IMG/VR virus record: IMGVR_UViG_3300036766_000194
Location: 235,876 to 299,875 of that record
Reading direction: 5' to 3' (one strand)
DNA length: 64,000 nt
In this document: positions 1 through 64,000 of the stretch, one piece after another
Position numbering within the stretch: position 1 is the stretch's first letter
How the letters are laid out: every line of letters starts with the position of its first letter
Position numbers and translations under genes: made by a program
The notes under the pieces: model-generated
The model's input: the letters and a program-made list of their open reading frames with translations, nothing else
Databases searched by the model: none
Told to the model about the DNA's origin: nothing

Positions 1-83
1 CATAGCTCCTTTGTGTAAAAACCAAGCCTTAGCCATTATTGACCTCTATAGTGGAGTGGAAATTAACTCAACTGAGGAAGAAT
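1..83. repeat. 83-bp direct repeat, copy 1 (copy 2 at 630-712); may extend left of the window
   Basis: catagctcctttgtgtaaaaacc...actgaggaagaat is identical at 1-83 and 630-712. It contains a minus-strand gene start (MAKAWFLHKGAM) and its upstream region. Confidence 0.95.
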
Positions 84-98
84 GATTTGTAGTCCAAC

Positions 99-362
99 TT
101 ACGAAATCCCGTTTCTAGAATTTCGTAATCCCAAGTAACTAATAATATCACCATTCACCAAGCTCCGTGTATAAGGAGCAAGTTGAACTTCGTTCTGACC
201 GTATTCCCAAACCAAATGGAGAATTCGAGAGTCAAACTCATCATGATCACGACTCTGAATCCCACGAAGAAGTTCGACATCCTTATCTGGAATTTCGACT
301 ATGCGAAAGTAGTTCAAACTATCCCCTTGATACATTCCTCGAAGTTCAACTGGAATTCTCAT
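99..362 (-). CDS. hypothetical protein (87 aa)
   Basis: ORF whose ATG overlaps a TGA (ATGA at 362-359) of the ancestral upstream frame; no recognised motif. Confidence 0.5.
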   Translation of the reverse strand: MRIPVELRGMYQGDSLNYFRIVEIPDKDVELLRGIQSRDHDEFDSRILHLVWEYGQNEVQLAPYTRSLVNGDIISYLGLRNSRNGIS

Positions 363-372
363 TCAAAGTCTC

Positions 373-499
373 CTTGATAAGGAGTCGCAGCACGTTCATC
401 AAGAATTCGTCGGTACGCCAAATTCCAATCAGTATGCTTGATAAGGCCTCGCAGCATTTTCATCAAGAATTCGTCGGTACGCCAAATTCCAATCAGTAT
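373..499. repeat. imperfect tandem duplication, 63-bp unit with 64-bp period
   Basis: 373-435 and 437-499 differ at 4 positions. Both encode TDWNLAYRRILDExAAxPYQ on the minus strand. Confidence 0.95.
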
Positions 500-665
500 A
501 CTGACCAAGTTCCTCGAAAGTAGTGACGGAACCGTCATCACCGACCCAACGAGTCGGCATACGACCAACAGAAGCAGCAACATATCCGTCGTTGCGACGC
601 CAGACATAATAAACGTCAGCATCCCTGTCCATAGCTCCTTTGTGTAAAAACCAAGCCTTAGCCAT
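429..665 (-). CDS. hypothetical protein (78 aa) with duplicated 3' end
   Basis: ATG preceded by GAGG; the N-terminus is duplicated at the window start. Confidence 0.55.
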   Translation of the reverse strand: MAKAWFLHKGAMDRDADVYYVWRRNDGYVAASVGRMPTRWVGDDGSVTTFEELGQYTDWNLAYRRILDENAARPYQAY

Positions 666-712
666 TATTGACCTCTATAGTGGAGTGGAAATTAACTCAA
701 CTGAGGAAGAAT
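630..712. repeat. 83-bp direct repeat, copy 2
   Basis: Identical to 1-83. Confidence 0.95.
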
Positions 713-729
713 TAAGTACTTATACAATT

Positions 730-1743
730 ATGCAGATTCCTATTCCTCCTTCTGGAGTTATACCTAACCACATTTTTGAAACCTATTGGAATTTTGCCAG
801 TGAGCGTCAACGTGTGTTTTGGAAACGCAAGAATGGTGAACCAGGTCCTTGGAGTGAAGATCCTATTCTGCAAACCTATAAATTTACCAATACTTACCGG
901 GTACTGGATAGAGTCAGCCAGTACCTATTGAGGAATATCATCGTCTATCCGGAGTGTAGCGATTTGGATTGTACAGTCCACTCTTCTCCTGAGAACACAA
1001 TCTTCCGTATTATGTTCTTTAAGCTATTCAATCGTCCAGAAACTTGGGAAATGCTCAGCAGTGAATTAGGCGAAGAACCCCATATAGATAATTTTAACTT
1101 TACCATCTACGATGAAACTCTTACATCTGCTCAAGATCGTGGAGAGAAAATTTATTCCAACGCATACATGATGACAGCTGCGGGTAGTAACGGGGATCGT
1201 CGTCACCGGATGTATTTGCGATTGTATGAAAAGATGTTTCATGAGGATAAAATCCAGGACAAGATTTTAGAAGCCACTTCACTAGAGGCTCTCTACAATC
1301 TTATCCGTACATATCGGACCATGGGACCATTCCTCGCGATGCAGTACGCAATTGACCTCAATTATTCTCCGTTCGTAAATTTCTTAGAGACAGACTTCAT
1401 CATAGCCGGACCGGGAGCTAGAAGAGGAATCCTAAAATGTTTTGATAGCATAGGAAACCACAATGAAGCTGATGTTATAAGATGGGTTCAAGAAACTCAA
1501 GATGAACAATTTATGTCGCGAGGGTTAGAATTTAAAAAGATAGGAAATCGTCCTCTACAGTTAATTGATTGCCAGTCGTTATTTTGTGAGGTGGATAAAT
1601 TTACAAGAGCAAGTAACCCTGAAATCCAGGTTGAGACAGGATCCGGGGATGCTCAAAAACGAGCAAGGATTAAACAGAACTTCAAGGAAAACAGTAATAA
1701 GATTGAGTATGTGTTTCCCTCCAAATGGGGAGTTAAGATATGA
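730..1743 (+). CDS. aGPT-Pplase1 / 5-hmdU DNA kinase helical-domain protein (thymidine hypermodification)
   Basis: Motifs YWNFASERQRVFWKR, PWSEDPILQTYKFTNTYRVLDRVSQYL, GPFLAMQYAIDLNYS, AGPGARRG and LIDCQSLFCEVDKF are typical of the family. ATG 730 is preferred because the called TTG at 640 lies inside the 83-bp repeat. Confidence 0.85.
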   Translation: MQIPIPPSGVIPNHIFETYWNFASERQRVFWKRKNGEPGPWSEDPILQTYKFTNTYRVLDRVSQYLLRNIIVYPECSDLDCTVHSSPENTIFRIMFFKLFNRPETWEMLSSELGEEPHIDNFNFTIYDETLTSAQDRGEKIYSNAYMMTAAGSNGDRRHRMYLRLYEKMFHEDKIQDKILEATSLEALYNLIRTYRTMGPFLAMQYAIDLNYSPFVNFLETDFIIAGPGARRGILKCFDSIGNHNEADVIRWVQETQDEQFMSRGLEFKKIGNRPLQLIDCQSLFCEVDKFTRASNPEIQVETGSGDAQKRARIKQNFKENSNKIEYVFPSKWGVKI

Positions 1744-1935
1744 TGACTTTTCTAGCCAGAGTATCTAGAGGACTTGTAGTTATCTTGAACCTTTATAGTG
1801 ACTTTTATAGTGTTATTAGGGTTGACGGTTTGGACTCTTCTAACAAAGCATCCCTACGGATTCTGGATTATTCTAGGAAGTACGGGAGGGTGTTATCTAA
1901 TGGGTTGGGCTGACGAACGCCTAGAATGGTTATGA
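1740..1935 (+). pseudogene. small membrane protein frameshifted by a 13-nt imperfect duplication
   Basis: ATGA-coupled start. Removing 1788-1800 (AACCTTTATAGTG, a near copy of 1801-1812) gives a 60-aa protein with two hydrophobic segments ending just before the next ATG. Confidence 0.55.
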
Positions 1936-1936
1936 A

Positions 1937-2308
1937 ATGATAGACCACAAAAAAGACTGGATTGGCGTGGACTTTGACGGTACACTAGCTTTCTATGACA
2001 AATGGCACGGTCCCACCCATCTGGGAGAGCCTCTACCCGAAATGGTGAGTCGGGTGAAGCAGTGGATAGCGGAAGATAAGAATGTTCGTATATTTACTGC
2101 TCGTTGTTATTCTCCTATTGATGATGCCATTGCTCAACGAGAAGCAGCAATGGCCTTACTTGCTATGCAAGAATGGTGTCTAAAGCATCTTGGTGCTGTA
2201 CTTCCTATCACTTGTGTTAAGGATTATGGTATGACCGAATTTTGGGATGATCGTGCCGTACAGATGGAAAAGAATACCGGAAAACCTATAAAATCGCGAG
2301 GTGAGTGA
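1937..2308 (+). CDS. HAD-superfamily phosphatase (cap-less, polynucleotide-phosphatase-like)
   Basis: GVDFDGTLA (motif I), IFTAR (motif II), K...WDDRA (motifs III/IV). Confidence 0.8.
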   Translation: MIDHKKDWIGVDFDGTLAFYDKWHGPTHLGEPLPEMVSRVKQWIAEDKNVRIFTARCYSPIDDAIAQREAAMALLAMQEWCLKHLGAVLPITCVKDYGMTEFWDDRAVQMEKNTGKPIKSRGE

Positions 2309-2940
2309 GAATGTATCCCCAACGTATTATAATAAATTTGAGGTCTACAAATGGAGGCGGCAAAACTTTTGCCGTCAAAAGTCTAATAAAGTATATGCAG
2401 GGAATTCCTATGTTCAGGGATGGGAAGATCTGGGCATATAACCTACAAAATCGTGTCTTCGTTTTGGGTCGTTATGAAACTCCAACCGGAGGATGTGATG
2501 GTATACGGACTCAAGAAGAAATCTACGCAGGTATTCGTGAATTAGCAAAGCTAGGTAGCGTAGTATTTGAAGGTGTTCTTATATCCTGTATGTATGGGAA
2601 ATATCGGGAGCTAGAAGATGAACTCAAGCCCACCCATAACTGGATCTGGGCTTGTCTTGACACGCCGTTAGAAAAGTGTATTGAACAGACTCTAAAACGT
2701 CGGGCGGAGAAAGGTAATACAAAACCATTTGACCCAGAAAAGAGTCTTACAGGTAAATTCAGAGGAGTCATCACAACGCGAGCAACCTTAGAGAAGGAAG
2801 GTAGAGATGTCCGTACCCTTAACCACCAGTTCACTCTGGCGAGTCTCTTAGACTGGCTAGGAGAACGTCCTCTAATTTACAGGTCTGTAGAACGCAGAGA
2901 AGCTGTTAGTCCCATTGATATTATGGGAGAGGTAAAATGA
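2305..2940 (+). CDS. P-loop nucleotide/DNA kinase (5-hmdU DNA kinase-like)
   Basis: IINLRSTNGGGKT Walker A variant, VLGRYETPTGGCDGI, VVFEG, LDTPLEKCIE..RR; adjacent to the aGPT-Pplase1 gene. Confidence 0.75.
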   Translation: MRMYPQRIIINLRSTNGGGKTFAVKSLIKYMQGIPMFRDGKIWAYNLQNRVFVLGRYETPTGGCDGIRTQEEIYAGIRELAKLGSVVFEGVLISCMYGKYRELEDELKPTHNWIWACLDTPLEKCIEQTLKRRAEKGNTKPFDPEKSLTGKFRGVITTRATLEKEGRDVRTLNHQFTLASLLDWLGERPLIYRSVERREAVSPIDIMGEVK

Positions 2941-3055
2941 GAGTGATTAAGGAAACATTCGACACTAAATAGCTGCTTATGGCGTTAGACGACATATTGC
3001 TCTTCTTCCAACGTTTTCAAAGTCTTTACAGAAATCTTCCTATAAAGTCCCGACA

Positions 3056-3637
3056 TTACTGCACCAACTCGGGATGACGATACCCCGCCACCGTGAGAAC
3101 CTTGGTAGCATAATCATCCCCGCTAATAGTTCCGTCGTCAGTTCCCATTCCCAGATAGTGATGAAGTCCACCGCGCAATCCGTGAAGTCTTTTGTAAGAA
3201 GATAGAATCTTCGTTCCTTCTTCAATTCCGCGTTCAGGGTCCATAAGATCTTCACAAGGGATGTTCCAAACTCTACTGTTAACCTGCATGTATCCGCAAG
3301 AATAACGCTTAGAAGACGCCTGAGAATGACAACTTGACTCCACAAAAATGAGAGCAGACAATACTCTTGCCGGGATGTTGTGATCAACGGCCTTACGAGC
3401 CGTAATATAGATCAGATCCTCGTCTTCACAGCCATTAGCCGCATAAATATGACGAGAAACATCTTCAGCCATATGATATTTCTTCTGAAGTTTTTCCTGA
3501 GAAATTTGATTGATTATATCCTCAGGGGAGAAAGCCTTAACACGGAGGGGTTGGGGAACTTGAAACTCAGCGGTGATAAAGGACCCTGCTGTAGCTGAGA
3601 AAACTATAATTGAAGTTACAATAACCAATATTCTCAT
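3056..3637 (-). CDS. SLT-family lytic transglycosylase with N-terminal signal/anchor
   Basis: ALIFVESS (catalytic Glu), GYMQV, L.DPE..IE.G..IL, DYATKVL; hydrophobic N-terminus. Confidence 0.85.
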   Translation of the reverse strand: MRILVIVTSIIVFSATAGSFITAEFQVPQPLRVKAFSPEDIINQISQEKLQKKYHMAEDVSRHIYAANGCEDEDLIYITARKAVDHNIPARVLSALIFVESSCHSQASSKRYSCGYMQVNSRVWNIPCEDLMDPERGIEEGTKILSSYKRLHGLRGGLHHYLGMGTDDGTISGDDYATKVLTVAGYRHPELVQ

Positions 3638-3699
3638 ACAGGTATTCTACTGTAGAAAGCAGACTTCGGTTAGTTTGTAAACCTATGTAGATACTGTAG

Positions 3700-3939
3700 T
3701 TACTTGCTTAATTCAGCCTTCAAAGCATCGTGACTCTGGCCCTTATTAACTTTTCCATCAATAATGTGTTTCCAATTATCTCCCGGTCCAGTCCATACTT
3801 CTTCATTTCCTCTAGTGTAGTGATCCCATCCAGAAGGTTCAGCATGTTGGAATTCAAAACCTAAAGGAGTGAGCAACGCCATATCTTCATCACGATCGCG
3901 AGCATCAGCCCAACGGAATAAACGGGAAGTAAGTCTCAT
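3700..3939 (-). CDS. hypothetical protein (79 aa from ATG 3939; frame open back to a TGA at 4050-4048)
   Basis: GAGG RBS before MRLTSRLFRWA. Confidence 0.6.
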   Translation of the reverse strand: MRLTSRLFRWADARDRDEDMALLTPLGFEFQHAEPSGWDHYTRGNEEVWTGPGDNWKHIIDGKVNKGQSHDALKAELSK

Positions 3940-4097
3940 GGGTGCCTCTATAATGAAAGCGAAAAATTGGTGCCTGCAATAACGAATTTTCGAACGAATA
4001 GAGTATTCATAGATAGACGGACGCTCTGTTCGGCGCAACCCGTCAAATCACAAAAACCAAAAATATTCTTTTTGTTTTTCAGTCATAGTCTCACCTT

Positions 4098-4171
4098 TGG
4101 AACGCCCGACGAGACTTGTACCCGCAACCTTCCCTTTTGAAGAGGGCTGCTCTACATTGAGCTACGGGCGT
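4098..4171 (-). tRNA. tRNA with UCA anticodon (putative opal suppressor; not tRNA-Sec)
   Basis: ACGCCCG-TA-GCTC-AATGTA-GAGC-A-GCCCT-CTTCAAA-AGGGA-AGGTT-GCGGG-TACAAGT-CTCGT-CGGGCGT-T-CCA. It has a 7-bp acceptor stem, a 5-nt variable loop and an encoded CCA. The T-loop (TAC) and D-loop are non-canonical. Confidence 0.8.
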
Positions 4172-4389
4172 GTAGTTTTACCAAGATTCATATTCCGTTA
4201 CGTCTAAACTATCGTTACACTTGTTACAGCGGACTACAGTGTTTGGTCCAATTCCACTTGCCCCGCTCTGCGCTACAGTAATATTCTCTCCCTCACAATC
4301 AAACTGGTGGGTAAGAGGGATAAATGGTCACGTTACCACTTCATGAGATCTGAACTTATAAAGATAGCAGGTTGGTTACAGGAACACCA

Positions 4390-4533
4390 TTACGAGAGAA
4401 ATAGGATCAATTCGTATGAGCATTCCAGCAAAAGTAAATTGATAGATGCTTGTTTAAGAATTTCGTTAACAGCAAGTTGTAAATCAAGAGGTAACGGCGT
4501 TAATTGCCGTAACTCATCATCCAGAGATGACAT
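4390..4533 (-). CDS. small hypothetical protein (47 aa, MSSLDDELRQ...)
   Basis: AAGGAG RBS right after the upstream gene; below the ORF-track cutoff. Confidence 0.35.
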   Translation of the reverse strand: MSSLDDELRQLTPLPLDLQLAVNEILKQASINLLLLECSYELILFLS

Positions 4534-4551
4534 TGTAACTCTCCTTAAAGA

Positions 4552-5190
4552 CTAGAACGACAAAATCCAACTAAAAATTAAATTGACTCCAGGCGGTAGT
4601 AAAAGAGGGGGTAGGGTCTTATAATTTATTAGAGTAACTGAATTAGGACTCGGTCCTCCCCCATATGAAATGTCAGCGGGGTTCCAATAAGGAGCCGTAA
4701 GCATGTTGGTGGGAGTCTGCTTAGATCCTCCTCCAATTAAGCCCATTTCTCTTATTCCCACACCTGTGATGTTATCTGTGGTTGCGTTAACAAGTGTTTG
4801 AAAATCCACAAGATTGGTAAACTTTGTAACCGGAGTAAAATTTATATTGTCTGTGGTCGTAACGAAATTTACAGTACTAAGCTGCTTACGCAATACCTGA
4901 GCGATGAGAGCCGTCTGACCAGGGGTTTCTGTAGGCTGGGTATCAGGACTCCAGGTGGGATCTCCAGTTCCTAGAGCCAGTCCCCAAACCGCATAGAGAC
5001 AATCGCTTGATAGAACATTCGGTCCCGAAATGAGAGCCGTATTGGGGAGGTTATTCGCCATGAGTCTAGCAAACAAACTCTTAACTGTGTTGACTATAAC
5101 ATTGGGACTCTGCCACAGAATTTCTCCCGTATCTTGACGAATGATACGCGGTAGCCCCTTTACAACTGTGTTTTCGACATGCTCTAGCAT
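4552..5190 (-). CDS. baseplate/tail-fibre attachment protein (tail-collar-like)
   Basis: NVIVN...LALGTG...QTAL...IREMGLIGG...LINYKT pattern seen in myovirus fibre-proximal proteins; lies after the wedge genes. Confidence 0.55.
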   Translation of the reverse strand: MLEHVENTVVKGLPRIIRQDTGEILWQSPNVIVNTVKSLFARLMANNLPNTALISGPNVLSSDCLYAVWGLALGTGDPTWSPDTQPTETPGQTALIAQVLRKQLSTVNFVTTTDNINFTPVTKFTNLVDFQTLVNATTDNITGVGIREMGLIGGGSKQTPTNMLTAPYWNPADISYGGGPSPNSVTLINYKTLPPLLLPPGVNLIFSWILSF

Positions 5191-5214
5191 AGTGCTCCTC
5201 TAAAATAATACCTT

Positions 5215-6180
5215 TTAGTCATTCCAAATAGTTATATTGGCTTTACAGTTAAGACATCGACCTATCCAGTGGGTTATGTTTTCTCCCCCTTGAGATCTTG
5301 GAAGAAAGTTCAGCCGTACTGGTGGCATGGGTCCGTTACATCCAGGGCATTTCTTTCCTCGTTCTCCAGAGTGTTGAAGATCTGAAGCGTCGGCTGAATA
5401 AGCGTTTCTTCCTTCTACATACCAAAGAGTTCCAACATCAGCAGTTTTATTTTCACCACATTTGCATCCTGGAGGACATTTGCAATTTGCGCCGCATTTG
5501 CAGTTGGGACCGCAATGACAGCTTGAACTGGCCTGAATCTTCTGTAGCAATCTACTTTTCCACTGTTGTTCCACGGGAAGTACTCCTGTCGGTTTACCCA
5601 TCTGGTCATACACAATTACATATAACGGTTTGGGTTGGGTTTTCAATTGTCTATTTCTATACATCTGGATGACCCGCTGAGCATCATTTATAGTCGGCTT
5701 GATCGGTATTGCTTTAGCAAACTCTATTTTACGGACCTGTGGAGCACGTTGTATATATGTTGCCGAGGTTATCACCCGTTCTTGTGTCTCTTGAACAAAC
5801 GTCTGGGGAAGTTTAAACAACCCCCTATAAGTTTGTAGAGTGGGATCGTGTCCTACGTCAGGTGTACTTGCCTGGGTTGAATTTTCCATAGACAAACCAG
5901 CAAAACAATTTAAAGCACGCGCATAAATGTCTGTGATAACATCTTTGTCATAGCGCAAACTAAGCATAAAAGTAGCGACTTCGTCAAGAAGAACTCCTAG
6001 AGCTTCTTGCGTAACCGTAACCATATTCTTTGGTTCGTCCACAACAAGTGGGAATTTTAAGGAGAATCTTGTGAAGTTGGGTATTCCTAAATCTAATTCT
6101 ATAACGACACAAGGGGTAGCATCACGGATAATCGTGATTTCTAATTCTCCAGCAACAGGCGAAATGTAGGAAATCTTCAT
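5215..6180 (-). CDS. hypothetical virion-module protein with metallothionein-like Cys cluster and Zn ribbon
   Basis: CHCGPNCKCGANCKCPPGCKCG and CPGC...CLNC. Confidence 0.65.
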   Translation of the reverse strand: MKISYISPVAGELEITIIRDATPCVVIELDLGIPNFTRFSLKFPLVVDEPKNMVTVTQEALGVLLDEVATFMLSLRYDKDVITDIYARALNCFAGLSMENSTQASTPDVGHDPTLQTYRGLFKLPQTFVQETQERVITSATYIQRAPQVRKIEFAKAIPIKPTINDAQRVIQMYRNRQLKTQPKPLYVIVYDQMGKPTGVLPVEQQWKSRLLQKIQASSSCHCGPNCKCGANCKCPPGCKCGENKTADVGTLWYVEGRNAYSADASDLQHSGERGKKCPGCNGPMPPVRLNFLPRSQGGENITHWIGRCLNCKANITIWND

Positions 6181-6183
6181 ATA

Positions 6184-7419
6184 CTATACCATCAAAAATC
6201 CGTTAAATATATCACCGCCGGAAATCTCCCATGCTTGATTGATACGTGGCGCAAGAACACCTGGTGGAACACCTCTATTAGTCCACACCACCGTACCATC
6301 GGTTGTTGTTCCGTCTACACTAGAAGAGAAAGCAAAGGCAGAAGTGTTAGTCCAGGTGATGTGGTTATCTACAACAGTTCCCGATAAGATACGACTGAAA
6401 GTTGGGACTCCTGTTCCCGATTTCTGGTCCCCTGTAACCGCTGTAACTGTCTGAATATTGTTATTCAAATCTCTTATCTTATCTCCAATATTGTAGACGT
6501 GAGAAGAGACCCAATAGGGGTAGGTGGTTCCTGCTGTCGTAACTTGCTGCACAAAACCATTTAAATCTAAGATTGAATCTCCTATGGCGGGACTTCCGGT
6601 AAATCCGTAAGCCTGACCACGGTTGTAGTAGGAGTTAATGGGCCAACCTGACACCATAGCTAATCCAGTATGAGGGGTGGTTGGTAGAAGGTCGGGAACC
6701 AAGAATAATTGAGGAGGAAAAGTATCTCCTTCAATTTGACGAACAAAAATGCGTAAAGTATCCTGTATGCTTAGGATGAAAGCATCAATGTCTTCACCCG
6801 AACCGAACACAGTGGCTAGATTTAGTCCCACATGGGCTGGTTTAGCTAAGTTTATAGCCCCTGATAAAGTCTGTGTTATAGCTTGAAGTTGATTTAAATC
6901 TGAAATACTATTTAAAGATCCTCCAACACTTATGCTTACGTTAAGACTGTTACGATCTGACTGATCATAAAACTGACCAATTAGCTTATACAGTTCTACT
7001 ATCTTGATATTGAGTCCTGTGTATGCTGAGATCACCCTTTCTATCCCGTCTACCTTGGACCCTTCCAAATAAGCCTGTATTAACTGAACTAACATAGTAC
7101 GATAAGCTATGTCAGACTGAGTGTCTTGAGGATAGATACGACTGATAGATAAGGGTTCTGACCAACGACGACGAATATCCGGAGGAGTAAGGTAACTTGG
7201 GTTTTTGTTTACCTGATCGTAGGCATAATTGTATTCCAATTGAGCCAATTCTATAGCCACAGCACGGAGAATCTCTCCCCATATACTTTGGTCATTTCTA
7301 GGTGTGTAGTAATTAGCAGTGGCTTGTAACAACGAGTTCATTAGAGCATCTTCATATTGAAGAAGATCTTCTCGTGTTCTTATGTAAAGATTATCTGCTT
7401 GTTGGGTAGGTACGCTCAT
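6184..7419 (-). CDS. baseplate wedge protein (P2 gpI-like) with Trp-containing carbohydrate-binding-like repeats
   Basis: SDIAYRTML..LIQAYLEGS...I...INLAKPAH; follows the gpJ-like gene. Confidence 0.65.
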   Translation of the reverse strand: MSVPTQQADNLYIRTREDLLQYEDALMNSLLQATANYYTPRNDQSIWGEILRAVAIELAQLEYNYAYDQVNKNPSYLTPPDIRRRWSEPLSISRIYPQDTQSDIAYRTMLVQLIQAYLEGSKVDGIERVISAYTGLNIKIVELYKLIGQFYDQSDRNSLNVSISVGGSLNSISDLNQLQAITQTLSGAINLAKPAHVGLNLATVFGSGEDIDAFILSIQDTLRIFVRQIEGDTFPPQLFLVPDLLPTTPHTGLAMVSGWPINSYYNRGQAYGFTGSPAIGDSILDLNGFVQQVTTAGTTYPYWVSSHVYNIGDKIRDLNNNIQTVTAVTGDQKSGTGVPTFSRILSGTVVDNHITWTNTSAFAFSSSVDGTTTDGTVVWTNRGVPPGVLAPRINQAWEISGGDIFNGFLMV

Positions 7420-7422
7420 GAA

Positions 7423-10400
7423 TTAACTCGTTTTGTAATCCAGCTGTATTCTTCCCGGTACGAAATATTCAGTGCTTGATATCTGTATATCCTTGGCTCC
7501 GCCTTCTCCAAAAACTTGATAAGTTACAAAATAGGACTGTAATCCTGGATTTGCTATAGTAGAAGGAATAGTGATTAGAATTTTCTGAGCATAAGAAGAG
7601 CTTAGGGATTGAGTACTGCTTATTTGATCATTTGTTCCAATTATGTAGAAACTAGGAACAGTACTATTTACTAGGAAATCTTGAACACTTGTAGCTCTAC
7701 GATACGCTTGTCCTTGATACAACAATCCTACATAAGCAGTTGAGGATCCTCCTCCGGGGATAGTCGCATCGGGGAGAACAGCAGAATTGGTTATAAATGA
7801 CTGTATGGGTAATTGTAAGTTTGTAAAAGAAGGATCCGAACTTAAAGGATTCCAGGTTGTCTGTGAAGGGACCACAATTCCTATGTCATAAGCTCCATCA
7901 CTCTTAGCAAACTTTATCAAAGGAAGCTGTACATTGGTAACTCCTGTTACAGACTTAACCTGACGAACAACTTCGGACATGACCAACTTATTACCGGGTA
8001 CATTGTCTAAAACAATGCTAATCATGCTACGGATCTTGGCATCTATAACATCCGGAGATACCTGGGAAGAGATCTCCACCACCATTGTTATATCAACGGG
8101 GTTAGCAATCATTGACTTAACCAGGACATCTGCTGCTGCGTGCTTTGTTACCGCAATTTGAGTTGCTAACTGATTAACAAAAGCAGGATATTGGGTACTT
8201 ATTGAAAATGTCTCATTGATGAAGTAGCTAACTTTCACCGTAGACCCCGTAGGGATCTGTCCTGTAAGAATTCTTGCTAGGCTTGCTATTCCACTGGTGG
8301 AATTATATACTAGAGAAAAGTCAATCCCTTCACGCATAACAACATCAATACCTGCTACGGTAAGTGTTACTTTTATGTATCGGTTATCGTGAGCAATTCC
8401 TGCTCCGGTTAACCCCGTTGCTAAGAGAGGATCGGTGTTAAAACCGTCCAAAGACAGTTGAGTGAAGTCATAAGACTCAGGCATCCACACGTTATGAATA
8501 AACCCCGAGTTTGCCAATTGGCTAGAAACAGTTCCATTAAGAGTTGTGTTTTCTTGATTTACAAATGTAACCTGTTCATATAGAGAATACTTGTAATATG
8601 AAACCACCAAAACAGGGGGATTGACACTGGCTGGGGCAGGAATGCTCCCTGTAGAAACCCTATTCAAACTCCAGTTGTTATAACGTCCAGTCCTAACCAA
8701 GGTGTAATCCACCCCATAAGTATACAAGGTAGAAAGGTCCCCACTACGAACAACTAAGGAAGGTAACACCTGACCGTTGATGGTTTTTTGTAGAACTACG
8801 TTTGCTCCCGAATCAACGTCAACGGACATTGCGTTATCAATAGAAACTATGGAAGAAGTTAACGAGACATTTTTAGTTGTCTGTAATAGGCTAGAAGACG
8901 GAATCAAAATCGTATCTCCTGCTAACTGAGAACCCCCATTCAATAGAAAATCTTGGGTGCGTACTAGTTGTATTGAAGTAGGAGAAACCACCCCGGTATT
9001 CTGATTTCCAGTTACGCTATTCACAGAAATAATGGGTTGTAGGGTAGGAACATTGTTCAAAGGAGTATGAATTCTAGCAAACATTCCTATGCTATAGGTT
9101 CCAGCAGAAGCGGATTGTAAGGCATTGACAGCCACTGAATTTGTAGCCGAAACACCTGCTATGACAAGAGGTTGCTGAGATACAAATACAGAATTTCCTA
9201 CCAGTTGATAGGCTAATTCGTTGGGATTCAAGAAAAGAAACCCATCTGTATTGTCAATGAAAGAATTCAAAGTACCTAAATAAAACGATTGACCACCTCG
9301 TTGTACAATAACTTCTACTGCCTGTTCTAAAGGAGAAGTTAGCTGAGAAAACCCACTTATAGAAAATTTCAAAATACTGCGATCCACAAGAGTCAAGGGA
9401 GTGTAAGCACTAAATGTCCCCTGAGGAGCAGTGTTTTGATATTGATAAATCGCGGTTTCTGTCTGCTGAGAATTGGACGAACCACGAACATATAAATCAA
9501 CTGTACCAAAGACGTGTTTCTGTCGAATAGGATCCCAATCACGCAGCATCTCTAGATCCCCAGCGGCCACAACATTAGCAGCAACAATAGAAGGAATAGC
9601 ACGAGCCTGAATTAAGTATCCATTCCGTGTTCCTGTATCAACTCCAGTAACAATACGGTCCTGAATCTGGGCTGCATAAACAGAATTGTTTTGGCTGTCA
9701 GTTCCAAAATTAGCCGGAACTAAGTTTGTTACACTCCAACCTTGAGGTCCCCCACTAACCACTGTAGTAATTGTTCCTACTCCTACATTTCCAATACTTC
9801 CAGTGGTTGTACACTGAGCGGGAACTATCACCTGGTATCTTCCATATTGGGAATCGAAAAAACTGGACGCGGAGGCAGGAGAAATAGACGCACTTCCTGT
9901 AGTTACAAAATTTAACGCAGGAGTCTGAGAGTTTGGGCTAGTTGCTACAATAGCTCCTTGAGGGATAACTATAGATTGTAGAGGTTTAGTGTATGTGTAG
10001 AAAGTAAGATTAACAACCGCTGTTGTAGATCCCCCTCTCACAACACCTGCCTGCTCACCCAACATATCAAACTGCTTATTGATGAATGCCTGTGTATCAG
10101 AAGCCTTCATTCCATAAGCTCTAGAAATCTGCTGTTTTATAGGAGAATCAGAGTAAGAGTCACTAATTCCATCATTATTAGCATCATCAATCTGAGTAAT
10201 AGCACTGATACTAGAAGCCATATGACTGAACCACTCTCGAACAGACATGTTAGATAGTTCTACTGCGATAGGATCAATAACTAAGTCACGCAATTCGGAA
10301 CGAGGAGTTAAGTCTAGTTGAGGATAGGCGCGAGTAATTTGAGAGATCATTCTCCCTGCTATATCCTCCTTACGCTGTAATCCTAAAAAGTCTGTAGGAT

Positions 10401-11340
10401 TTACCTTCTTTAGATTGACAAAACCACAAGTAAGAGGACCATTCTGCTGAGACTCAAACACCACGTTGGTAGTGGGGTCTTGAATAACTGTAGAAAATAA
10501 GGCATAAAACTTGTCCGAATTGATAGCTGAGGTAGGGACAAAAATAGAACTATAATTGGTTGTTTGGGTTGAAGTAACAGTGGTTGCTGTGGTAGTGTTT
10601 CCACTAACGACCGTGGTGGTATTAGAAGTAACCGGGTCGTTTGATGTCCTGCTGATGGTTGTTACCAAGTCTCCAAATTGAGTATAGGGTATCGTAACCC
10701 CGGAAGAATCTGTTGATAATACAGCTCTTACACCTAAAAATCCGGTGAAAGGGGGAGTTGCCCATTCTAATTGACAAGATTGGGAACCCTTATAAGCTCT
10801 TAAAGCTGATGGAGGACTAATCTTTAAAGCTAGTCCTGAATTGAAGAATAGAAGAGTAAACTTAGAAGTCGGTGTTATAGCGATGGGCCCTAAACACTTC
10901 CAAATAACTGTTCCATCTGTGGTAATAGAACTTGGTACAGTTCCCCAAGTAGGTGCTGTGAACCCCGTAATCCCTGCGATCAAAACTACCTGAACATTTC
11001 CATTGCTATCGGTAACTCTATAACCCACAGCAAGAGAAGTAGAAGTGGCCCATACTACGTTTGGGACATAATTTCTTCCCGTAATCTGTACAGTTGTTGA
11101 AGCTACACTAGTGTCTAGAGGTATGGTCCCAGAAAATGTGTTAAAAAATCCTGTAACAGGATTTGAAAATACCAGAGTCTGACTGTAGATAGAAATTTCT
11201 AAACGTATGGTATTAGCATCGGTTTGAACCTTAAAAGGTAAGATAGAAGTGTCAACAGACAGAGTGCTTACCCCTTCTGTAGAAGGTATGTAAGGCGACA
11301 AAATAGATATAGGTGTTAAGCTAGAAATCGGTGCTGACAT
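7423..11340 (-). CDS. baseplate J-like wedge protein (T4 gp6/P2 gpJ family), 1305 aa
   Basis: RDLVIDP, IPQGAIV, VPAQCTTTGSIGNV..GTIT, VTN...FGTD..., GTVDLYV, C-terminal V.GVTNV. Confidence 0.8.
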   Translation of the reverse strand: MSAPISSLTPISILSPYIPSTEGVSTLSVDTSILPFKVQTDANTIRLEISIYSQTLVFSNPVTGFFNTFSGTIPLDTSVASTTVQITGRNYVPNVVWATSTSLAVGYRVTDSNGNVQVVLIAGITGFTAPTWGTVPSSITTDGTVIWKCLGPIAITPTSKFTLLFFNSGLALKISPPSALRAYKGSQSCQLEWATPPFTGFLGVRAVLSTDSSGVTIPYTQFGDLVTTISRTSNDPVTSNTTTVVSGNTTTATTVTSTQTTNYSSIFVPTSAINSDKFYALFSTVIQDPTTNVVFESQQNGPLTCGFVNLKKVNPTDFLGLQRKEDIAGRMISQITRAYPQLDLTPRSELRDLVIDPIAVELSNMSVREWFSHMASSISAITQIDDANNDGISDSYSDSPIKQQISRAYGMKASDTQAFINKQFDMLGEQAGVVRGGSTTAVVNLTFYTYTKPLQSIVIPQGAIVATSPNSQTPALNFVTTGSASISPASASSFFDSQYGRYQVIVPAQCTTTGSIGNVGVGTITTVVSGGPQGWSVTNLVPANFGTDSQNNSVYAAQIQDRIVTGVDTGTRNGYLIQARAIPSIVAANVVAAGDLEMLRDWDPIRQKHVFGTVDLYVRGSSNSQQTETAIYQYQNTAPQGTFSAYTPLTLVDRSILKFSISGFSQLTSPLEQAVEVIVQRGGQSFYLGTLNSFIDNTDGFLFLNPNELAYQLVGNSVFVSQQPLVIAGVSATNSVAVNALQSASAGTYSIGMFARIHTPLNNVPTLQPIISVNSVTGNQNTGVVSPTSIQLVRTQDFLLNGGSQLAGDTILIPSSSLLQTTKNVSLTSSIVSIDNAMSVDVDSGANVVLQKTINGQVLPSLVVRSGDLSTLYTYGVDYTLVRTGRYNNWSLNRVSTGSIPAPASVNPPVLVVSYYKYSLYEQVTFVNQENTTLNGTVSSQLANSGFIHNVWMPESYDFTQLSLDGFNTDPLLATGLTGAGIAHDNRYIKVTLTVAGIDVVMREGIDFSLVYNSTSGIASLARILTGQIPTGSTVKVSYFINETFSISTQYPAFVNQLATQIAVTKHAAADVLVKSMIANPVDITMVVEISSQVSPDVIDAKIRSMISIVLDNVPGNKLVMSEVVRQVKSVTGVTNVQLPLIKFAKSDGAYDIGIVVPSQTTWNPLSSDPSFTNLQLPIQSFITNSAVLPDATIPGGGSSTAYVGLLYQGQAYRRATSVQDFLVNSTVPSFYIIGTNDQISSTQSLSSSYAQKILITIPSTIANPGLQSYFVTYQVFGEGGAKDIQISSTEYFVPGRIQLDYKTS

Positions 11341-11359
11341 TATGAGGTCGCCTTTTTCA

Positions 11360-12121
11360 TTATGACGTAGCCTTTAAAGAAAAATTTAACGGCATTGTTT
11401 GTCCTGAATACGATGACACGGTAGCTGAGATATTTACCAAAGTGGGATCGTTAGGATCCAAGTCGGCTGACACGCTGACAATGTCTTTTAAAATCTCAGG
11501 AAGATCTAGAGTTTGTATAGTACGTTGTGCTAATTGTATTTGTTTCATACTATCCAAGACCCTGGTTACTTCCGAAGCTATGTCCGAATCGGTTATCGTA
11601 AAACCGTATTTCTGACCAATAAAATCCTTAATTCTACAAGTGAAAGAAGGATAAAACGCGCAACGAGATGTTAAGATAAATTTCAATGCTCTCTGATATA
11701 GTTTCAAATTTCCACCTATCTTAGCCAGAACCCCCCCACTGTTCTGTTCGAAGTTGTTCAATCTACCTATTCCATTACACTTTAAGCAAAATAGTTTTTG
11801 TGTTAGATAGCTAACCTCGATGAGGGGGTTAAAAAGTCTAACTTCTCTATTGAAAACAATCTTGTAGAAAATTACTCCTGCTTCCAGGATACGATTTGTA
11901 TCCTTGATCACTTGATACCCATAAATAGAATCATTTATGTTAACTAGATTTCCTTGTATATAAACTTTCACTTGGTCTGTTCCATTAATTGGCGCACGTT
12001 GATTTATAGCCGTGTTTCCCACATAATTGAGGGTTCTCAAATCACTAGGACTTATGATATAGCGTTCATTGCTCTGAGAATGATCACAAACCATCAATGA
12101 TGTGTTAAAATCGTATGACAT
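11360..12121 (-). CDS. gp25/gpW-like baseplate wedge protein
   Basis: C-terminal KL.Q..LK.ILT....FYP.F...I...IG...DPNDPTLVNI; N-terminal CxxC. Confidence 0.65.
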   Translation of the reverse strand: MSYDFNTSLMVCDHSQSNERYIISPSDLRTLNYVGNTAINQRAPINGTDQVKVYIQGNLVNINDSIYGYQVIKDTNRILEAGVIFYKIVFNREVRLFNPLIEVSYLTQKLFCLKCNGIGRLNNFEQNSGGVLAKIGGNLKLYQRALKFILTSRCAFYPSFTCRIKDFIGQKYGFTITDSDIASEVTRVLDSMKQIQLAQRTIQTLDLPEILKDIVSVSADLDPNDPTLVNISATVSSYSGQTMPLNFSLKATS

Positions 12122-12781
12122 TTAAAATGTCCTATCCACGAATTTAAGGTCAATTGGAGCACCAGGTGTAGACCTGTTATGTTGCTCCAATTCCCAAGTA
12201 GTTGGAGTATCCAAAGGATGAACACGGAAGTAAGGTTCTTTACTATTCTGTGGGTAATTCTCCGTCTTATCCTTCACTAAGACTGCTTGGTATTGTTTTT
12301 GAGCAAATAGACTTTCAATTTCCTGCAACAGAATAGGAATTTGAGTAACAGCATCTTTAGCATATTGGGCTTTATCTTCGTTCTTTTCAATAAGATTACG
12401 AAGATGATTCATGTGAAAAACTGCCTCATCTTGACGATTCAACTGTTCCTTGTAATATTTCTTGATTTCTGATGTAACTACCATAGGCATATGATCATTA
12501 CGAGGAGCGGGGACGAAGTGCCCATGGGGACCCGGTTGCCAAGATGCTTTGTCAAAAGTAGGAGACAAAATTTCATCGTTAGAACTACGATACCATTCTT
12601 CTAAAACTCCTGCTGTTTTTCTTAGTTGAGTAGCTCGTATTTGATAAGCCTGTTGTATTGCTGGAAATTTTTTTAAACGAACATTTAACCAACTCTTAAA
12701 TACTTCTTTTTGAGTTTCAGAAAATGTCCCAAGGAAATTGAAGGGTGGACCTGGGTAAGAATATTTGAATGAATTAGCCAC
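12122..12781 (-). CDS. hypothetical virion-module protein
   Basis: GGAGG RBS; coupled within the operon. Confidence 0.65.
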   Translation of the reverse strand: MANSFKYSYPGPPFNFLGTFSETQKEVFKSWLNVRLKKFPAIQQAYQIRATQLRKTAGVLEEWYRSSNDEILSPTFDKASWQPGPHGHFVPAPRNDHMPMVVTSEIKKYYKEQLNRQDEAVFHMNHLRNLIEKNEDKAQYAKDAVTQIPILLQEIESLFAQKQYQAVLVKDKTENYPQNSKEPYFRVHPLDTPTTWELEQHNRSTPGAPIDLKFVDRTF

Positions 12782-12794
12782 ACGTCCTCCTTCC

Positions 12795-15700
12795 TTACTT
12801 TACTGTCAGCAGCAGGTTATGAGAGAATACACGCTTCTTAGCATCACGACCTGCTGCGTAGTTTCTTCCTCCCACATACAGACGAGCAACTTGTTTCTTA
12901 CCGATACAGGTAAATTTGGCAAAAGACCATTCCAGTTTACCTTCTATATCAGTTAAGACCGAAGCTGAACCCATTTTATCAAACACCTCTTCTACAGTTA
13001 GAGGAGTGACCCGATTATCTTCTAATGCTTTTAGAGATTCTAGTGTAGGAATAGGAGTTGACCCAGACAATTCAACCTCAGCCCCATTTTCTGCTACGAT
13101 AAGATAGCAAACCTCTTCACTAGTTCCTGTCCATTCCACAGGGAACTTATCTACAGAAGAATTAATTGAAATAGTCTCTCCTGTCAAACAATCTAATAGA
13201 CTCCCCACAGCTACACTAGACACTACAACACCTTCTTGAACAAACATGTCTAGAGTTGGGCAACCCCCTCCTCCACCACCTGAAGAAGGAGCAGCAGGAA
13301 CCGTTAGAGAAACCGTAGCAACGTTCACATTGTTCATATAAGTGACATCGCTTGTCACGAAACTATCTCCACTAAGATAGGTAATTACTCCATGTAAAGT
13401 AAGATTTAGAGTAGACGAAGAAGCAGTACTTATTACAGGCGGAGTTGCTTGAACGGTGTAACCAGAAATTCCAGAATAATTAGGAACTGTAGCAGTAACG
13501 GGGTTCAACTTAAATGCAGCGGTAATACCTGAACCATTGAAGCTAGACCCTGTCCAAGTCGGGTTGTAAGTACCTGTTGAAGATACTTTCAAATAGGCAG
13601 CTTGAACAGTAGAAGCAGGGATAACCCCAGCAGGTATGTTTACCGTTCCTAGATTAGTATAACCAGAAGGAGCGGCCCCTCCCATATCAATGACTGAAAC
13701 AACTACATCATTTGCGTTGGAGGTAGTTACTGATCCTGTTCCGAATGTACTAGTTGTGGACCCGGTAAAATGTCCTTGAACATCTACCGATACTGGAACA
13801 AGCAGCCCACTTACTTCATTTGCTATCACTCCAATAAGAGAATTAAATTGAGTTCCGGTTACTGACAAAGTGATTGTTGTAGTTCCTGCAGAAGTAATAG
13901 GCGCTGTCCAAATAAAGTTACACCACTCAGAGGAAGGATCCACATACCCCACTTGACGAGTCCACACGTTACCACGTGTATCACTTATTGTAGGACTAAT
14001 CAAGGTTCCCGGTCCCGCGTAGTCAAAGAAGGTTCCTGTAACCATCAACTGGTTACCAGAAGTAGTAGCGGAATTTAGAGTTACAGATAGGGTTCCTGGA
14101 GATCCGTTTTCAACATACCCTGTCTTAAACTGAATTACGTTAAAACTATAAGTTGTACTCGTAGCAGGGATTCCGTTAGAATAAATCGGAGTTATGCTGT
14201 TGGTCGTCAAAACCGTACCACCCCAAATAATGGTTGCTATGGTATTACTCTGTAGAGGAGGCAAAGGTTTAATAAGAGAAATAGTGAACGTCTTTTGTGT
14301 TCCATCTCCTATGATAGTGAGAGGAGAAACTGATACATCAGAAGCTAGATGAGGATCTAGTAAGTAGTTAACTTGGGTAGCAATAGCCTGCACACCATAA
14401 ACCGTTCCCGTAATAGCTCCGTTGCTTACTCCTGAACCTACATAAATGTCCAAACTCTTGTTACTATCTTGGTACCAAGCTATATCAGCATCAGCCAATA
14501 CTAAACTAGTGCTTACAACGTTTGCGTCAATAGCTGCCCCGTTATATCCAAACTGAGAGTTTCCCCCACTGTAAGCAAAAGCCAAGCGACCGTTCCACTC
14601 TGTGTTGTTAGCGGACAGTCCTAGTACTCCCGTGGGGTAATTTTGTAAAACTGTCGTCTTATCTACCGCAAAACCATTGTAGGTTTGAAAAGAAAATATA
14701 TTTAGAGAAGGGTCATTGTAAATGTAGATATACCCAGAAGTGTTCTCCAGAACAGGTATGTATGACTGACCTGTTCCGCCATACTGAACGGACAGGGTAG
14801 GAAAGAACCCCGTTCCTGGCGCCAAACGTAGAGCCGGGTTAATGTACACTGTCCAAGTGAAAGTGGCACTTACTGTAACTCCTTGATCGGTTATGGTTAC
14901 AGTTAAATTGTTACTACCCAAAGTTCCATTTTGGAAAGGACCTGTAATTTGAATAGTTGCAACGCCAGAAGTTATGCTAAGAACCGTTGCTGTAGCCCCG
15001 GTTAGTCCTCCCAACTGTGCGGTTATTTGTGAGGTTTGTGTTGACAAAACTCCTGAAGCAATTACATAAAAGGAAAGATTTGGACGAGGATTTACAGACC
15101 CTACATTTCCATTGGATACATAACCCAAGGAATTTGTAACAAGACCATTTGTGTAATCAAGTCCTGTCTTCAAAACTACACCTGTTGTCACAGTAACACT
15201 CAGTGTTTTGTCATAATAAGCACCTATGTTATCTGTAACTCGGAAGGTTACTGAACGAGTACCCACTTGGGTAGTTGTGCCAGAAACAACCCCGGTAGAG
15301 GGAGACAAAGTAAGGCCAGAGGGAAGTGTAGTGCTACTTAAAGGAGATATGCTCCAAGTGTAGGGAGAAGTTCCCCCTGTAGCTGTTAAGGTTGTACCGT
15401 ATACCGATCCCGCCGTAATAGAAGGAAGAGAAGCGGTGGTAATAGTTAGAGTACTTGCCTGAATTAACAGGTTGAGAGTTTTTGAAGGAGCAGAATTTGT
15501 TGCAGAATCGGTACAGTTAAAAACTATACCTGCATTGAAAGCTGAACCTCCTGTATTTCCTGATAAAACTCCTGCGGAAGTAAGGCTTAGAGAACCAGGA
15601 AGAATAGAAGAAGTGCTAAATGTATAAGGAGCCACCCCTCCAGAAGCAGCTAGAGTAGTAGTATAGGATGTGTTGATGATACCAGAAGGTAATGATGCCG

Positions 15701-18185
15701 TTGTTATGGCAAGATCCGTTCCTGTGCTCAATAACATGTAGGCAAAAGCAGAGTTTCCTCCGCTATCTGTAACTTCTACTTCCACCGGACGATTTGTAAA
15801 TGATGTTCCCGAATAAACTCCAGATATAGTAGCCGTAACTCCCTGATTAGAAGAGTCAGCCGTGAGAACTAATCCAGCAGGAAGAGAATTAGGGGAAGCT
15901 GGGGGAATCTGCCAAGAAAAGGGAGCAGTTCCAGGACCCACCGCACGTAAAACTCCTTGATAAGCCACCCCGACATTAATTGTCCCCACGCCTGAGGTGT
16001 CTATCTGAAGCCCTGTTGAAGACCCTATTTGAAGAGTAAAGGTTCCGGTAGCAACAGTTGGAACAGCATCCTTAACCTTCATGGTTAAGGTTTGACTATA
16101 TGAAGTTGCTGAAGTTATTCCTGAAAACACTCCAGTACTTGAATTAAAAGAAATTCCAGAAGGCAGTGTCCAAGTAGCCGAAGGAGGCGTGAGACCATCA
16201 TCAGACCAAGTGTAGGGGGATGTTCCTCCTAAAGCAGACATAGAAAAGCTGTATGGCTGTCCCGGTACAATAATAGGAAGAATTGTTGTTGTAATGCGCA
16301 AAGTGTTGTTAACATTCACATTAAGAACAGCACTTGTGGAGTTACCCACAGAGTCCGTCAACACAAAGGTGTCATTATGATTAGTTCCATTAACTGCTGT
16401 AGTAGTCCCACTAAAATTTCCTGTACTGGAAAGAGTTATCCCAGTAAAAGCGGGAGATTCATTATTAGTTCCTCCCGGCCACTGAGAAGAAGACCATGTA
16501 TAAGGAGGAACGCCACCAAATCCCTGTAATGAAAAACCATACGATTGCCCTGTAACTATAGAAGCTATTTGTTGTGTTAAAATAACTAGGGGAGGTACAT
16601 AATTAGACGTGAATCTCTTATACAAATAAGCCTGCTGACCATTTGTGTTTGTAACTTGAAACCAGACATCAAAATACCCCGATTCAGTGGGAGTTCCTGC
16701 AACAGAAGAATTTCCAGTAGAAGCAATTTTAACCACACCATTGGGCGCATTTATAGTCGTGTCTACATATGCTTTAAGACCTGTGGGTAGAACTCCTTTA
16801 ACAACAGAAACGGAAGCCAACGGAGAAGGAGAATTACTGCTTATACAATTTGTGGAGGCTGTTGCCGTAGGATAAGGAGTTTGAATTTTGGCATCAACTA
16901 GGTTATCTGACAAAGTAAATTGAGAAGTAAAAATAGTCCAATTTATCGTTACGGTGCCATGAACAAGATTCTGTGAGTCAATATACTCTATAATAGAAGG
17001 AGTTGTTTGTCCTCCCGCAACAGTTCCATACAATAGACTAGTGTTAGCATCTAAAGAAATACCTGCGGGAAGTGTAGACCCGATCTGAACTCGAGCAGAA
17101 TAATTTACATTCTTTGATATGTTAGGAGAATTAAAATAGGGCTTTAAAGGATTCAAACCTATAGAATCTCCCACGATATATGGCTTAGGATAAGCTGTAA
17201 ATGAAAAACCCGAAGCTGTAGAATTCTCTGATAACAAAGTGTATTCACGAGAAACAGTAGCTACTTGAGTGGTTCCCTGTAATATGGGAAGAGGAATTCT
17301 AAGTTCTGAATTCCTAAAAGAAGTGGGTGGTCCTTGAACTTTCACAATTTTGTTGACTGAATCAACAGAAACTGTAAGCCCGTTACTAGGAGAAGATAGT
17401 GTAGGTGTTCCTAATGAAAAACCCTGGAAGTCTCCCAATACAGGGAACACTATAGCCAGGTTATCATTAGGACCCCAGTAATGATCAAAATATGCTTGAG
17501 AAACATGGATGCTACTTACTGGCTGTTTTGCTTGATAATAAAAAGACCCCGAAGCGGAGACAGGTGTAGGGGAACTATCTTTTATGGTAGCTGAAAAATT
17601 ATGTGTCCCCAGTGAACTGGTAGGTACATTTACGAGGGTTTCTAACTGTCCGTCAACGAGTGAAAATACAGTAGAAGAATTGATGCTATACGTAACCACC
17701 GTAGACACAGAATTACCTATACTATCAACCGCATTCAATCCCACGGTAAAGGAACCGTAACTTGTTAAAGTAAAATGTAACGTATTGTTTGAATCAATTG
17801 TAGGACTTGGAACAGTTGTTACGCTAGAAATTATAGACCAGGTGACATACCCGCTTCCTCCATTAGAAACAAGAGGAATAGAAAAAATTGCTGGAAAAGA
17901 ACTCGGAGCAAAAGATTGGCTGTTATTGAGAATACTAAAAATTGTGGGATCATCTACAACTACGTTTATCGTCAAAAAAGAAACATTCGTTGCAAAATCA
18001 ATAACCTTTAATCTTATAGAATATGTCCCCGAATTAACCGCAGTGGCATCAAGAAACATAGTCTGATTTGTATTGTCTAGGTTAATAGTTCCTGGAAATG
18101 TAGTAGAAATACCCGGAACCGTCTGATACAGATAAGGTGGTGTTCCTCCCACAGAAGTTATAGGTACTGTAATCGTAGTCGGCAT
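12795..18185 (-). CDS. giant Ig-repeat (He_PIG-like) fibre protein with C-terminal Hint domain, 1796 aa
   Basis: Repeated ITT.SLP...Y...L.A.GG..PYTW...LP.GL.L...G..SGT units; Gly linker followed by C-PTLDM...VFSHN near the C-terminus. Confidence 0.85.
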   Translation of the reverse strand: MPTTITVPITSVGGTPPYLYQTVPGISTTFPGTINLDNTNQTMFLDATAVNSGTYSIRLKVIDFATNVSFLTINVVVDDPTIFSILNNSQSFAPSSFPAIFSIPLVSNGGSGYVTWSIISSVTTVPSPTIDSNNTLHFTLTSYGSFTVGLNAVDSIGNSVSTVVTYSINSSTVFSLVDGQLETLVNVPTSSLGTHNFSATIKDSSPTPVSASGSFYYQAKQPVSSIHVSQAYFDHYWGPNDNLAIVFPVLGDFQGFSLGTPTLSSPSNGLTVSVDSVNKIVKVQGPPTSFRNSELRIPLPILQGTTQVATVSREYTLLSENSTASGFSFTAYPKPYIVGDSIGLNPLKPYFNSPNISKNVNYSARVQIGSTLPAGISLDANTSLLYGTVAGGQTTPSIIEYIDSQNLVHGTVTINWTIFTSQFTLSDNLVDAKIQTPYPTATASTNCISSNSPSPLASVSVVKGVLPTGLKAYVDTTINAPNGVVKIASTGNSSVAGTPTESGYFDVWFQVTNTNGQQAYLYKRFTSNYVPPLVILTQQIASIVTGQSYGFSLQGFGGVPPYTWSSSQWPGGTNNESPAFTGITLSSTGNFSGTTTAVNGTNHNDTFVLTDSVGNSTSAVLNVNVNNTLRITTTILPIIVPGQPYSFSMSALGGTSPYTWSDDGLTPPSATWTLPSGISFNSSTGVFSGITSATSYSQTLTMKVKDAVPTVATGTFTLQIGSSTGLQIDTSGVGTINVGVAYQGVLRAVGPGTAPFSWQIPPASPNSLPAGLVLTADSSNQGVTATISGVYSGTSFTNRPVEVEVTDSGGNSAFAYMLLSTGTDLAITTASLPSGIINTSYTTTLAASGGVAPYTFSTSSILPGSLSLTSAGVLSGNTGGSAFNAGIVFNCTDSATNSAPSKTLNLLIQASTLTITTASLPSITAGSVYGTTLTATGGTSPYTWSISPLSSTTLPSGLTLSPSTGVVSGTTTQVGTRSVTFRVTDNIGAYYDKTLSVTVTTGVVLKTGLDYTNGLVTNSLGYVSNGNVGSVNPRPNLSFYVIASGVLSTQTSQITAQLGGLTGATATVLSITSGVATIQITGPFQNGTLGSNNLTVTITDQGVTVSATFTWTVYINPALRLAPGTGFFPTLSVQYGGTGQSYIPVLENTSGYIYIYNDPSLNIFSFQTYNGFAVDKTTVLQNYPTGVLGLSANNTEWNGRLAFAYSGGNSQFGYNGAAIDANVVSTSLVLADADIAWYQDSNKSLDIYVGSGVSNGAITGTVYGVQAIATQVNYLLDPHLASDVSVSPLTIIGDGTQKTFTISLIKPLPPLQSNTIATIIWGGTVLTTNSITPIYSNGIPATSTTYSFNVIQFKTGYVENGSPGTLSVTLNSATTSGNQLMVTGTFFDYAGPGTLISPTISDTRGNVWTRQVGYVDPSSEWCNFIWTAPITSAGTTTITLSVTGTQFNSLIGVIANEVSGLLVPVSVDVQGHFTGSTTSTFGTGSVTTSNANDVVVSVIDMGGAAPSGYTNLGTVNIPAGVIPASTVQAAYLKVSSTGTYNPTWTGSSFNGSGITAAFKLNPVTATVPNYSGISGYTVQATPPVISTASSSTLNLTLHGVITYLSGDSFVTSDVTYMNNVNVATVSLTVPAAPSSGGGGGGCPTLDMFVQEGVVVSSVAVGSLLDCLTGETISINSSVDKFPVEWTGTSEEVCYLIVAENGAEVELSGSTPIPTLESLKALEDNRVTPLTVEEVFDKMGSASVLTDIEGKLEWSFAKFTCIGKKQVARLYVGGRNYAAGRDAKKRVFSHNLLLTVK

Positions 18186-18231
18186 TAGGGTGTCCTACTG
18201 AGTATTTCTGTATTTTCAATGTGTATAATCA

Positions 18232-21200
18232 TTAGGATATAACCACGTTCACATCACCACTTCCCGTGCTTGTAATTCCCTGAGAATCAATGACTTGGTA
18301 ACTAACACCTATCGTATAAGATCCTGCTAATCCAGATGTGCTAATAAACGGTACTGAAAAACTTCCCGAAGTCTGCAAAGAAGAATTTACATCATTGACC
18401 GAAGAATTCGCCAAATTGGTATTTATGGATATAACACGACTAGTTGGAGAAACAGTGACTTTTCCAGTCAGACCTCCCGGTATGGTAACTGATGTTACGT
18501 TATACTGAACGGGAAGGTGTGCTAATTGGACCGTTACTCCTGCTACAGGAAGAGTCAATGAATATACTCCCGGAGTTGACGCAGCAACTATACTCCAGGA
18601 TTGCGCATTGTATAGAACCGTTATAGTTGTTTCTGCTTTAATCTGAACTGTTATGACGCCGGAAGTGGTTGATGTTTGAGGACTTACTTCCGTATCGGTA
18701 ACTGTCATATTAGAAGAACAAACATATGTTCCCCCAGGAGAAAATTGATTAACTGTGATTCCTAATTGAGCATTAGAAGAGTTATTATTTTGAGGAACAA
18801 ATCTAGCATCACTTTCTCCTGTTATGTTTATGCTGTAAGGTTGATTACCTCCAACAACAGAGACAGGAGCCGCAAAAGATGCTGTAGCTGCATATTCACT
18901 TACCACAGCTGTTATGTTAGTTCCAGTTGCCACCAATGTGGGATAGACAACAGATATGATAGATAATCCGGCTATAGGATTAGCCGTTGTGTGCCCAATA
19001 GTATCAGTTCCTACAGTATTGTTCTTATAATCATAGGCCATATTGAAACCGTCAAAAGTTAGGTTAGTAACTTGAGTTGTGGGCTGACCACCGTTAAGTG
19101 TCCCTGGCGCTCCAACAGTTCCCGGAGGCGGAGATCCTACACTTGTTAAGAGAGGAAGGTCAGAGTCATTGGGTTGATATCCTATGTAGGCAACATTTAG
19201 GATTGCGTTGTTATTTACGGAACGATAAGAAACTCCTACAACAGCTGAGGTGGGGAATCCAACCATAGTTGCGCTACGTGCTTTTATTTGAAGAGAGAAA
19301 GATTGCGAAGCTGTTGTCCCGAATGAAGCAGAAGTAGCCGTCACAACAACACTATTAATACCAGTTACCGTGGGTGTTCCTTGTAGATACGCTCGTGTTC
19401 CCGTAGCCCCTGTTAAAGTTACGCCTGTGGGAAGACCTGTGGCAGTCCAGTTAGCTACCAAATCCGACTGAACATAGTAGGTGCTTGCTGGAATAGAACG
19501 ACCTGCGTACATATATGCAGGTAAATTATTGTTCAATATGTGGATAGGTTGTTGAACGGACTTGTTAATTGTGACACTGATAGTGGTGTCAGTGGTGGAC
19601 TGAATGCTATTAGAATCTGTAGCTCGTACAACAACTTGATATGTTCCTGTTTGTTGAGTAGAAGAAGTGAAATAAATTGTGTTATCGGCTCCTGTGGTTA
19701 AGGAGATGTTAGGTAAGGTGGTCCCACTTCGTACCTGGAATGTATATGGACCAGTTCCTCCCTCTGCTACAAGAGGATAAATCCAACTAGGAGTGGTTGC
19801 CAAGTCAATCGTAAAAGCGGAAGAGTATATAATAGAAACTACCGCAGCATTGGTTGGAGAAGGAAATGTACCTGAAGCCTCCACCGTTATAGATTCACGC
19901 TTAACAGCAGTTGCTGTAACGGATAGAGAAGACTGAACAATGCTTGTAAATTGTGCTAGAACAGAAGTGGACCCTACATCTCCTGCTGCAGGTGTAGAAC
20001 CTCCTGTTTGATTTATAAATACAATTCCAGGAGCAGGACGAGTAAGTGTTCCACTAGGAGCAGCTACACTCATCCAAGCAGGGAGAGATCCTTGTAGAAG
20101 GCTGAAAGTAGCACCTCCGTCACCTGCTGTACTTGTTATCGTAGCGTTACAATAGGGACTACCGCTCTGGTATAAAGCAAATCCATAGAATTGACTTGCC
20201 CCTGGTATGTAAGCAGAACCCACAACAGAGTCAGGTAGAACTCCCCCAGAAATTTGAGTAATTGTCCATGCTGCGGGGTTGGTTCCAGGAACAGTGACCA
20301 CAACGGGGTATATGGTGTAAGTTGTAGAATTTTGCGCTTGAACCGTAACTTGGATAAGTTTTGTGGTAACGTGTCCCACCGCATCAACGGCCTTGATGCC
20401 TACTTGATAGGTTCCATTAGCTTCTGGGATGCCTATGACTTCCGTTCCATAAACACCCACACCTAGCAAGGTGTTTGTGGCAGTAAGATCTAAAGAATAT
20501 TGAATTGGAAGAACACCCCCGGTAGAACTTATCGGGAAGGTTATAGCAACCCCAATTCCCGGAGTAGGCCAACCAGTTGGAGCTTGAGGATAGAAAGACT
20601 GATTTCCTGTCGTGATGATTAGAGTAGGAGGAGCAACTCCAACCACAGTAACCGCAGAAGGGTTGACTATTTGAAGTCCGCTGCCAATAATCCCATCATC
20701 TGTGAAAGCTGTCAGTGTGTAGGGAGACTTACCACCAAAAACAGGTACTGATAATTTAAACTGATCTGATGCATATACCGTTGATTGACTTACTACCCCA
20801 AATCCTAAATCAGCTGGACTTAGAGCCACAGTAAACACCTTAGAAACTCTAGCTCCAATAGCATCTGAAACCTGTATTGTTCCACTGTAGGTTAGATTGA
20901 AGTCGGTGGTGCTGTTGTACGTTACTGGGATACCGTGTAGCAAACCTGTGGAAGAATCAATCATTATTCCCAGAGGCAATGCTCCCGATACGATAGCCCA
21001 AGCATAAGGAGGAAGACCTCCAGTGTTAGTCATTTGAACACTGTAAGGAGTGTTGACCTTAGCTGCTGGTAGAGAAGAAGTTGTAATCACCAAATCAGTT
21101 TGAACTGAGAAAGGAAAAGAAGCACTGGCAATTGAGCCGTTAGCATCTGCTACAGAAAAATTGACAGTGAAATTTCCTAAAGCTAAAGGAGTTCCGCTTA

Positions 21201-24200
21201 AAGTACCGTCAATACTTAAAGTTAAACCAGAAGGCAAAGAAAAGTCAGTGTACCAAGAATAGGGGGGGTTCCCACTGATTGCCTGAAGTTTAAATTCCGT
21301 CATAGGTTTACCCACAATAACGGTGGGTAAGGTTACGGTACTTATCTTTACCGTACTGGTTTGAAGAATAGCCCCTGGAGAAAGAAGATCAGGGAGATTT
21401 AATAATTCCTTTGAAAGAGGACGGCCTTGTAAAGGAAACACGTCCAATGCCATAGTATCTAAGAGAGACGAAGCATTATTAAAACGTGAAGTAGCAACTA
21501 ATAGTTTAAGTTCATTTGTTACCGTATCACGGACCAGGCTGCGAGAAGCAACTTCCCAAGGTTCCGGTTTAACAAGAGCAGCCGTGGCATCCACTATTTC
21601 GAACCCTTGATCACCAGAAATACCCAGGGTGCCTGTTAGGTCTCCTGCTCCTGTTTGCGCCGTACTAAACTGTTGATTCGTAACGAATAGAGACAACACA
21701 TAGGTTCGACGCAGTTTAACCGGAGGATTACTATTGCTAAAGTCGTTTTGAGAAGTGATTGTAACTGTCTGAGTACCTGGAGTACTGAAAGATTTAGCAA
21801 ATGAACGAACAGATAAAGGTACAAATCCAGTGGTTGTATTGTCTTGGTAAGTTACACTCCAAGAGTCTGCTCCTGCATAAGCGGGGTTCAAAGAAATAAC
21901 TACAGGTTGCCCAAGCATTGTGGTCGCTATAGACAGACTAACCGAACTAGATGTTAATTCGGTAGGAAATTTATGACTTTGATCCCACGGAGCAGAATTC
22001 GTTGCTAAAGAAGGATTAGTAGTCAGGGCCGTCATATTGACGGCATAGTCACCCGAAGCTAACACCGTTTCATAGATTCTATTAGAAAGAGTAGAACCAG
22101 GGAATTCTAGACCTGTAGGCAAACTACCATTCAAAGTCTGTAATTGAGGAGTTCCTCCTGGAATCTTAGTTAGATAAATGTCCCAGGCTCTATAGGCAGT
22201 GTATCCACCACTTACCACATAAGGCTGCCAATTCAAGGTCAGATTGTAGCCGCTATCAAGGGTACCAATTGTGAGAGATCCTAACAATTGAGAACTTGCT
22301 TGTATAGAACTGGACAGTACGATTATAGGAAGACTGTAAGAAGTTCCATAATAAGAAGATCCGTAAACAGATATAACAGAAGTAGTAGGTTGAGAGGTTG
22401 CTGCCTGAGTTACTCCTAGAACGTTTCTAGATCCGCTAGAAGAGGTGCTCTGTAGGAACTTGAGGGTAACTGGCGTACCTGTTAAACTCCACTGTATGTT
22501 ATAGTTTGTGTTGTCTGGTTCCGATGCTGGGTTCACAGCCACTCCAACAACGGTAGGAGTGGTGATCATTAAAGGCGCGGCATTTTGAGTAACTGTCAAC
22601 GTAACTAACCCACTTTGACTAGGAGCATATCCGGTACTGGAGGCATATACATGAAAAGTATAAGTCCCTGCCGTCAAAGCATTTCCAATAATCTGGTTAC
22701 TGGAAATAAACACTCCATCCGGTGCTCCAATCAAAGAGTATGTTGCAGAAATTGGGCTAGCCGTAACCACATCAGTGGAAGTTAGAGTTACAGGAGTCAT
22801 TGTGGCTCCTGTTTGAGTGCTTATGGGGATGGCAGAACCCCCGTTAATTACCAGTGTTCTCTTGCCATAACTACGCACGGTTGCTTCGGCAAAACCTGTG
22901 CGAGTTGTTGGGCTACCGTTATTTGCTGAAATCTTTATTCCCCATTTTTGACTAGGATCCGCCGTAACTGGGATGACAACGGGAATAGTGGCGGTCAGAC
23001 TGGAAGATGTTAAACTGTAAGGACCCAACGCCGATAAACCCGCTTCAAGACTACTTCCCGTCTCGGATGTTATAGCAAGAGTAAATGTTTCAGCATTAAA
23101 TTCCCCCGCAGCGACGGCTGAAACAACTACGTTAACCGTATCCCCAGCATAGCCTTGATATAATCCTGCCCCTCCGGGAGCAGTGCTCAATTGTAGTTTT
23201 ATGGCATTTGTAGCTGCCCAAGTGGTACTACCTGTGGAAGTTTGAAAGGATCCCAGAGTCTTTGTAGCATAGACTGTATGAGGAACAGCTTGATCCGATA
23301 CCGTGAGAGTAAAAGTTACCGATCCTCCCCCAGACGGAGTCCATTGTGAAGAAACTAATCCTGTACTGGTTACGTTACCCGATGCCCCTGTAAAACTTCC
23401 TGTAGCAGTTCCTGACATGACCCACAAATACTGAAGAGACTTGTTTTGACCTTGTAGATAATTTACCGCAAAATCCAACTGAAATCTAGAATTAGCGTTG
23501 TCATAATAAACGTCAGCTATCACATCGATAGTTCCAACTTTACTGGTCAAAGAAGAAACTTGGAAAGTTTTAGTGAAAGCACGATCGGGAGAATCATAAA
23601 ATGACCCTGGACGATAGGCTGAAAGTGTCAAAGGCGCTGATACCGGAGTTACGAGTTGTAACCCCCCCGAAACAGTTGTCATGCTGGTCGGAGAAGGGTC
23701 GTTAACATGTAAAATTGCTGTGGTACCATCTTTATCAATGAAATTCAAACCAGAAGGCAGACTAACCGGAGGGATAAAATTCACTCCACTAACAATAGTA
23801 CCATTAAGACCCACACCTACAATGGTCGTATCAGTTACCGTGGAATCATAACTTGGTATGATAAGAGTAGTGAGATCTGATGAGGATTCTTTGATGTAAA
23901 AAGGTTCTTTTACTTCCAGAAGAATGGGGAAATAAAGGGTGGTTACACCATCAGTAGCTGTTACATAAAATTCAAAAGGATCAGTTCCAGGGAGAGCACT
24001 AGAAAAGGATAGAGTAAGAATACTTCCAGTAGAATCTACAGCACTGGTTAAAAAACTAGGTGCAGACGGGGAAACAGTGTATACCGTAGTCCCTGCCGCG
24101 CCCGAAGCTGTTAGAGTTCCTAGTATTCCTGACGACAGAGAAGCGACACGAACGGATAGTCCCGGTATCCCAGCAGTTTGAACCAAAATCATTACGTTGT

Positions 24201-24240
24201 TTGTTTTTGCAACAAAATTGGGTTGTAGTGATAGACTCAT
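18232..24240 (-). CDS. giant Ig-repeat (He_PIG-like) virion protein, 2002 aa
   Basis: Ser/Thr-rich, with repeated LPSGLTL..GTLSGTP units. Confidence 0.85.
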   Translation of the reverse strand: MSLSLQPNFVAKTNNVMILVQTAGIPGLSVRVASLSSGILGTLTASGAAGTTVYTVSPSAPSFLTSAVDSTGSILTLSFSSALPGTDPFEFYVTATDGVTTLYFPILLEVKEPFYIKESSSDLTTLIIPSYDSTVTDTTIVGVGLNGTIVSGVNFIPPVSLPSGLNFIDKDGTTAILHVNDPSPTSMTTVSGGLQLVTPVSAPLTLSAYRPGSFYDSPDRAFTKTFQVSSLTSKVGTIDVIADVYYDNANSRFQLDFAVNYLQGQNKSLQYLWVMSGTATGSFTGASGNVTSTGLVSSQWTPSGGGSVTFTLTVSDQAVPHTVYATKTLGSFQTSTGSTTWAATNAIKLQLSTAPGGAGLYQGYAGDTVNVVVSAVAAGEFNAETFTLAITSETGSSLEAGLSALGPYSLTSSSLTATIPVVIPVTADPSQKWGIKISANNGSPTTRTGFAEATVRSYGKRTLVINGGSAIPISTQTGATMTPVTLTSTDVVTASPISATYSLIGAPDGVFISSNQIIGNALTAGTYTFHVYASSTGYAPSQSGLVTLTVTQNAAPLMITTPTVVGVAVNPASEPDNTNYNIQWSLTGTPVTLKFLQSTSSSGSRNVLGVTQAATSQPTTSVISVYGSSYYGTSYSLPIIVLSSSIQASSQLLGSLTIGTLDSGYNLTLNWQPYVVSGGYTAYRAWDIYLTKIPGGTPQLQTLNGSLPTGLEFPGSTLSNRIYETVLASGDYAVNMTALTTNPSLATNSAPWDQSHKFPTELTSSSVSLSIATTMLGQPVVISLNPAYAGADSWSVTYQDNTTTGFVPLSVRSFAKSFSTPGTQTVTITSQNDFSNSNPPVKLRRTYVLSLFVTNQQFSTAQTGAGDLTGTLGISGDQGFEIVDATAALVKPEPWEVASRSLVRDTVTNELKLLVATSRFNNASSLLDTMALDVFPLQGRPLSKELLNLPDLLSPGAILQTSTVKISTVTLPTVIVGKPMTEFKLQAISGNPPYSWYTDFSLPSGLTLSIDGTLSGTPLALGNFTVNFSVADANGSIASASFPFSVQTDLVITTSSLPAAKVNTPYSVQMTNTGGLPPYAWAIVSGALPLGIMIDSSTGLLHGIPVTYNSTTDFNLTYSGTIQVSDAIGARVSKVFTVALSPADLGFGVVSQSTVYASDQFKLSVPVFGGKSPYTLTAFTDDGIIGSGLQIVNPSAVTVVGVAPPTLIITTGNQSFYPQAPTGWPTPGIGVAITFPISSTGGVLPIQYSLDLTATNTLLGVGVYGTEVIGIPEANGTYQVGIKAVDAVGHVTTKLIQVTVQAQNSTTYTIYPVVVTVPGTNPAAWTITQISGGVLPDSVVGSAYIPGASQFYGFALYQSGSPYCNATITSTAGDGGATFSLLQGSLPAWMSVAAPSGTLTRPAPGIVFINQTGGSTPAAGDVGSTSVLAQFTSIVQSSLSVTATAVKRESITVEASGTFPSPTNAAVVSIIYSSAFTIDLATTPSWIYPLVAEGGTGPYTFQVRSGTTLPNISLTTGADNTIYFTSSTQQTGTYQVVVRATDSNSIQSTTDTTISVTINKSVQQPIHILNNNLPAYMYAGRSIPASTYYVQSDLVANWTATGLPTGVTLTGATGTRAYLQGTPTVTGINSVVVTATSASFGTTASQSFSLQIKARSATMVGFPTSAVVGVSYRSVNNNAILNVAYIGYQPNDSDLPLLTSVGSPPPGTVGAPGTLNGGQPTTQVTNLTFDGFNMAYDYKNNTVGTDTIGHTTANPIAGLSIISVVYPTLVATGTNITAVVSEYAATASFAAPVSVVGGNQPYSINITGESDARFVPQNNNSSNAQLGITVNQFSPGGTYVCSSNMTVTDTEVSPQTSTTSGVITVQIKAETTITVLYNAQSWSIVAASTPGVYSLTLPVAGVTVQLAHLPVQYNVTSVTIPGGLTGKVTVSPTSRVISINTNLANSSVNDVNSSLQTSGSFSVPFISTSGLAGSYTIGVSYQVIDSQGITSTGSGDVNVVIS

Positions 24241-24247
24241 CTTTATC

Positions 24248-27200
24248 CTAATTCAAGTTAGACGTTTGGGAGGAAGAACTATCTAGTGTAACTCCCCCCA
24301 ATAACGGATTAATTGAAACCGTGCGCTGAAATACCGAATTAGATGTCAGCGAAGCAGAACCCGCTGATTGAAACGACCCCAGGCAACTTATGCTGCTATT
24401 CAAACTAGCACTAGCAATCCCCGTTGAAGCCACCAAGTTATTCTCTGATACTGTATCTGTTCCATGATTCTCTAATGTCAGAGAGGAAGAACGATTAGCA
24501 ACATAGAATATTCCTGGATCGGTATTTACTCTAACAACTAGGTTATTTCCAGAAACAACCATCTCCGACTGCACCATAACATGTCCCATTCCTCCATCAG
24601 ATAGTGTTAAAGCTCCTCCGGTTATGGTAACGATACATGCTTGCTCATAAGACCCTGCCTGAATATTATCCGTAAAGTTACAGTTCACATATTCAATAGC
24701 GGAAGCAACACCTTTCACAGCAGGATCCACAAAATTATTAAATGTGATTTTGTTAAAAATAACTCGAGTGTTATCAACAAAGAAAGCCGAAGTTGGCCCA
24801 TCTCCAAATCCTGAGTATCCAGTAGCATCAATAACCACATTGTTTTGAGATCCTGTTTGAGCAGAAATCACAAGACGACCTGAATCTTGTATTGTATAGG
24901 CTATGTTTCCAACAGCATAATGCTTTGCGGTTATGATAGTACCATCCCCCAAAGCCACTACAACAAGACTAGTTTTTATAGCAGACATGAGAAAAGGAAC
25001 ACCTGTATCAATAAGTTGAATGTTACAAGGGTGGCGCAATACAGGGGGTAGGGTAGCTAAAGCAGAAGCTACACCTAACTTCGCCGTAGTAACAGTTAAA
25101 CCGTCATTTGTGTCAACTCCACTTACATTGTTTACATACAAAGTAATAGGTGCTTGGGTGGCTAACAGATTATTTCCTAGAACAGTCTTAGGAGTAACAG
25201 GAACAATAGCGTATCCAATGTGAGGGGTGGCTCTATTAAACCCTCTAGAACCTCCTTGAGAAATAAATTGTATAACTTTACGCTTGTCTTTATTGAAAGG
25301 ATCTATGTAATCGTTTGTGTGTAAAGGAACCTCAAAAGTGTGCTCTACATTTTGAAATTTCTTAGCTACATAATTGCTGTCAAAGAAGGAAGAAACGGCT
25401 CCATTTACAAGTGAACTATCCGACCAAGTTATTAGAGAAGGTAATGTCATACAGATAGGAAGTTCCCTATTATAAGGATAGACATCCTGTAATCCTACGA
25501 TCGGGGCTGAACCTGTTCCATTAGTTGTAACCAACCCAAAATCATCTGTATGGAGAAATTCATAATTACGATTTAAGATCCCTTCTCCCTGATAAGGAAT
25601 GTAATTTTCCACAACAGTCAATTGAGTGTTTATAGAGAACGCAGGGAGTATAGCCGCTCCAAAAAAGAATTTTTGAGTAGTCAAATTGGAGGGTCCCGGG
25701 ACGTTAATAATAACCAACCCATTTTGAAACGAAGCACTAGCAATTTGAACCGCAGTAAACAAAATAGGATCTATAGTGTCCTGCACCCAAATTAGTTTAT
25801 TTACATCATCTCCACTCAACCCCTTCAAAACACAATCAGAAGAAGCTAAAACTAGAACGTTATTATTAGAAGAATAGGTGTTAGAAACTACGGTAATTCT
25901 ATTATCCATAGGAAGACTTAAATTAGAGACGTAATTGCCCACTAAAACGGTTTCTTCTATACGAGTAATTCCCTTAACTGGAGCATTAAATAGAAGCTGA
26001 CAGGTTTGATGCGCCAAATAAGTGATCAACACTGTAGAAGACGGGGGAACCGCACCAGAAACAACTACGATAGCATTAGAACTTTTAATGCTACGAGAGA
26101 TAACAGTATACGCATTTCCAGAAACACTATCGGCAGCAGAAACAATGTAAAGACCATCCATACCCGCGTCTAATTGTGTACGGTTCAAAGTAAAAGTTGT
26201 AACGGTAGAACCTGAAACAACTGATTGTACTCCGGTAGAACCAGCCACAGATACAACAATGCGGGTACCAAAAATGGTATTAGAAAACTTATTGTTTATG
26301 GCTGTAACCTTTGTTGCTGTAAGAACAGGTTGATCTGCAAAGGGAGCAAATTCGGATACCCCGAATACAGGAAGAGTTCTTCCTGTTGCTCCATCTATTA
26401 ATTGTCCTCCTTCCACAAATGTAGGAACAATCTTTAAATCTATTCCTGTTCCTGCTGGATACTTAGTTCCTAATGTCACAAATATGGGGTTTGTTCCAGG
26501 ATCAAAACTGGTATTTGTAAGATTAGCTGTGAGGGTGATAAAAACTGTCTTTGTTCCTAATCCTGATACACTAATTTGTCCTGGGAGCAAGAAAGCTGGA
26601 ACATTAGAGCCATTAGTCTGAGACACTAATATTTGAACCTGAGCAGAATCTATAGTAGCTAAAGACTGAGCAGGAAGAGAAATTGAAAAAGCGTCATTTT
26701 GAATCCATGGACGGCCAGAAATTCCAACATTCTTCTGATTTATAGTTATCTGTTTAGTGGTGTAATAAGTACGCTGATCGGAACTAAACCCGTTGGAAAA
26801 TCCATCAAATGATCCTACTGTGTCTGTATTTAAAAGAGCAGTAGAAGACATAGATACATAATATTCCAGTTTTGAACCTAGTGCTAAAGGACTATTACCG
26901 GGAGACTTGCCTCTACCTATAGCACATTGAGTGGCTCCTGAAACAAGATCAGCAAATCCTTGGCTACAAAGTAGAGAGTTATCAAATCCTTCTAAAGCTA
27001 TGGTTTGTCGTGTGTCAATAACATGATCTTGATAGACAATGTCAGCAAATTTAGAATCAAATCTTCCACTATCTTTAGAACTCAAAAGACCAGAATTAGG
27101 AATAGAGGACGAGGGATTACTTGTTCCAAAAATGTTAGATTGCACAGAAAATGGTCCAGAATTCAATTGAAAACATACCGCAACAGGCATAGCATAGGAG

Positions 27201-28186
27201 TATCCATCCATAGTATTTAGAGAGTTGTTTGTATTCCCATCTCCGGAACGCCATAGGCCCGTATCTCCATTTATAGAACCCATGTTGGTAAATTGGTAAA
27301 TAGAAGATTCTACTGGGGTACTGGAAGAACCTCTTCCGTACACAATTTCATCGGTTCTTGCCCCTGGATCCAACCCAAAACGGTACTTTGTAAAATCATA
27401 TCCAAGCCCTATAGATTGACCTCTTATAGCCCACTGAATTTGAGCACGTTCTGTGGTAAATAATCCTTGGAAGGGGTCTATACTATCATCCGGGATCATG
27501 TTTGCTAGAGAAGCATAGTAACATCCATAAGGGAAGAAATATTTTTGATTTACTCCTCCTATTTGTCCCAATGTATCAACAAAATATCCTGCACCAGAAA
27601 CAGGATTAAGAGCAGCATACCAAAATTCCAGATAAAATACATAGATTTGAGCGGGTTTATTTGTAGACCCTTGGGTGTAAAATTGAGGAGGAGGAAGAAA
27701 TACGTTATTGCTTTTTGGGTCATAAACCCCCTTATTTATCCACACCACAGAACTGTCAGTTGTTGAAGCTCCTAAAGTGGTATTAAATGTGGGAAGTGTC
27801 AACCCGGTGGTTCCTGTAGTGGTTACTCTATAGACAAATCCCCCCGAAGTTATCTGACTTCCTAGATTGAAGGTTGTACTTGCTTTCCATATACTAGGAG
27901 CATTGTTTCCCGCAATAGTTACCACTTCTCCATTAAAGAGAACATCAAAAGTTGGGAGGGTAAAGATGTTGGATATGTTATTCTTGAATACAAATGGACT
28001 CCAAGACAATACTCCAGAAGTTGTTTGGCTTTCTAGTAAACGTTGTCTTTTAGAATCTTGTAAGTCCTGAATCAGGTTTACGTCGGCATCGGAAATTTGA
28101 CGATCATGTTGTCCTACAACAGTTACCAATGACTTCTTAGCAGGATCCAAAGTACGACTTATTGAAGTGGGATACAATTTAGGCAT
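24248..28186 (-). CDS. baseplate/tail fibre protein with probable C-terminal beta-helix, 1312 aa
   Basis: N-terminal VVGQHDRQISDADVNLIQD attachment-type motif; TLYVNNVSG.DTNDGL followed by beta-helix-like sequence. Confidence 0.65.
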   Translation of the reverse strand: MPKLYPTSISRTLDPAKKSLVTVVGQHDRQISDADVNLIQDLQDSKRQRLLESQTTSGVLSWSPFVFKNNISNIFTLPTFDVLFNGEVVTIAGNNAPSIWKASTTFNLGSQITSGGFVYRVTTTGTTGLTLPTFNTTLGASTTDSSVVWINKGVYDPKSNNVFLPPPQFYTQGSTNKPAQIYVFYLEFWYAALNPVSGAGYFVDTLGQIGGVNQKYFFPYGCYYASLANMIPDDSIDPFQGLFTTERAQIQWAIRGQSIGLGYDFTKYRFGLDPGARTDEIVYGRGSSSTPVESSIYQFTNMGSINGDTGLWRSGDGNTNNSLNTMDGYSYAMPVAVCFQLNSGPFSVQSNIFGTSNPSSSIPNSGLLSSKDSGRFDSKFADIVYQDHVIDTRQTIALEGFDNSLLCSQGFADLVSGATQCAIGRGKSPGNSPLALGSKLEYYVSMSSTALLNTDTVGSFDGFSNGFSSDQRTYYTTKQITINQKNVGISGRPWIQNDAFSISLPAQSLATIDSAQVQILVSQTNGSNVPAFLLPGQISVSGLGTKTVFITLTANLTNTSFDPGTNPIFVTLGTKYPAGTGIDLKIVPTFVEGGQLIDGATGRTLPVFGVSEFAPFADQPVLTATKVTAINNKFSNTIFGTRIVVSVAGSTGVQSVVSGSTVTTFTLNRTQLDAGMDGLYIVSAADSVSGNAYTVISRSIKSSNAIVVVSGAVPPSSTVLITYLAHQTCQLLFNAPVKGITRIEETVLVGNYVSNLSLPMDNRITVVSNTYSSNNNVLVLASSDCVLKGLSGDDVNKLIWVQDTIDPILFTAVQIASASFQNGLVIINVPGPSNLTTQKFFFGAAILPAFSINTQLTVVENYIPYQGEGILNRNYEFLHTDDFGLVTTNGTGSAPIVGLQDVYPYNRELPICMTLPSLITWSDSSLVNGAVSSFFDSNYVAKKFQNVEHTFEVPLHTNDYIDPFNKDKRKVIQFISQGGSRGFNRATPHIGYAIVPVTPKTVLGNNLLATQAPITLYVNNVSGVDTNDGLTVTTAKLGVASALATLPPVLRHPCNIQLIDTGVPFLMSAIKTSLVVVALGDGTIITAKHYAVGNIAYTIQDSGRLVISAQTGSQNNVVIDATGYSGFGDGPTSAFFVDNTRVIFNKITFNNFVDPAVKGVASAIEYVNCNFTDNIQAGSYEQACIVTITGGALTLSDGGMGHVMVQSEMVVSGNNLVVRVNTDPGIFYVANRSSSLTLENHGTDTVSENNLVASTGIASASLNSSISCLGSFQSAGSASLTSNSVFQRTVSINPLLGGVTLDSSSSQTSNLN

Positions 28187-28341
28187 GGTGTCTCTTAGCG
28201 CATTCCCTCTATACTGTGTTCAGAAATATGTTTAACATACTACAGAAAGTCATTTGTCCTCTTTAAGAGGATGAAAGTTTTTAACTATGAAGTTCTAAAG
28301 GTAGAAGGCTACAAAGGGATTACCCGTAATGGGGAGGATAC

Positions 28342-28758
28342 ATGGCAACAACTGCTGCTGTAACAAATCAGTTCAAGCAAGACATACTAAACGGAGTTCA
28401 CCAACCGGGCGACACCTACAAGGTGGCTCTCTACACGAGTGCGGGCGCAACTCTGAACAACTCCACCACGGCTTACACCGCCACGGGTGAAATCACGGGG
28501 ACGGGATACACAGCGGGTGGGGTAGCTATGGCTGGATTCACCGTGAGCATCTCCACCAACACAGCTTACATTGACTGGTCTACTGATCCTTCCTGGGCGA
28601 GTTCCACAATAACAGCGGATACGGCTCTCATCTATAACAGCACCCGCACCAATAAAGCCATTGCTGTTTTGACGTTCTCTTCTACCTCGTCCACGGCGGG
28701 GACATGGACATTGGTATTGCCCGCTCCGGGCGCAACAGCAACCGTTACCTTGGCATAA
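28342..28758 (+). CDS. small phage virion structural protein
   Basis: FKQDILNG.H...YKVALY...Y..TGE..GTGYTAGG...ALIYN, a widespread phage structural family; GGAGG RBS. Confidence 0.75.
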   Translation: MATTAAVTNQFKQDILNGVHQPGDTYKVALYTSAGATLNNSTTAYTATGEITGTGYTAGGVAMAGFTVSISTNTAYIDWSTDPSWASSTITADTALIYNSTRTNKAIAVLTFSSTSSTAGTWTLVLPAPGATATVTLA

Positions 28759-28784
28759 TCCTCCTCCGCCTATAGGAGGGCATA

Positions 28785-31001
28785 GTGGCAATCGCACTCG
28801 TACAATCTAAGGCTGGTGGGAGTAGTAGTGATGTACCAAACTCTACAACTTCAACTGCTGTGGGATATACTTCTAACACAACAGCGGGGGACCTTCTTGT
28901 ATTGGTAGCTATAGCTGCTGCTGATGGCACGAATTGTAGTATAAGTACTCCTGTTACCAGCGGATTTACTTGGACATTAGCGTCTAGCTCAACATTCTCA
29001 GACTCTACCTTACCCCAAAGAGGTAGAGTTTCAACTTACTACATAGCAAATGCCTCAGCTATGTCTAGTGCTACAACCACAACCGTGGCGGCTAGTACTA
29101 CGGGAATAGCTGCGACCTTTATTGATGTAGCTTTCACTCTATATGAGTTTTCTGGTGTTGCTATCCCTCAAATCGCAACCTTCAGCTATGTTCAAGGAGG
29201 AGCTACTTCTACAGCATACCCCACGACGACAACAACCTATACTTTTGCTAGTTCCGTTACTAGTGGAAACACGATCCTTGTTGGTATATGCGTTTTTGAT
29301 CAAGCAATTTCAACAATCACAGATAATCATTCCAATACTTATAACCTAGTCACGTCTATTGTCAACGGGGGGTTTACAGAATACTTTTATTATGCTAATG
29401 TTGGGACAACAGCCAGTACCACTATAACGGTTACAATGACTGGTTCGGTGACTAATTGCTGGGCAGGTATGAACTGTCATGAAGTCTCTGGATTAGCTAC
29501 CAGTCCTGTGAATGTATCTAATAAAAGTACAGGGTCTGTTTCTGGGGGTTCTTTTAGTACAGGTAGCGTTACCACAACAAATGCCAATGATATTATCTTC
29601 AGTCATGCTGCTACTTACGCTTCTACCAAACCTGCTTCGTATACCGCAGGCACGGATGTTATTTTCTCGGGAGCGGGAGCAACACAGGAAACAAAGTCTT
29701 GTTATTTACAGGTTAGTTCAACAGGAGTTTATAATCCTACTTGGACATCTACAGGGGCTTCTTACTTAGGCGTTACAGTTGCTTTACAGCTAGCAACTTT
29801 GACTAGTGCTGTTGATGTTTCTTCAACGGGTTCCAACAGCACAGCAACCCCCACAACTATAGGAGCAGGTTCCTTAACAACAACTGCTTCTGATTTAATT
29901 TTAGTGGGTATGACAGCAGAGTCTACTGCAGGCACAGCTGGTTCGGGGTATACGTTAGGTGTTTCTCAACCCCTAGATGTAGGAAGAACACAATATATTC
30001 TAAATCAAGCTGCTGGATCTATTGCTACAGCCTTCGGTAATACGGCAGCATATTGGGCTGCTAACGCGGTAGCGTTTAAATCAGGTGCAGTTAGCGGGAA
30101 CGCTTCTCCCTCTGGAGTCTCCATGACTTCAGTCCAGAATGCTCCTACCGTTAGTGTCAGCGTTAACGCTTCGCCTTCTGGTGTCTCTATGACATCGGTA
30201 GAAAACGCTCCTACCATATTAGGTATCAACAATGTTTCTCCCTCCGGGGTGAGTGCGACATCGGCGCAAAATGCGCCTACTCCCGCTGGTGCTGGGAACG
30301 CTTCTCCCTCTGGAGTAGCCATGACATCGGCAATTGGAACTGCCATAGTAGCTTCTCAAGGAAATGCGGCGGCTCTTTTTAATGGAGTAAATGTTCTATC
30401 TTCTGTAGGTACTTCTATTCCCACAGGAACTGCTAACGCATTTCCAAATGGGGTTAGTCTAGCTTCTTCTACAGGGACAGTTACTCTAAGTGTGTCGGTA
30501 CCCAGCTACCCATATGAATATCTACACCAATATATACGAGCTTCTACATTAATTCAACCTTTTGATAATGAGAGTTTCTTTCATCCTACAACTACTGGGC
30601 ATACAGGATTCGCTTTTGATGGAATTCACTATACGAGCGGGGTTAAGGGTAATGTGTATGCTTCTTGGTACTCCGAACCTTTTAGTTCCTACCGAGGGTC
30701 TACCCAGAATTTTCCTACTTCTGCTATAGTTCTTCTTTCAGACGTAGCTCTGACTATCATGGATGAAACAGCTCCAAATCTTCCTCTTTGGATGCAGTTC
30801 TTAATTCAAGATAACTTTATGATGGGAAACAACATAACAAGTGGTTTAATAGGGTTTACCCCAACTTACTTGACATATTCTAATGGAGTTCTGTCCGTGA
30901 TTGCTATCCCGGATTCAGGGTCTACAATGACCACTAATTTGGTGATAACTTTTGACTTTGTAACGGATTCAGGATATGCCTATTTATCAGTAACACCTTA
31001 A
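28785..31001 (+). CDS. fibre/adhesin-like virion protein with nested modules and short repeats
   Basis: GTG start after AGGAGG; Ser/Thr/Ala-rich; ASPSGVSMTS..NAPT repeats at about 30090-30490. Confidence 0.75.
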   Translation: MAIALVQSKAGGSSSDVPNSTTSTAVGYTSNTTAGDLLVLVAIAAADGTNCSISTPVTSGFTWTLASSSTFSDSTLPQRGRVSTYYIANASAMSSATTTTVAASTTGIAATFIDVAFTLYEFSGVAIPQIATFSYVQGGATSTAYPTTTTTYTFASSVTSGNTILVGICVFDQAISTITDNHSNTYNLVTSIVNGGFTEYFYYANVGTTASTTITVTMTGSVTNCWAGMNCHEVSGLATSPVNVSNKSTGSVSGGSFSTGSVTTTNANDIIFSHAATYASTKPASYTAGTDVIFSGAGATQETKSCYLQVSSTGVYNPTWTSTGASYLGVTVALQLATLTSAVDVSSTGSNSTATPTTIGAGSLTTTASDLILVGMTAESTAGTAGSGYTLGVSQPLDVGRTQYILNQAAGSIATAFGNTAAYWAANAVAFKSGAVSGNASPSGVSMTSVQNAPTVSVSVNASPSGVSMTSVENAPTILGINNVSPSGVSATSAQNAPTPAGAGNASPSGVAMTSAIGTAIVASQGNAAALFNGVNVLSSVGTSIPTGTANAFPNGVSLASSTGTVTLSVSVPSYPYEYLHQYIRASTLIQPFDNESFFHPTTTGHTGFAFDGIHYTSGVKGNVYASWYSEPFSSYRGSTQNFPTSAIVLLSDVALTIMDETAPNLPLWMQFLIQDNFMMGNNITSGLIGFTPTYLTYSNGVLSVIAIPDSGSTMTTNLVITFDFVTDSGYAYLSVTP

Positions 31002-31011
31002 AGGAGAAACT

Positions 31012-31431
31012 ATGAACTACGATCAGAATGATTTACACAGCGTTGCTCTTTGCGTTTGGAAAGAAGCTAGAGGAGAAGGTAATGACGGTATGCGAGCGGT
31101 CATGCATGTTATCGTTAACCGTGTCGGACATCCGGGTTTTGCTCATGATTTACACAGAGTTGTGTACGGGAAGAATCAGTTTACCAGCATGAGTGTTCCG
31201 AGCGATCCAGAATTTAATCTACAGCCCAAAGATGGGGATATTCAATTTGCTTACTGTCAGGGATTAATTGAACCTGTATTAAATGGTTCCGACTCTGACC
31301 TTACAAACGGCGCTCACTATTATGCCAACTTGAAGTATTCAACAAGTGGTTGGTTCTTTAATCACATAGTGAAAGACACCGTTAATCATCCTCTAACCGT
31401 GACTATAGGTCATCAAAATTTCTATGTCTAA
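31012..31431 (+). CDS. SleB-like cell wall hydrolase (Hydrolase_2)
   Basis: VWKEARGEG..GM.AV..VI.NRV...VVY.KNQFT...DLTNGAHYY. Confidence 0.85.
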   Translation: MNYDQNDLHSVALCVWKEARGEGNDGMRAVMHVIVNRVGHPGFAHDLHRVVYGKNQFTSMSVPSDPEFNLQPKDGDIQFAYCQGLIEPVLNGSDSDLTNGAHYYANLKYSTSGWFFNHIVKDTVNHPLTVTIGHQNFYV

Positions 31432-31706
31432 ATAGGAACTATGTCTGGGACGCGTGAGGGTTCTCCCGGATCGGGTTCTATAGAAATAGCAACATTCTGG
31501 GGATTAAGAGTATCCATCTTAACTTTCCCGAGTTGACTAAAGTCAATCTTGGGAGCGTTTTTTATGCGGTTCCACAATTCAGAACCCGCTAGAAGTTCAT
31601 CTGTATCCAAACCTTTACCACAATGAGCCTGGAACACAAATAGAAGATATTCGTAAAGTTTCTCAGGTAACAATATAATTCTAACATCTTGTTCTGTAGA
31701 AGCCAT
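31428..31706 (-). CDS. hypothetical protein
   Basis: ORF follows rlpA; its stop overlaps the convergent SleB stop. Confidence 0.6.
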   Translation of the reverse strand: MASTEQDVRIILLPEKLYEYLLFVFQAHCGKGLDTDELLAGSELWNRIKNAPKIDFSQLGKVKMDTLNPQNVAISIEPDPGEPSRVPDIVPI

Positions 31707-31711
31707 GTTTA

Positions 31712-32170
31712 TTAAATACTCCCAAACTCAACCAAATTATTATTTAACTCAGCTTGTTCTGTTTCGACTCGATAAATGGGCTGTATGAGGACCTTAGTAG
31801 TTCCTGTTATTAAGAAATCTAGTTGACTGGCGGCTGCTTCAGAAAGGTCAATGATACGATTTAATCTAGAGGAAGGTCCCCGGTCTGTCACCGTAACTAT
31901 AATTTCTTTACCATTATCTAGATTTTTAACTCTCACCTTAGTTCCAAAGGGTAAAAACCAACAAGCCGCCGTCAGTTGATGACGATCAAACCGTTCCCCG
32001 TTTGCCATTTTTCTACCCTGATGATGTTTTCCGTACCATGACGCAGTTCCGACATATCGTGCTTTTACCGGAGTTATATTTTGCGCCTTATGTTTGTGAG
32101 TTGCCGCAGACATTAGTGATGTCCACAACAGACCTACCGTAAGCAGTGTCGCTTGAAGTTTTATCTGCAT
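31712..32170 (-). CDS. rlpA: RlpA-family (DPBB) lytic transglycosylase with signal peptide
   Basis: GTASWYG..HQGRKMANGERFD..LTAA...LPFGTKVRV.NL.NGK..V.VTDRGP...RIIDLS.AAA. Confidence 0.9.
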   Translation of the reverse strand: MQIKLQATLLTVGLLWTSLMSAATHKHKAQNITPVKARYVGTASWYGKHHQGRKMANGERFDRHQLTAACWFLPFGTKVRVKNLDNGKEIIVTVTDRGPSSRLNRIIDLSEAAASQLDFLITGTTKVLIQPIYRVETEQAELNNNLVEFGSI

Positions 32171-32187
32171 GTGTTTCTCCTTAGTTT

Positions 32188-32308
32188 GTAGTTTTCTCCC
32201 AAAGTTTGGGGCTTACTTCCTATTGTTTCCCTCCTATAAAACACGAAAGGCGCTAGACCCTTTAACTTACTGGATCTAATCGCCTTATCGTTCAAGACTG
32301 TAAACTAC
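32188..32308 (-). promoter_or_regulatory. candidate structured 5' leader of rlpA
   Basis: About 18-bp interrupted hairpin (32243-32291), a CCCAAA/TTTGGG inverted repeat and an enclosing GTAGTTT/AAACTAC pairing next to the RBS. Confidence 0.4.
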
Positions 32309-32332
32309 TACCTTATATCCTATAGTAGGTTT

Positions 32333-32563
32333 TTACTCTGCGGTAGGTGCTGGGTCCTCAACAGGTGTAACAGGTTGAATCTCTATGAATGAATGTAGAT
32401 CTTGTGAAATGCCATATTTGCTAGGATCCAATCCATGTTGCTTTAGAACCTGAAGTAAATAAGATCTAACATTTTCATTCGCCTGTTCACGAGCAATAAG
32501 CAAATTGCGCAAAATATCGGTTTCATAGGACTGCAAGAACTGTAATACGGATGTCGTTGACAT
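32333..32563 (-). CDS. hypothetical protein
   Basis: GGAGG RBS. Confidence 0.6.
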   Translation of the reverse strand: MSTTSVLQFLQSYETDILRNLLIAREQANENVRSYLLQVLKQHGLDPSKYGISQDLHSFIEIQPVTPVEDPAPTAE

Positions 32564-32588
32564 TTATTCCTCCATAGTTCTAATACTG

Positions 32589-32810
32589 TTACAATGTTAT
32601 GGTTGATGGAAACTGACCAGACAAATCTTCTGGCTGCGGAGGTAACTGCGCGAGCATCAACCCCGCCACGAAAACCACTTTCTCAGCATCCGTCATACTG
32701 GCTGCGGCACTCGCCCAGAAACTGACGGTGACCGCTACCCCATCTACGGTTCCTTTTACAGTCACTTGATCGTCCAGTTTGGTTATGGATTCCTGTGTGT
32801 ATGTATGCAT
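32589..32810 (-). CDS. small protein, possible fibre chaperone
   Basis: TAATG-coupled to the upstream fibre gene. Confidence 0.55.
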   Translation of the reverse strand: MHTYTQESITKLDDQVTVKGTVDGVAVTVSFWASAAASMTDAEKVVFVAGLMLAQLPPQPEDLSGQFPSTITL

Positions 32811-34522
32811 TACTCCTCGGTTCCTATAGTAATGGCGTTGACCTGACCCGTTGCCAAAGCGCCGTTGCCAAAGTTATCTGCTACAGCCAGAGCGCCTTGA
32901 GTAGCAGTGAATGCCGCACCACGCAAAACAAAGCTACTTGTTGGCTGCGAAGTCAGGGATGCTGCTGTAGCAAAGAAACTCAAAATCAAATCTCCCGCTG
33001 TTCCCGGCGTATAATTTCCAGAGGCTGGAGCGGTGCTATTCCCTGTCGCGCTGACGAGAGCAGCATCGATCCCACCTGTACCCATACCAGAATATTCCAG
33101 ATAAATAAATTCTATCTGGCTGGCGAGATTGACCGATGTTGTGAGGGTGACGGTATTTGTTGCCAGGCCTGTTACGTTTGTACAGTAAGCGATTCCTAGG
33201 GAGCTGCCGTAGGTGCCATCCGTAGCATTTGTAGTTAGGGCGGAGGTTGTGTAAGTGTTCGCTGCTGTATCTGTTACCACCACTGTTGGAGCACCGCCTA
33301 CCGTATTCGTCGTGCGGAAGATGACATAGACAGCATTACCTTTGACCGTCTGTAGTACTGCAGCACCTATAGACGCAACAGAGGATGTTATCGCCCACGT
33401 AAGCTGCTGCACCAGTTTGAAATTTCCTGTGGCGTTATTCGTCTTAAAACCAATTGTCGCTGCCTCCCATTGGTTTGCGGCAATCGTCCACGTGGGATTG
33501 ACTGCTGCGGTTGTTTGGGGAACTTGAATCCCCGCTATCAGTGAAGCGCCAGCGGATGTTAGAAGCTGCCCGTTCCCTAAGTCTACCCAATCTGATTCCC
33601 AAAGCTGACCAGATGTAGCTAATACTGAGGCAGGGAGGACTACTCGGTGGGTATATCCAAATCCAGGATAACTCAATGCAGCAGAATTAGCTGTCCCTAA
33701 CGCCTGGGAGAAAGCCAAATTGACTGGCAGAGGTCCTCCGGTAATTGTGGCGTCTTCTGATATTTCAAACTTGTACTTCATCAAACGAACTTTCTTCGTT
33801 GATGGCGGAGTCCAAACTACGTTAGCTCCTCCACTGAATTGATTACCGCGCCAGATACTCGGGGTGCGCTTACGGTCCCAGGTGACTCCGTTGAAAGCGG
33901 CTGGAGCTACTCCATAATATGCTTGAACACCGTTGCTGGCGACGGAACTTTGCGCACTTTGTGCATCTGCGGAAACTACGTTACCTAGAGGAGATACAGG
34001 AATTATATCACCTACTGCAAATCCAGCGGAGTAAACACCGCTTCCAGTGACAGTCAATTCCATTGGAGTATTGCTAGTATTAAAGGAAATTTGAAACACT
34101 GCTGTCTGAGCAGTTGATCCGTTGATGAAGACTATTCTCCAATATCTTTTCCTTAGACGGCAGGCTTGAGAAGTAGCAGTGTTGGGGGTAGAGGCATACA
34201 TCTGTGCCATGATGGCTTGAGTTCGAGTATTTGTTGTGTCATCTGTGCCGTATATCAGGAAACCACCCGATGTGGCCCCCTGATCCGCAAACACAGTAGC
34301 GTAAACATGAGTATCTCCCGTGATATTGGTGTCATACCACGGACCCGTATAAGTAGCATTTGCTCCTAAGAGAGTTGGGTTGAGAACAACAGTATTTCTA
34401 CGGAAAAGAGGCTTAACAACAGGAGCAATTTCACTACCCGTGGCGGGAATACCCGTAGCGGGAGGCGCGGAGACGGCGGTGCCGCCCCATTGTTGGATGT
34501 TGTCAGACGATGCTATAGGCAT
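32810..34522 (-). CDS. fibre/decoration protein (570 aa)
   Basis: N.QQWGGTAV and FNGVTWDR.R motifs of phage fibre proteins; C-terminal shared module. Confidence 0.7.
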   Translation of the reverse strand: MPIASSDNIQQWGGTAVSAPPATGIPATGSEIAPVVKPLFRRNTVVLNPTLLGANATYTGPWYDTNITGDTHVYATVFADQGATSGGFLIYGTDDTTNTRTQAIMAQMYASTPNTATSQACRLRKRYWRIVFINGSTAQTAVFQISFNTSNTPMELTVTGSGVYSAGFAVGDIIPVSPLGNVVSADAQSAQSSVASNGVQAYYGVAPAAFNGVTWDRKRTPSIWRGNQFSGGANVVWTPPSTKKVRLMKYKFEISEDATITGGPLPVNLAFSQALGTANSAALSYPGFGYTHRVVLPASVLATSGQLWESDWVDLGNGQLLTSAGASLIAGIQVPQTTAAVNPTWTIAANQWEAATIGFKTNNATGNFKLVQQLTWAITSSVASIGAAVLQTVKGNAVYVIFRTTNTVGGAPTVVVTDTAANTYTTSALTTNATDGTYGSSLGIAYCTNVTGLATNTVTLTTSVNLASQIEFIYLEYSGMGTGGIDAALVSATGNSTAPASGNYTPGTAGDLILSFFATAASLTSQPTSSFVLRGAAFTATQGALAVADNFGNGALATGQVNAITIGTEE

Positions 34523-34533
34523 TTACTATTCCT

Positions 34534-35214
34534 TTATAGCGGAACTTCTTCCCAGAGCAATGAAGTGGACGCAGACAAGGCGACTGGGTTGTTAGTTGTT
34601 GCCAATAGGGCTAGAACTCCACCGGGGGGTATGATTATAGCACCATTTATGTCATCTATAGCAACTGCCGGAGCAGGAGGAGCGCCTACAGCAGTGCCAA
34701 CAAAGGAGGTGTTATATGGTGTCCCACCAAACAAAGCGGAGCCTTCCATAACAACTAGGTTATTCGTAAGACCAGTCAAGGCGATGTTTGATAAGCCCTT
34801 ACATTGAGAACCCGTCTGTATTAAAGTCTTGCGATTGAAAGGCAAAGTGCCAGTTGAGATAACCCCGTTTCCTGTAGACACACACCAAGAGAAACTTGTT
34901 CCAGTAGCAGTCAGTGAGGACATGATAATAGCAAGTCTCGCCTGTAAGATTACCGCGTTAATGGTTGAGGATGACGGGTTCCATATACCTAGAATCGGTG
35001 TTGCTGTTGCGCCTAGAGTTGCGGTAGAGTACGTGGCGGCAGCGGTTGTGAACGGAGTTCCAACACCACTAGAGTACATGTTACCATTGTAAGTTTGCTC
35101 ATAAAACTTACCATGTAGCTCACTTATGATTACGTCGCCAAGGTTTCCACCTCGCATAGGTATGTTGGAACCCTTACTTACTTGTTGTTGACCAACCTGT
35201 GTTTGTACTAACAT
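34534..35214 (-). CDS. virion structural protein
   Basis: R.G..GD.I.SELHGKFYEQ...IIIPPGG...WEEVP pattern; operon context. Confidence 0.65.
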   Translation of the reverse strand: MLVQTQVGQQQVSKGSNIPMRGGNLGDVIISELHGKFYEQTYNGNMYSSGVGTPFTTAAATYSTATLGATATPILGIWNPSSSTINAVILQARLAIIMSSLTATGTSFSWCVSTGNGVISTGTLPFNRKTLIQTGSQCKGLSNIALTGLTNNLVVMEGSALFGGTPYNTSFVGTAVGAPPAPAVAIDDINGAIIIPPGGVLALLATTNNPVALSASTSLLWEEVPL

Positions 35215-35255
35215 ATTTTGTTTCTCCTAGTATTGGAACTAAAAGTCAAGAAAAC

Positions 35256-35969
35256 TTAATTTTGGAGACCAATTTCAGGTGTTGCCTCAGCAGTGTTTTG
35301 AGGATCAAAGTCCGATGCTCTTGCTTGTCCCGTTTCTTCCGCAAAGATAGCAAACATTCTTCTCATTGCTCTTACTTCTGCTAGAATCTGCATCAGTATA
35401 TCCTGTTGTGTTACATCAGACTCAGAGACTTTTAAACTAGTAAGCAAATTTCCAGAAGCGTCCACATGTAAATTTTGAAGAAGATTCGTAGGATCTTGAG
35501 CACCAATAAGAACCGGATTAATTGGAACAGCAGGAGAACCTACAGCGGTTACGTTTGTACCTGGCACATAAACGCCCTGAACAAACGGATCCGCCCAAAC
35601 AGCTTCGGTATTTCCCGGTTGAGAAATTAGAAGTTGCCCCTCATGAACGGGAAGATTTCCTGAAACGTTTATGGTCCCTATTTGATTCGCGTTTATAACA
35701 CCTGTTCCAGAATAAGAAAATATGGAACTATTTCCCACGGTTAAAACTTGATTTGTATTCGTTCCTGTGGTTACAGCACTAAAACTCGCAGATCCACCAC
35801 CCCCAGGAATGACTGAAGGATCAAGCTGTCCAGTAGGTCCTAGATAGGGGTATGAACCCGCAGAAGTAACCCCACTAGAAGTTAAGACTCCTGCTACGTC
35901 CTGTTCAAAATAGAGAAGAGAACTGGTATCTAGAACAAATTGGCGAACTTTAATAGAGGGTTTTGCCAT
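35256..35969 (-). CDS. virion structural protein with C-terminal coiled coil
   Basis: Operon context; NPVLIG...LHVDASGNL...ILAEVRAMR. Confidence 0.6.
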   Translation of the reverse strand: MAKPSIKVRQFVLDTSSLLYFEQDVAGVLTSSGVTSAGSYPYLGPTGQLDPSVIPGGGGSASFSAVTTGTNTNQVLTVGNSSIFSYSGTGVINANQIGTINVSGNLPVHEGQLLISQPGNTEAVWADPFVQGVYVPGTNVTAVGSPAVPINPVLIGAQDPTNLLQNLHVDASGNLLTSLKVSESDVTQQDILMQILAEVRAMRRMFAIFAEETGQARASDFDPQNTAEATPEIGLQN

Positions 35970-35970
35970 G

Positions 35971-36234
35971 TTATACGAATATCGCGTCTATGTCTGCTAT
36001 GAACGCTATAGCATCGGACCCTTTAAGAATCAAATCAGGGTCTTTATCCAACCTACTAGTGTCAAACCATAGCCACACATAATTCTGTGACGAAGTTTGA
36101 GCATTACGAATGATCTTCATCTTTTTAACAGAAGCAAGGTTGAGTATCTCATCTTGAATGACAACATTCGTAGAGTCTAGGACTTGATGACGCCAAAATG
36201 CGGTGTTAACACTAGCCGCTGGTTGGAAGGGCAT
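35971..36234 (-). CDS. hypothetical protein
   Basis: GAGGAG RBS. Confidence 0.6.
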   Translation of the reverse strand: MPFQPAASVNTAFWRHQVLDSTNVVIQDEILNLASVKKMKIIRNAQTSSQNYVWLWFDTSRLDKDPDLILKGSDAIAFIADIDAIFV

Positions 36235-36274
36235 ACGCAGACTCCTCTCTATTTGAAAACGAGAAGTCTACAAA

Positions 36275-39199
36275 CTAAAATTGAGGCAACGAGCGAAGCG
36301 GCAGCTGAGGCTGAAATAGGATAACCGTGGAAGATACAGCCTTTCCTACCACAACAATCCAATTAACCTGACCCACGAGATTGGAATAATTCTGAGTTAG
36401 CACTCCATTAGGTCCCGCGTAGACAATTCCACCTATTGTAAAATTCGCTCCTGAGATCACATACTCAGATCCATAATTTGTAACAACTTCGGCCATAAGT
36501 CCGGATATCACTGCTGTAGTAACCAATCCATCTACAAAAGGAATACTAGTTGCCGTAGCGGAGACAGGGTCAATAGGAACAACTTGTCCCGCAGAATTAA
36601 TCCTAACAGCCTGTCCTGAAACTAAGTTAGTTCCTGCTATAATTTTAGTGGTAGAACTACTTCCTGAAGGAGTAGCATCGGTGAAGGCTGGAGAGCTATA
36701 CGCCTCAGGAACTATGGAGGCCGATAATTCTGTTCCTACTATTAAATTCTGAACATCAGTCGTCTGGTTAGAAACGACCACTTGTAAGGTATCTCCTATC
36801 TTCAAAACTACAACAGCAGAAAAGTTTTGAGCAATGGGTCCTGTAGCTAAACTGGTGGTGGAACCCATAAATAGACTAGTTGTATTATTCAATAACAGAT
36901 TTACACTGCGAATCCCTGCTATCCCCGTACCCCATTGAATGGTGCCTGAGACCACATATGTTCCAGCCGTTTGAATTGTAAACAAAGTAGGAGAAGTTAC
37001 ATTGTGAGTTATGTCATAATCTATTTTTTGAAAATTTGCTAAGTAAGAACCACCACTAGGAATAGGAACAGGAGAGTCCACCAACACATGAAATCCCGCT
37101 GCTTCTAACCCGGTAGCTGCAGCTTGGGCCTGTTGTATTGTGTCCGCTATCGTGGCTTGTAAATCACTCTTTGTGCTGAGTAAAATACTATAACTAAGAT
37201 TCGTCCTCAACATAGCCGTCTGGACGGGGATAGGTAGAGCTTGAATATCGGGACGATTAATGAAATCGGCGGGGTTGAAAACATCTCCGTTCCAACCGTT
37301 ACTAATGGTGGGAGTGGAGTTGTTTTGATAAGTTACAATGGGAGCTTTGGGTATATTTAGGAGAGGAGTTCCTATCTCCCAATTTCTATTACGGGAAGCT
37401 GAGTCCGACTTAACCTGATTAAAAATAGCAGCATCAGCTAAAGGGTCTATAGCAGAATCCAAAGCCAGCACATAAGAAACCACTCTACTTACAAGATAAG
37501 AATCCTGTAATAATAGCTGCTGGAAATTGTAGTTGAATGTGCGCCAAAATTGGGTGAATCTGTCTACGGCGGTAGCCTGAGCAAATGGATCATAAATAAA
37601 CCTAAAACGAGTCAAATTGGTTTGATAATTAGGCGCTCCGAAAATGTTAACTGCCGCGAGTTCTACAACCTTGTTAAATACATTTAAAATAGCTTTTGGA
37701 ACAACGGCTGTGGTGGGGTACTGAGATGTTGAAGCCCCTAAGATAACTTCTTGAGTATCTAGAGGATCAAACACAAGAGGAACATAATCCGCATCTGTTC
37801 CTGTGAAACCAGCAGTAAAGGTAGCATCTGCTCCCGAGTCATAAGCCCTACTTCTTGTATATCCTAGCAATCCGCTTTCTATGTAAGAGAGTTTCCAGAG
37901 CATATTTTCACGATTTGTGGAAGAGGCACTCAGAAGCATTGAGATAAGCGGAACTTGTGGAGCGTTTACTACCCCTGTTCCTCCCAGAACGTTGTTATAG
38001 GGGACCGAGGTTGCCGTTAATGCTGTAATAGAAGGTTGTACAAGCTGATCGTAGGCAGTTTGAAGGCTGTTTATCCATTGACCCCCTCTTCCTACACGAG
38101 TGAAGTTTAGATAAAGCAACCAAGTAGCCGTTAACGTAGGATCAAAATTAGAAATTACTATCTTATCCAGATTCACAAAACGAATCAAATATTGTCTAAG
38201 AGTCAAAGAACGACTAAGGTCAGGAGTAGTGTTGTAATCGGGATCTCCTGGTACGATAACTATAGGAAGAAGACTAGGATTAAGTGAGATTATATTATCC
38301 CGATAAGTAGCAGGAGGAAGTTGGTAAGCGGATATAATGGTAGCCGGGTCAGGCAGACTTCCAATCATAGAAGAATTAGGATTGAATGTGAGAGGATCAT
38401 AAACAGGCTGTAGTGTAGTGGCCTGCATTGTTGCTATGTAAGTGGGAAAAGTGTACTGACTAGCATCCCCAATAATTCCTCCCAACGGTGGATTAAATAT
38501 GGCTGTTCCGTAGCTGAATTGATTACCAGGTACTTGAGAAGGATAATTACGAAATATATTCAAATTTGGGATGCGAATTTGACATTGTCCAAACGCAAAA
38601 TTCTTATCAAATGACAAATGAGGTTTAAAAGATCCTGTAGGAAAGAAATTAAATCCATTCCAATTCCAGATACTGTCACTGAATAGATTAGGAATAGCTG
38701 GGAGATCAGGCAACCCCCAGTTGCACACTTCTCCAATTAAATTTGCTAGAGCATTTATATTAGATTGTATCATTTGTAGCATATTTTGCTCTATGCTTTG
38801 CAACATTCCAATGTTTTTTATTATGGCTGCTTGGAGTTCACTTATACTCTGAACATACTTATGAACTTTTTGTATAAAGTGAATAGAATTAGCAGCATAC
38901 TTAAATGCTCTAGGTTTATCAGGAAATTGCCCATCCACAGCTAGGGTATTTAAATCCATATAAGTTAAGATGCTGTTTAAAATTTCTTCTTTTTTGGCCT
39001 TTATGGCAAAAGTAGCATCCGTTATGGATGACTCTAAGCGGCGACCCTGTTCTAACGCTTTGTGCCACTTCTTTTCAATAGAAGGGGGTCCGGCAATAGT
39101 TAAGCGTTTAGCCTTACCTTTTTGTTGAATAGGCCAGAGTTTGTTTATCTCTACAATAGCCTTATCAATGATGTTTGGGTCGTTAGGTCCGTTTGGCAT
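36275..39199 (-). CDS. large virion protein with C1q-like domain and C-terminal fibre/cement-like domain
   Basis: F..IDYD....TLFTIQTAGTYVVSGTIQW...L.IGDTL; C-terminal GQAV...GL......YAGPNG.LT...VGKA. Confidence 0.65.
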   Translation of the reverse strand: MPNGPNDPNIIDKAIVEINKLWPIQQKGKAKRLTIAGPPSIEKKWHKALEQGRRLESSITDATFAIKAKKEEILNSILTYMDLNTLAVDGQFPDKPRAFKYAANSIHFIQKVHKYVQSISELQAAIIKNIGMLQSIEQNMLQMIQSNINALANLIGEVCNWGLPDLPAIPNLFSDSIWNWNGFNFFPTGSFKPHLSFDKNFAFGQCQIRIPNLNIFRNYPSQVPGNQFSYGTAIFNPPLGGIIGDASQYTFPTYIATMQATTLQPVYDPLTFNPNSSMIGSLPDPATIISAYQLPPATYRDNIISLNPSLLPIVIVPGDPDYNTTPDLSRSLTLRQYLIRFVNLDKIVISNFDPTLTATWLLYLNFTRVGRGGQWINSLQTAYDQLVQPSITALTATSVPYNNVLGGTGVVNAPQVPLISMLLSASSTNRENMLWKLSYIESGLLGYTRSRAYDSGADATFTAGFTGTDADYVPLVFDPLDTQEVILGASTSQYPTTAVVPKAILNVFNKVVELAAVNIFGAPNYQTNLTRFRFIYDPFAQATAVDRFTQFWRTFNYNFQQLLLQDSYLVSRVVSYVLALDSAIDPLADAAIFNQVKSDSASRNRNWEIGTPLLNIPKAPIVTYQNNSTPTISNGWNGDVFNPADFINRPDIQALPIPVQTAMLRTNLSYSILLSTKSDLQATIADTIQQAQAAATGLEAAGFHVLVDSPVPIPSGGSYLANFQKIDYDITHNVTSPTLFTIQTAGTYVVSGTIQWGTGIAGIRSVNLLLNNTTSLFMGSTTSLATGPIAQNFSAVVVLKIGDTLQVVVSNQTTDVQNLIVGTELSASIVPEAYSSPAFTDATPSGSSSTTKIIAGTNLVSGQAVRINSAGQVVPIDPVSATATSIPFVDGLVTTAVISGLMAEVVTNYGSEYVISGANFTIGGIVYAGPNGVLTQNYSNLVGQVNWIVVVGKAVSSTVILFQPQLPLRSLPQF

Positions 39200-39534
39200 T
39201 AACCCTTTGTCCAGCCTTTATAGGGCTGCTCTCCATTTGCTGCTCCGCACATACGTGGATAATGAAATTTTCTTTCCCTACAAAATTGTTTAAGATTCAC
39301 AACAGTTATACGTTCATTCTGAGAACTCAATAGTGTATAAGTCTTTACAGCAGCTGAATGAGCCTGATCATCAGAAAGATGGGCTTTCCAACGAGTTAAA
39401 CAATCATAAGAACTACCTACATAGATCTTCTCATCTACCTGAGAAGTTATGATGTAAACTCCTTGTCTAATTTTCTTAAGTGTTCTCATCGGAAAAATAT
39501 AATCCCTCATTATGACAAATGTCAGTTGACTCAT
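39199..39534 (-). pseudogene. internally deleted GIY-YIG homing endonuclease
   Basis: GVYII...IYVGSS...RW..H joined directly to NLKQFCRE...YKGW; the catalytic Glu/Asn part of the domain is missing. Confidence 0.65.
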
Positions 39535-41785
39535 CTGTTATTCTAGCTAACCCTTTACGAATAAACTTTTGTGCTGTAGTAATGTTATCAGTTTTGGAAT
39601 CATGGCGAAAAGCGGCGTCTTCTAAAATAAAATCTCCAGTTATATTCCAATGTACGTTCCCCTTCACTGTCCAGTCAACGTCTCCATTAATTTCTAAACG
39701 AAGTCCCTTCTTCTGGTTGTTATGCCCGATGACCATCTCAACTCCACCATCAAGGGTGGCTGTTATAGAACGACCTTGAGTAGAATCTTTTCCAATCCAG
39801 GCTACAATTCCCCCAGCTAAATCCAAAAGTAATGACTGATTATTAACCTCATCAGCACCTATTCTTAGAAGAACATCTCTAACAGTATGAAAATCTATAG
39901 ACAACCCCTGTTGATCCATATTAGCTACAGGCATACCAGACCAATTATAAGGGAACATGTTAAGTTTTGGTTTACCTGCCTGAGTCAGATCATGAAAAGC
40001 ATAAGTTGAATCACCCGATCCATAGGTTGGACGGCCTGCTGTTTTAGAATCTTTACGACTAGGATCAGATATGGAATAAGGATGTTGCCCCTTAGCATCT
40101 TTGTAACCATTTACTAAATGACGACGTTTTGAGTTAGGATGACGGGCACCAAAACGAATAACGGCTCCTCCATCTAAAGCAGCCCGAAGAGAGATATTCT
40201 CGGCTCCCTTCTTATTCTCAAGATCTATAGCATCACCAGGAGACAGATTAGATTTTGACCAATATTGAAGAGAACGTGAAACCACCTTGTCAGACTGTCC
40301 ACGTTCTTGATAAAGAGTTTCATGACGGTCATTGGGAAGAGAAGTGTCATCCGAACCCAAGCGCATCACTGTTTGACCTAAAGCGGTGAGGTCAATGGAT
40401 TCTTCTTCGTCACGATTCTTACCCACCACGAGCTTTAGAGACCCCGTTAAATTTCCTTCTAAAGATCGCCCCGCTCCATGAGGATGCTCATAAGGAGTGC
40501 CCAGATTGAAAGGATTCTTTTCATAAGGAAGAGTGCTACCTATCTCAAAAGTAGAAAAACCTTCTTTGGTGATGTCAAAACGAGTGGTATTGTGTTCGGA
40601 AGGAAATTTAAATGAAAATGTGGAAGCTGCTACTTGCGCTTCAACTTTAAAAGGGTCATTTTGTACCGGAATATAGGAAGACTCTACGTCAGCACCAAAA
40701 CGTCCTAATCTTGTGTAGGGGAAAACCACAGGTTTTAGAACCAAACCATAGGTAGTCTGGTCAAATTGGTTGTGTCCTACGAGAGTACCTTCTGTCTTTT
40801 CGATAATCCAACCGCGACGACGAGGTGTGGTTCCTTCACCCGTAATAGGCCCAACTGCTTTTGTATCTCGGCTGTAAGGATGATCGGAATCTTGAGAAAC
40901 TAAAAAAGTTTCGTCATCTACATAGATTTTCCCATCGGCACTGAGATTAACTTTCGTTCTTTCTGCTGGAGGTCGAGTGGTTCCTAAGATAGTATCTAAC
41001 AACTTGTCTTGTAAGATTTCTTGGGGAACCGCATAATCTAAAGCAAATTCTTGAATCTTTTCTGTCTTTTCAGAGAAAGCAATTATGTCAGAAGTACCCA
41101 CTCCTTCTAAATAGCGGTGAGAAAGTATGGTATCAAAAAGATGAACTATGTATTGCTTAGAACCATCGGGGAGTATAGAAGGGTGTATACCTACCGCTCC
41201 AGGGCGATTGACAGGTCCAGAAAATTCTAAGCCAGCATCGGTGTAACGGACTTGACGAGAAGTGGTTTCTGTATGAGTACGGGAGTTTACATCTAGTTTA
41301 TCCCGGCTAAAATCCGAAGCTAGGTGATCCCACCCTTCATCTGTCTTCTGAGAATATCCCCCGGTGAGAACCGTGGTATGTTGACCAGGGTATGTTTTAC
41401 GATAAGTCCCGCGAGTGCGTTCTCTCCAGCCGGGAATACCTTCAATAGTTCTATGTGCGATAGCATCAATTCCATTTACAGTATTATCTACAAGGTAAGA
41501 TACAATGGCTACTTCGGCAAATCCGTTATTGTAAGCGATCTTTAAAGCCAAACAAGCTGCTCCCTCTTCGGGCATGTTAACATCAGTAGCGGTTACGGAT
41601 GAATAACTAGCTGGCAGGATTCTTACTTCAGAAAATACCATCTGATTTCTGTCATCCTGTATCGTACATACTTTCCGTTCATAGTCTACAGACAGAATAT
41701 GGGCCAGAAACGGTTGATATTTATCGTCTAAACGAGAAAAATCATCCGGGGCAGGAAGATAACCATGTGAGTTATCGTTTATCAT
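39476..41785 (-). CDS. baseplate spike (gp5/gpV-like)
   Basis: N-terminal OB-like A.I.SVDYER...MPE.GA.C; C-terminal LEINGDVDWTVKGNVHWNITGD beta-helix repeats. Confidence 0.65.
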   Translation of the reverse strand: MINDNSHGYLPAPDDFSRLDDKYQPFLAHILSVDYERKVCTIQDDRNQMVFSEVRILPASYSSVTATDVNMPEEGAACLALKIAYNNGFAEVAIVSYLVDNTVNGIDAIAHRTIEGIPGWRERTRGTYRKTYPGQHTTVLTGGYSQKTDEGWDHLASDFSRDKLDVNSRTHTETTSRQVRYTDAGLEFSGPVNRPGAVGIHPSILPDGSKQYIVHLFDTILSHRYLEGVGTSDIIAFSEKTEKIQEFALDYAVPQEILQDKLLDTILGTTRPPAERTKVNLSADGKIYVDDETFLVSQDSDHPYSRDTKAVGPITGEGTTPRRRGWIIEKTEGTLVGHNQFDQTTYGLVLKPVVFPYTRLGRFGADVESSYIPVQNDPFKVEAQVAASTFSFKFPSEHNTTRFDITKEGFSTFEIGSTLPYEKNPFNLGTPYEHPHGAGRSLEGNLTGSLKLVVGKNRDEEESIDLTALGQTVMRLGSDDTSLPNDRHETLYQERGQSDKVVSRSLQYWSKSNLSPGDAIDLENKKGAENISLRAALDGGAVIRFGARHPNSKRRHLVNGYKDAKGQHPYSISDPSRKDSKTAGRPTYGSGDSTYAFHDLTQAGKPKLNMFPYNWSGMPVANMDQQGLSIDFHTVRDVLLRIGADEVNNQSLLLDLAGGIVAWIGKDSTQGRSITATLDGGVEMVIGHNNQKKGLRLEINGDVDWTVKGNVHWNITGDFILEDAAFRHDSKTDNITTAQKFIRKGLARITDESTDICHNEGLYFSDENT

Positions 41786-44286
41786 TATAGAGATTCACCT
41801 GTTTCTGTAAGGGTCGGAATGTTTTTTAGTGCTAAGGCATCCTGTACAGATGTCTTAGAAGCGCTAGGAGACCCACTTAAAAATACGGATATTTTTGCCT
41901 TTTCAGAAGAATCAGTCTTTTGTATAAGTTGGGTATCTAACTTTTGAATATTGTCAGGTTGAGGTTTCTGGGTCAGTGAATTTTCGTAAGAAAGTTCTAT
42001 TATGGTTTTATTGTTAGGGCTTGCAGACCCACTCTTGATGCTATTCAAAGTGTTTGTGAGATCGGAAGCCGCTGTAGAACCTGAAGAACTAGGAGTTTCT
42101 AGACCCGCAAATAAGAAAACATCGGTACCTTTAATAATTTGAGAACTTTCATTATCTTCTGCCGAAGCGATTATGTACCCTTCTTGGGTAAATTCCCAGA
42201 GTGCTGTCTTTAAATCCGTGTATCGTCCCCAAGGAAAGGGAGCCACGACTTCATACCCTTTACCATCAGTAAACGGCAGGGTTCCAGGGTCTTGAAGAGC
42301 GTGGTAGTAACTAGAATCAACAATTCTAGGATTGGAAAACACCTTATCAGAGTCTTCCTGTATATTCCAATTAGACGTCTTGGTATCTGGGTGAGGTGAC
42401 ATATGAAGACCCAAAGCCGACTGCCTATAGTTTATGACTTTTATATCATCATCAGAAGTAGTATCTTTGGCATCTTTTGTTATTGAACTTGCCTGTCCTA
42501 TTAACGAACCATCAACATTTTGTACTCTACTAGTAGCTAGTGTAGTGTTGGGTGCTGCTTCTTTTGGGGTTAAAAAGGTAGTCCATTTATGTACTAGATT
42601 GGGTTGAGTGGTGTATACTATTCTCTCATTATTCGTTCCCTCTTTGTTTTCTGTACTACGAGGAAACATAGGACGTTTACGGAGAGTATCCATGGTAATT
42701 GTCATGGTAGCTTCTCCACCTATTTGATAGTTCAGAGAAATATTGTTGATGTAACCATACATGTCTTTATGAGGTATGAAACATGGAAATCCTAGTCTTA
42801 TCTCTGGGCGCATAGGAATAGTAACAGCGTAAGTCCTGTATCCCCTATTAGCACGAGTAAGATCCATAACTGCGTGAGCAAAAATTGCTTCGTGATCACT
42901 ATCTTGTAACCAGTGACGTTGTTGCATTGGAGATTCTCTAAGTCCAAATTGAGCTAATTTTGGTAAATCAACATACTCCGCAGAAGCCAACAGAGAACTA
43001 TTTGTATCTACTTGAAACTTTACACTAAGAGTTCCTTGCAGAACTACACGAGTCGCTCTTACCGCCGCTTGATCTTCTGTTTCATGTTCACTTCTAATTT
43101 CTGATAAATTTATGATAAAAGGGTTGTTGTGAGTGTTTATATCTGTGCTAGGAGTAGAAGCAAACTTTTTGGAAGCATTACTACTCTCACTTCCCAGATT
43201 AGTGACATCCAAATTATACATAGGTGGTTTTATTATAATCTGACCATCAATGTCCTGGTATCCTTCAAATAAAATTGTGCTAACTACAGAACGAAGACGA
43301 TCTAAACGATTAACGAAATTTCCGTTAACAAGTTGAATCGCAGCCACCGACATTTCTGGCGTGTATTTACGGATGGCATCATAGTTAACATTAGAAATAG
43401 AATCCGATTCAGTCTGCACTCCTTGACGCATGTTTCTTACAGCCTGAAGATTCCTAGCTTGAGTTCCTTTAAGTCCAGGTTTAGTCGTGGCGTTTATTGC
43501 TATTATGGTATCATTGACTTCTTTTTCTGTAAGCCCATATATATGAACGTCTTGACCCAAGCTCTGGGATATAGCTTGCCATCTTGCTATGTATCCCTCT
43601 TTTATGGCATCAAAATAGGGGCTATTGGTTTCTTGAGTGTATGTTCCTCCCGAACCTCCCGCTGTACTCGCTCCTGCTACGGTGTCTGTTTGAAATCCAT
43701 CAGTATAGATAGAAGTCAAGAACACTGCTGCTGCTTGTTGATAAGGATTTAGGTTAGAATGTGTTGTAGTTAATGGAGTAGTTGCCATTATTGAATTTGT
43801 TTGAATAGTAGGATGGAGTTCTATCTGCATCTTCTCTAAGAACTGTAAAACTCCCATACATTGTACAGAAATTTCTAGAGACTTTCCATCATCCTGATGA
43901 CTTATATGGGATACAAGACCTTTAAATACTCTACGATACAAAGTATTACCATTGTTGGCTAGGTAGTATCCCTTAGCATAAACCTGTACTTCCATCATAG
44001 ACTTAATTAGATTTGTTCCACCCGGCACTTGATACAGATATTTGAGATGGTTGGGGACTGAAATGGAAACAGTAGCTCCAGGAACCCAGTTATCTACAGC
44101 GTAAGAAGAATTGAACCCCGTAACATGGTCATTGAAGTTCACTAGAGATACTGGATCATTTTCTGAGGTAGCTAAGAAGGGATTTATTAGATAAGGAAGA
44201 CCGTTAAAATACACAACAATATCTGGGGATGTTTTAACAATCTCACGTTCTTGAGCAGACTGCGATACATTTCGTATCATTCCCAT
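41785..44286 (-). CDS. baseplate hub (gp27/gpD-like)
   Basis: YRRVFKGLV..I......SVQC, FEGYQDIDGQIIIKPP.YN, QFGLR, IPMRPEIRLGFP, YI..ISL.Y. Confidence 0.75.
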   Translation of the reverse strand: MGMIRNVSQSAQEREIVKTSPDIVVYFNGLPYLINPFLATSENDPVSLVNFNDHVTGFNSSYAVDNWVPGATVSISVPNHLKYLYQVPGGTNLIKSMMEVQVYAKGYYLANNGNTLYRRVFKGLVSHISHQDDGKSLEISVQCMGVLQFLEKMQIELHPTIQTNSIMATTPLTTTHSNLNPYQQAAAVFLTSIYTDGFQTDTVAGASTAGGSGGTYTQETNSPYFDAIKEGYIARWQAISQSLGQDVHIYGLTEKEVNDTIIAINATTKPGLKGTQARNLQAVRNMRQGVQTESDSISNVNYDAIRKYTPEMSVAAIQLVNGNFVNRLDRLRSVVSTILFEGYQDIDGQIIIKPPMYNLDVTNLGSESSNASKKFASTPSTDINTHNNPFIINLSEIRSEHETEDQAAVRATRVVLQGTLSVKFQVDTNSSLLASAEYVDLPKLAQFGLRESPMQQRHWLQDSDHEAIFAHAVMDLTRANRGYRTYAVTIPMRPEIRLGFPCFIPHKDMYGYINNISLNYQIGGEATMTITMDTLRKRPMFPRSTENKEGTNNERIVYTTQPNLVHKWTTFLTPKEAAPNTTLATSRVQNVDGSLIGQASSITKDAKDTTSDDDIKVINYRQSALGLHMSPHPDTKTSNWNIQEDSDKVFSNPRIVDSSYYHALQDPGTLPFTDGKGYEVVAPFPWGRYTDLKTALWEFTQEGYIIASAEDNESSQIIKGTDVFLFAGLETPSSSGSTAASDLTNTLNSIKSGSASPNNKTIIELSYENSLTQKPQPDNIQKLDTQLIQKTDSSEKAKISVFLSGSPSASKTSVQDALALKNIPTLTETGESL

Positions 44287-45344
44287 TACACACCCACCGA
44301 ACCACTTAGGATTGCTGCCGGAGCAGCTGAAGTAGATGTTCCAGAAGTCAAACTAGTATTGGATGTAGAACTCTGTTCACTAGCTACCGCAGGAGGGACA
44401 GGAACAAGAGAAACAGAAGGTGTTCTTGGAGTAAGTGGCAAGTTATCTGTGTTTGACAATTTAGCCGCTTCGGCAGCAGCTGCCGCAGGAGGGACAGGAA
44501 CAAGAGAAACAGAAGGTGTTCTTGGAGTAAGTGGCAAGTTATCTGTGTTTGACAATTTAGCCGCTTCGGCAGCAGCTGCCGCTAACCGACCGTACACACT
44601 GTAAGAATGCCCGCGTTGAACATTGTTTTCTATGTTGTTCCAGTAGGGAGACGTTTTACGGAAACGTTCTTTCCAAGCGGTAAACTCTATAGAAAATCTA
44701 GCAAGGAAGGGATTCTCTGCGTCCTGACTAACCTGTAAACTATCAAAGCAACCATACCAAATAAAATCCCCTACTGTTAACTCTACATCATTATGCATCT
44801 TTATACGACGCCGGGTAGCACTAGCTGCTAATGGACCTTCTCCTAATTCTTCTCCTTCAAACCAATAACCATTGTTTTCAAAAACTATCTGTAACTGAGC
44901 TAGATTGCGGTAAGATTTAGAATATTCAGCATATTGATCGGTCACTCCCCCTGAAAAATACTGCCCCGCTGTGGAACCATTCATAGAAATCCTAACTAAA
45001 TCTTCTCCCCACAAACCGAATTGCCAACCTCCACGAGTAAGAGTCTGAGAATCTAGAGTGGAATGAGATATGTTTACTGTCTTAGGATTTATAAGAAATC
45101 GGTAAACTAAAGGTTGTGTAGAATCTGCTTCTCCAGAAGTTGTTAATCCTCGGTTAAGAATCCGTATTGTGACATAGTCTACAACAGTGCCTACAGCTGC
45201 CTCTATGTTAAATCCAGAAGTGTCCTTTCCAGATATTGGAGAGGGAATAATTCTCTTTTCTCCTCGTATAGGAAGTGGTACCACAGAAGTATTAACTCCG
45301 GGATTCTTTACCTGTAAGTCACTTATGTTGTTCTGATCGCTCAT
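44286..45344 (-). CDS. tail tube initiator/baseplate protein
   Basis: FLINPK.V......QT.TRGGW....WG......MNGST...Y.G.F.SL...DAENPF...FS.EF. Confidence 0.65.
   Translation of the reverse strand: MSDQNNISDLQVKNPGVNTSVVPLPIRGEKRIIPSPISGKDTSGFNIEAAVGTVVDYVTIRILNRGLTTSGEADSTQPLVYRFLINPKTVNISHSTLDSQTLTRGGWQFGLWGEDLVRISMNGSTAGQYFSGGVTDQYAEYSKSYRNLAQLQIVFENNGYWFEGEELGEGPLAASATRRRIKMHNDVELTVGDFIWYGCFDSLQVSQDAENPFLARFSIEFTAWKERFRKTSPYWNNIENNVQRGHSYSVYGRLAAAAAEAAKLSNTDNLPLTPRTPSVSLVPVPPAAAAAEAAKLSNTDNLPLTPRTPSVSLVPVPPAVASEQSSTSNTSLTSGTSTSAAPAAILSGSVGV
44387..44582. repeat. perfect in-frame 96-bp tandem duplication
   Basis: Period 96, CCGC microhomology; duplicates AAAAAEAAKLSNTDNLPLTPRTPSVSLVPVPP. Confidence 0.95.
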
Positions 45345-45345
45345 G

Positions 45346-46284
45346 TTAACCCACTATCTGAGGATAGTAAAGCAGTGTTAAGGTACGTTCCACCTGAAAA
45401 ACAAAAGAAAATGTCCAACGAAAGGGGTTATCTGCATCCATGGACCAGGATAGTGATTTAAAAAATCCCAGGTAACTAGAAGAACGGAAGTTCATAACCA
45501 CATATCCTCTAGTGTAAACGTCATTATTTCTAGCCTTCATTTCATATGTGTTTATCCCCGATTTAGAAGAAAAAGTACTCTCATAGTTTGAACTAGCAGG
45601 TGTGGAAGCCTGATCCGGAGCAGTGTCGGTGACACCTGAAGGGTGATACCAAGTGACTCCGTTGTTCTTGAATAGAGATAAGAACTCCACAAACGCATCT
45701 TGAGCTGCTATGCGAAGATCGTCAGGACCAACACTTACTGCGTCGGTTTGAACCAGAACAGATGCTGGGGTACTAGAATTAGGATAGATAGCTGCTGCAA
45801 TAACTTCTTTTACACTATCATCAGCATTCGCTATGTTTAAGAAATTGGTTATTCCATACTGGTTCATGAACAAACCTGTGGAACATTCACCACTTAGCAT
45901 GTCAGCGTTCATACCCCAAAAAGTTAAGTGAACTCCTGTTCGGGAGGGGGCTTTGTTAACGATATGACTAGACTGTACGTGGTAAGACTTCATAGAAGCA
46001 TTTAATTTCACGCTTATTGGTTTATTGTTTTTATCGCTAAGTCTAGCTTGAGTATTTCTATCGGTTATAATCTCAAATGTAACAGGGTACCCCCTTATGT
46101 GAGAAGAAATTTTGTTGTTGTAACTATTTCTAACCCCAGTAATTCCCGATATTTCCTGGGGGTTATTGTACCAGGGAGTTTCATCAAGACCCGGTAACAC
46201 ATGAGTCACCGAGTTCAATTGCGATCCTTTATAAGGAATTACCGAATTATCAAGAACCTCTGGTGAATTTTTGTCTATCGGCAT
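45346..46284 (-). CDS. tail tube initiator/baseplate protein (paralogue of the downstream gene)
   Basis: SRTG.H..FWG......GECST...YLGFF.SL...DADNPFRW.FSF.F. Confidence 0.65.
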   Translation of the reverse strand: MPIDKNSPEVLDNSVIPYKGSQLNSVTHVLPGLDETPWYNNPQEISGITGVRNSYNNKISSHIRGYPVTFEIITDRNTQARLSDKNNKPISVKLNASMKSYHVQSSHIVNKAPSRTGVHLTFWGMNADMLSGECSTGLFMNQYGITNFLNIANADDSVKEVIAAAIYPNSSTPASVLVQTDAVSVGPDDLRIAAQDAFVEFLSLFKNNGVTWYHPSGVTDTAPDQASTPASSNYESTFSSKSGINTYEMKARNNDVYTRGYVVMNFRSSSYLGFFKSLSWSMDADNPFRWTFSFVFQVERTLTLLYYPQIVG

Positions 46285-49200
46285 TAGGGTTTACTCACAA
46301 CAGAAGGTTTTGCTGGCGTATGACGAACACGAAGAGATTTATTAGGAGGAATGGCAGATGGATCCTGCTGTGAAGTAGTGGCTGGACCATGAACATTTGT
46401 TGTGTTAATGTAGAAAATTTGATTTCCTTCTTTGTCTTTACTCAACGTTCCTGCTACACCTTCAATTCCAGGGGTTTTAAGAATATTTATCATGCTATCT
46501 TTTTTATCCCCAGTTATGGCATATCCGTTTCCTTCTTTTGTCGCTCTTAAGTTTTTTAACATACTTTCTACAGACATTGTATTCTCTAGGATACCCTTCT
46601 TATAGGCTTCTTCAAAATTTTTGTTATCCTTGTAAGCTAGATACTCTTCTACTCTTCTACCTACGTCCCCACCAGAAATATCAATTGCTGACCCCTCTCC
46701 CCACTTAGCCATTTCCTTTTTTTTAGCTGATAGAGGATCAGTAGCAAATTTAACCAGCATATTTATTCCTGAAGCAGTCATTTCTGCGGCGGGAACTAGT
46801 CTTCTAAAAAAAGCGTCCACAAGATTCTTAAGCATGTCCGAGGTGGTACGAGTATTCAATTCTATATTTTCTGCTGCTTTTTGTGCGTCTGTTTTTTCAT
46901 TTGCAGAAGGAAGCATTGAATACATAGTCATCACATTACCAAGACTTTCAGTGTGTTCCGCTATAGCGTCCGTAAGCGCAGTGCTCAGTTTTCCTGGTTG
47001 CTCTTTTTGTGCTTTTTGTATTTCTATCTGTTTTTCTCTCTCTGAAGTTACTTTCTTTAATCCCAATTTTTCAGAAACCATGTCATAGACTTTTGCAGCG
47101 GCAGAATCTCCTAAAGTTCCTTGTCCTACTGCTTGGGCTACTGATTTACCCGCTTCTCCAATACTTCCCACATAAGTTTCTAACCCTTGTTGATCGTTTA
47201 CCCCCAGTTTTTCGGCCATTTTATGAGCTAAAAGACTTCCATATGCTATTGAAGGTTCTCTACGGGCAAGTTGTATAAAAGTTTCTGATTCCTTTAATTC
47301 CCCACTTCCTCTCAGAGCTTCATTTATTTTGTCCAGGGCAGATCCCATAGTCTGGATGGTATCCTGCATATCCGACCCAGTGGCTTGGGTAAATTGAGCA
47401 TATCCTACGGAAGACAGCTTGCCGGACATCCAGTCCGCCATTCCTTTTCTCTTAACAAGTCCCTTTGATAGTTGCTTCATGGGCTGGGATATATCTTGTA
47501 CAACTTTGGGATCCAAACCCTTGTTGAGTACATGTTCTGACATCCAGGCATCAAGTTGTTCAGGATTAATAAGTCCTTCAATTCCACGAGTACTTATTCC
47601 ATGAGTTGTAAGGGCTTTTTCTACGGCCTTCTTCTGAAGTTTCACCGAAAATTCGCGCTCATTCATCATTTCTTTCTTACGTTCAGGACTCATATCTGTC
47701 ATCAAGTAAGCTCTAGTAGGAAGATCTAATTGTTGTTTTACCCCAGTTAAGGACTCAACATAAGTCTTAATATCTTCGGATGAATTAGCGCCTGTTCTTC
47801 CTAATAATTGCATAGCGTTCATAGATTCATTAAAAGATTTATTCAGACGGCCAAACCCCGAAGTAATATCGTCAAGTAAAGATACATACTTTGTAGTGCT
47901 CATCCCAGCTGCCTTAGCAGCTTTATCAACATTTAGGAAAAAGTCTCCTGAAGCGGATATGGATTGGCGATACTGTTGTAAGAGTTTTATGGTGGTTTTA
48001 ACCGTATCAACATCACTAAATCCAGCTACACGACCTGCCCCATAAGCAGTCCTTTGAAATTCTCCGGTTATCCCCTGAGTAAATCCCCCCTTCATCTCTC
48101 CACCCTTAGCAAGATCTGACACACTAAGCCCACTCTCTACCATAGCCTGGGCGATTTTCAAATTTCTTTCGGTTGAAAATGCTCCAATGGATTTAGCCGC
48201 CCCTGCCTCTGTAGGAGTTAAAGCTTCTCTTACTCCAGCAAAAGAACCTCTACCTGCTGAAATAATTCCTCCGGCTCCTAATCCTGCTTCATATTTTTTG
48301 TTTTGTTCTTGAACCTTGTCAAAGGTTTCTCTTATCATTTCTAGAATAGCCAAAGGAATTGCCGCACCTCCAATGGCTTCTCCTACACCCGCTGCTCCTC
48401 CTTCCATAAGTCCCCCGAGTTTAGAACCCAATCCTCCTACACCCGCTGCTCCTCCTTCCATAAGTCCCCCGAGTTTAGAACCCAATCCTCCTACACCCGC
48501 TGCTCCTCCTTCCATAAGTCCCCCGAGTTTAGAACCCAATCCTCCTACAAAACTTCCTCCTCCTGCTTTGACAAAACCCCCAGCTACGCCACCAGTTCCC
48601 CCCGCTGCTCCTCCTTCCATAAGTCCCCCGAGTTTAGAACCCAATCCTCCTACAAAACTTCCTCCTCCTGCTTTGACAAAACCCCCAGCTACGCCACCAG
48701 TTCCCCCCGCTTCTTGTGCAGCCTTTACACGACCTCCTACAAATTTATCTAGAAGTCCTGCAATCCCTCCGCCACCACCCGCTTGGCGTGCCATACCTCC
48801 TGCGGCTTCTCTAGAACTAATTCCCATCGTCTGCATACGTTCCAAAGCAGAAGCTCGGTTACGTCTAAAGGCTTCTTCATTACCTGCTACTCTAGCTTCT
48901 TTTGCTTCACGAATGTAGGCTGCGGCTTGACCATATCTTTTATATTTTTCTCCAATAATAGGGAGTTGGAACCCCGTTCCTGTGGCCTTCAATCCTTCAC
49001 GGATGTTATTTATTGCTCTTTGAGTTTGCCCCAACTTTTTTGTGTTATTCAAAAGGTCCATCATACTACGATTTATGTTTAAAATGCCTCTCTCATAACG
49101 TTCTGCAGTTGTGGGGTCGAGGGCATCTTTTGAAGATTTCCCTAACTTTTTCATCGTACCTGTTAGGTCTGTTATTTCACGGTCTAGCATTCCCACATAT

Positions 49201-49688
49201 TGACTTAAAGCACGCTGAGTAGTGGAAGACATAAATCCACTCTTTGTAATATCCTGAGCCTGCTTTTTCATCTTTTCAAGAGTATTTTTCATACTCTCAA
49301 AGTCTTTAGCACTTTTAGTTTGATAAACGCTGTTTTTCTTGTAGAGATCTAGAAGAATCTTAAAACGATCTTTGACATCGTCCGACTGATTCACTATTTT
49401 CTTTAATTCTGTATCTAAGGTTTCTGCCCCTCTTCCTAACTCTTCTAAAGGTTTTAGAGCTTCTTTTAAAATATCTGCTAATTGACTGGTGCTACCTACA
49501 AGGGAAGCCATCTTGTCGGACATTGAAGACAGTTTGTCGTTTAACTGTTGATATACATGAGGGTCCATTGTAGACCCTGGATTAGCAGGAGTTTGTGAAC
49601 GTGATTCTGAGAAGTCAGCAGTTCCGAATTGCCCCGGATTGCCTTCACCTTCTCCCCCGCCTGGAGGTCCGCCTGGAGGAATACCCAT
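46284..49688 (-). CDS. tape measure protein
   Basis: 1134 aa, helical and Ala/Gly/Lys-rich; lies between chaperone-like and tube-initiator genes. Confidence 0.7.
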   Translation of the reverse strand: MGIPPGGPPGGGEGEGNPGQFGTADFSESRSQTPANPGSTMDPHVYQQLNDKLSSMSDKMASLVGSTSQLADILKEALKPLEELGRGAETLDTELKKIVNQSDDVKDRFKILLDLYKKNSVYQTKSAKDFESMKNTLEKMKKQAQDITKSGFMSSTTQRALSQYVGMLDREITDLTGTMKKLGKSSKDALDPTTAERYERGILNINRSMMDLLNNTKKLGQTQRAINNIREGLKATGTGFQLPIIGEKYKRYGQAAAYIREAKEARVAGNEEAFRRNRASALERMQTMGISSREAAGGMARQAGGGGGIAGLLDKFVGGRVKAAQEAGGTGGVAGGFVKAGGGSFVGGLGSKLGGLMEGGAAGGTGGVAGGFVKAGGGSFVGGLGSKLGGLMEGGAAGVGGLGSKLGGLMEGGAAGVGGLGSKLGGLMEGGAAGVGEAIGGAAIPLAILEMIRETFDKVQEQNKKYEAGLGAGGIISAGRGSFAGVREALTPTEAGAAKSIGAFSTERNLKIAQAMVESGLSVSDLAKGGEMKGGFTQGITGEFQRTAYGAGRVAGFSDVDTVKTTIKLLQQYRQSISASGDFFLNVDKAAKAAGMSTTKYVSLLDDITSGFGRLNKSFNESMNAMQLLGRTGANSSEDIKTYVESLTGVKQQLDLPTRAYLMTDMSPERKKEMMNEREFSVKLQKKAVEKALTTHGISTRGIEGLINPEQLDAWMSEHVLNKGLDPKVVQDISQPMKQLSKGLVKRKGMADWMSGKLSSVGYAQFTQATGSDMQDTIQTMGSALDKINEALRGSGELKESETFIQLARREPSIAYGSLLAHKMAEKLGVNDQQGLETYVGSIGEAGKSVAQAVGQGTLGDSAAAKVYDMVSEKLGLKKVTSEREKQIEIQKAQKEQPGKLSTALTDAIAEHTESLGNVMTMYSMLPSANEKTDAQKAAENIELNTRTTSDMLKNLVDAFFRRLVPAAEMTASGINMLVKFATDPLSAKKKEMAKWGEGSAIDISGGDVGRRVEEYLAYKDNKNFEEAYKKGILENTMSVESMLKNLRATKEGNGYAITGDKKDSMINILKTPGIEGVAGTLSKDKEGNQIFYINTTNVHGPATTSQQDPSAIPPNKSLRVRHTPAKPSVVSKP
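48382..48711. repeat. nested perfect in-frame tandem repeats (54-bp x3 and 105-bp x2)
   Basis: 54-bp units start at 48382, 48436 and 48490; 105-bp units start at 48496 and 48601. Confidence 0.95.
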
Positions 49689-49691
49689 TTA

Positions 49692-50339
49692 TTAACTCTT
49701 TTCGTTTAAATCTTTTTCTACTTGTTTAACTACTTCTTCCCCATCTACCTTGAACAGATTAGTAACTTCTTCTGCTATCACCGCTTTGTTTACCTCTTCA
49801 ATCTCTTTCATAGCCTGGTCAAAAAACCGACGTTCTACATCCGTCATTACAGATGATTCTGGGAACGAGGCAATCAAACGATCTTCAATTTTCTGGCTAT
49901 GAACCATCAATACTTTCCAAAGAATGTTAGTGATTTCTTGACCCCAACCGGAAAGAATATTACGCAGAACAACTTGTATATCTTTCTTTACCGAAGACTT
50001 ATCGGTGGGATCCTTTACCATTCTTTGAGCAGGACTCAAGTCTCTAATCTTTATCCCATCGATATAAGAAAGAGCACGGGATAAAATTTCTATCTTAACT
50101 CTCTGAACCCAAGCATATCCCTTAGAATCTTCAACCGCAAGAAGAGACATCATCTCGTCTTCCGAAGGAATATTACTAATACGAAGAACATGTTCCCTAC
50201 CACTTGCCTTTATAGTAAGAATCTCTTCACAATCTTCTAATCCAAATCCTTTTAGACCAGAAATAATATCATCTATAGATTCAGGAATACCTTGATCCTG
50301 TTTTTCTTGTAGTAGTTCCATGTTATCTCCTTCAATCAT
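49692..50339 (-). CDS. probable tail assembly chaperone
   Basis: Acidic; KIEILSRALSYIDG; immediately upstream of the tape measure gene. Confidence 0.55.
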   Translation of the reverse strand: MIEGDNMELLQEKQDQGIPESIDDIISGLKGFGLEDCEEILTIKASGREHVLRISNIPSEDEMMSLLAVEDSKGYAWVQRVKIEILSRALSYIDGIKIRDLSPAQRMVKDPTDKSSVKKDIQVVLRNILSGWGQEITNILWKVLMVHSQKIEDRLIASFPESSVMTDVERRFFDQAMKEIEEVNKAVIAEEVTNLFKVDGEEVVKQVEKDLNEKS

Positions 50340-50438
50340 GTTATCTCCCTCTTACTGTAACCACGTATATCTGAAGATTAATTCTATTACTCAATCTAAT
50401 CATTAACCTTTTTTCATCTCATCTAGTAGAATAACTAC

Positions 50439-50939
50439 ATGAGAGACCAAAACACCTTCAATGAGGAAGAAAGGTTCTACGGTAGGGCCAACGACTTGGT
50501 AGACCGCAACAGCGGAAAGCTAGAAGTTTTGGAGGCTTACGCGGAATATTCTTTTTGGAAGGCTATTTTTGGTAGCTGGCCTGGTGTGTTTATTATAGGT
50601 CTTTCCATGATGGGTTTCTTTGACCCCAAATCTCCCTTTGTACACTTCTTTCATTTCTCTCCCGCAAAAACTATTGTTATCCTTCTATTTTTGATGTTCT
50701 TGTCTATGTTGTCAAAACCTCTCAACATCATAGCTTTTCTACTAGTTTTTACTGGAGCAGGTTTTGGACTCTACCTCGTATCTCCAGCATGGTTTTGGTT
50801 TGTGATTGTAATGGGTATTTTCCTTGTGTTTGCAGTTGTATTGTATTTAATTTTCGATATCCTAAAAATTCCTTCGACTGTAACTGTTGTTGTTGTGGCA
50901 ACTCTTGCCATCTTTGTTATAACTATTTATATTTCTTGA
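50439..50939 (+). CDS. multi-pass membrane protein inserted antisense in the tail operon
   Basis: About 5 hydrophobic segments; own upstream AT-rich region; 3' end overlaps the convergent gene. Confidence 0.65.
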   Translation: MRDQNTFNEEERFYGRANDLVDRNSGKLEVLEAYAEYSFWKAIFGSWPGVFIIGLSMMGFFDPKSPFVHFFHFSPAKTIVILLFLMFLSMLSKPLNIIAFLLVFTGAGFGLYLVSPAWFWFVIVMGIFLVFAVVLYLIFDILKIPSTVTVVVVATLAIFVITIYIS

Positions 50940-51981
50940 TGCGTTCCTGAGGATTTTCGGGTTTATCGTCCTGATCTCTAGGAACGGGGACTATCTTTCC
51001 TTTCTTTAACTTATCACCCCGTTCTCTCACTTCCTTATCGGTGAGTATTTCTATCTTCTCTTCAACTATACCTGGACCGCCGCGCTTCTTTACAAGAGTA
51101 TCGTACTTGTTCTTGTAAGAATCAGCTTGATCCCTCTGTTGCTTTTCAAATGTTTCAATAAGTCTCTCATGGCGATCATTAGACATCATACCCTTCAATT
51201 CACGTTGTAATCCTTCTAAAGAGTCATCCGCATGTGCCCACCCGTCATTAACATCTACAGTACGATCTAACCTAATGACATCTTCCCAAGGCTCTATGTT
51301 ATCAAATTTTAAAGACTTAGCTATATTATTAAGTTCTGAGGTTAGTCCATCAGCATTCTTTCCAACCCAAGGTCGGATAATCAAAGCTGCGTTCAAATTA
51401 TTCTCTATTTTCACAACATTGTTTTCATGTTGTTTACACATAGTTGCCCAGAAACGAGCATGGTCAGAAGCAACTAAAATCTTCATCTTAGAATTATCTG
51501 GTAGGGTGACTTCACGATTCTCAAATCCTGCTATCTGTGTCCCCCGACTAACCCATAGACGATTAGAATCTGAGGAAGTAGAGAAGGCAAAAAGATAGGA
51601 GAATAGGCTGAAATCATAGTCAGACATTTCCTTTAACAACCGAATAATACTATGAATTTCATTACCGGATAGAGAATCCACATAATCAGGAGGCAAGGTT
51701 GTTCCTGTACGAATCATGTTATTTATGAATTCCTCTAAATTTATACTCCAGCGCTGTAAAATTTTACGTTCAGAAAGATGAACTCCTCTAACCCATCCCA
51801 TCCTTTTACCTTCTAAGATTAGGGGGCGTATACGAGCACCAGTCTCTAGTAATTCACTGATGGCTTCGGATATTTGGAATCTAACAGTTTCCACATATTC
51901 AGAGGGAAGTTTCTTCAACTCCCCCGAATTAATGCGGCGCATAATCTCTATTCCAGAGTATCCCTTATTCATTGGATTCAC
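50923..51981 (-). CDS. hypothetical tail-assembly protein
   Basis: 352 aa ORF in the tail operon. Confidence 0.6.
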   Translation of the reverse strand: MNPMNKGYSGIEIMRRINSGELKKLPSEYVETVRFQISEAISELLETGARIRPLILEGKRMGWVRGVHLSERKILQRWSINLEEFINNMIRTGTTLPPDYVDSLSGNEIHSIIRLLKEMSDYDFSLFSYLFAFSTSSDSNRLWVSRGTQIAGFENREVTLPDNSKMKILVASDHARFWATMCKQHENNVVKIENNLNAALIIRPWVGKNADGLTSELNNIAKSLKFDNIEPWEDVIRLDRTVDVNDGWAHADDSLEGLQRELKGMMSNDRHERLIETFEKQQRDQADSYKNKYDTLVKKRGGPGIVEEKIEILTDKEVRERGDKLKKGKIVPVPRDQDDKPENPQERIKKYK

Positions 51982-52468
51982 CCTTTACAACTGCTCCGCG
52001 TTTGTTGGACTTATCCAATATCTCTTTTTCCAAATTCTGTTGTTCTTGTAATTCCTTCCTACCGAAAGTAGACTCCATCTGTCTGTGTATAACATCGATA
52101 ACTTCTTCTTTTTGTTCTTCATCTTCAAACACTTTCTTATTGTGAGTCAAGGGGTCAGGAGCTTTATACAGGTATGTAGTGGAAAAGATTTTTGACTTTG
52201 GCAGTTTGTAGCGGTATATAATATATGCACGCTCTAACACGGCTGTAGGAATGCTCTTTAGGATCTTCAAAGCATCGGAGAAGGATGAGATTTTCATCCC
52301 ACTCACATTATCCAAAGAGGCTGCTAAAGTAACCCGACGAGGATCTTCTTTGCCGAATTTAAGAGCAAATTCTTCCTTCCAGGATAATCGTCGGAACTGA
52401 AATGTATAATGGAGTAGCTTAACTTCTATCATGTTTAGGGGATGTGGAGTTCCTCTCTGTAATTTCAA
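51965..52468 (-). CDS. probable tail assembly chaperone
   Basis: FRRLSWKEE...LAASL..VSG pattern. Confidence 0.5.
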   Translation of the reverse strand: MKLQRGTPHPLNMIEVKLLHYTFQFRRLSWKEEFALKFGKEDPRRVTLAASLDNVSGMKISSFSDALKILKSIPTAVLERAYIIYRYKLPKSKIFSTTYLYKAPDPLTHNKKVFEDEEQKEEVIDVIHRQMESTFGRKELQEQQNLEKEILDKSNKRGAVVKGESNE

Positions 52469-52508
52469 TACCGGATATATCTTCGCTTAGGAGTATTAGA
52501 GTCATACA

Positions 52509-53999
52509 ATGACTGACGCATTTCCACTAGAGCTTCTCTCCTTAATCAAAGAATTGTGTAGAGTAGACCACTACCAAGATGTAATCAAACACAAGAAGAA
52601 CCTAAAATGGGCTTCTGAAATATTTGATGCCTCTAAAGGAGGTAATGACTTTGATTTAATGAAGCTGTTCCTTGTCTACACAGAAAAGTTTTCTAAGACT
52701 CCTCCCGACATAAAGGCTTTTAGAGATTTTATAAGCACCGAACAACTTTCAGAGGGTTCCCTTGTTACCCTTGACAAAATCAGTAGTCTTACAGATGAAA
52801 ATTCTTCCCAAGATATTGAGTACCTTGTAGATGCCTTTGTAAAACACGTCCGTAACATATTTCACATAACAAATTACCAAAAAGCTGCCGCAAATGTAGA
52901 AGGAAAGACAGTTGATTTTGTAAAAAACTGGCTTCATAAGCGTTGGACTCTAGATCTTCCTGATGAAGGTCCCCGAGCGGCGGGGTTGTTAGAAGACAAC
53001 ACCTTAGCCGTTTACAACTATGTGGCTAAGAATTTCAAAGAAGATGCTGAAGAAAACACCTTAGAAACAGGTTTTCCTTCTATTGACAACAATGTAATTT
53101 TAGGATTTGGTCAACTTTCTTATGTAGGAATTGCGGGTCAGTCGGGTCATGGTAAAACAATGCTCTTGAACACCTTGGTGTACAACTGGTTAAGGGCTGG
53201 AAAGAATATTCTTTATAATTCTCTAGAACATAGTCCTGAGAATATATGGACAAAGATTACTTTTTTACATTCGGAATACTACCGCGAACACTTCAAACTA
53301 CCCCCATTCAATTATTGGCGTATGGGTAAAAAAGCTCCTATTCCTATTTCTTCCGAAGACTGGGATCACTTTAGGATGATCCGTGAAGATGCTGAAGATC
53401 GCGGTGGATTGAAGGGTCACTTAGATGTTCAAGGATTTCGTACTTGGGATGAGATCAATTCTCATGCTAAGATGAATCATGGGCGTCTAAAATATCATGC
53501 CATTGTCATTGACTATCTTGAACATCTTGATCTTCCTGGTGATGCTAGGTTTGCTGAAGCAGAGTATAAAAAGCTAATCAAATCTGCCGCAACTATGTCT
53601 AGAACCTTTGACAACAACAGGGGAATTGTTGTGGTTACTCCTCTTCCTATTAATAAAGCCGCCGCAGAAGGGGCTGGAGAATTCAATCATGAAAACCCAG
53701 AACAACCCTTTGGTTTGACTGGGATTAGAGGATTGTCTCAGATTAACTACGACATGGATCTTATTTTAGGAGTTCATAGTGATGATGCTATGAAGCTAGA
53801 TGGTGAAATGGTAGTATTTGGTTTAAAGGCCCGTGAGGGACTTCAAGTTCCTATTACTCTATGTAAAGTAAATTTAAGCAACTTCTTAGTTGGAGAACGG
53901 GGATCCATTGTAAGAAAACAACAAGAACAGGCAGCAATGGGAGAAGTAAATGCTGAAAACGTTCCTAAGGATCTATTCAATTATGCGGACGAGTTATAA
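52509..53999 (+). CDS. dnaB: DnaB-like (SF4) replicative helicase
   Basis: TGFPSID, GIAGQSGHGKT (Walker A), YNSLEH, IVIDYL (Walker B), I.YD.DLIL, KAREG. Confidence 0.85.
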   Translation: MTDAFPLELLSLIKELCRVDHYQDVIKHKKNLKWASEIFDASKGGNDFDLMKLFLVYTEKFSKTPPDIKAFRDFISTEQLSEGSLVTLDKISSLTDENSSQDIEYLVDAFVKHVRNIFHITNYQKAAANVEGKTVDFVKNWLHKRWTLDLPDEGPRAAGLLEDNTLAVYNYVAKNFKEDAEENTLETGFPSIDNNVILGFGQLSYVGIAGQSGHGKTMLLNTLVYNWLRAGKNILYNSLEHSPENIWTKITFLHSEYYREHFKLPPFNYWRMGKKAPIPISSEDWDHFRMIREDAEDRGGLKGHLDVQGFRTWDEINSHAKMNHGRLKYHAIVIDYLEHLDLPGDARFAEAEYKKLIKSAATMSRTFDNNRGIVVVTPLPINKAAAEGAGEFNHENPEQPFGLTGIRGLSQINYDMDLILGVHSDDAMKLDGEMVVFGLKAREGLQVPITLCKVNLSNFLVGERGSIVRKQQEQAAMGEVNAENVPKDLFNYADEL

Positions 54000-54925
54000 T
54001 GGCTGAAGATAAAACAACGACTACACTGGTATGGATGAAGCTGAATGTTCAATCCTTTCTAGATTCTGAAGATGTAGATATGATGACTGATTCGGAGGTA
54101 GGTCAGTATTGTCTGCTTTTGTTCTGGGCATGGAAACTAGGAAAGAACTGTACTCTACCTAATGATCCAAAATGGCTAGCCAAAAAAGCTCATTGTGATG
54201 AAGTCTCTACACGAGTTATGTCAAAATTTTTAACGGATGAAAGTGGGCGTATTTTTAACAAAGTGGAGCAAGATACTTTTGTTTCTCAACTGAACATCGC
54301 CATGAAGAAGATAGATAATTCTCCTCAGAGAGTGAGTGCTTCTCGTAATAATGGTCAATTAGGTGGTCGTCCAAGAAAAACTCAAGAAGAACCCGAAGGG
54401 AAACCTAGGAATAACCCGAGAGAAACCCGAGAAGAACCTGAGAAACCTGAAGGTTTAGGTTTAGGTTTAGGTTTAAATAAAGAAGAGTATAGTATAGATA
54501 ATTCTCTAGATGCTAATGTTGATTCTAGGTATTGTGATCATGGACTCCGTTCAAAGTGTTTTAACGAAGAATGTAAGAACCCATCTATAAAACCTGTCCG
54601 TTCTAATAAAATTGGTTTCAATCCGTATGAAGTAGAAGTTCCTGGGTTTTCTACTGAAGAAGTTAAATTTGTAGTGAATTACCATTGGAATTATTCTCAA
54701 AATCCTTTCTGGCGTGATAGGAGAATTTCTGACGCCAATTTTTTCATTAGAAATTTCCCTAAGATGGCCGCCGCAATTCCCTATGACTGGAAACCCCCAG
54801 TTTCTAAAAATAAGGTAAAACCTAACCCAAAATGTGAAGTTTGCTCTGGTGAAGGAGGAACTTGGAAGGAACCCTTCCCCGGTAAACCAAAGGTGTTTGA
54901 AGATTGTTCTTGTATTTCAAAATAG
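53999..54925 (+). CDS. YdaU/DUF1376-like replication initiator with C-terminal Zn finger
   Basis: WMKL.V..FL.......M...EVGQY.LLL..AW...LPND..WLA; R.NG..GGRP; CEVC..EG...CSC. Confidence 0.7.
   Translation: MAEDKTTTTLVWMKLNVQSFLDSEDVDMMTDSEVGQYCLLLFWAWKLGKNCTLPNDPKWLAKKAHCDEVSTRVMSKFLTDESGRIFNKVEQDTFVSQLNIAMKKIDNSPQRVSASRNNGQLGGRPRKTQEEPEGKPRNNPRETREEPEKPEGLGLGLGLNKEEYSIDNSLDANVDSRYCDHGLRSKCFNEECKNPSIKPVRSNKIGFNPYEVEVPGFSTEEVKFVVNYHWNYSQNPFWRDRRISDANFFIRNFPKMAAAIPYDWKPPVSKNKVKPNPKCEVCSGEGGTWKEPFPGKPKVFEDCSCISK
54388..54476. repeat. iteron-like repeats (AACC(C/T)GA units and (GGTTTA)4) inside the initiator gene
   Basis: About six AACCY units followed by four tandem GGTTTA at 54452-54475 (complement of TAAACC), then an AT-rich tract. 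Confidence 0.6.
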
Positions 54926-55045
54926 GAAAAATTTAGTATTAATAAGCGAGGAATGAAAAACCTATGATTTAGATCCTTTTCTTACTATGATTTCTTTAAC
55001 GTGTTTGTATACAAAGGGTTAAAAAGAAATAAGAAATTTTCGCTT

Positions 55046-55074
55046 TTGAACTGTTCGGGAAATTTCTGTATCAT
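55046..55074 (+). promoter_or_regulatory. sigma70-type promoter upstream of the RNR gene
   Basis: TTGAAC-N17-TATCAT with an A-rich upstream tract. Confidence 0.5.
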
Positions 55075-55152
55075 ACCGTTAGGACTTTTGTAAGCGCAAA
55101 AATCCAACGACAATTAAACACTACACAATAATCAAAAGGGGAAGGTTTGTCT

Positions 55153-57069
55153 ATGAGTAGTACGCAGAAGTTGTCTCCATATCAATCCTATATTCATAAA
55201 TCACGTTATGCGAGATGGTTACCCGAGAAGAAACGTAGAGAAGAATGGGAGGAGACAATTGATCGCTACTTGAAATTTTTTGCCCCTCGTATACCAAAAG
55301 CTGAGAGAATAGATGTTTTAGCAGAACTTAAAGAAGCTATTCTAAGTCTCAAAGTCATGCCTAGTATGCGGGCTATGATGACAGCTGGTGAAGCTCTAGA
55401 GAAGGACAATGTAGCTGGATATAACTGTTCCTACATAGCTATTGATGATCCTCGCGCCTTTGATGAAGCAATGTACATTAGTATGTGTGGAACTGGGGTA
55501 GGATTCTCCGTTGAGCGTCAATATGTAAACAAGATGCCCACGATTGCAGAAGAATTCTTTACCACTAACACAGTCATCAAGATAAAAGATTCTAAGATTG
55601 GTTGGGCTTCTGGTTTTAAAGAACTCATCCAGCTTCTTTATGTAGGATTGATTCCTTCTTGGGATCTAAGTTTAGTTCGTGAAGCGGGTGCCCCTTTAAA
55701 AACTTTTGGTGGTAGGGCATCAGGACCTGCTCCTCTAGATAATCTTTTTAAATTCACTGTGTCTGTATTCAAGAAAGCAGCGGGAAGAAAACTAAATTCA
55801 CTTGAATGTCATGACTTGATGTGTAAGATAGCTGATGTTGTGGTAAGTGGGGGTGTTCGTCGTTCGGCTATGATTAGCCTTTCTAACTTATCGGATGACC
55901 GTATGCGTAACGCCAAAAACGGTCAATGGTGGATAGAAGATGGACAACGTGCTTTAGCAAATAATTCCATAGCTTATACAGAGGGTCGTCCCGAGCCTGT
56001 AATATTCTTCCGTGAATTTGGCACTCTCATTGAATCTAAATCTGGTGAACGTGGTATGTTTAGCCGTGTTGGAGCCCAAAATCAAGCTAAGAGAACAGGT
56101 CGTCGTAAATGGGAGAATGTGGAATTCGGAACAAATCCTTGCGGTGAAATTATTCTTCGTCCTATGGGATTCTGTAATTTAACCGAGGTTGTCGTTCGCA
56201 CTGAGGATACCCTAGACTCTCTTAAGAATAAGATTCGTCTAGCAACTATTTTAGGAACACTTCAGTCCACTCTGACAGAATTTCGTTATCTCCGTAAGGC
56301 TTGGCAGAAGAATGCCGAGGAAGAACGGCTTCTTGGAGTGTCTCTTACTGGTATCATGGACCACCCAACACTCTCGTCGTTGAAGGAACCAGAAGTCTTG
56401 GGCAAAGTACTTCGTCAATTGAAACAAATGGCTATTGACACAAACATAGAATGGGCGGACAAGCTGAGTATCAATCCCTCCGTTTCCATTACTTGTGTTA
56501 AGCCTTCAGGAACGGTTTCTCAGCTGGTAAACAGTTCCAGTGGCATTCACACTAGATGGAGCCGTTACATCATGAGAAGCGTCCGTAATGATAAGAAGGA
56601 CCCATTAGGAGCCATGTTAAAGACCCTTGGGATACCTTGGGAGGCCGATGTTACAAAACCCAACGATGTAGATGTTTTTTATTTCCCTCTTGAATCCCCA
56701 GAGAAGTCCGTTACACGCACGGAACGTAATGCTATTCAACAGTTGGAACTTTATCTCATTTATAAGCAGAATTGGTGTGAGCATAATCCCTCTTGCACCA
56801 TATATGTTCAGGATGATGAGTGGGTCGATGTTGCTGCCTGGGTGTATAGGAATTTTGCGGAGATTGGTGGAATCAGCTTCCTCCCTCATTCCGAGCACAT
56901 CTATCGGCAAGCTCCCTTCCAAGAACTTACGGAGGAGGAGTACAGGAAAGCTCTAGAAACATTTCCCAAGGACATTGACTGGAGTCGTTTGCCAGAGTTT
57001 GAAAAAGAAGACCACACAACTTCAACGAAAGAATTGGCCTGTTCTGCAAATGCTTGTGAGCTAATTTAG
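55153..57069 (+). CDS. nrdJ: class II (B12-dependent) ribonucleotide reductase
   Basis: SRYARW, MPSMR, YNCS, GGVRRSA, TNPCGEI, CVKPSGT, C-terminal CSANAC; no beta-subunit gene adjacent. Confidence 0.85.
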   Translation: MSSTQKLSPYQSYIHKSRYARWLPEKKRREEWEETIDRYLKFFAPRIPKAERIDVLAELKEAILSLKVMPSMRAMMTAGEALEKDNVAGYNCSYIAIDDPRAFDEAMYISMCGTGVGFSVERQYVNKMPTIAEEFFTTNTVIKIKDSKIGWASGFKELIQLLYVGLIPSWDLSLVREAGAPLKTFGGRASGPAPLDNLFKFTVSVFKKAAGRKLNSLECHDLMCKIADVVVSGGVRRSAMISLSNLSDDRMRNAKNGQWWIEDGQRALANNSIAYTEGRPEPVIFFREFGTLIESKSGERGMFSRVGAQNQAKRTGRRKWENVEFGTNPCGEIILRPMGFCNLTEVVVRTEDTLDSLKNKIRLATILGTLQSTLTEFRYLRKAWQKNAEEERLLGVSLTGIMDHPTLSSLKEPEVLGKVLRQLKQMAIDTNIEWADKLSINPSVSITCVKPSGTVSQLVNSSSGIHTRWSRYIMRSVRNDKKDPLGAMLKTLGIPWEADVTKPNDVDVFYFPLESPEKSVTRTERNAIQQLELYLIYKQNWCEHNPSCTIYVQDDEWVDVAAWVYRNFAEIGGISFLPHSEHIYRQAPFQELTEEEYRKALETFPKDIDWSRLPEFEKEDHTTSTKELACSANACELI

Positions 57070-57098
57070 AGCTTTCCCCTACCAGTGGAGAAACCCAT

Positions 57099-57503
57099 TT
57101 GGTTGACAAAGAGAACATCATCTACGGTTACAGTCAGGGGTGTTTGAAATGTCTGGGAAAACGACACCGAGGTCAGAATAATGGCAATTGGAAGGGATAT
57201 AGAGAAATTCCCGTATCATACTTCTATTCTCTCAAAGAAGGAGCATTGGCTCGTGGCATTTCGTTTGAGGTACTAATAGAAGAGATACAGAATCTCTGGG
57301 AGAAGAGCGGCGGATATTGCGCTTTGACTGGTTGGAAGATTGAAATAGGTAAAACCGCTTCTCTAGACAGAATACAGAGTGAGGACTCCTATAAGAAAGA
57401 GAATCTTCAGTGGGTGCACAAGGATATAAACCGTATGAAAAATAACTATTCCCAGGATCGGTTTATTGAAGTCTGCCGTGCGGTTGCGGAAAGGACGAAT
57501 TAA
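57099..57503 (+). CDS. HNH-type homing endonuclease (possibly N-truncated)
   Basis: CALTG...ASLDRI.S...Y...N.QWVH..IN.MK. Confidence 0.75.
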   Translation: MVDKENIIYGYSQGCLKCLGKRHRGQNNGNWKGYREIPVSYFYSLKEGALARGISFEVLIEEIQNLWEKSGGYCALTGWKIEIGKTASLDRIQSEDSYKKENLQWVHKDINRMKNNYSQDRFIEVCRAVAERTN

Positions 57504-57506
57504 GGC

Positions 57507-57785
57507 ATGAAACAGATACTTGTTTTCAAGGGCCGTCGTAAGAGCGATGGCAAGATTATCGAGCAGCCATACCCGGTGGAGATGGAGCAACCCTCCCACG
57601 CCCCGGCCATCGCCGCCGCGTTACTCCAGAAGATGTTCGCCCTGACTGGAGTAGTGGGCATGGATTCCGATGCGACAGACCGGGTGATACTGATCCCTGC
57701 TCATTCTTGCGATCAAATTTGGTGTGATATTCCGAGCATCATCCTAGTAGATGCTCTCGAAGGACAGGAACTTATCAGACCATGA
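57507..57785 (+). CDS. hypothetical protein
   Basis: ATGA-coupled to the next gene. Confidence 0.6.
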   Translation: MKQILVFKGRRKSDGKIIEQPYPVEMEQPSHAPAIAAALLQKMFALTGVVGMDSDATDRVILIPAHSCDQIWCDIPSIILVDALEGQELIRP

Positions 57786-58396
57786 AGATTGCGTTCTGTG
57801 GAACGTCTTCCGTGGGGAAGACAACCCTTGCCAAACTCGTTGCTAAGAAATTGAACCTTCCCATTCTAACGGACAAGGATCTTCATCGTGAGGTCTTCAC
57901 CCTCATGGCCGAGCAGGGGCACCCGGTTTCCACAGAATATTTTCCTGGAATGACGCGTCAGGAGCACGTTGATTTTGAACGCCATGTTTGGCTCTGTCGT
58001 CAGGACGCCCTGCGCCGCTTAGGAAATGACTGGATCACCGACGAATCACCCATCGATTTCATCAATTGGTTCTACATCGTCTGTGGCCCGTACCCGGAGC
58101 ACATGAGTGCCGACGAGTTCCGCTTCTTCAAGAACTGTTTTCTGAAAGAACTCCCACATTATGATCTGATCGTGTATCTCCCGGTGGGTGTTCTCCCCGT
58201 TGAAAATGACAATCGCCGCTTCACCAATAGCGTGAGCCTGGAGTTCTGGGACAATGCTATCCGCGGACTGCTTTTCAAGCTCTCGGATGATTTGGGGAGT
58301 CGTCTTCTAATCGTCCCGCGTGAGACCACGGACCTTGAAGCGCGTGCTGCTTTAGTTGTTGAGACCGTTGAGCTTCTTGTAAAGCACTGCGTCTAA
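57782..58396 (+). CDS. AAA_28/NadR-type P-loop nucleotide kinase
   Basis: MKIAFCGTSSVGKTTLA, WITDESPID, YDLIVYLP...ENDNRR. Confidence 0.75.
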   Translation: MKIAFCGTSSVGKTTLAKLVAKKLNLPILTDKDLHREVFTLMAEQGHPVSTEYFPGMTRQEHVDFERHVWLCRQDALRRLGNDWITDESPIDFINWFYIVCGPYPEHMSADEFRFFKNCFLKELPHYDLIVYLPVGVLPVENDNRRFTNSVSLEFWDNAIRGLLFKLSDDLGSRLLIVPRETTDLEARAALVVETVELLVKHCV

Positions 58397-58768
58397 CGGC
58401 GTCCAGAATTGAAACCAATCAGAAACGGTATCATATCTTACGGGATTTTCTTCGTCTTCTTCTATGTGTAAACTATATCTTTCTTGCTTGTAAGTGTAGA
58501 CATGAAGACCTACAATTAGACAATCTTCTACGTGTGAATTAGGAGTGAGTTTCTCCGGAAGCCCTAAGTAAGCAACGATAGGAAAAGTAAAGATAATACA
58601 GTTGAGGTTATCTTTATCGTTGTTAAAACTAATCCTGACCTTCTTACTATCTTGGGTGAAACTATCTAGAACAGAATATTGGTAATCTCCAGTGGAAAGC
58701 TCTTTACATATAGTTTGAAGGTCTGACACCGATACAAGGTAGGCTTGGTCTACTTCCATTTTTACCAT
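58352..58768 (-). CDS. hypothetical protein
   Basis: 138-aa ORF downstream of the AADT gene. Confidence 0.5.
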   Translation of the reverse strand: MVKMEVDQAYLVSVSDLQTICKELSTGDYQYSVLDSFTQDSKKVRISFNNDKDNLNCIIFTFPIVAYLGLPEKLTPNSHVEDCLIVGLHVYTYKQERYSLHIEEDEENPVRYDTVSDWFQFWTPLDAVLYKKLNGLNN

Positions 58769-58891
58769 TCCAAAACATTCAGTAAAGCCACGGAATCGGT
58801 TTTAAGAAGAGAGCGAAACACATTCTTTATTCTATGAACAGAATAATTACAATTAGGAATTTCCGGTTTTGTCATTTTGTACCTGCTCCTA

Positions 58892-60070
58892 TCAGTCATT
58901 TACTCTCCCGTAAATCCTGTCATTGTATCTGTTTTTGAATACCGGATCCCACTCATCCATCATTACTGGGCAACCTGTTTCTCTAAAGTGATTCTGTTTT
59001 TCTGCTTTCACCCCAATATCTGTGGGATTAAATTCTAATAATAAATGAGCAGGAAGATTTTCTTTTCTGGCGTCCCAAAATTCAGAAAAATCATTCTCTG
59101 GCCAATCTGACTCTGCCTTCTTAATACGGTTGTATAGCATGTCTGTATAAACATTAGGATAACGACGGTTGGGGCGGTACCAACTCTTATAGGTACAGAA
59201 CGTGCTCTCTAAGGTGAAGTAGGAGACATCATGGAAGTAAGGCTTATCCTTCATACGTTCTTTTGCTTCCTTCAAAAGCTCTGCAGCTTCCTTCTCTAAC
59301 CAAGATAGCATCTCGGGAGTATACTTCCCGTCAAACCTAGTGGTGTTTGAATCGTGCCAATCCAAGTCATCCCTTCCTAAGACTTTTGCCAAACCATTAC
59401 GATGAGATTTACTGCCGCTCATATCATCTAGAAACAGCTGATCACAATCTATGTTAAAACGCATGGCTCGTAGATACTCTAGATACGAGAAGGAACTCAA
59501 TCTTCCAAAACTGTAAAAGTTCTTTCTGACCTCTTCCCAGGCTTTACGGAAATTTTGGTAAGGATCAGAAGTTCCCATGAAAGTTGAAAAATATTCTTCC
59601 TGACTATCCTTACAATGATGTTTGTACTCAGTCACAGCTTTGATGAAGTTCCTCTTATTTTTAACCCTGTCCATGTCAAATGCTAGACGTTTCCATTCAG
59701 CATTGAACCAAGTGGTGAGAGCAGAAATATCCAGGGTAGATAAATCAGGGAAGTGATTGAAGATTATCTTAGAGGTTAAAGGATTTTGTGTATGCCCGTT
59801 TAAGTAGGCAAACCAGAGTCGTTGCTCCGCATCCCAATTGTATTTCTTATAAAGAAATGGCATTAGTAGGTAGACCAGGCCAGGGTGGAGATGATATTTG
59901 CAATGAAATTCGTAGAAGCGGAGGAAGACTTCGCGGCGGTAACGAGGATGACGGAAGTCCATCCCGTATTCAAGATCCGTAACTTCGGGCACGTAGTTTA
60001 GGTCAGACCAACGTCCTATAGTTGTGTGAGAAACATCGGGATAAAAATTAAGCATGAGGCCTACTCCCAA
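58892..60070 (-). CDS. amino acid:DNA transferase (aGPT-Pplase2 / AADT)
   Basis: DFR.P.YRREVFLRFY...HPG.VY, WFAYLNG.TQN, FGRLSSFSYLEYL, GS.SHRNGL, FTLES..CTYK...RYP..Y.D. Confidence 0.85.
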   Translation of the reverse strand: MGVGLMLNFYPDVSHTTIGRWSDLNYVPEVTDLEYGMDFRHPRYRREVFLRFYEFHCKYHLHPGLVYLLMPFLYKKYNWDAEQRLWFAYLNGHTQNPLTSKIIFNHFPDLSTLDISALTTWFNAEWKRLAFDMDRVKNKRNFIKAVTEYKHHCKDSQEEYFSTFMGTSDPYQNFRKAWEEVRKNFYSFGRLSSFSYLEYLRAMRFNIDCDQLFLDDMSGSKSHRNGLAKVLGRDDLDWHDSNTTRFDGKYTPEMLSWLEKEAAELLKEAKERMKDKPYFHDVSYFTLESTFCTYKSWYRPNRRYPNVYTDMLYNRIKKAESDWPENDFSEFWDARKENLPAHLLLEFNPTDIGVKAEKQNHFRETGCPVMMDEWDPVFKNRYNDRIYGRVND

Positions 60071-60962
60071 TTATCCAGTATAAACTCTTGTCATTCAGAT
60101 ACGGACGAAACTCGTCCAGATGGTCTTTCATGTAGCACCACGTTTTCGCTTCATATCTTGGATGGAATTTCAAACCATCATAGTTAAATTCTTTCAGATC
60201 TTCATACGAGGTGTAGCCCGAATCTATCAAGTCATGTTCAATGAAATTGTAGGGAAGAGGGAGGGCATCCCCAGTCACCTTGCGAATTATGTCTAGACGT
60301 TCATTTGTCCAACGTTGGTGCTTTGCTATGTTACCCATGATGCGGAATAAGATAATGTTTTTCAGGGAAGCGGGACGGAACCTTGCAATGCCATAAAGAA
60401 TAGATGTAAGAGAATTACAACTACCCGCAGGGATTAGAAGATTTTCAATGTGGGAGGGTATGTTGCGAACTTGTTCACTTCCCACTCTATGAAAGCCCTC
60501 CACCCGCGCCGGGTCATTAACTTTGTGTTCTACTGTGATGTTGGTTTCTATATGAAGCCATCCACGTTCGTTGGCAAATTTCTTTGCCTGTGCGTTGAGA
60601 TTGCCCGCGTAGCCAGGATTAACGTGTTGTATGACGGCACCACTTGCTTTGGCCGATTCGATGCTCTCATATTTAGAGGGAGCATCGGTATTCTTCCCGC
60701 CTGTAAATTGAACACACTTCATCCCGTAGTGCTTGGCGCAAGCCGCAACCATTGCGTGTTGGGGAGACCCGCCAACGGCTCCTGATGAAACCCCAGGGAA
60801 GGGACGTTCGTTAAAAAGCCAGATCAATTGTCGGAATTTGCTGCCGTTGTTGACCCCGTCAGGACTGTATAAGTCGTCTCTTTTGAACCACATTCCGCCA
60901 ATGCTTTGAACGGGAGTAAGGTCCAGTAAGTAGTCTTCCCATTTGGCTATGATGTTGTTCAT
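60048..60962 (-). CDS. PLP-dependent enzyme (fold II) of thymidine hypermodification, probable decarboxylase
   Basis: LTPVQ....WFKRDDL......GSK.RQ, SPQ, IPAGSCNS...IL.G, HPRYEAK..., LYWI; coupled to the AADT gene. Confidence 0.8.
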   Translation of the reverse strand: MNNIIAKWEDYLLDLTPVQSIGGMWFKRDDLYSPDGVNNGSKFRQLIWLFNERPFPGVSSGAVGGSPQHAMVAACAKHYGMKCVQFTGGKNTDAPSKYESIESAKASGAVIQHVNPGYAGNLNAQAKKFANERGWLHIETNITVEHKVNDPARVEGFHRVGSEQVRNIPSHIENLLIPAGSCNSLTSILYGIARFRPASLKNIILFRIMGNIAKHQRWTNERLDIIRKVTGDALPLPYNFIEHDLIDSGYTSYEDLKEFNYDGLKFHPRYEAKTWCYMKDHLDEFRPYLNDKSLYWIIGSRPHA

Positions 60963-61122
60963 ACTCTACTATAATACTAGAAGTCCATCAATTCCACCTA
61001 TTTCCCCAACTGGGAGAAAACATTGGGAGATACAAATCGCTAATTAATACCCTACTCAATCTAGCAAAGATTTTAATCCTAACCTATTCTAGAGTATTAG
61101 TGTAGAATACCACTGAGGAAAC

Positions 61123-63531
61123 ATGCCCACTATTTACCCCTATACATTTCCAGCATATCGAAATCTTCGTTACTGGAAAATTGGAGACACCGACCACGAT
61201 CCTATTGCTCGTATCATTCAACAAAGAGGTACTTCCAACCCTGAACTTTTTTATGTTCTTCCTCCTTGGTTTGATCTTCCTTTTGGAGATAAACATCTTC
61301 ATGAACATCTGATTCGTAATTGTGGAGTCTTGCGAGTTCCCCCAGGCGAGATCAAGGATCCGTATCCTGGTTCTATTGAATTAAAACCTACTGCTGAGGA
61401 ATGGTTTACTCATCCTAGTTGGGTTTCAGATACAGCATTTATTGATTTTTTGTCTCGTGAGATAAATGGACTACGTTTCGGTAAAGTCCGAGAAGACACA
61501 TTTCCTTTGCGGAAAGAGCAAGAAGGCTGCGTAAGCCGTTCTCTTACAGCATTCGAAGAAGGTGCAAAACAAATTCTCTGGGATTTGAAGCCGCGCTTCG
61601 GAAAAACTATTACTGCTTGCGAACTGGCGCGGCGCGCAAAGTACCAGAAGGTGCTTGTTCTCACTTGGCACCCGCAAGTGAAAGATGAATGGGAAAAACC
61701 AGTCAGACGGCACGTAAACTTTGTGGACCATGAGTTGGTTGTATTGGCTGAAGAAGACCGGACCCAACCCGGTTTTGAGAAACCCACCTTTGTCTTCTTA
61801 TCCTTTCAGCTTCTTACGAACCTCAAAAACGTTGAGATTTTGGCGTGGGTCAAGTCGGTGTCCTGGGACCTTATCATTCTGGACGAAGCCGATTATGGGA
61901 TGACGACCTCCAACTCTCTTCAAGTTTTGAACAGTGTACAATACGCCCGTAGGCTGGATCTCACCGGGACCGCCTTCCGCATAACACAAGCATATGATCA
62001 CACCGAACGTTGGACCTTGATTGATGAACGCAAGGCCCACCCGGAACTGCCGAAAGTTGAAATTTATCTGCTGAATTTGGCGGCGAAGGTTGCTGAGGAC
62101 GTCGAACTTAACAAGTTCACCACAGAGGAAGGATACACGGCGCTCAAGTTCTTCAGTGATTCAAAATGGGTCCGTCATTTCCTTAACTGGCTGGCGGCCT
62201 CTAATGACAGGAACTATGGACTGAACGGCCCGTTGATTGAAGGTGGGGATCATATGCTTTGGAAACTCCCCGATGTCCGTAGCTGTGACACAGTAAAGAA
62301 GGAACTAGAAAAGCATCTTCGTTTTCGTGATTATGTGCCGATCCCTGCATATGATGATAACCGGGGGATGGGGGATGACACTCTTTTTGAAGCAAAGCAA
62401 CTCATCGCGGGGGCTGAACTTGCTGGTGAGAAAAGCATCATTCTCACCTGCGGGAAACTGCTGCGTGGAGTAACCGTTCCCGAACTTACCGACATTCTAT
62501 TTCTTGACGACGGCAGTTCGGCGGCGGAATACATCCAAACCGGGTATAGATCACAGAGTCCCTGGGACAGTAAACACAAACCCGTTTGTCGCTGGTGGGA
62601 CTTTAACCCCAACCGGGGATTGACTGTCTTCGATCGTCTTCGGGATGAATATTGTGCACCGGGTGGACAGGATGTTCAAGAGTTTCTTGATTGCTTCAAT
62701 GTATTTGACTTCTTTGGCACAGGTTATAGGAAACTTGATGGAGTTGAATTTCAACGGCAATTGGATTCTTTGTTTGCCTTGGAAGCTACACGCGGCTTCC
62801 GTGCGAGTTCCTTGGCTAATCTTGAAGAGATCTCTAATCTCACCGCCGATGACTTGGCTATTCTTAGTGGGCTGCCAGAAGGGAATTTTGTAGATCCAAC
62901 TCTGTCCTTGAACGAAGCCGAAGTTGAAAATGGGAAAAACTTCGAGTCGCGTACTCAGCAAGAGAAAGAGAAAGAACAGAAGGAAAAAGTCGAGAACTTT
63001 GAAAAACAGTTGGAGACTTTGTGTCAGCAACTTCCCGTTCTTTTGTATTTCGGGAAACGAGGCGGCAATTTCCGCTCATTGATTACGGAACTTGACTCTG
63101 TTCTTGTTAGGGATTCTATGGGGTTTAACGTGGCCTTCATACTCCGTCTTTTGAATAGCGGGGTTTTGCGTGAGGAGAGGCTAGACCGAGCGGTACGTCG
63201 CTTTAAGGAAACCCCCACCGCTTTGTTGCCTTACATCACGAAAGTTAGTGGGGAAGTTGTAACTCCTCAAGGAGTTGCTGAGGATATGTTAGCGATGTTA
63301 GACCCCGCCGTTTGGTCTGACGACACGGTGTTTGTTGACCCTGTTTGCAAATCTGGGGTGTTTCTGGTTGGTTGTTATGAGAGGATGGTAAAGGCGGGAC
63401 AGACTCATGACCAAGCAATCTCTAGGCTTCGGGCGGTTGTTCCTGAAAACAGCCTATTCTTCAAAGTTACTTGTCGAACTTTAGAACTCTTTTGTGGGAT
63501 TGAACATCCCGAAAGTATTATGATCTTATGA
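61123..63531 (+). CDS. T5orf172/GIY-YIG-like nuclease + SF2 (ResIII) helicase + N-terminal part of an adenine methyltransferase
   Basis: IY.Y...KIGDT...RI.QQ...EWF; KPRFGKT, DEAD, LTGT, RGVTVP, YIQ..YR.Q; EVVTP and DPVCKSGVFL (motif I). Confidence 0.8.
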   Translation: MPTIYPYTFPAYRNLRYWKIGDTDHDPIARIIQQRGTSNPELFYVLPPWFDLPFGDKHLHEHLIRNCGVLRVPPGEIKDPYPGSIELKPTAEEWFTHPSWVSDTAFIDFLSREINGLRFGKVREDTFPLRKEQEGCVSRSLTAFEEGAKQILWDLKPRFGKTITACELARRAKYQKVLVLTWHPQVKDEWEKPVRRHVNFVDHELVVLAEEDRTQPGFEKPTFVFLSFQLLTNLKNVEILAWVKSVSWDLIILDEADYGMTTSNSLQVLNSVQYARRLDLTGTAFRITQAYDHTERWTLIDERKAHPELPKVEIYLLNLAAKVAEDVELNKFTTEEGYTALKFFSDSKWVRHFLNWLAASNDRNYGLNGPLIEGGDHMLWKLPDVRSCDTVKKELEKHLRFRDYVPIPAYDDNRGMGDDTLFEAKQLIAGAELAGEKSIILTCGKLLRGVTVPELTDILFLDDGSSAAEYIQTGYRSQSPWDSKHKPVCRWWDFNPNRGLTVFDRLRDEYCAPGGQDVQEFLDCFNVFDFFGTGYRKLDGVEFQRQLDSLFALEATRGFRASSLANLEEISNLTADDLAILSGLPEGNFVDPTLSLNEAEVENGKNFESRTQQEKEKEQKEKVENFEKQLETLCQQLPVLLYFGKRGGNFRSLITELDSVLVRDSMGFNVAFILRLLNSGVLREERLDRAVRRFKETPTALLPYITKVSGEVVTPQGVAEDMLAMLDPAVWSDDTVFVDPVCKSGVFLVGCYERMVKAGQTHDQAISRLRAVVPENSLFFKVTCRTLELFCGIEHPESIMIL

Positions 63532-64000
63532 AGTTGAAGGACTCAATCCGAGAACAACTGGCCACGCCGCGTAAGGTGATTGCGGTTGGAAATCCTCCGG
63601 TATCAGATCGGGTACCACCATCGCCTCGTACTCTTTATCACAAGTTCATAGAGACGGCTCAAAAGTTCGCAGATGAAATTCTCTTTGTGATCCCCTCCCG
63701 TTGGTACGCCGGGGGCAAGGGATTAGACGGATTTCGCAAAGCCACGCTCACCGAAGGCCACGTATACCAATTACGTGACTTCCGGGATTCTCAGACCATC
63801 TTCCCAATTATTTCTGGCGGCGTTTGTTTCTTTCACTGGAAGAAGGACTACACGGGGCTGTGCAACTGGTCCAATGACCAAGGGAACAAAGTTCAGCGTG
63901 ATCTGGCTGAATACGATGTTTTGGTGCGGGACTTAACCGGGCGGGAAATTCTCAAGAAGGTATTGGCGAAACACCCAGGACCGTTCTTAAACTCAACGAC
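63528..64000 (+). CDS. Eco57I-like methyltransferase/specificity subunit (runs off the window; not in the ORF track); motif IV reads NPPV
   Basis: ATGA-coupled. Reads MKLKDS...VGNPPVSDRVPPSPRTLYHKFIE...IPSRWYAGGKGLDGFR...IFP.ISGGVCFF.W. Confidence 0.8.
   Translation, partial: MKLKDSIREQLATPRKVIAVGNPPVSDRVPPSPRTLYHKFIETAQKFADEILFVIPSRWYAGGKGLDGFRKATLTEGHVYQLRDFRDSQTIFPIISGGVCFFHWKKDYTGLCNWSNDQGNKVQRDLAEYDVLVRDLTGREILKKVLAKHPGPFLNST

What the first reader, a model, noticed from the sequence alone, without database searches (positions are those of the whole stretch)
730..60962. Thymidine hypermodification pathway split across both sides of the virion module
Seen: aGPT-Pplase1 protein, HAD phosphatase and P-loop kinase at 730-2940; AADT and PLP enzyme about 56 kb away at 58892-60962, with another nucleotide kinase at 57782. 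Established: in ViI-, M6- and phiW-14-type phages, 5-hmdU in DNA is phosphorylated, substituted by an AADT and then tailored. Kinase + AADT + PLP decarboxylase without a radical-SAM enzyme gives the ViI product 5-NeOmdU. Inference: this unrelated giant-fibre myovirus carries an amine-hypermodified T. The kinase Walker A is atypical (STNGGGKT), and the HAD phosphatase could trim unused phospho-hmdU or sanitise nucleotide pools, so the final base may differ.
Basis: partly seen in the sequence, partly recalled or inferred. Interest (0 to 1): 0.7.

Follow-up and report, generated by a model that had tools for sequence, protein, structure and literature searches.

The report
Base-hypermodification genes lacking usual precursor enzyme
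A complete 300-kb jumbo phage carries an intact ViI-type kinase, amino-acid transferase and decarboxylase set for decorating DNA bases, but its only precursor enzyme looks built to hydroxymethylate cytosine rather than uracil nucleotides, so either the precursor route or the target base is new.

Summary
Window 730-1743 is a PF18723 protein (aGPT-Pplase clade 1 type). 1937-2308 is a small HAD phosphatase. 2305-2940 is a 5-hmdU DNA kinase homologue with Walker A STNGGGKT. 58892-60070 is an amino-acid:DNA transferase (AADT, PF18724) with the catalytic Glu/Cys. 60048-60962 is a ViI gp226-type PLP enzyme with the cofactor lysine.

The map is circular, so the set is larger. Two more PF18723 paralogues lie 5-10 kb past the window end.

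The genome is rated 100% complete. It has no dUMP hydroxymethylase, no ThyX and no Tet/JBP dioxygenase. Its single thymidylate-synthase homologue has the T4 gp42 signature: Asp at E. coli N177, an acidic residue at L143, and Asp at D169. That predicts 5-hmdCMP as its product.

Among related AADT-bearing viral genomes, every near-complete one has an Asn-type dUMP hydroxymethylase or a Tet/JBP enzyme. Only this phage and one 265-kb relative pair the pathway with the Asp-type enzyme plus a dCMP deaminase.

Best reading (about 0.5): 5-hmdCMP is deaminated to 5-hmdUMP, which feeds a ViI-like aminoethoxymethyl-T pathway. Main rival (about 0.2): the pathway modifies 5-hmC.

The parts
730..1743 (+). 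PF18723 (HMUDK_hel, aGPT-Pplase clade 1 type) protein, paralogue A; ViI gp160-like
   Evidence: Pfam 5.4e-98 and phrog_2396 1e-60. 24% over 369 aa to ViI gp160. Invariant Cys-Glu pair shared with ViI gp160, M6 gp55 and SH-Ab 15599 gp16. The ORF opens at TTG 640; ATG at 730.
1937..2308 (+). Small capless HAD-type phosphatase; substrate unknown
   Evidence: DFDGT motif I and FWDDR motif. phrog_1238 and phrog_415 hits are weak. Viral HAD clusters in the Atlas. Overlaps the kinase start by 4 nt. No homologue in 80 related loci or in G002.
2305..2940 (+). 5-hydroxymethyl-pyrimidine DNA kinase homologue (5-HMUDK family), atypical Walker A STNGGGKT
   Evidence: phrog_800 4e-15. 32% to M6 gp54 at 6e-15. 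24% to ViI gp67. PF18748 only 13.7 bits, below cut-off. P-loop alignment. 40% to the G002 homologue.
55147..57069 (+). Ribonucleotide reductase (class II-like), part of the conserved RNR-kinase-PLP-AADT block
   Evidence: phrog_367 8e-173 and RNR Pfam domains. Same order in G002, L013 and L022.
57782..58396 (+). AAA_28 P-loop kinase, candidate (d)NMP kinase for the modified nucleotide
   Evidence: PF13521 1.5e-9. Atlas clusters are AAA_28 with dNK or cytidylate-kinase traces. 44% homologue next to the RNR in G002.
58352..58768 (-). 138-aa ORF directly downstream of the AADT; no family match
   Evidence: No Pfam or PHROG hit. No G002 homologue. Its membership of the pathway is unproven.
58892..60070 (-). 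Amino-acid:DNA transferase (AADT, aGPT-Pplase clade 2)
   Evidence: PF18724 58 bits against cut-off 26. 28% to ViI gp247 at 1.7e-24. 1313 homologues. ExxxC catalytic motif. AF2 model pLDDT 93.5; top PDB match PaMx11 gp46, 8z2m.
60048..60962 (-). Fold-type II PLP enzyme, ViI gp226-type decarboxylase candidate
   Evidence: PALP 8.7e-9 and phrog_3650 8e-64. 31% over 359 aa to ViI gp226 at 1e-53. Lys aligned to gp226 K92. PLP gene adjacent to the AADT in 42 of 80 related loci.
61123..63531 (+). ResIII/SF2 helicase-like protein between the AADT-PLP pair and the genome start; context only
   Evidence: PF04851 8e-9 and phrog_16. C-terminus hits phrog_11371, as do the methyltransferase-like ORFs at C1:664-1668 and 3007-3405.

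Best explanation
The window holds most of a working ViI-type, post-replicative pyrimidine-C5 hypermodification pathway.

Proposed steps:
1. A DNA kinase phosphorylates a 5-hydroxymethyl pyrimidine in DNA.
2. The AADT attacks C6 with its cysteine, expels phosphate, and adds an amino acid. The amino acid is probably serine, joined through its side-chain oxygen.
3. The PLP enzyme decarboxylates the adduct to an aminoethoxymethyl group.

Three PF18723 paralogues, a HAD phosphatase and an AAA_28 kinase are accessories of unknown role.

The unusual part is the precursor supply. The phage has no dUMP hydroxymethylase and no Tet/JBP dioxygenase. It has a T4 gp42-type dCMP hydroxymethylase. I propose that 5-hmdCMP (or 5-hmdCTP) is deaminated by the phage's dCMP deaminase to the 5-hmdU nucleotide, which is then incorporated and modified. 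The end product would be a 5-NeOmdU-like thymine replacement, possibly alongside 5-hmC.

Shown: gene identities, catalytic motifs, absence of the usual precursor enzymes, and conservation of the same combination in a second jumbo phage. Inferred: the deamination step, the amino acid used, and the final base.
For: Gene identities.

Completeness and precursor enzymes:
- The genome is rated 100% complete and has a 127-bp terminal repeat.
- It has a single TS homologue, C1:111324-112148.
- That protein has Asp172 aligned to T4 CH Asp179 / E. coli N177, Asp138 at L143, and Asp164 at D169. The residue rules come from Lee 2026.
- The verified dUMP hydroxymethylases of ViI, M6 and SH-Ab 15599 all have Asn at the N177 column.
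- No ThyX or Tet/JBP.
- A dCMP deaminase is present.

AADT unchanged relative to T-modifying clusters:
- 50-60% identical AADTs sit in compact PLP-AADT-kinase-Pplase1 clusters next to Asn-type hydroxymethylases.
- 101 alignment columns are invariant across both groups, with no Asn-to-Asp-like switch.
- The AADT tree is star-like. The two Asp-associated AADTs do not group together: the G002 clade is strongly supported and excludes ours.

Conservation: the same combination occurs in G002, with kinase 40%, AADT 57%, PLP 45%, hydroxymethylase 47% (Asp type) and deaminase 47% identity.

Precedent for the deamination step: phage deaminases linked to dCMP-type TS homologues yielded 5hmdU in DNA when co-expressed with T4 gp42 and gp1 (bioRxiv 10.1101/2024.12.05.627091).

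Base preference of a characterised kinase: 5-HMUDK phosphorylates hmU-DNA but not hmC-DNA (PMC6457204).
Against: - Nothing here shows that this deaminase accepts 5-hmdCMP. Only 7 of 90 tested deaminases did so in the preprint.
- The deaminase lies 82 kb from the hydroxymethylase.
- The hydroxymethylase clade normally occurs without an AADT: 24 of 25 records lack one.
- In RsoM2USA the same clade sits beside a true Td synthase and a DHFR, which is a T4-like hmC scheme.
- The kinase is the most divergent component (27-33% to canonical kinases) and has an odd P-loop, so a changed base preference cannot be excluded.
- No recognised dTTPase or dUTPase was found.
- The serine assignment rests on about 28-31% identity to the ViI enzymes.
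Confidence: 0.5

Rival explanations
1. The pathway works on 5-hydroxymethylcytosine. The gp42-type enzyme puts hmC into DNA. The divergent kinase phosphorylates hmC, and the AADT and PLP enzyme build an aminoalkoxymethyl-cytosine. This would be the first amino-acid-derived cytosine hypermodification.
For: - The only hydroxymethylase is cytosine-type.
- No known hmU source is present in a complete genome.
- The same pairing is kept in a second, divergent jumbo phage.
- The kinase is divergent, and its P-loop substitutions (Ser for the first Gly, GGGK for GSGK) are absent from the nine homologues aligned, including G002's.
- Relatives of the hydroxymethylase clade look like hmC phages.
Against: - The AADT is 51-57% identical to homologues from clusters with Asn-type dUMP hydroxymethylases, and 51-56% to those from Tet/JBP-bearing records.
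- It has no group-specific active-site change.
- The two Asp-associated AADTs do not group together in the tree.
- The characterised kinase ignores hmC.
- No precedent was found in the literature searched.
Confidence: 0.22
2. The Asp-type hydroxymethylase of this clade accepts dUMP, alone or as well as dCMP, and is fed by the dCMP deaminase. The phage would then follow the ordinary hmU scheme with an unusual enzyme.
For: In this hydroxymethylase clade a deaminase gene lies within about 4 kb in roughly 13 of 20 records. That is the layout also seen in hmU phages such as M6.
Against: - Asp at this position sets cytosine preference in TS and in T4 CH. This is cited in Lee 2026 and in the deaminase preprint.
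- The clade shares the CT, NSNYG and HVYERH motifs with gp42, not with verified dUMP hydroxymethylases.
- RsoM2USA carries it alongside a true Td synthase.
Confidence: 0.12
3. The hypermodification genes are a recently acquired module with no substrate, or one used for something other than genome-wide base modification.
For: The hydroxymethylase clade and the AADT clade almost never co-occur: 1 of 25 records. The components are scattered over the genome.
Against: - All reading frames are intact and the catalytic residues are kept.
- The set is conserved at 40-57% identity in a second genome.
- The PF18723 gene has been duplicated.
Confidence: 0.08

Closest known systems
Salmonella phage ViI 5-NeOmdU pathway (gp67/gp243 5-HMUDK, gp247 serine:DNA transferase, gp226 PLP decarboxylase, gp160 clade-1 Pplase; Lee 2018 and 2021)
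   Same: Homologues of all four protein types, with no radical-SAM isomerase. The genes are dispersed in the genome, as in ViI. The AADT Glu/Cys and the PLP lysine are kept.
   Different: - Identity is only 24-31%.
- ViI has an Asn-type dUMP hydroxymethylase next to gp67. This phage has an Asp-type enzyme only.
- It has three PF18723 paralogues, where ViI has the single clade-1 gene gp160.
- It has one kinase instead of two, and that kinase has an altered P-loop.
- It has an added HAD gene.
Metagenomic compact clusters PLP-AADT-HMUDK-Pplase1-dUMP hydroxymethylase, or with Tet/JBP (IMG/VR; the type shown in Lee 2021 Fig. 2)
   Same: AADT 50-63% identical, and the PLP gene adjacent in 42 of 80 loci. 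These are the nearest sequence relatives of the AADT.
   Different: Every genome of that set that is at least 90% complete has an Asn-type hydroxymethylase or a Tet/JBP enzyme. This genome has neither.
T4 gp42 dCMP hydroxymethylase and the hmC nucleotide scheme
   Same: The catalytic Cys, Asp179-equivalent and acidic L143-equivalent are present, with 32-33% identity to T4-like gp42. A dCMP deaminase and all-alpha NTP pyrophosphatases are present.
   Different: No Td synthase was found, and no family match to a dUTPase-type dCTPase. DNA glucosyltransferases were not searched for. The enzyme is combined with a kinase/AADT pathway, which T-even phages lack.
Phage deaminases co-localised with dCMP-type TS homologues (modified-cytosine-selective deaminases; bioRxiv 10.1101/2024.12.05.627091)
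   Same: A dCMP-type TS homologue plus a PF00383 deaminase plus an all-alpha NTP pyrophosphatase in one genome. Some such deaminases turn 5hmdC nucleotides into 5hmdU that enters DNA.
   Different: There the role proposed is pool balancing in modified-C phages. Here the product would feed a T-hypermodification pathway. In this genome the deaminase is not adjacent to the hydroxymethylase, and it is fused to an Endonuclease VII domain.
Ralstonia jumbo phage RsoM2USA
   Same: Closest cultured relative of the hydroxymethylase (51% identity, Asp type).
   Different: No AADT. It has a true Td synthase and a DHFR. No nucleotide-level similarity to the window.

Membership tests
AADT / aGPT-Pplase clade 2 (PF18724) | Profile match above the curated cut-off | tested here: met
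   58.1 bits against a cut-off of 26.2, E 1.4e-16, one copy in the genome. Also listed in the precomputed table. hmmscan missed it.
AADT / aGPT-Pplase clade 2 (PF18724) | Essential cysteine with nearby glutamate (shown by mutagenesis in M6 gp51 and ViI gp247) | tested here: met
   FTLESTFCTYKSW aligns with the M6 VETVLC and ViI ET..C motifs. Requirement taken from Lee 2021.
AADT / aGPT-Pplase clade 2 (PF18724) | Helix-hairpin-helix Pplase2 fold | tested here: met
   AF2 model pLDDT 93.5. Top three PDB matches are PaMx11 gp46 (8z2m, 8z2n): prob 1.00, TM 0.61 by target, E 0.05. HhH glycosylases come next.
AADT / aGPT-Pplase clade 2 (PF18724) | Transfers an amine or amino acid to 5-PmdU in DNA | not testable with these tools
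   Needs an enzyme assay.
5-hmdU DNA kinase (5-HMUDK) | Homology to experimentally verified kinases | tested here: met
   M6 gp54 32% over 190 aa at 6e-15. ViI gp67 24% at 1e-5. phrog_800 4e-15.
5-hmdU DNA kinase (5-HMUDK) | Pfam PF18748 match above cut-off and canonical P-loop GxxGSGK[ST] | tested here: inconclusive
   PF18748 scores 13.7 bits against a cut-off of 27. The P-loop is STNGGGKT: GK[ST] is kept but the first Gly is replaced by Ser.
5-hmdU DNA kinase (5-HMUDK) | Specific for hmU rather than hmC in DNA | not testable with these tools
   Known for the characterised enzyme. Unknown for this one.
ViI gp226-type PLP decarboxylase | Homology plus the Schiff-base lysine | tested here: met
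   31% over 359 aa at 1e-53. NGSKFRQLIWL aligns with gp226 K92.
aGPT-Pplase clade 1 / PF18723 | Profile match above cut-off | tested here: met
   Three paralogues score 328, 120 and 85 bits against a cut-off of 25. All are homologous to ViI gp160 and M6 gp55.
Thymidine hypermodification system as described (ViI, M6, PhiW-14, PaMx11) | A source of 5-hmdU: an Asn-type dUMP hydroxymethylase or a Tet/JBP thymine dioxygenase | tested here: not met
   The only TS homologue is Asp-type. No Tet/JBP. No ThyX. The genome is rated 100% complete.
dCMP hydroxymethylase (T4 gp42 type) | Catalytic Cys; Asp at E. coli N177; acidic residue at L143; Asp (not Asn) at D169 | tested here: met
   C141, D172, D138 and D164. 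Rules from Lee 2026.
HAD phosphatase | Motif I DxDx[TV] and the acidic motif IV | tested here: met
   DFDGT and FWDDR. No Pfam match, so the subfamily and substrate are unknown.

The most novel reading that the evidence does not exclude
The kinase, AADT and PLP enzyme act on 5-hydroxymethylcytosine supplied by the gp42-type enzyme. The product would be a 5-(aminoalkoxy)methyl-cytosine, the first amino-acid-derived cytosine hypermodification, and it would extend the 5-HMUDK/AADT chemistry to a second base.
Probability: 0.2. Interest if true: 0.85.

Novelty: new variant of a known kind. Interest (0 to 1): 0.6.

Why it matters
All described thymidine hypermodification pathways start from 5-hmdU made by a dUMP hydroxymethylase or by a Tet/JBP dioxygenase. 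A complete genome that keeps the downstream enzymes but has only a cytosine-type hydroxymethylase points to one of two things.

- A third route to hmU, by hydroxymethylating dCMP and then deaminating it. That would link the recently found modified-cytosine deaminases to T hypermodification.
- A switch of the whole pathway to hmC.

Both can be tested with four or five recombinant proteins. Either result would change how modified bases are predicted from phage genomes, and therefore how restriction resistance, sequencing behaviour and enzyme-tool mining are approached. The three PF18723 paralogues also offer a handle on a protein family whose function is still unknown.

Tried and rejected
- Nucleotide searches of both arms against cultured phages found nothing.
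- A single-protein scan of IMG/VR for the AADT found nothing. An alignment was needed.
- A profile search of PDB sequences with the AADT alignment gave only noise. Fold search was needed.
- I looked for a second precursor source. ThyX and Tet/JBP are absent. ViI and M6 hydroxymethylase queries hit only the one ORF.
- I looked for known dTTP, dUTP or dCTP hydrolases. PF00692 and PF03819 are absent. There is no homologue of the SH-Ab 15599 gp18 dTTPase, the ViI NTP pyrophosphatase or MazG, or the M6 HD protein. Only two unassigned all-alpha pyrophosphatases and a NUDIX protein were found.
- Radical SAM: one sub-threshold ORF next to an RlaP gene, with no similarity to M6 gp53. I rejected it as a pathway member.
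- I tested whether the deaminase tracks the AADT within the hydroxymethylase clade. It does not: 20 of 26 records have one regardless.
- I searched for residues that separate Asp-associated from Asn-associated AADTs. Only one strict site was found (Gly to Arg/Lys at position 204), and there was no acid/amide switch. The same test on the kinase is uninformative with only two sequences.
- The Atlas look-up of the 590-aa ORF between the extra paralogues gave only a weak methyltransferase lead.

Full report
**Setting.** The window is the last 64 kb of a 299,875-bp viral record. The record is rated 100% complete and has terminal repeats. The repeat is an exact 127 bp. I therefore take the map as circular, with the window end joining the genome start. 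No cultured phage matches either arm at the nucleotide level.

**The observation.**
- Window 640/730-1743 matches PF18723 at 5.4e-98 and phrog_2396. It is the homologue of ViI gp160, the clade-1 aGPT-Pplase: 24% over 369 aa, E 1.5e-19.
- 1937-2308 is a 123-aa HAD protein with DFDGT and FWDDR motifs. It has no Pfam assignment and belongs to small viral HAD clusters.
- 2305-2940 overlaps the HAD stop by 4 nt. It is a 5-HMUDK homologue: phrog_800 at 4e-15, M6 gp54 32% at 6e-15, ViI gp67 24%.
- 58892-60070 scores 58 bits on PF18724 against a cut-off of 26. It is 28% identical to the ViI serine:DNA transferase gp247, E 1.7e-24.
- That protein keeps the glutamate and cysteine that mutagenesis showed to be essential. 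Its model (pLDDT 93.5) finds PaMx11 gp46 as the best solved structure.
- 60048-60962 is 31% identical over 359 aa to the ViI decarboxylase gp226, E 1e-53. It keeps the lysine aligned to K92.
- 57782-58396 is an AAA_28 P-loop kinase.
- The stretch between the arms contains a baseplate-wedge protein and an SLT domain. Most of its giant ORFs have no family match.

**The pathway is larger than the window shows.** Two further PF18723 proteins lie at C1:2126-3046(-) and C1:5720-6646(+), which is 5-10 kb beyond the window end.
- They are 48% identical to each other and 30-31% identical to M6 gp55. The window copy is ViI gp160-like.
- All three paralogues, together with the three reference proteins, share an invariant Cys-Glu pair.
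- Adenine-methyltransferase-like ORFs surround them.

**Relatives.** The AADT has more than 1300 homologues.
- In IMG/VR, 80 loci carry AADTs 49-63% identical to this one. The PLP gene is adjacent in 42 of them.
- Several loci are compact clusters of PLP, AADT, HMUDK, Pplase1 and a hydroxymethylase.
- A 264,912-bp record, G002, shares the order kinase-RNR-PLP-AADT. Its identities to this genome are HMUDK 40%, AADT 57% and PLP 45%.

**The precursor problem.** Known pathways begin with 5-hmdU from a dUMP hydroxymethylase or a Tet/JBP dioxygenase. This genome has one TS-family gene, C1:111324-112148. It has no ThyX and no Tet/JBP enzyme.
- Aligned to the T4 dCMP hydroxymethylase structure, its Asp172 falls on T4 Asp179, which is E. 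coli ThyA N177.
- Its Asp138 is at the L143 position, and its Asp164 is at D169.
- By the rules summarised by Lee et al. 2026, that combination means a dCMP substrate and a hydroxymethyl product. It also rules out a 5-hydroxy-dCMP synthase.
- The dUMP hydroxymethylases of three phages whose virion DNA is shown to carry hypermodified T (ViI, M6, SH-Ab 15599) all have Asn there, and share other motifs (PCN, GAYG) that this protein lacks. It shares CT, NSNYG and HVYERH with gp42-type enzymes.
- Its closest cultured relative is RsoM2USA gp10 at 51% identity. That phage also has a true Td synthase and a DHFR, and has no AADT.

**Is the mismatch unusual?** Yes.
- Of 24 larger AADT-bearing records, seven have a TS homologue. 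Five of these were checked and are Asn type. A sixth, G019, was not recovered in that alignment; its locus L040 matches the M6 dUMP hydroxymethylase at 45%. Only G002's is Asp type, 47% identical to ours.
- Of the 17 records without a TS homologue, ten have a Tet/JBP enzyme, including all four that are at least 90% complete.
- So every near-complete genome of this AADT clade has a recognised hmU source, except this one. G002 has no Tet/JBP enzyme either.
- In the other direction, of 25 records carrying the Asp-type hydroxymethylase clade, only G002 has an AADT.

**Which base?** Two readings survive.

For hmU by deamination:
- The genome encodes a dCMP deaminase (C1:28969-29871, fused to an Endonuclease VII domain) two genes from an all-alpha NTP pyrophosphatase. 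G002 has homologues of both.
- A metavirome study found such deaminases linked to dCMP-type TS homologues. Seven of them gave 5hmdU in DNA when co-expressed with T4 gp42 and gp1.
- The AADT shows 101 invariant columns with Asn-associated homologues and no acid/amide switch.
- In a star-like tree, ours does not form a separate clade with G002.
- The characterised kinase ignores hmC.

For hmC as the target:
- The enzyme that makes the hydroxymethyl base is cytosine-type.
- The kinase is the most divergent part of the pathway and has an altered P-loop.
- The hydroxymethylase clade otherwise looks like a T4-style hmC system.

I put these at about 0.5 and 0.2. Relaxed hydroxymethylase specificity gets about 0.1, and an idle module less than 0.1.

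**The product.**
- The PLP enzyme needs a free alpha-amine.
- No M6-type isomerase is present.
- The nearest characterised AADT and PLP enzymes are the ViI pair.
- A serine-derived aminoethoxymethyl group is therefore the best guess, but at about 30% identity it is only a guess.
- The HAD gene is not a conserved partner of the pathway. The role of the PF18723 paralogues is unknown.

**Verdict.** The case is a new variant of a known system, and its open question can be settled with a few recombinant enzymes.

Noticed in passing
genome C1:2126-3046(-) and C1:5720-6646(+), 5-10 kb beyond the window end on the circular map (locus L010): Two more PF18723 (clade-1 Pplase type) genes, 48% identical to each other and M6 gp55-like. 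With the window copy that makes three paralogues, all keeping a Cys-Glu pair.
   Followed up: yes
genome C1:28969-29871 (locus L006:1033-1935): The dCMP deaminase domain (aa 157-267) is fused in one ORF to an Endonuclease VII / treble-clef domain (aa 74-149). The homologue in G002 is a plain 159-aa deaminase.
   Followed up: partly
genome C1:28007-28564; about C1:113369-113887; C1:110420-110884: Two all-alpha NTP pyrophosphatases (PF18909, and a weak PF12643 match) and a NUDIX protein lie near the deaminase and the hydroxymethylase. They are candidate dCTP or dTTP hydrolases of unknown specificity. A DUF4031 gene sits directly upstream of the hydroxymethylase.
   Followed up: partly
genome C1:664-1668, 3007-3405, 3407-5179 (locus L010): Adenine-methyltransferase-like ORFs sit among the extra PF18723 genes: an Eco57I-type Pfam hit, a methyltransferase PHROG hit, and a weak Atlas lead. 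Together with the neighbouring pathway genes they form a DNA-modification island across the genome junction.
   Followed up: partly
genome C1:152352-153245 (locus L099:988-1881): A radical-SAM-like ORF just under the Pfam cut-off, next to an RlaP nucleotidyltransferase. It is not similar to the M6 gp53 isomerase.
   Followed up: partly
window 12795-28186: Three consecutive giant ORFs (1796, 2002 and 1312 aa). The two scanned (1796 and 1312 aa) have no PHROG match; the 2002-aa ORF (18232-24240) was not scanned. In the whole inter-arm region only 7423-11340 (baseplate wedge) and 3056-3637 (SLT) were assignable.
   Followed up: partly
IMG/VR loci L012-L091 and records G001-G024: In this AADT clade, each genome that is at least 90% complete has either an Asn-type dUMP hydroxymethylase or a Tet/JBP dioxygenase. 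Ten of the 17 records without a TS homologue carry Tet/JBP.
   Followed up: yes
records G025-G048 and RsoM2USA: In the Asp-type hydroxymethylase clade, a PF00383 deaminase gene lies within about 4 kb of the hydroxymethylase in roughly 13 of 20 records that have one.
   Followed up: partly
window 58892-60070: hmmscan against Pfam returned no family for the AADT even at E 10. The whole-genome search scored PF18724 at 58 bits, and the precomputed table lists it. This is a tool discrepancy worth knowing about.
   Followed up: yes
locus L100 and two records without DNA: An identical hydroxymethylase protein with the same neighbours occurs on contigs from three other samples (ENA ERZ27247960, SRR11714510, JGI 3300032173), so this phage or a very near relative recurs.
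   Followed up: no

Follow-up and report, generated by a model that had tools for sequence, protein, structure and literature searches.

Phages that keep the standard genetic code and carry a stop suppressor tRNA have been proposed as a first step toward phage genetic-code switching, and few of them have been described. A precedent is a phage of standard code that has acquired a suppressor tRNA for TGA (Borges et al., 10.1101/2021.08.26.457843). In recoded phages, such as Jade phage, code-change modules are found upstream of lysis genes (10.1101/2021.08.26.457843). In bacteria, decoding of stop codons has also been connected with the anticodon stem: 4-bp anticodon stems occur in 5.6% of bacterial tRNAs (Fakih et al. 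2026, PMC13092985), stop codons are read through more efficiently in E. coli when a tRNA has a G27-A43 mismatch or an anticodon stem of 4 bp, and a tRNA-Trp with a 4-bp stem reads UGA in this bacterium (PMC13092985).

Here we describe a tRNA gene with the anticodon UCA, found in a stretch of 64 kb (hereafter the window) that comprises positions 235,876-299,875, the last part of the 299,875-bp contig IMGVR_UViG_3300036766_000194 (JGI Ga0373622_0000037). Unless stated otherwise, coordinates are those of the window. The genome carrying this gene is that of a jumbo phage of ~300 kb from sediment, with 42% GC. Proteins encoded in the window include baseplate J-like, tail and lysin proteins, a replicative helicase, a primase-like protein and ribonucleotide reductase (PHROG, Pfam); the major capsid protein, UvrD helicase, NAMPT and homing endonucleases are encoded elsewhere on the contig. 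About 5-8 kb beyond the left end of the window lie a permuted tmRNA (Rfam RF04321, 51.6 bits versus 47) and a tRNA cluster comprising Gln(UUG), Thr(UGU), Thr(CGU), Thr(GGU) and Cys(GCA), all with encoded CCA and with scores of 52.2-61.2 bits.

A megablast search returned no close relatives among GenBank phages. Across 80 IMG/VR contigs, the longest of 463 kb, capsid proteins share 78-85% identity with that of the phage, pointing to a large, widespread environmental family. The runs in which the phage is present are sediment metagenomes, and the locus was not traced to any RNA run.

We favour, at about an even chance, the reading that the gene encodes a structurally competent tRNA of the opal-suppressor type, which is lineage-specific, sits at the end of the late block and has as yet no genes depending on it.

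A tRNA gene with a UGA-reading anticodon

The gene occupies 74 nt on the minus strand (4171..4098; ARAGORN and Rfam RF00005) and is a genuine, well-formed tRNA gene with a UGA-reading anticodon. ARAGORN calls exactly one tRNA in the 64-kb window, with the anticodon tca, and labels it 'SeC', a label derived from the anticodon alone. The match to the Rfam tRNA family RF00005 (4171..4101) spans the full-length model, positions 1-71, and this family is the best one within the Rfam tRNA clan. It scores 54.8 bits against a gathering score of 29, and its E value of 4.8e-9 for the 64-kb window excludes a chance cloverleaf match. The score falls inside the 52.2-61.2 bit range of the five other tRNAs of the phage, and CCA is encoded as in them; the UCA tRNA is therefore no worse than its siblings. 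No ribozyme or other Rfam family adjoining the gene was detected in the Rfam scan.

Read off as RNA, the gene gives ACGCCCG-UA-GCUC-AAUGUA-GAGC-A-GCCCU-CUUCAAA-AGGGA-AGGUU-GCGGG-UACAAGU-CUCGU-CGGGCGU-U-CCA. The acceptor stem comprises 7 bp (A1-U72, C2-G71, G3-C70, C4-G69, C5-G68, C6-G67 and G7-C66) and is followed by the discriminator U73 and the CCA encoded at 4100..4098. A D-stem of 4 bp carries a 6-nt D-loop, AAUGUA, with a single G. The anticodon (4140..4138) lies in the loop CUUCAAA, with U33 and A36-A37-A38; in the ARAGORN bracket structure the G27·A43 mismatch leaves a 4-bp anticodon stem. The variable loop has 5 nt (AGGUU), and the 5-bp T-stem carries the T-loop UACAAGU. Core tertiary pairs and positions can be read as U8-A14, A15-U48, G46, A21, U54-A58 and C56. 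A first-pass annotation, made from the DNA letters, had described the cloverleaf, the CTTCAAA loop, the 5-nt variable loop, the encoded CCA, the T-loop, the single-G D-loop and the G27-A43 mismatch, and had proposed an ARAGORN run; all these features are correct according to ARAGORN, Rfam and the sequence, the ARAGORN run calling the tRNA with its tca anticodon. The strand (minus) is the sole structural item that was absent from that description.

Hallmarks of tRNA-Sec are a long variable arm, an acceptor plus T helix of 13 bp (8+5 in bacteria) and G73. The present tRNA has a variable loop of 5 nt, a helix of 7+5 bp and U73, which rules out a tRNA-Sec identity, in agreement with the first-pass annotation.

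Three assemblies, derived from two or more sediment samples, contain the identical 74 nt with TCA: the JGI 3300036766 contig, an independent JGI contig (L007, sample 3300032173) and a Logan contig of the public sediment run X1, which has a word depth of 34 and zero differences over 3000-5200. The same locus appears in two further assemblies by gene tables alone. Since the same TCA recurs in independent assemblies, the anticodon is not an assembly error; TCA, as opposed to TCC or CCA, is upheld in the three assemblies at the level of assembled contigs rather than raw reads, which leaves room for minor alleles.

The G27-A43 mismatch had been listed as atypical. It is present, but such a mismatch also occurs in natural tRNAs and is known to make suppressors more efficient: a tRNA-Thr-derived suppressor with a natural G27-A43 mismatch is more efficient than its repaired form (reported in PMC13092985). 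With the 27:43 pair unpaired, the UCA tRNA resembles, in structure only, the read-through tRNAs with a 4-bp anticodon stem. As such stems are known to aid suppressors, the mismatch argues for decoding competence and not for decay.

Another deviation is A55 in the T-loop, in place of the near-universal U55. Among the 51 distinct tRNAs in the loci fetched, 48 have U55 and one has A55. This rare base would fit a neutral or decaying tRNA, formerly Gly(UCC), Trp(CCA) or Cys(GCA), that has undergone anticodon and U55A changes, is poorly charged or used and stays idle in an unstable spacer. We regard decay as the main rival reading, though less likely than a competent suppressor. The covariance score equals those of the other tRNAs of the phage and all stems are intact. 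The absent G18 and the absent U55 are partners in one tertiary contact, so the two changes go together. A short D-loop is normal in bacterial Gly, Lys, Asn and Val tRNAs: a search of 185,579 genomes with the D-arm 16-mer gave 48 matches, fewer than expected by chance, and those inside tRNAs belong to ordinary bacterial tRNAs of these four isotypes, so the short D-arm carries no isotype signal. One of them, a Gracilimonas tRNA-Gly(UCC) with the same D-loop, has U73 and likewise lacks U55.

The amino acid identity is mixed. According to Table 1 of Giegé & Eriani (PMC9976931), glycine determinants are U73, G1-C72, C2-G71, G3-C70, C35 and C36; four of the six are present (U73, C2-G71, G3-C70 and C35), whereas A1-U72 and A36 differ. 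The tryptophan set (G73, A1-U72, G2-C71, G3-C70, G4-C69, G5-C68, A9, C34, C35 and A36; PMC9976931) is matched at five of ten elements (A1-U72, G3-C70, A9, C35 and A36), the differing ones being U73, C2-G71, C4-G69, C5-G68 and U34. For cysteine (U73, G2-C71, C3-G70, G34, C35 and A36, with G15:G48 in some species; PMC9976931), U73, C35 and A36 make three of six, and C2-G71, G3-C70, U34 and A15:U48 differ. The combination of U73 and G71 is exclusive to tRNA-Gly (PMC9976931). The first-pass annotation had already recognized U73, C2-G71 and G3-C70 as Gly-like and A1-U72 as Trp-like, and this agrees with the published determinants, which add C35 and A36 to the Trp-like side. Cysteine, also one anticodon change away, had been left out. 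Judged by these positions, the acceptor end appears Gly-like and the anticodon Trp/Cys-like, with glycine, tryptophan and cysteine as candidate amino acids. That no synthetase is fully matched is a further point on the side of decay.

Stop codons and the genetic code of the phage

As far as its genome was read, the phage uses the standard code. No long ORFs of the window fuse when TGA is read as sense, 22 ORFs of at least 300 aa being found under either code; reading TAG or TAA as sense likewise leaves every long window ORF neither lengthened nor merged. Overlapping loci, rejoined with no conflicts, provided 108,265 bp of the contig (contig positions 191,611-299,875), or 36% of the genome. The 98 genes called there have a coding density of 91% and end in TAA (62), TAG (18) or TGA (18). 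None of the 98 genes in these 108 kb, among them those for the major capsid protein, baseplate, tail and lysin, is interrupted by TGA. A scan for in-frame TGA codons with open, coding-like sequence on both sides yielded matches within or antisense to long genes and one intergenic case beside the tRNA.

Differences in gene length between strains were also considered as possible products of read-through. Those of the UvrD, HNH and NUMOD3 genes are start-codon choices, and that of an 881-aa gene is due to an in-frame TAA; read-through was rejected as their cause.

A search for phage release factors and synthetases had been proposed in the first-pass annotation. No release factor or aminoacyl-tRNA synthetase, including RF1, TrpRS and GlyRS, was found in the Pfam-annotated gene tables (contig ~180-250 kb) or in the PHROG scans of the window, which together amount to ~120 kb of gene tables. 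The claim of a standard-code phage, made in the same annotation, is borne out by the ORF test in the window and by the 98 genes without in-frame TGA in 108 kb. Of the features that mark recoded phages, this genome has the cognate suppressor tRNA, and TGA-interrupted genes are absent from the 108 kb.

The same counts bear on a host that itself reads UGA as sense, either as Gly (code 25, Gracilibacteria/Absconditabacteria) or as Trp (code 4), with the tRNA as an ordinary supplement. Such a host would agree with the Gly-like acceptor end (U73 with G71, C2-G71, G3-C70) and with the sample, sediment being a habitat of code-25 bacteria (PMC4032931); such hosts have also been proposed to have phages compatible with code 11 (PMC10746230). 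We nevertheless consider it very improbable, because in-frame TGA occurs in 0 of 98 genes, compared with ~90% of genes in code-25 phages (10.1101/2021.08.26.457843). In addition, 18% of the genes end in TGA without nearby alternative stops, and a 300-kb phage is large for hosts with ~1 Mb genomes. The phage also carries a permuted tmRNA, and permuted tmRNAs are typical of Alphaproteobacteria, some Betaproteobacteria and Cyanobacteria.

TGA stops are unevenly distributed, ending 2 of 54 genes in the two structural blocks versus 16 of 44 elsewhere (Fisher p = 4e-5), and tRNA(UCA) lies within the late block, on the same strand. The capsid neighbourhoods of relatives (43-56% GC) likewise favour TAA strongly and have few TGA stops. 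As the relatives show the same TAA bias, we take it to be a family trait, a precondition for tolerating a suppressor and not its consequence; TGA avoidance in late genes was for this reason rejected as proof of suppressor activity. Genes ending in TGA are not followed by closer TAA/TAG backup stops (median 12 vs 11-16 codons, p = 0.73), and several of them would gain 60-109 residues under efficient UGA read-through.

In the reading that we prefer, a competent suppressor-type tRNA would have been inserted at the end of the late block (structural and lysin genes) of a standard-code jumbo phage. It may be co-transcribed with the late genes, as suggested by the shared strand and by the lack of a promoter-like or terminator-like site of its own on that strand. 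Host RNase P and 3' processing would then excise the tRNA, and a host synthetase would charge it. Competition with RF2 at UGA in the late phase of infection would result in partial read-through; UGA decoding would be helped both by the 4-bp anticodon stem (G27·A43) and by A36-A37-A38 in the loop. Since the late genes almost never end in TGA, they would probably tolerate the suppressor. In the sampled 36% of the genome, no genes depending on tRNA(UCA) were found, a result that decay would also predict.

One could go further and propose an active opal suppressor, inserting Gly or Trp, that comes on together with the late operon and acts as a timer. The late genes would be spared, UGA-ended early phage and host proteins would be extended or tagged by the permuted tmRNA that the phage has 5 kb away, and a UGA-gated ORF downstream of the tRNA, beside the lysin gene, would be opened only then. 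We find this proposal quite doubtful.

Reading frames and rearrangements around the tRNA gene

The intergenic case from the TGA scan begins at the 3' end of the tRNA gene. Straight after CCA, the minus strand continues with AAGGTGAGACT-ATG, 12 codons, a TGA (4050..4048) and 36 open codons leading in translation into ATG 3939. The candidate UGA-gated start or leader (4048..4097, minus strand) consists of a Shine-Dalgarno-like AAGGTGAG (4097..4090), ATG (4086..4084), the 12 codons MTEKQKEYFWFL and the TGA. This TGA is in frame with a 79-aa ORFan gene (3700..3939, minus strand), a JGI gene call whose ATG 3939 is preceded by GAGG; the read-through product would have 128 aa.

These elements could form a dedicated gate, in which the tRNA reads the TGA at 4050..4048 and thereby extends the ORF starting at ATG 4086 into the 79-aa gene. 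The good Shine-Dalgarno sequence with an ATG 11 nt after CCA and the presence of one TGA and zero TAA/TAG over 49 codons, in frame with the downstream gene, are consistent with it, the chance of such an arrangement being roughly estimated at a few percent at most. An SLT lysin gene also follows, in parallel to the Jade-phage code-change module upstream of lysis genes (10.1101/2021.08.26.457843). The coding potential, however, speaks against a gate. For the linker of 36 codons (4047..3940) the codon score is -0.01; 98% of true in-frame windows score higher, the mean of in-frame gene windows being 0.48, and a sharp rise to 0.51 marks ATG 3939. ATG 3939 has its own GAGG and is the start chosen by the JGI gene caller. 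A word search of 5.8 billion proteins and a full HMMER scan of 1.8 billion representatives returned only 79-aa self-matches, leaving the extension with no homologue; the one weak match over it is to a repeat protein. The 79-aa form alone is modelled as a compact domain (Atlas model, pTM 0.71) and resembles in structure standalone proteins of 76 aa, which cover residues 49-115 of the query. The available strains are identical over the downstream ORF, so that selection gives no signal here. We therefore regard a gate as improbable, and coding by a UGA-gated ORF after tRNA(UCA) is not supported. The suggestion of the first-pass annotation that the tRNA reads through selected phage genes did not hold up: no gene in 108 kb is interrupted by TGA, and the lone downstream candidate fails on coding potential, homology and fold.

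P0002 and P0003, which were considered as homologues of the downstream ORF, were rejected as marginal matches to repeat proteins. The predicted fold of the 79-aa protein resembles Cu_amine_oxidN1-like or 'stalk' domains of cell-wall proteins.

Two genes downstream of tRNA(UCA), a 193-aa protein with an SLT lytic transglycosylase domain is encoded (3056..3637, minus strand; Pfam PF01464 SLT, 25.9 bits vs a cutoff of 21.3). It has a hydrophobic N-terminus, MRILVIVTSIIVFSATAGSF..., and a weak PHROG assignment as a lytic tail or internal virion protein, making it a candidate signal-anchored endolysin or virion lysin. A gate at the neighbouring 79-aa gene would tie a protein beside this lysin gene to late tRNA expression, like the code-change modules of recoded phages.

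On its upstream side, the tRNA gene borders a spacer (4172..4551, minus strand) that, as alignment of the window with L007 shows, has been rearranged. A conserved 84-aa gene is reduced there by a frameshift to a 47-aa remnant (4533..4390), a 79-bp segment (4310-4388) lies in the opposite orientation to that in L007, and of an 83-aa ORF the 3' part is left, ending 6 nt ahead of tRNA(UCA). The L007 spacer has a degenerate second tRNA-like element (312-382), with an Rfam score of 28.2 bits, an 8-nt anticodon loop and a shortened T-stem, situated 260 nt upstream of the tRNA; the window strain has lost it through a deletion. The degenerate neighbour and a spacer with a frameshift, a deletion and an inversion are what a decaying tRNA might be expected to be found with. 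Against decay, tRNA(UCA) itself is kept unchanged in both haplotypes, whereas the surrounding spacer was rearranged and the neighbouring pseudo-tRNA was lost.

Both tRNA-like elements of L007 have an ATG 4-14 nt after them, which would suit a non-translational role: a decoy or substrate of a host anticodon nuclease, or a tRNA-shaped processing signal setting the 5' end of the downstream late mRNA. Such a role appears highly unlikely, as the upstream element is dispensable, being deleted in the window strain, and nothing in the sequence specifically indicates it. To our knowledge, no anticodon nuclease targeting UCA has been described. The first-pass annotation had proposed such a decoy, and also the corruption of host or defence genes ending in UGA; the sequence speaks neither for nor against these two ideas.

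The spacer is preceded by a gene for a 212-aa structural protein (4552..5190, minus strand) with weak PHROG and Pfam BW3TFN resemblance to baseplate/tail-fibre-network proteins; of the conserved late genes on the upstream side, it is the one closest to the tRNA. A synteny search anchored on this gene found homologues in 15 other IMG/VR phage contigs. None of the 15 relatives has a tRNA at the equivalent site, and the cassette of the 83-aa ORF, tRNA, 79-aa gene and SLT gene is absent from them; homologues of the 84-aa gene are present there.

Pattern searches gave a similar picture. The anticodon-arm pattern had no match in IMG/VR beyond its own contig, and the D-arm combined with CTTCAAA matched the contig of L007 alone among JGI metagenome contigs. 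The D-arm 18-mer occurs in three other viral contigs, none with an ARAGORN-callable tRNA; one of them (L010) has a tRNA-like element that is 72% identical but whose anticodon arm is degenerate. The T-arm 14-mer pattern gave 82 matches, which showed no sign of relatedness and among which the contig of the tRNA itself was the one recognised. No related tRNA(UCA) that could serve for a covariation or purifying-selection comparison was found in IMG/VR or JGI metagenome contigs. The absence from 15 relatives, together with the lack of any other such tRNA in these searches, points to a lineage-specific acquisition in an unstable spacer. Confinement to one lineage would also be compatible with decay.

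Comparison with known suppressor and recoded systems

The gene adds a rare case to an oddity already known and does not represent a new system. With the phage described by Borges et al., the present one shares a phage-encoded UCA tRNA in an otherwise standard-code genome, the rarity of TGA as a late-gene stop and the position of the tRNA beside structural and lysis genes. It differs in being a sediment jumbo phage with 42% GC, not a gut phage, with no recoded close relatives known. It also has no RF1 or TrpRS in the sampled gene tables, an acceptor end that is Gly-like and not Trp-like, and A55.

The tRNA-Gly(UCA) of code-25 bacteria (SR1/Absconditabacteria, Gracilibacteria) has the same anticodon and the same Gly acceptor signature of U73, C2-G71 and G3-C70, but the phage tRNA has A1-U72 instead of G1-C72. 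The phage genome also lacks the dense in-frame TGA of code-25 organisms and their phages.

Compared with the tRNA-Trp(UCA) of code-4 bacteria and TGA-recoded phages, the loop CUUCAAA is one change away from the Trp loop CUCCAAA, and A1-U72, A9, U31-A39 and A36-A37-A38 are further points of likeness. In contrast, U73 is present and not G73, and C2-G71, C4-G69 and C5-G68 are not the bacterial Trp G-C determinants (PMC9976931). Should the phage tRNA prove active and insert glycine, it would represent UGA-to-Gly suppression by a phage whose host uses the standard code, a case absent from the phage surveys consulted.

The unpaired top pair of the anticodon stem, and exactly G27·A43, is shared with the E. 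coli tRNA-Thr2-derived suppressor (Komine & Inokuchi 1990) and the 4-bp-stem tRNA-Trp(CCA) (PMC13092985). The phage tRNA differs from them in that its anticodon is already fully cognate to UGA, and the effect of the mismatch is here only predicted. The setting is also a different one, a sediment jumbo phage of a widespread family, in which a UGA-cognate anticodon, a 4-bp anticodon stem and a Gly-like acceptor end are combined in one tRNA.

Stop-codon usage and a nonsense polymorphism

Structural genes of the phage (window 3056–50339 and contig 191,799–216,100) terminate nearly exclusively with TAA and avoid TGA. Structural genes of its relatives likewise almost always use TAA and avoid TGA, at a GC content of up to 56%. 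Within the block of early and metabolic genes (contig 216–239 kb), TGA accounts for approximately 40% of stops. One in-frame stop was found in an 881-aa gene of the strain from sample 3300032173, where a lysine codon is replaced by a stop codon (AAA to TAA; L096:4842–4844 versus L095:11602–11604), dividing the gene into 384 and 484 aa. This could be a genuine nonsense polymorphism or an assembly error; being ochre, the stop is unrelated to the UCA tRNA, the opal-suppressor-type gene at window 4098–4171 (minus strand).

tmRNA, tRNA cluster and other phage genes

A phage gene for a two-piece, permuted tmRNA lies approximately 1.2–1.6 kb to the left of where the window begins (L092:5928–6308, contig ~234,270–234,650); it matches Rfam RF04321 with 51.6 bits versus 47, and ARAGORN calls it as tmRNA*. 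A permuted tmRNA is also present in a 332-kb relative (L229:8182–8532; tag ANAPKAMAAHA), and this type of molecule may hint at the host group of the phage. The same fetched locus, L092, contains a cluster of five tRNA genes (L092:7682–8609, contig ~231,970–232,900), namely Gln(UUG), Thr(UGU), Thr(CGU), Thr(GGU) and Cys(GCA), each of which encodes its CCA end. The 108 kb of phage contig read as DNA (191,611–299,875) showed no tRNA for Trp or Gly.

The gene at window 640–1743 (plus strand) strongly matches the 5-hmdU DNA kinase helical domain PF18723 (328 bits), which suggests that the phage hypermodifies thymidine in its own DNA; weaker homologues occur in some relatives (L233–L235). Three consecutive very large ORFs of 1796, 2002 and 1312 aa (window 12795–28186, minus strand) are probably fibre or decoration proteins. 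They gave no PHROG family match except one faint head-decoration hit, and the JGI annotation places a He_PIG (Ig-like) domain in one of them. Several homing-endonuclease genes are dispersed about the capsid gene region, of GIY-YIG/NUMOD3, NUMOD3 and HNH types (L097:10001–10606, 4280–4966 and 7461–7787).

Spacer haplotypes and degenerate tRNA-like elements

The spacer 5′ of the UCA tRNA circulates in two haplotypes (window 4172–4551 versus L007:1–647, from an independent JGI contig). The L007 haplotype, also found in gene tables of ENA ERZ27247960 and Logan SRR9616616, carries intact 84-aa and 83-aa ORFs. In the window strain, whose haplotype recurs in Logan SRR11714510, a 17-bp insertion cuts the 84-aa gene to 47 aa and ~270 bp are deleted relative to L007. 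A 79-bp segment flanked by GGTG...CACC is inverted between the haplotypes (window 4310–4388, L007:435–513).

The window strain also lacks a degenerate tRNA-like element located at L007:312–385, which scores slightly below the Rfam tRNA threshold (28.2 versus 29 bits) and receives no ARAGORN call. Its acceptor and D arms are good, the anticodon loop has 8 nt (GUUGUUAG), and the T-stem is 3 nt short; CCA follows, with the ATG of the 83-aa ORF 4 nt further. Another tRNA-like element (L010:2005–2079; Rfam 37.7 bits, no ARAGORN call) resides in an unrelated 42-kb viral contig, IMGVR_UViG_3300032456_000006. Its anticodon arm is degenerate and its T-loop is the canonical UUCAAGU; it is 72% identical to the UCA tRNA, sharing its D-arm, variable loop and T-stem.

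What the first reader, a model, noticed from the sequence alone, without database searches (positions are those of the whole stretch)
61123..64000. Phage-borne nuclease-helicase-methyltransferase system divergent from the T-hypermodification genes
Seen: a T5orf172/GIY-YIG-like domain, SF2 helicase and MTase motif I in one ORF, with motif IV and the specificity region in a coupled second ORF. The region looks more GC-rich and lies head-to-head with the PLP/AADT operon. Inference: a captured restriction system aimed at host or competing phage DNA. The phage would be immune through modified T rather than methylation, giving a 'restriction plus hypermodification' pair.
Basis: partly seen in the sequence, partly recalled or inferred. 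Interest (0 to 1): 0.65.

Follow-up and report, generated by a model that had tools for sequence, protein, structure and literature searches.

The report
Split restriction-modification module in jumbo phage
A 300-kb phage that chemically disguises its thymines carries, inside that disguise gene cluster, a four-gene restriction-modification-like module whose methyltransferase is split in two, with the front half fused to a nuclease-helicase and the back half present in two interchangeable versions.

Summary
ORF1 (window 61123-63531, 802 aa) has four parts: a divergent T5orf172/GIY-YIG-like domain, an SF2 ResIII helicase, a family-specific region, and the N-terminal half of an Eco57I-family adenine methyltransferase (motifs X and I). 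ORF2 starts on an ATGA overlap and carries motifs IV-VIII plus the target-recognition domain. The record is a circular assembly, so ORF2 runs on at C1:128-656. Two more genes follow: ORF3, a 72%-identical paralogue of ORF2 with canonical NPPY, and ORF4, a free-standing second N-half.

ORF2 reads NPPV because of a compensated frameshift. A near-identical environmental contig carries NPPY at the same place.

Relatives are common bacterial and phage cassettes of three genes: small N-half protein, whole methyltransferase, and T5orf172-helicase. Fused forms match a PADLOC Type IIG model. A complex prediction pairs ORF1's strand beta-1 with ORF3's strand beta-4 (ipSAE 0.78, best control 0.00).

AADT and PLP genes lie on one side of the module and two HMUDK-like genes on the other.

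I read it as a captured, Type ISP-like ATP-dependent restriction-modification module with a split methyltransferase and swappable specificity subunits. Nuclease activity, targets and self-immunity through modified thymine are untested. Co-occurrence with AADT is confined to this phage lineage.

The parts
58892..60070 (-). AADT (aGPT-Pplase clade 2) homologue; context gene of the thymidine-hypermodification island
   Evidence: phrog_3271, E 2e-73. tblastn finds 28% identity to ViI-like phage genes annotated alpha-glutamyl/putrescinyl thymine pyrophosphorylase clade 2.
60048..60962 (-). PLP-dependent enzyme, divergent from ORF1; context gene
   Evidence: Pfam PALP, 35.6 bits against a cut-off of 35; phrog_3650, E 8e-64.
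60963..61122 (.). 160-nt divergent intergenic region between the PLP gene and ORF1
   Evidence: No sigma-70-like site above chance.
61123..61497 (+). ORF1 aa 1-125: divergent T5orf172 / GIY-YIG-like putative nuclease domain
   Evidence: 39 of 40 aligned homologues hit PF10544; ORF1 itself does not. Invariant K19, G21, T23, R30, H60 and E93 are kept. In the AF2 model (pLDDT 84), the three best VIA-align matches are GIY-YIG nucleases at Z 4.0-4.2, which is weak.
61498..62622 (+). ORF1 aa 126-500: SF2 helicase-like ATPase (ResIII)
   Evidence: Pfam ResIII, E 8e-9. PADLOC PDLC03626, E 8.8e-15. Motifs I, II, III and VI are intact.
62623..63240 (+). ORF1 aa 501-706: family-specific C-terminal region of the T5orf172-helicase proteins, including a charged coiled stretch
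   Evidence: Aligns with the C-terminal third of the ~700-850 aa homologues.
63241..63531 (+). ORF1 aa 707-802 plus stop: methyltransferase N-half 'A' (motif X EVVTP, motif I VDPVCKSGVFL, up to about motif III)
   Evidence: Only this lineage has motif I without motif IV on the helicase protein. The same 802-aa ORF occurs in an independent contig, L019.
63528..64000 (+). ORF2 ('C-prime'), first 157 of 333 aa: methyltransferase motifs IV-VIII. It continues at record position C1:128-656 with the target-recognition domain.
   Evidence: Pfam Eco57I at 35.1 bits. PADLOC MTase_II PDLC03375, E 4.7e-16. The join across the record ends was worked out.
63599..63621 (+). Compensated frameshift in ORF2 motif IV: +1 nt, then -1 nt 21 nt later. 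It rewrites seven residues so that NPPY reads NPPV.
   Evidence: DNA alignment with L019 and ORF3. The alternative frame of ORF2 reads YQIGYHH. The same NPPV form occurs in ENA protein P0072. 116 of 117 family members with a scorable motif IV have NPPY.
63874..64000 (+). The record's 127-nt 'terminal repeat'. It is the first 127 nt of a 226-nt block that is identical in ORF2 and ORF3.
   Evidence: The 127-mer occurs at C1:1, 1016 and 299749. The block spans ORF2 nt 347-572 and ORF3 nt 353-578.

Best explanation
This is a four-gene operon encoding a Type ISP-like, ATP-dependent restriction-modification module. It was captured from the widespread 'T5orf172-helicase + Eco57I-family methyltransferase' cassettes of bacteria and phages, then rearranged.

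Components:
- ORF1 supplies the putative nuclease (T5orf172/GIY-YIG-like), the SF2 translocase, and the cofactor-binding half of the methyltransferase (strands beta-1 to beta-3).
- ORF2 and ORF3 each supply the catalytic half (beta-4 onward, motif IV-VIII) plus a target-recognition domain.
- ORF4 is a small free N-half-like protein. It is conserved in the family and its role is unknown.

Proposed mechanism (inferred): ORF1 assembles in trans with either ORF2 or ORF3 to complete the Rossmann fold. The helicase-nuclease is thereby programmed with one of two DNA specificities. On unmodified target sites the complex hydrolyses ATP, translocates and cuts. On its own DNA it is held off by adenine methylation, by the phage's modified thymines, or by both.

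Shown here: domain content, homology, the split, the paralogues, purifying selection, the polymorphic motif IV, and the genomic setting.

Inferred only: assembly (a model, not a measurement), nuclease activity, translocation, the targets (host DNA or co-infecting phages), and the source of self-immunity.
For: Domains and homology:
- Domain content.
- One PADLOC Type IIG model (PDLC03626, 1359 positions) matches family proteins across most of its length: a T5orf172-helicase relative at positions 152-801, a whole family methyltransferase at 863-1359, and the window's ORF1 and ORF2/3 over shorter stretches within those ranges (148-311 and about 1000-1112).
- A fused single-chain homologue, P0057, is colinear helicase-motif I-NPPY.
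- Relatives sit beside a whole methyltransferase in bacteria and phages.

The split is real:
- An independent contig, L019, has the same 802-aa ORF1 and the same ATGA overlap.
- An ENA contig has the same layout: C-prime, C, small N-half, HMUDK.

Assembly of the halves:
- Complex prediction of ORF1 aa 690-802 with ORF3 gave ipSAE 0.79/0.78/0.78, best control 0.00. That mark was reached by 51 of 78 solved complexes and 2 of 108 mismatched pairs. Runs agree in at least 68% of contacts; partner pLDDT is at least 86.
- The tightest contacts are ORF1 735-739 (beta-1) with ORF3 17-20 (beta-4, just before NPPY). That is the expected 3-2-1-4 strand order.
- The ORF3 AF2 model (pLDDT 86.5) matches CamA, M.TaqI, M.BseCI and BrxX at E 5e-11 to 1e-8.

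Selection and variation:
- ORF2 against ORF3 gives dN/dS 0.15-0.25 with saturated dS outside the conversion blocks.
- The recognition domain is variable between constant ends, with mosaic exchange between the two slots.

Precedents from the literature:
- T5orf172 as an active phage nuclease: ICP1 Gp88 (PMC8263062).
- A methyltransferase-helicase-T5orf172 cluster, DnmA-YeeB-YeeC; that paper reports that deleting the Vibrio crassostreae homologues raised phage sensitivity (PMC9973331).
Against: - No member of this exact family has been characterised biochemically, as far as I could find.
- B. subtilis DnmA-YeeB-YeeC showed no restriction (PMC9973331).
- ORF1's N-domain fails the Pfam T5orf172 model directly, and its fold match to GIY-YIG nucleases is weak (Z about 4).
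- ORF1's methyltransferase half is shortened by about 80 aa relative to whole relatives, and it has no clear motif II.
- The complex score may reflect the model's memory of intact methyltransferase folds.
- ORF2's join across the record ends is inferred through a repeat.
- No expression or read data could be obtained.
Confidence: 0.55

Rival explanations
1. It is a helicase-coupled modification machine only, used for anti-restriction. The complex methylates phage DNA processively to protect it from host restriction. The T5orf172-like domain serves DNA binding or recombination, not restriction.
For: ORF3 keeps NPPY, and the fold is predicted to be reconstituted. Phage helicase-methyltransferase anti-restriction proteins exist (P1 DarB; my own knowledge). 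T5orf172 has been proposed to act in recombination in jumbo phages (PMC7824862). Direct Pfam and fold support for a nuclease is weak.
Against: The family-invariant GIY-YIG-type Arg and Glu are kept. Homologous cassettes in bacteria have the layout of restriction-modification systems and match a Type IIG REase-MTase model. A natural allele with a destroyed aromatic residue in motif IV persists under purifying selection, which is odd for a pure methylase. Thymine hypermodification already protects the DNA.
Confidence: 0.15
2. It is a decaying relic of a mobile restriction-modification cassette that landed in the hypermodification island. The split, the shortened N-half and NPPV are steps of degradation, and the module has no present function.
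For: The methyltransferase is broken into pieces. The N-half lacks about 80 aa and a clear motif II. Motif IV of ORF2 is frameshifted. GC content is atypical. B. subtilis DnmA-YeeBC is regarded as a relic (PMC9973331).
Against: All four frames are open, with coupled stop/start junctions. dN/dS is 0.15-0.25. All 59 invariant columns of the helicase family are kept. The frameshift is compensated within 21 nt, so the protein is preserved. The same architecture occurs in three assemblies. The two halves are predicted to fit.
Confidence: 0.12
3. It is part of the thymidine-hypermodification pathway. For example, an NPPY enzyme could N-methylate the appended amine, or the translocase could deliver modification enzymes along the DNA.
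For: The operon lies between AADT/PLP and two HMUDK-like genes. That position is kept in a related phage contig. NPPY enzymes methylate amino groups on substrates other than adenine (HemK/PrmC; my own knowledge).
Against: Homologous cassettes occur in bacteria and phages without AADT or HMUDK. The ORF3 fold and recognition domain match sequence-specific adenine methyltransferases. The recognition domains vary in the way restriction-modification specificity modules do. Published pathways need no such enzyme (PMC8989533).
Confidence: 0.06

Closest known systems
Type ISP restriction-modification enzymes (LlaGI, LlaBIII)
   Same: Same order of functions along the gene(s): nuclease, SF2 helicase-like ATPase, gamma-class N6-adenine methyltransferase, target-recognition domain. 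The likely logic is also shared: site recognition by the methyltransferase-recognition module, then ATP-driven translocation (PMC3553950 and PMC4666363, listed).
   Different: Type ISP enzymes are single polypeptides with an Mrr/PD-(D/E)xK nuclease. Here the nuclease-like domain is T5orf172/GIY-YIG-like. The methyltransferase is split between motifs III and IV. The catalytic-half/recognition subunit is duplicated, and an extra N-half protein is present. The PDB search with ORF1 returned no Type ISP chain at E up to 1; its only hits were a Type I methyltransferase subunit (3ufb, E 0.044) and a chance match.
Uncharacterised 'small N-half protein + Eco57I-family methyltransferase + T5orf172-ResIII helicase' cassettes of bacteria and gut phages; fused forms are modelled in PADLOC as REase_MTase_IIG PDLC03626
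   Same: Direct homologues of every part: 25-32% identity for ORF1, 35-45% for ORF3, and the small N-half protein. This is the family the module belongs to.
   Different: In relatives the methyltransferase is one 440-510 aa protein and the helicase protein ends before it. Only this phage lineage fuses the N-half to the helicase, splits off the C-half and duplicates it. Gene order is helicase first, as in the closest subgroup.
DnmA-YeeB-YeeC cluster (B. subtilis; Vibrio crassostreae homologues)
   Same: The same three activities are clustered: an adenine methyltransferase without its own nuclease, an SF2 helicase, and a T5orf172 protein (PMC9973331).
   Different: DnmA is MmeI-like and whole. 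The helicase and T5orf172 are separate proteins, with T5orf172 at a C-terminus. Homology to the present proteins was not tested.
M.TaqI / CamA / BREX PglX (BrxX) gamma-class adenine methyltransferases
   Same: The ORF3 model superposes on their catalytic half plus recognition domain. A family profile weakly hits PglX at motif I (E 5e-5).
   Different: Those enzymes are single chains that include strands beta-1 to beta-3. ORF3 starts 16 residues before beta-4.
MANTIS (Gao_RL) and Type III systems
   Same: Methylation-based self-marking coupled to a helicase-nuclease effector (bioRxiv 10.64898/2026.09.23.753747).
   Different: The operon has no gene for a AAA+ loader (MtsA) or MtsB, and the PADLOC scan of ORF1-3 returned no such family. 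Type III Mod is beta-class and Type III Res has a C-terminal PD-(D/E)xK nuclease.

Membership tests
T5orf172 / GIY-YIG superfamily (ORF1 aa 1-125) | Match to Pfam PF10544 (or PF13455) above threshold | tested here: not met
   No hit for ORF1 aa 1-130 at E up to 1, nor in a six-frame search of the genome. ORF1 is the only one of 40 aligned members without a hit.
T5orf172 / GIY-YIG superfamily (ORF1 aa 1-125) | Homology to bona fide members, with the conserved Arg and Glu retained | tested here: met
   Full-length homologues at E down to 5e-54 carry PF10544/PF13455. 39 of 40 aligned N-domains hit PF10544. K19, G21, T23, R30, H60 and E93 are invariant and present in ORF1.
T5orf172 / GIY-YIG superfamily (ORF1 aa 1-125) | GIY-YIG alpha/beta fold | tested here: inconclusive
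   AF2 model, pLDDT 84. Foldseek against the PDB found nothing significant. The VIA-align top three are GIY-YIG nucleases: 7wme Z 4.2 (rmsd 3.7, 89 aligned), 6seh Z 4.1, 7cq2 Z 4.0. All are below the tool's trust level.
SF2 helicase-like ATPase (ResIII) | Pfam ResIII above threshold and intact motifs I, II, III and VI | tested here: met
   36 bits against a cut-off of 22.5. GKT, DE, TGT and Q..R are all in family-invariant columns.
Eco57I-family gamma-class N6-adenine DNA methyltransferase | Catalytic motif IV (N/D)PP(Y/F/W) and PF07669 above threshold | tested here: met
   ORF3: NPPY, 43.6 bits against 25.3. ORF2: 35.1 bits, but NPPV. The ORF3 fold matches CamA, M.TaqI and BrxX.
Eco57I-family gamma-class N6-adenine DNA methyltransferase | Cofactor-binding motifs X, I and II on the same polypeptide as motif IV | tested here: not met
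   Motifs X and I lie at the C-terminus of ORF1 and in ORF4. ORF2 and ORF3 begin 16-20 residues before motif IV. Motif II is not recognisable in ORF1.
Type ISP restriction-modification enzymes | Single polypeptide carrying nuclease, helicase, methyltransferase and recognition domain | tested here: not met
   The functions are spread over at least two polypeptides.
Type ISP restriction-modification enzymes | Mrr-type PD-(D/E)xK nuclease and sequence homology to LlaGI/LlaBIII | tested here: not met
   The N-domain is T5orf172-like. phmmer against all PDB chains returned no Type ISP chain at E up to 1.
Type ISP restriction-modification enzymes | ATP-dependent translocation and collision-dependent cleavage | not testable with these tools
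   Needs biochemistry.
PADLOC/DefenseFinder RM Type IIG (model PDLC03626) | Match to the fused REase-MTase profile | tested here: met
   ORF1 E 8.8e-15 (profile 148-311); ORF2 E 5.9e-8 (1000-1112); ORF3 E 1.5e-18. Coverage of the profile is partial.
MANTIS / Gao_RL | AAA+ MtsA and MtsB encoded with the methyltransferase and helicase-nuclease | tested here: not met
   The four-gene operon has no such genes. PADLOC scans of ORF1-3 returned no such family.
DnmA-YeeB-YeeC | MmeI-like whole methyltransferase with separate helicase and T5orf172 proteins | not tested
   Compared only through the description in PMC9973331.

The most novel reading that the evidence does not exclude
This is a combinatorial split enzyme. 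One nuclease-translocase carries only the cofactor-binding half of a methyltransferase, and interchangeable catalytic-half/recognition subunits programme it. In the NPPV allele the slot-1 subunit still recognises DNA but cannot methylate, giving restriction without cognate methylation. That is tolerable only because the phage's own DNA is shielded by hypermodified thymine. The free N-half (ORF4) together with ORF3 would form a helicase-free maintenance methylase.
Probability: 0.15. Interest if true: 0.8.

Novelty: new variant of a known kind. Interest (0 to 1): 0.55.

Why it matters
If the module is active, three points follow.
- A DNA adenine methyltransferase would work as two polypeptides split between strands beta-3 and beta-4. 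That would give a natural way to swap the specificity of a motor-driven restriction enzyme by exchanging one small subunit.
- It would be a concrete case of a virulent-type jumbo phage pairing an offensive or exclusion nuclease with base hypermodification, the T4 logic (its own DNA chemically marked, other DNA degraded), but built from restriction-modification parts.
- The large, uncharacterised T5orf172-helicase/Eco57I-methyltransferase family, with its conserved orphan 'N-half' protein, would gain an experimental entry point.

If the module is inactive, it documents how restriction-modification cassettes decay inside phage genomes.

Tried and rejected
- Near-identical DNA in the isolate-phage collection: none found.
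- IMG/VR scans with ORF1 and the PLP protein found no relatives. The scan with ORF3 gave only distant loci.
- Many 'C-half only' methyltransferases in the protein search are not evidence for split genes. L024 is a scaffold gap, and L017 and L018 sit at contig starts. In L010 the gene caller merely cut the start of a whole methyltransferase.
- Rejected: ORF2's NPPV as a sequencing error. It needs two compensating indels, and it recurs in an independent ENA assembly.
- Rejected: slipped-strand phase variation. The indels are not in long homopolymers.
- Promoter and terminator scans were at chance level.
- Foldseek of the N-domain against the PDB found nothing significant.
- Sequence searches of ORF1 and ORF3 against the PDB were uninformative.
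There is therefore no read-level check of the repeat, the circular join or expression.
- The large representative-protein search was not used. The word search and family scans already placed the proteins.
- I could not hand a whole-length ORF2 to the reference-only tools, because it spans the record ends. It was analysed as two referenced pieces (P0002, P0006) and in scripts.
Full report
WHERE THE WINDOW LIES. The window is the last 64 kb of a 299,875-bp IMG/VR virus record, G000:C1:235876-299875, which is flagged as having direct terminal repeats. The last 127 nt equal the first 127 nt, so the finding runs off the window and continues at the start of the record (L004 = C1:1-12000). Genome GC is 43.4%.

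THE OBSERVATION. ORF1 (61123-63531, 802 aa) has four parts.
- (i) aa 1-125. The Pfam T5orf172 model does not recognise this stretch directly. It nevertheless aligns with the N-domains of 39 homologues that all hit PF10544, and it keeps the family-invariant K19, G21, T23, R30, H60 and E93. Its AF2 model (pLDDT 84) ranks three GIY-YIG nucleases first, but only at Z 4.0-4.2.
- (ii) An SF2 ResIII helicase with all motifs intact.
- (iii) A region specific to this helicase family.
- (iv) aa 707-802, the N-terminal part of an Eco57I-family methyltransferase. It has EVVTP and VDPVCKSGVFL and is 43-45% identical to the first ~50 residues of whole relatives.

ORF2 starts on an ATGA overlap with the ORF1 stop codon. 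It carries motifs IV-VIII and a recognition domain. The cassette is modestly GC-rich: 48.7%, about +2 SD. It is divergent from a PLP enzyme gene and an AADT homologue.

ORF2 is 333 aa once it is joined across the record ends. Seven nucleotides later comes ORF3 (C1:664-1668, 334 aa), a paralogue 72% identical to ORF2. On a GTGA overlap follows ORF4 (C1:1665-2129, 154 aa). ORF4 has only motifs X, I, II and III (GEVFT, ETSCGEGAFL) and no catalytic half. The module therefore has four genes: H-A, C-prime, C and B.

THE MOTIF IV POLYMORPHISM. ORF3 has NPPY and ORF2 has NPPV. The DNA alignment shows that ORF2 differs from an otherwise near-identical environmental allele (contig L019) by +1 nt at the Tyr codon and -1 nt 21 nt later. 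This compensated frameshift rewrites seven residues. The NPPV form recurs in an independent ENA assembly (P0072). L019 carries NPPY on the same backbone. Among 117 homologues with a scorable motif, 116 have NPPY.

IS THE SPLIT REAL? An independent JGI contig (L019) has the PLP gene, an 802-aa ORF1 that differs by two nucleotides, and the same overlapping start of the next gene. An ENA contig of 34 kb shows C-prime, C, a 157-aa B protein and then the same downstream genes. ORF2 against ORF3 gives dN/dS 0.15-0.25 with saturated dS at the N-terminus and in the recognition domain, so both copies have been under purifying selection. Blocks of 100 and 226 nt are 100% identical, which points to gene conversion.

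Across six alleles from three assemblies the methyltransferase part and the last ~35 residues are constant (67-89% identity), whereas the recognition domain is variable (30-49%). Segments have been exchanged between the two slots. The slot-2 recognition domain is conserved between phages, while that of slot 1 has diverged.

A CAVEAT ON THE ASSEMBLY. The 127-nt 'terminal repeat' occurs three times in the record, at positions 1, 1016 and 299749. It begins exactly at the first base of the 226-nt block shared by ORF2 and ORF3. The record thus starts and ends at a repeat node of the assembly graph. Circular closure and the ORF2 join are inferred.

DO THE HALVES FIT? Complex prediction of ORF1 aa 690-802 with ORF3 gave ipSAE 0.79/0.78/0.78 against a best control of 0.00. 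That mark was reached by 51 of 78 solved complexes and 2 of 108 mismatched pairs. The runs agree in at least 68% of contacts, and the partner's pLDDT is at least 86. The closest contacts are ORF1 735-739 (the strand leading into motif I) with ORF3 17-20 (the strand leading into NPPY). This is the beta-1/beta-4 pairing of a class I methyltransferase. It supports complementation but does not show it, and the model may be drawing on intact methyltransferase folds. The ORF3 model (pLDDT 86.5) matches CamA, M.TaqI, M.BseCI and BREX BrxX/PglX. A family profile weakly hits PglX at motif I.

RELATIVES. ORF1 homologues (25-32% identity) are ~700-850-aa T5orf172-ResIII proteins from bacteria and phages. 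In bacteria and gut phages they form a three-gene cassette: a 220-260-aa protein that is a methyltransferase N-half only, a whole 506-509-aa Eco57I-family methyltransferase, and the helicase protein. In the subgroup closest to ORF1 the helicase comes first, then a whole methyltransferase, and in L010 then a 147-aa N-half protein.

One PADLOC Type IIG model of 1359 positions covers the helicase protein (152-801) and the methyltransferase (863-1359). A fused natural homologue, P0057, is colinear. Only the present lineage places motif I on the helicase protein without motif IV. The arrangement is best derived from helicase - methyltransferase - N-half by three changes: fusion of the helicase to the N-half, a break between motifs III and IV, and duplication of the C-half.

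Tenacibaculum phage PTm1 has a 344-aa C-half gene with an unannotated N-half-like reading frame just upstream. It sits next to a Type II endonuclease gene and about 4.5 kb from a pyrimidine hydroxymethylase gene.

GENOMIC SETTING. The AADT homologue and the PLP enzyme lie upstream, in divergent orientation. Downstream are two HMUDK_hel genes, at C1:2126-3046 (-) and 5720-6646 (+). A third, much stronger HMUDK match lies at window 769-1629. A thymidylate-synthase-family gene lies at C1:111471-111980. Published work establishes 5-HMUDK, AADT and PLP enzymes as the thymidine-hypermodification pathway (PMC8989533). The restriction-modification-like operon thus sits inside hypermodification genes, and this position is kept in the related ENA contig. 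No other DNA methyltransferase family tested was found in the genome.

CO-OCCURRENCE. In the isolate-phage collection, 376 records hold an AADT homologue and three hold a full-length ORF1 homologue. By organism name the two lists do not overlap. NatCom_35866 and PTm1 have no AADT. The pairing is lineage-specific.

INTERPRETATION. The best-supported reading is a captured, rearranged, Type ISP-like restriction-modification module with a split methyltransferase and two alternative catalytic-half/recognition subunits (confidence 0.55). Literature gives precedent for T5orf172 as an active phage nuclease (PMC8263062). It also describes a methyltransferase-helicase-T5orf172 cluster, and reports that deleting its Vibrio homologues raised phage sensitivity while the B. 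subtilis version showed no restriction (PMC9973331).

This is plausible for the NPPV allele but is not supported as stated, because a canonical catalytic copy is retained. Rival readings are a modification-only machine, a decaying relic, or a part of the hypermodification pathway. They are less likely for the reasons given under each rival.

NOVELTY. The components and the family are known in outline and are annotated as Type IIG-like restriction-modification. I found three features undescribed in the searched literature: the split of a gamma-class adenine methyltransferase with its N-half fused to a nuclease-helicase, the duplicated and recombining specificity subunit with a polymorphic catalytic loop, and the position inside a thymidine-hypermodification island of a jumbo phage. 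I rate it a new variant of a known kind, interest 0.55.

Noticed in passing
window 63874-64000; G000:C1:1-127 and C1:1016-1142: The record's 127-nt 'direct terminal repeat' is present three times and starts exactly at the first base of a 226-nt block identical in ORF2 and ORF3. The record therefore begins and ends at an assembly repeat node. Its DTR-based 'complete, circular' status rests on that repeat.
   Followed up: partly
window 63599-63621 against L019:3544-3566: A compensated +1/-1 frameshift rewrites the seven residues after NPP in ORF2 (NPPY becomes NPPV). Both alleles exist in nature on the same backbone: L019 has NPPY; the record and ENA protein P0072 have NPPV.
   Followed up: yes
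L004:1665-2129 (ORF4); L008:3649-4338; L005:4698-5480; L010:10559-11002: A small protein consisting only of the cofactor-binding N-half of a methyltransferase (motifs X, I-III, no NPPY) is conserved next to T5orf172-helicase/methyltransferase cassettes. It is present even where the main methyltransferase is whole. Its role is unknown.
   Followed up: partly
L006 (Tenacibaculum phage PTm1, AP019524.1) 4381-6023: PTm1's annotated 344-aa 'restriction-modification methylase' is a C-half only. An unannotated N-half-like reading frame (TVTPEIV ... LLDISAKQGEFV) lies just upstream in another frame. The gene sits beside a Type II endonuclease gene and about 4.5 kb from a pyrimidine hydroxymethylase gene.
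   Followed up: partly
window 769-1629; L004:2126-3046 (-); L004:5720-6646 (+): The genome has three HMUDK_hel (5-hmdU DNA kinase) paralogues. One matches strongly (E 3e-99), 60 kb upstream of the cassette. Two are divergent (E 2e-35 and 1e-24) and flank a 590-aa and a 132-aa gene of unknown function just downstream of the cassette.
   Followed up: partly
L017:1-1075, L018:1-1013, L019:3473-3886, ENA contig of P0072: In several unrelated assemblies the contig starts or ends inside or right at this methyltransferase gene. This suggests repeats or strain-level variation at these loci in general.
   Followed up: no
P0065 aa ~178-190; L005:5473-6993 aa ~182-192; L006:4989: Whole family methyltransferases have a conserved internal Met (MKFD) seven residues before NPPY. 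This is about where the C-half-only genes start, including PTm1's and several others listed. This phage's own ORF2/ORF3 start 13 residues further upstream, 20 residues before the G of GNPPY. Whether the Met serves as an internal start is open.
   Followed up: no
window 55147-57069 and 57500-58500: There is a ribonucleotide-reductase-like gene (weak class II hits). It is followed by a second locally GC-rich stretch (49-52%) holding an AAA_28/kinase-like gene at 57782-58396.
   Followed up: no

What the first reader, a model, noticed from the sequence alone, without database searches (positions are those of the whole stretch)
63591..63640. Catalytic NPPY motif scrambled by three compensating single-base insertions
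Seen: AAT CCT CCG GTA TCA GAT CGG GTA CCA CCA TCG CCT CGT ACT reads NPPVSDRVPPSPRT. Deleting one G from CCGG, one G from CGGG and one C from GCCT gives NPPYQIGTTIARTLYHKF, the expected family pattern. The net +3 keeps the frame but removes the catalytic Tyr. Inference: selective inactivation of methylation while retaining the DNA-recognition subunit; alternatively, three sequencing errors.
Basis: partly seen in the sequence, partly recalled or inferred. Interest (0 to 1): 0.6.

Follow-up and report, generated by a model that had tools for sequence, protein, structure and literature searches.

The report
Frameshift pair erases methylase catalytic tyrosine
In a 300-kb phage from sediment, one of two tandem "half-methyltransferase" genes carries a real, naturally circulating +1/-1 frameshift pair that rewrites seven codons and removes the catalytic tyrosine, probably leaving a protein that still folds and docks to its nuclease-helicase partner but no longer methylates DNA.

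Summary
The sequence reads NPPVSDRVPPSPRT exactly as reported, and it is not a sequencing error. A 15-kb contig at depth 33 (run X1), a contig from a second study (X2) and an ENA assembly (L004) all carry it.

A metagenome contig (L009) holds the unshifted allele of the same gene, NPPY-QIGYHH-SPRT. Against it the window has one inserted G (63600) and one deleted T (63621^63622), so net length change is 0. Seven codons, YQIGYHH, are read as VSDRVPP. The other two proposed insertions are not supported.

The gene (A) wraps round the circular 299.7-kb phage genome. It encodes only motif IV plus the target-recognition half of an Eco57I/M.TaqI-like N6-adenine methyltransferase. The SAM-binding half is fused to the end of the upstream ORF (T5orf172 nuclease-like domain + SF2 helicase). 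A tandem paralogue (B) keeps NPPY.

The shifted patch occurs on two gene backgrounds, and one background carries either patch, so the allele has persisted and recombined.

Best reading: a methylation-dead but otherwise intact recognition half of a split restriction-modification-type enzyme. Whether selection keeps it, or it is merely tolerated, is open.

The parts
61123..63531 (+). ORF1 (802 aa). It combines an N-terminal T5orf172/GIY-YIG-like nuclease domain (aa 1 to about 126), an SF2 helicase (Walker A GKT at aa 160, DEAD at 254, TGT at 281, QTGYR at 472) and the C-terminal SAM-binding lobe of the methyltransferase.
   Evidence: - Pfam ResIII E 8e-9 and N6_Mtase at aa 707-762.
- Homologues are about 840-aa T5orf172+MUG113+ResIII proteins named GIY-YIG nuclease or restriction endonuclease.
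- The N-terminal conserved residues are kept.
- Helicase motifs located.
63205..63528 (+). Methyltransferase N-lobe at the end of ORF1 (aa about 695-802), with motif X (VVTPQGV) and motif I (DPVCKSGVFL).
   Evidence: Motif I matches the family consensus DPxCKxGVFL, with K in 99% of 100 full-length homologues. In the complex model, residues 735-739 pair with residues 16-20 of the A-type protein.
63528..63531 (+). ATGA overlap: the start codon of gene A overlaps the stop codon of ORF1 (frames differ by one base). No Shine-Dalgarno sequence precedes A, whereas B has GAGGA 8 nt upstream of its ATG.
   Evidence: Direct reading. The same junction is present in L009 and L004.
63528..64000 (+). Gene A (333 aa in all). 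It runs off the window and, because the record is circular (127-bp terminal repeat), ends at base 656 of the record. It encodes motif IV, the rest of the catalytic domain and the target-recognition domain.
   Evidence: Genome junction rebuilt. Pfam Eco57I. PADLOC MTase_II on the L004 allele of A and on B. The model of the L004 allele (P0003) matches CamA, M.TaqI, BrxX and M.BseCI.
63591..63602 (+). Remnant of motif IV: NPPV in place of NPPY.
   Evidence: NPPY in 118 of 119 homologues.
63600..63600 (+). Inserted G (CCG|G|TAT; equally placed at 63599).
   Evidence: Alignment with the unshifted allele in L009.
63600..63620 (+). Seven frame-shifted codons, GTA TCA GAT CGG GTA CCA CCA = VSDRVPP. 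One base to the right, the same bases read YQIGYHH.
   Evidence: L009 reads YQIGYHH in frame.
63621..63622 (+). Site of the compensating one-base deletion. L009 has CAT CAT TCG; the window has CAC CA|T CG. The frame is restored from TCG CCT CGT ACT (SPRT).

Best explanation
Shown:
- The stretch is a genuine natural allele of gene A.
- Gene A is the first of two tandem genes that each encode the C-terminal half of a gamma-class (Eco57I/M.TaqI-like) N6-adenine DNA methyltransferase: strand beta-4 with motif IV, the rest of the catalytic domain, and the target-recognition domain.
- The N-terminal SAM-binding half is fused to the end of the upstream ORF1. ORF1 also carries a T5orf172/GIY-YIG-like nuclease domain and an SF2 helicase.
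- Compared with the unshifted allele found in another metagenome, A has a one-base insertion in the Tyr codon of NPPY and a one-base deletion 21 bases downstream. Seven codons (YQIGYHH) are therefore read as VSDRVPP and the rest of the 333-codon frame is untouched.

Inferred:
- Without the aromatic residue that holds the flipped adenine, and without the near-invariant Gln, the ORF1+A assembly cannot methylate, or does so very poorly.
- A still folds and still completes the Rossmann sheet with ORF1. It can therefore act as a recognition-only partner of the nuclease-helicase, or as an inert competitor of the NPPY-bearing paralogue B for the single ORF1 lobe.
- The phage genome carries three 5-hmdU DNA kinase homologues next to and near the locus. 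It probably hypermodifies its thymidines and may not need methylation for self-protection. That would make loss of methylation cheap or even useful.
For: The allele is real:
- A 15,084-nt contig at depth 33 covers 62400-63708 with no difference (X1).
- A 124-nt contig from another study is identical over 63570-63693 (X2).
- ENA contig L004 carries the identical patch.

The two events:
- L009 has ...CCGCCG-TACCAGATCGGGTACCATCATTCGCCTCGTACT = NPPYQIGYHHSPRT directly after a 99.9% identical ORF1.
- Either single event alone would truncate the protein at 49 or 40 aa.

Split enzyme:
- ORF1 ends with the family's motif I.
- In bacteria, relatives of ORF1 sit beside about 506-aa methyltransferases of A's family. 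A fused helicase-methylase of 1179 aa also exists.
- The PADLOC REase_MTase_IIG profile matches ORF1 at positions 148-311 and B at 1015-1112, in the same order.
- Complex model of ORF1 685-802 with the L004 allele of A: ipSAE 0.79, best of 3 controls 0.03. That mark was reached by 51 of 78 solved complexes and 2 of 108 mismatched pairs. The runs agree in at least 95% of contacts and partner pLDDT is at least 87. Strand 735-739 pairs with residues 16-20.

The rest of A is intact:
- 63 of 98 family-conserved columns are kept, against 70 in B; most of the extra losses lie in the patch.
- Model pLDDT 84, with a fold like CamA and M.TaqI.
- dN/dS among the modules is 0.1-0.4.

Persistence:
- The patch is identical on two different downstream modules (window and L004).
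- The L004 module occurs with either patch. L004 and L009/L006 differ at 7 positions, all within 88 nt, and at none in the other roughly 880 nt.

Role of the Tyr:
- PglX Y381A (PMC4365076) and BrxX Y511A (PMC11842806) abolish function or methylation.

Hypermodification context.
Against: - No assay or RNA data: no RNA run holds the stretch.
- Selection after the frameshift cannot be measured. All NPPV copies found are identical in the patch and its flanks, and differences further downstream are module swaps.
- In BrxX the Tyr-to-Ala change also abolished DNA binding (PMC11842806), so recognition may be impaired too.
- The loop after NPPY is already unusual in the whole phage clade. It has 10 variable residues and lacks the DGG...SA.P of bacterial relatives, so constraint on this region may be relaxed in general.
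- The complex score may partly reflect the model's memory of intact methyltransferase folds (caveat stated).
- Hypermodification of the phage DNA is inferred from gene content only.
Confidence: 0.6

Rival explanations
1. Tolerated decay of a redundant paralogue. After the tandem duplication, B (NPPY) supplies the function. A's catalytic loop was hit by an indel and later by a second one, and the allele drifts. A does nothing useful.
For: - B is intact and has its own Shine-Dalgarno sequence.
- The loop is hypervariable in the clade.
- No divergence since the frameshift is available to show constraint.
- An NPPY allele of A still circulates.
Against: - Either single indel truncates A at 40-49 aa. 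Under pure neutrality, a precisely compensating second indel within 21 bases that then spreads to at least three data sets and two gene backgrounds is unlikely.
- More than 300 downstream codons are open in both NPPV-bearing genes, with family-conserved residues kept.
- Gene conversion between A and B is evident from blocks of 100% identity, yet it has not overwritten the patch.
Confidence: 0.28
2. The NPPV protein is still an active methyltransferase. The rewritten loop supplies another way to hold the adenine.
For: The clade's loop already departs from the family consensus while NPPY-bearing members presumably work. No assay has been done.
Against: - The aromatic residue is present in 118 of 119 homologues and Gln in 99%.
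- Tyr-to-Ala changes abolish activity in PglX and BrxX (PMC4365076, PMC11842806).
- No aromatic residue exists in VSDRVPP.
- The model is disordered at residues 26-29.
Confidence: 0.07
3. One reading: three independent one-base insertions (net +3) in an ancestor reading NPPYQIGTTIARTLYHKF.
For: The arithmetic works, and the first insertion is real.
Against: - L009 keeps CGGG and GCCT and shows a one-base deletion instead.
- Loop length equals that of B and of relatives.
- No homologue has QIGTTIART.
- Two events are more parsimonious than three.
Confidence: 0.02
4. Sequencing or assembly error.
For: The gene lies at the contig end, and A and B share repeats that break the assembly graph.
Against: - The patch lies in unique sequence, inside a 15-kb contig at depth 33 with no difference.
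- It recurs in a second study and in an ENA MEGAHIT assembly.
Confidence: 0.01

Closest known systems
Bacterial two-gene systems: an approximately 506-aa Eco57I-type (PF07669) N6-adenine methyltransferase next to an approximately 850-aa T5orf172/GIY-YIG nuclease + ResIII helicase ('restriction endonuclease'); in organisation like Type III Mod/Res
   Same: Both protein families are homologous to the phage genes (B versus the methylases, 35-41% identity, E about 1e-56 to 1e-65; ORF1 versus the nuclease-helicases, 24-28% identity, E down to 1e-54). They are adjacent in bacteria.
   Different: - In the phage, the methylase is cut before motif IV.
- Its N-lobe is fused to the nuclease-helicase.
- The C-half is duplicated in tandem, and one copy lacks the catalytic Tyr.
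- The nuclease is GIY-YIG-like and N-terminal, not the C-terminal PD-(D/E)xK of classical Type III Res (from general knowledge).
Single-chain nuclease-helicase-methylase-TRD enzymes (Type ISP such as LlaGI/LlaBIII; PADLOC profile REase_MTase_IIG PDLC03626; fused relative P0171, 1179 aa)
   Same: Same order of modules, helicase then methylase then recognition domain. ORF1 and B hit the PADLOC profile collinearly.
   Different: Here there are two polypeptides instead of one, with alternative C-halves. Type ISP enzymes use an Mrr-type nuclease (from general knowledge). No sequence match to solved Type ISP chains was seen.
M.TaqI, CamA, M.BseCI, BrxX/PglX (gamma-class N6-adenine methyltransferases with NPPY and a C-terminal recognition domain)
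   Same: Fold of the model of the A-type protein: Foldseek E 4e-10 to 1e-6, TM 0.5-0.58 by query. Motif IV position matches.
   Different: A lacks the first three strands of the Rossmann fold and motif I, which lie in ORF1. It also lacks the Tyr.
Natural split DNA methyltransferases such as M.AquI and M.EcoHK31I (two polypeptides forming one C5 enzyme; recalled from general knowledge, not tested here)
   Same: One catalytic domain is assembled from two gene products.
   Different: Those are C5-cytosine enzymes, not fused to a nuclease-helicase, and have no tandem alternative halves.

Membership tests
Eco57I-type N6-adenine DNA methyltransferase (Pfam PF07669; gamma class) | Significant match to the family profile | tested here: met
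   - Window part of A: PF07669 E 1.8e-8, 35.1 bits against cut-off 25.3.
- PADLOC MTase_II: 4.9e-22 for the L004 allele of A and 6.9e-33 for B.
Eco57I-type N6-adenine DNA methyltransferase (Pfam PF07669; gamma class) | Catalytic motif IV (N/D)PP(Y/F/W) | tested here: not met
   A reads NPPV. 118 of 119 homologues read NPPY. B, L009 and P0004 read NPPY.
Eco57I-type N6-adenine DNA methyltransferase (Pfam PF07669; gamma class) | SAM-binding motif I in the same polypeptide | tested here: not met
   Motif I (DPVCKSGVFL) lies in ORF1, not in A or B. It is supplied in trans according to the complex model.
Eco57I-type N6-adenine DNA methyltransferase (Pfam PF07669; gamma class) | M.TaqI-like fold with a C-terminal recognition domain | tested here: met
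   Model pLDDT 84.4. Foldseek hits to CamA, M.TaqI, BrxX and M.BseCI at probability 1.00.
Eco57I-type N6-adenine DNA methyltransferase (Pfam PF07669; gamma class) | Methyl transfer to adenine N6 | not testable with these tools
   Needs an enzyme assay or methylome data.
Helicase-dependent restriction-modification enzyme (Type III-like / Type ISP-like) | Nuclease domain with conserved residues | tested here: inconclusive
   Pfam gives no hit on ORF1 aa 1-126. However, the alignment with T5orf172-bearing homologues shows the conserved IYxY, KIGxT, R, H and EWF positions kept.
Helicase-dependent restriction-modification enzyme (Type III-like / Type ISP-like) | SF2 helicase motifs | tested here: met
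   ResIII E 8e-9. GKT, DEAD, TGT and QTGYR are present.
Helicase-dependent restriction-modification enzyme (Type III-like / Type ISP-like) | Methylase/recognition module physically coupled to the nuclease-helicase | tested here: met
   The N-lobe is fused to ORF1. Docking of the C-half is predicted at 0.79 against 0.03 for the best control. This is a model, not a measurement.
Helicase-dependent restriction-modification enzyme (Type III-like / Type ISP-like) | ATP-dependent, site-directed DNA cleavage | not testable with these tools
   Needs biochemistry.

The most novel reading that the evidence does not exclude
A hypermodified jumbo phage keeps a methylation-dead recognition half on purpose. 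Docked to the nuclease-helicase, it would turn a restriction-modification enzyme into a restriction-only weapon against unmodified host or rival DNA, which it cannot protect by methylation. The phage's own DNA would be shielded by thymidine hypermodification. Live and dead patches, and recognition modules, would be shuffled between strains by short-tract recombination.
Probability: 0.15. Interest if true: 0.7.

Novelty: new variant of a known kind. Interest (0 to 1): 0.45.

Why it matters
- It is a clean natural example of a compensated frameshift that removes one catalytic function while sparing the rest of the protein. Both the before and after alleles are recovered from the environment.
- It exposes an unusual layout of a restriction-modification-type enzyme in a phage. 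The methyltransferase is split inside its Rossmann fold. One half is fused to a nuclease-helicase. The other half is present as two exchangeable genes.
- If the dead half is functional, it would show how a virus can uncouple DNA recognition from methylation.
- If it is not, the locus is still a useful natural test case for how split methyltransferases assemble.

Tried and rejected
- Sequencing error: rejected.
- Three-insertion model: rejected by L009.
- Degenerate motif I in ORF1 (K where other methylases have G): rejected, because K is the family consensus in 99% of homologues.
- Small downstream N-lobe ORF (154-157 aa) as the natural partner of B: not supported. It has the CGxG type of motif I, which belongs to another family.
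- Recurrent natural splits suggested by about 320-aa homologues starting just before NPPY: the two checked (P0007, P0009) are genes cut by contig ends.
- Reading the old frame by double ribosomal frameshifting: rejected on sequence grounds. There is no slippery run at CCG-G or CCA-T; this is inference only.
- A -1 frameshift fusing ORF1 to A: the A frame is open for only 8 codons upstream and has no slippery heptamer; the ATGA overlap is the simpler reading.
- Searches that found nothing useful: no sequence match of B to solved structures; NCBIfam gave nothing for A or B; IMG/VR scans with the loop pattern, with ORF1 and with P0003 gave no close relative other than the window's own record.
- dN/dS after the frameshift could not be measured, because the NPPV copies are identical around the patch.

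Full report
**Where the window lies.** The window is the last 64 kb of a 299,875-bp IMG/VR virus record (window = record 235876-299875). The record has a 127-bp direct terminal repeat and is rated 100% complete, so it is a circular assembly of 299,748 bp. The gene that holds the finding therefore runs off the window and continues at the start of the record.

**The observation.** Window 63591-63632 reads NPPVSDRVPPSPRT, as reported. It lies in an open frame that starts at 63528. I call this gene A. It is 333 aa long and ends at record base 656. The window part matches Pfam Eco57I (PF07669) above the curated cut-off. One base to the right, 63601-63621 reads YQIGYHH.

**The allele is real.**
- Logan contigs of run X1 include a 15,084-nt contig at depth 33 that covers 62400-63708 with no difference and no gap. 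X1 may be the source sample.
- Run X2, from another study, has a 124-nt contig identical over 63570-63693.
- ENA contig L004 (ERZ27247960, 34 kb, MEGAHIT) carries the same patch.
- X2 also holds a variant that shares the 30 bases up to CCG and then continues TAC AAC AAC GGT..., which reads NPPYNNG.

**What actually happened.** A metagenome scan found L009 (Ga0315268_10051777). It has an ORF1 that differs from the window's at 2 of 2,409 bases. Directly after it, the same gene reads ...AATCCGCCG-TACCAGATCGGGTACCATCATTCGCCTCGTACT = NPPY QIGYHH SPRT LYHKF.

Against L009, the window shows:
- one extra G (CCG|G|TAT, 63600);
- one missing T (CATTCG to CATCG, 63621^63622).

Seven codons are read out of frame and the frame is then restored. 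The loop has 10 residues in A, in B and in the close relatives, so the net change is 0. No homologue has QIGTTIART. Either indel alone would end the protein at 49 or 40 residues.

**Local pattern of differences.**
- Window versus L009: 4 substitutions and 2 indels lie in 63596-63644, against 2 substitutions in the 2.4 kb upstream. All four substitutions are synonymous in the NPPY frame.
- L004 (NPPV) versus L009 plus its continuation L006 (NPPY): 7 differences, all within 88 nt around the patch, and none in the remaining roughly 880 nt of the gene.
- Window versus L004: identical from 63477 to 63682, then strongly divergent, because they carry a different downstream module.

So the NPPV patch sits on two gene backgrounds, and one background carries either patch. 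This is the signature of short-tract recombination, and of an allele that has lasted.

**What the gene is.** Gene A has a tandem paralogue B at record bases 664-1668 (334 aa). B reads NPPY QKGAGRLSTT LYHKF. At the DNA level, A and B are a mosaic of blocks of 100% identity and strongly diverged blocks.

A search with B found over 4,000 relatives. Most are about 500-aa Eco57I-type methyltransferases in which NPPY lies near residue 187. NPPY is present in 118 of 119 and Q follows in 99%. A and B therefore lack the first 165 or so residues, which form the SAM-binding lobe.

That lobe is found at the end of the upstream ORF1 (61123-63531, 802 aa). ORF1 residues about 695-802 carry motif X and motif I, DPVCKSGVFL. 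This is the family's own consensus, with K in 99% of homologues. The stop codon of ORF1 overlaps the start of A (ATGA). The same junction is seen in L009 and L004.

A structure model of the A-type protein (pLDDT 84.4, low only at residues 1-8 and in the patch at 26-29) matches CamA, M.TaqI, BrxX and M.BseCI.

A complex model of ORF1 685-802 with the A-type protein P0003 gave these results:
- ipSAE 0.79, against 0.03 for the best of three controls;
- that mark was reached by 51 of 78 solved complexes and 2 of 108 mismatched pairs;
- the runs agree in at least 95% of contacts, and partner pLDDT is at least 87;
- ORF1 strand 735-739 pairs with residues 16-20 of the partner, which is the beta-1/beta-4 contact expected for a Rossmann fold cut between strands 3 and 4.

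The model supports binding but does not show it, and it may draw on memory of intact methyltransferases.

**The partner, ORF1.** Homologues of ORF1 are about 840-aa proteins with T5orf172 and MUG113 (GIY-YIG-type) domains plus a ResIII helicase. Sources name them GIY-YIG nuclease or restriction endonuclease.
- ORF1 keeps the conserved positions of the N-terminal domain, although Pfam itself gives no hit there.
- It has helicase motifs GKT, DEAD, TGT and QTGYR.
- In bacteria, these proteins sit next to about 506-aa methyltransferases of A's family.
- A fused helicase-methylase of 1,179 aa exists.
- A PADLOC profile for a fused restriction-methylase enzyme matches ORF1 and B collinearly.

The phage locus is thus a restriction-modification-type enzyme of Type III-like or Type ISP-like organisation. 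Its methylase is split, and its recognition half is duplicated.

**State of gene A apart from the patch.**
- A keeps 63 of 98 family-conserved columns and B keeps 70. Most of A's extra losses are Y, Q and loop residues.
- dN/dS among the modules is 0.1-0.4, with saturated dS between the N-terminal modules of A and B. Both start regions have therefore long been under purifying selection, and the split is old.
- This does not measure constraint since the frameshift, because all NPPV copies are identical around the patch.

**Consequence.** The aromatic residue of motif IV holds the flipped adenine. PglX Y381A lost function (PMC4365076). BrxX Y511A lost methylation and defence, and also DNA binding (PMC11842806). 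I therefore infer that ORF1+A does not methylate. Whether it still recognises DNA is less certain.

The loop after NPPY is already atypical in the whole phage clade. It has ten variable residues and no DGG...SA.P. This fits either diversifying change or relaxed constraint.

**Context.** The genome has three 5-hmdU DNA kinase homologues (PF18723). One lies right after the locus. A PLP-dependent enzyme lies just upstream of ORF1. This suggests thymidine hypermodification of the phage DNA, inferred from gene content only. It makes a restriction-only use of the dead half conceivable.

**Verdict.**
- The mechanism is one insertion plus one deletion, not three insertions.
- Sequencing error is excluded.
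- The most likely state is a methylation-dead, otherwise intact half-enzyme that still docks to ORF1.
- Whether selection maintains it (about 0.4 within my 0.6) or it is only tolerated (0.28) cannot be decided with these data.

Noticed in passing
record C1:664-1668 (L002:664-1668), just beyond the window end: Tandem paralogue B of gene A (334 aa, NPPY kept, own GAGGA ribosome-binding site). A and B are a mosaic of 100% identical DNA blocks and saturated blocks, suggesting repeated gene conversion.
   Followed up: yes
record C1:118-212 (gene A) and C1:1133-1227 (gene B); L004:1491-1585; L006:1130-1224: A 75-nt segment flanked by 10-nt inverted repeats (ACTCAACGAC / GTCGTTGAGT) is inverted in the B-type genes of L004 and L006 relative to the window's A and B. 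There is 1 mismatch in 75 nt. The reading frame stays open in both orientations and gives a different 25-residue stretch.
   Followed up: partly
record C1:1665-2129 (+); L004:2023-2496 (+); L004:3374-3772 (-): Small stand-alone ORFs (131-157 aa) encode only a methyltransferase N-lobe (FGEVFT..., E.sCG.GAFL) with no motif IV. They belong to a different family from the ORF1 lobe. Their partner is unknown.
   Followed up: partly
window 769-1629 (+); record C1:2153-2986 (-); C1:5735-6601 (+); window 60048-60962 (-): Three 5-hmdU DNA kinase homologues (PF18723, E 3e-99 to 1e-24) and a PLP-dependent enzyme flank the locus. The phage probably hypermodifies thymidine.
   Followed up: partly
L007:1945-3864 (-), IMGVR_UViG_3300033562_001962: In an unrelated AT-rich phage, a homologous methylase gene ends after about 280 aa. 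It is followed by two tandem alternative C-terminal modules (164 and 154 aa). This is another split with duplicated recognition parts.
   Followed up: no
L005:273-1256 and run X2 contig beyond window 63599: There are further loop alleles in the same phage population: NPPY QIGAHQNSRT (P0004) and NPPY NNGMGSSGK. The ten residues after NPPY are hypervariable here, whereas bacterial relatives keep Q..DGG.G.SA.P.
   Followed up: partly
window 63874-64000 = record C1:1-127: The assembly's 127-bp terminal repeat lies inside gene A, so gene callers miss A in this record. That is why A itself was absent from the protein database hits.
   Followed up: yes
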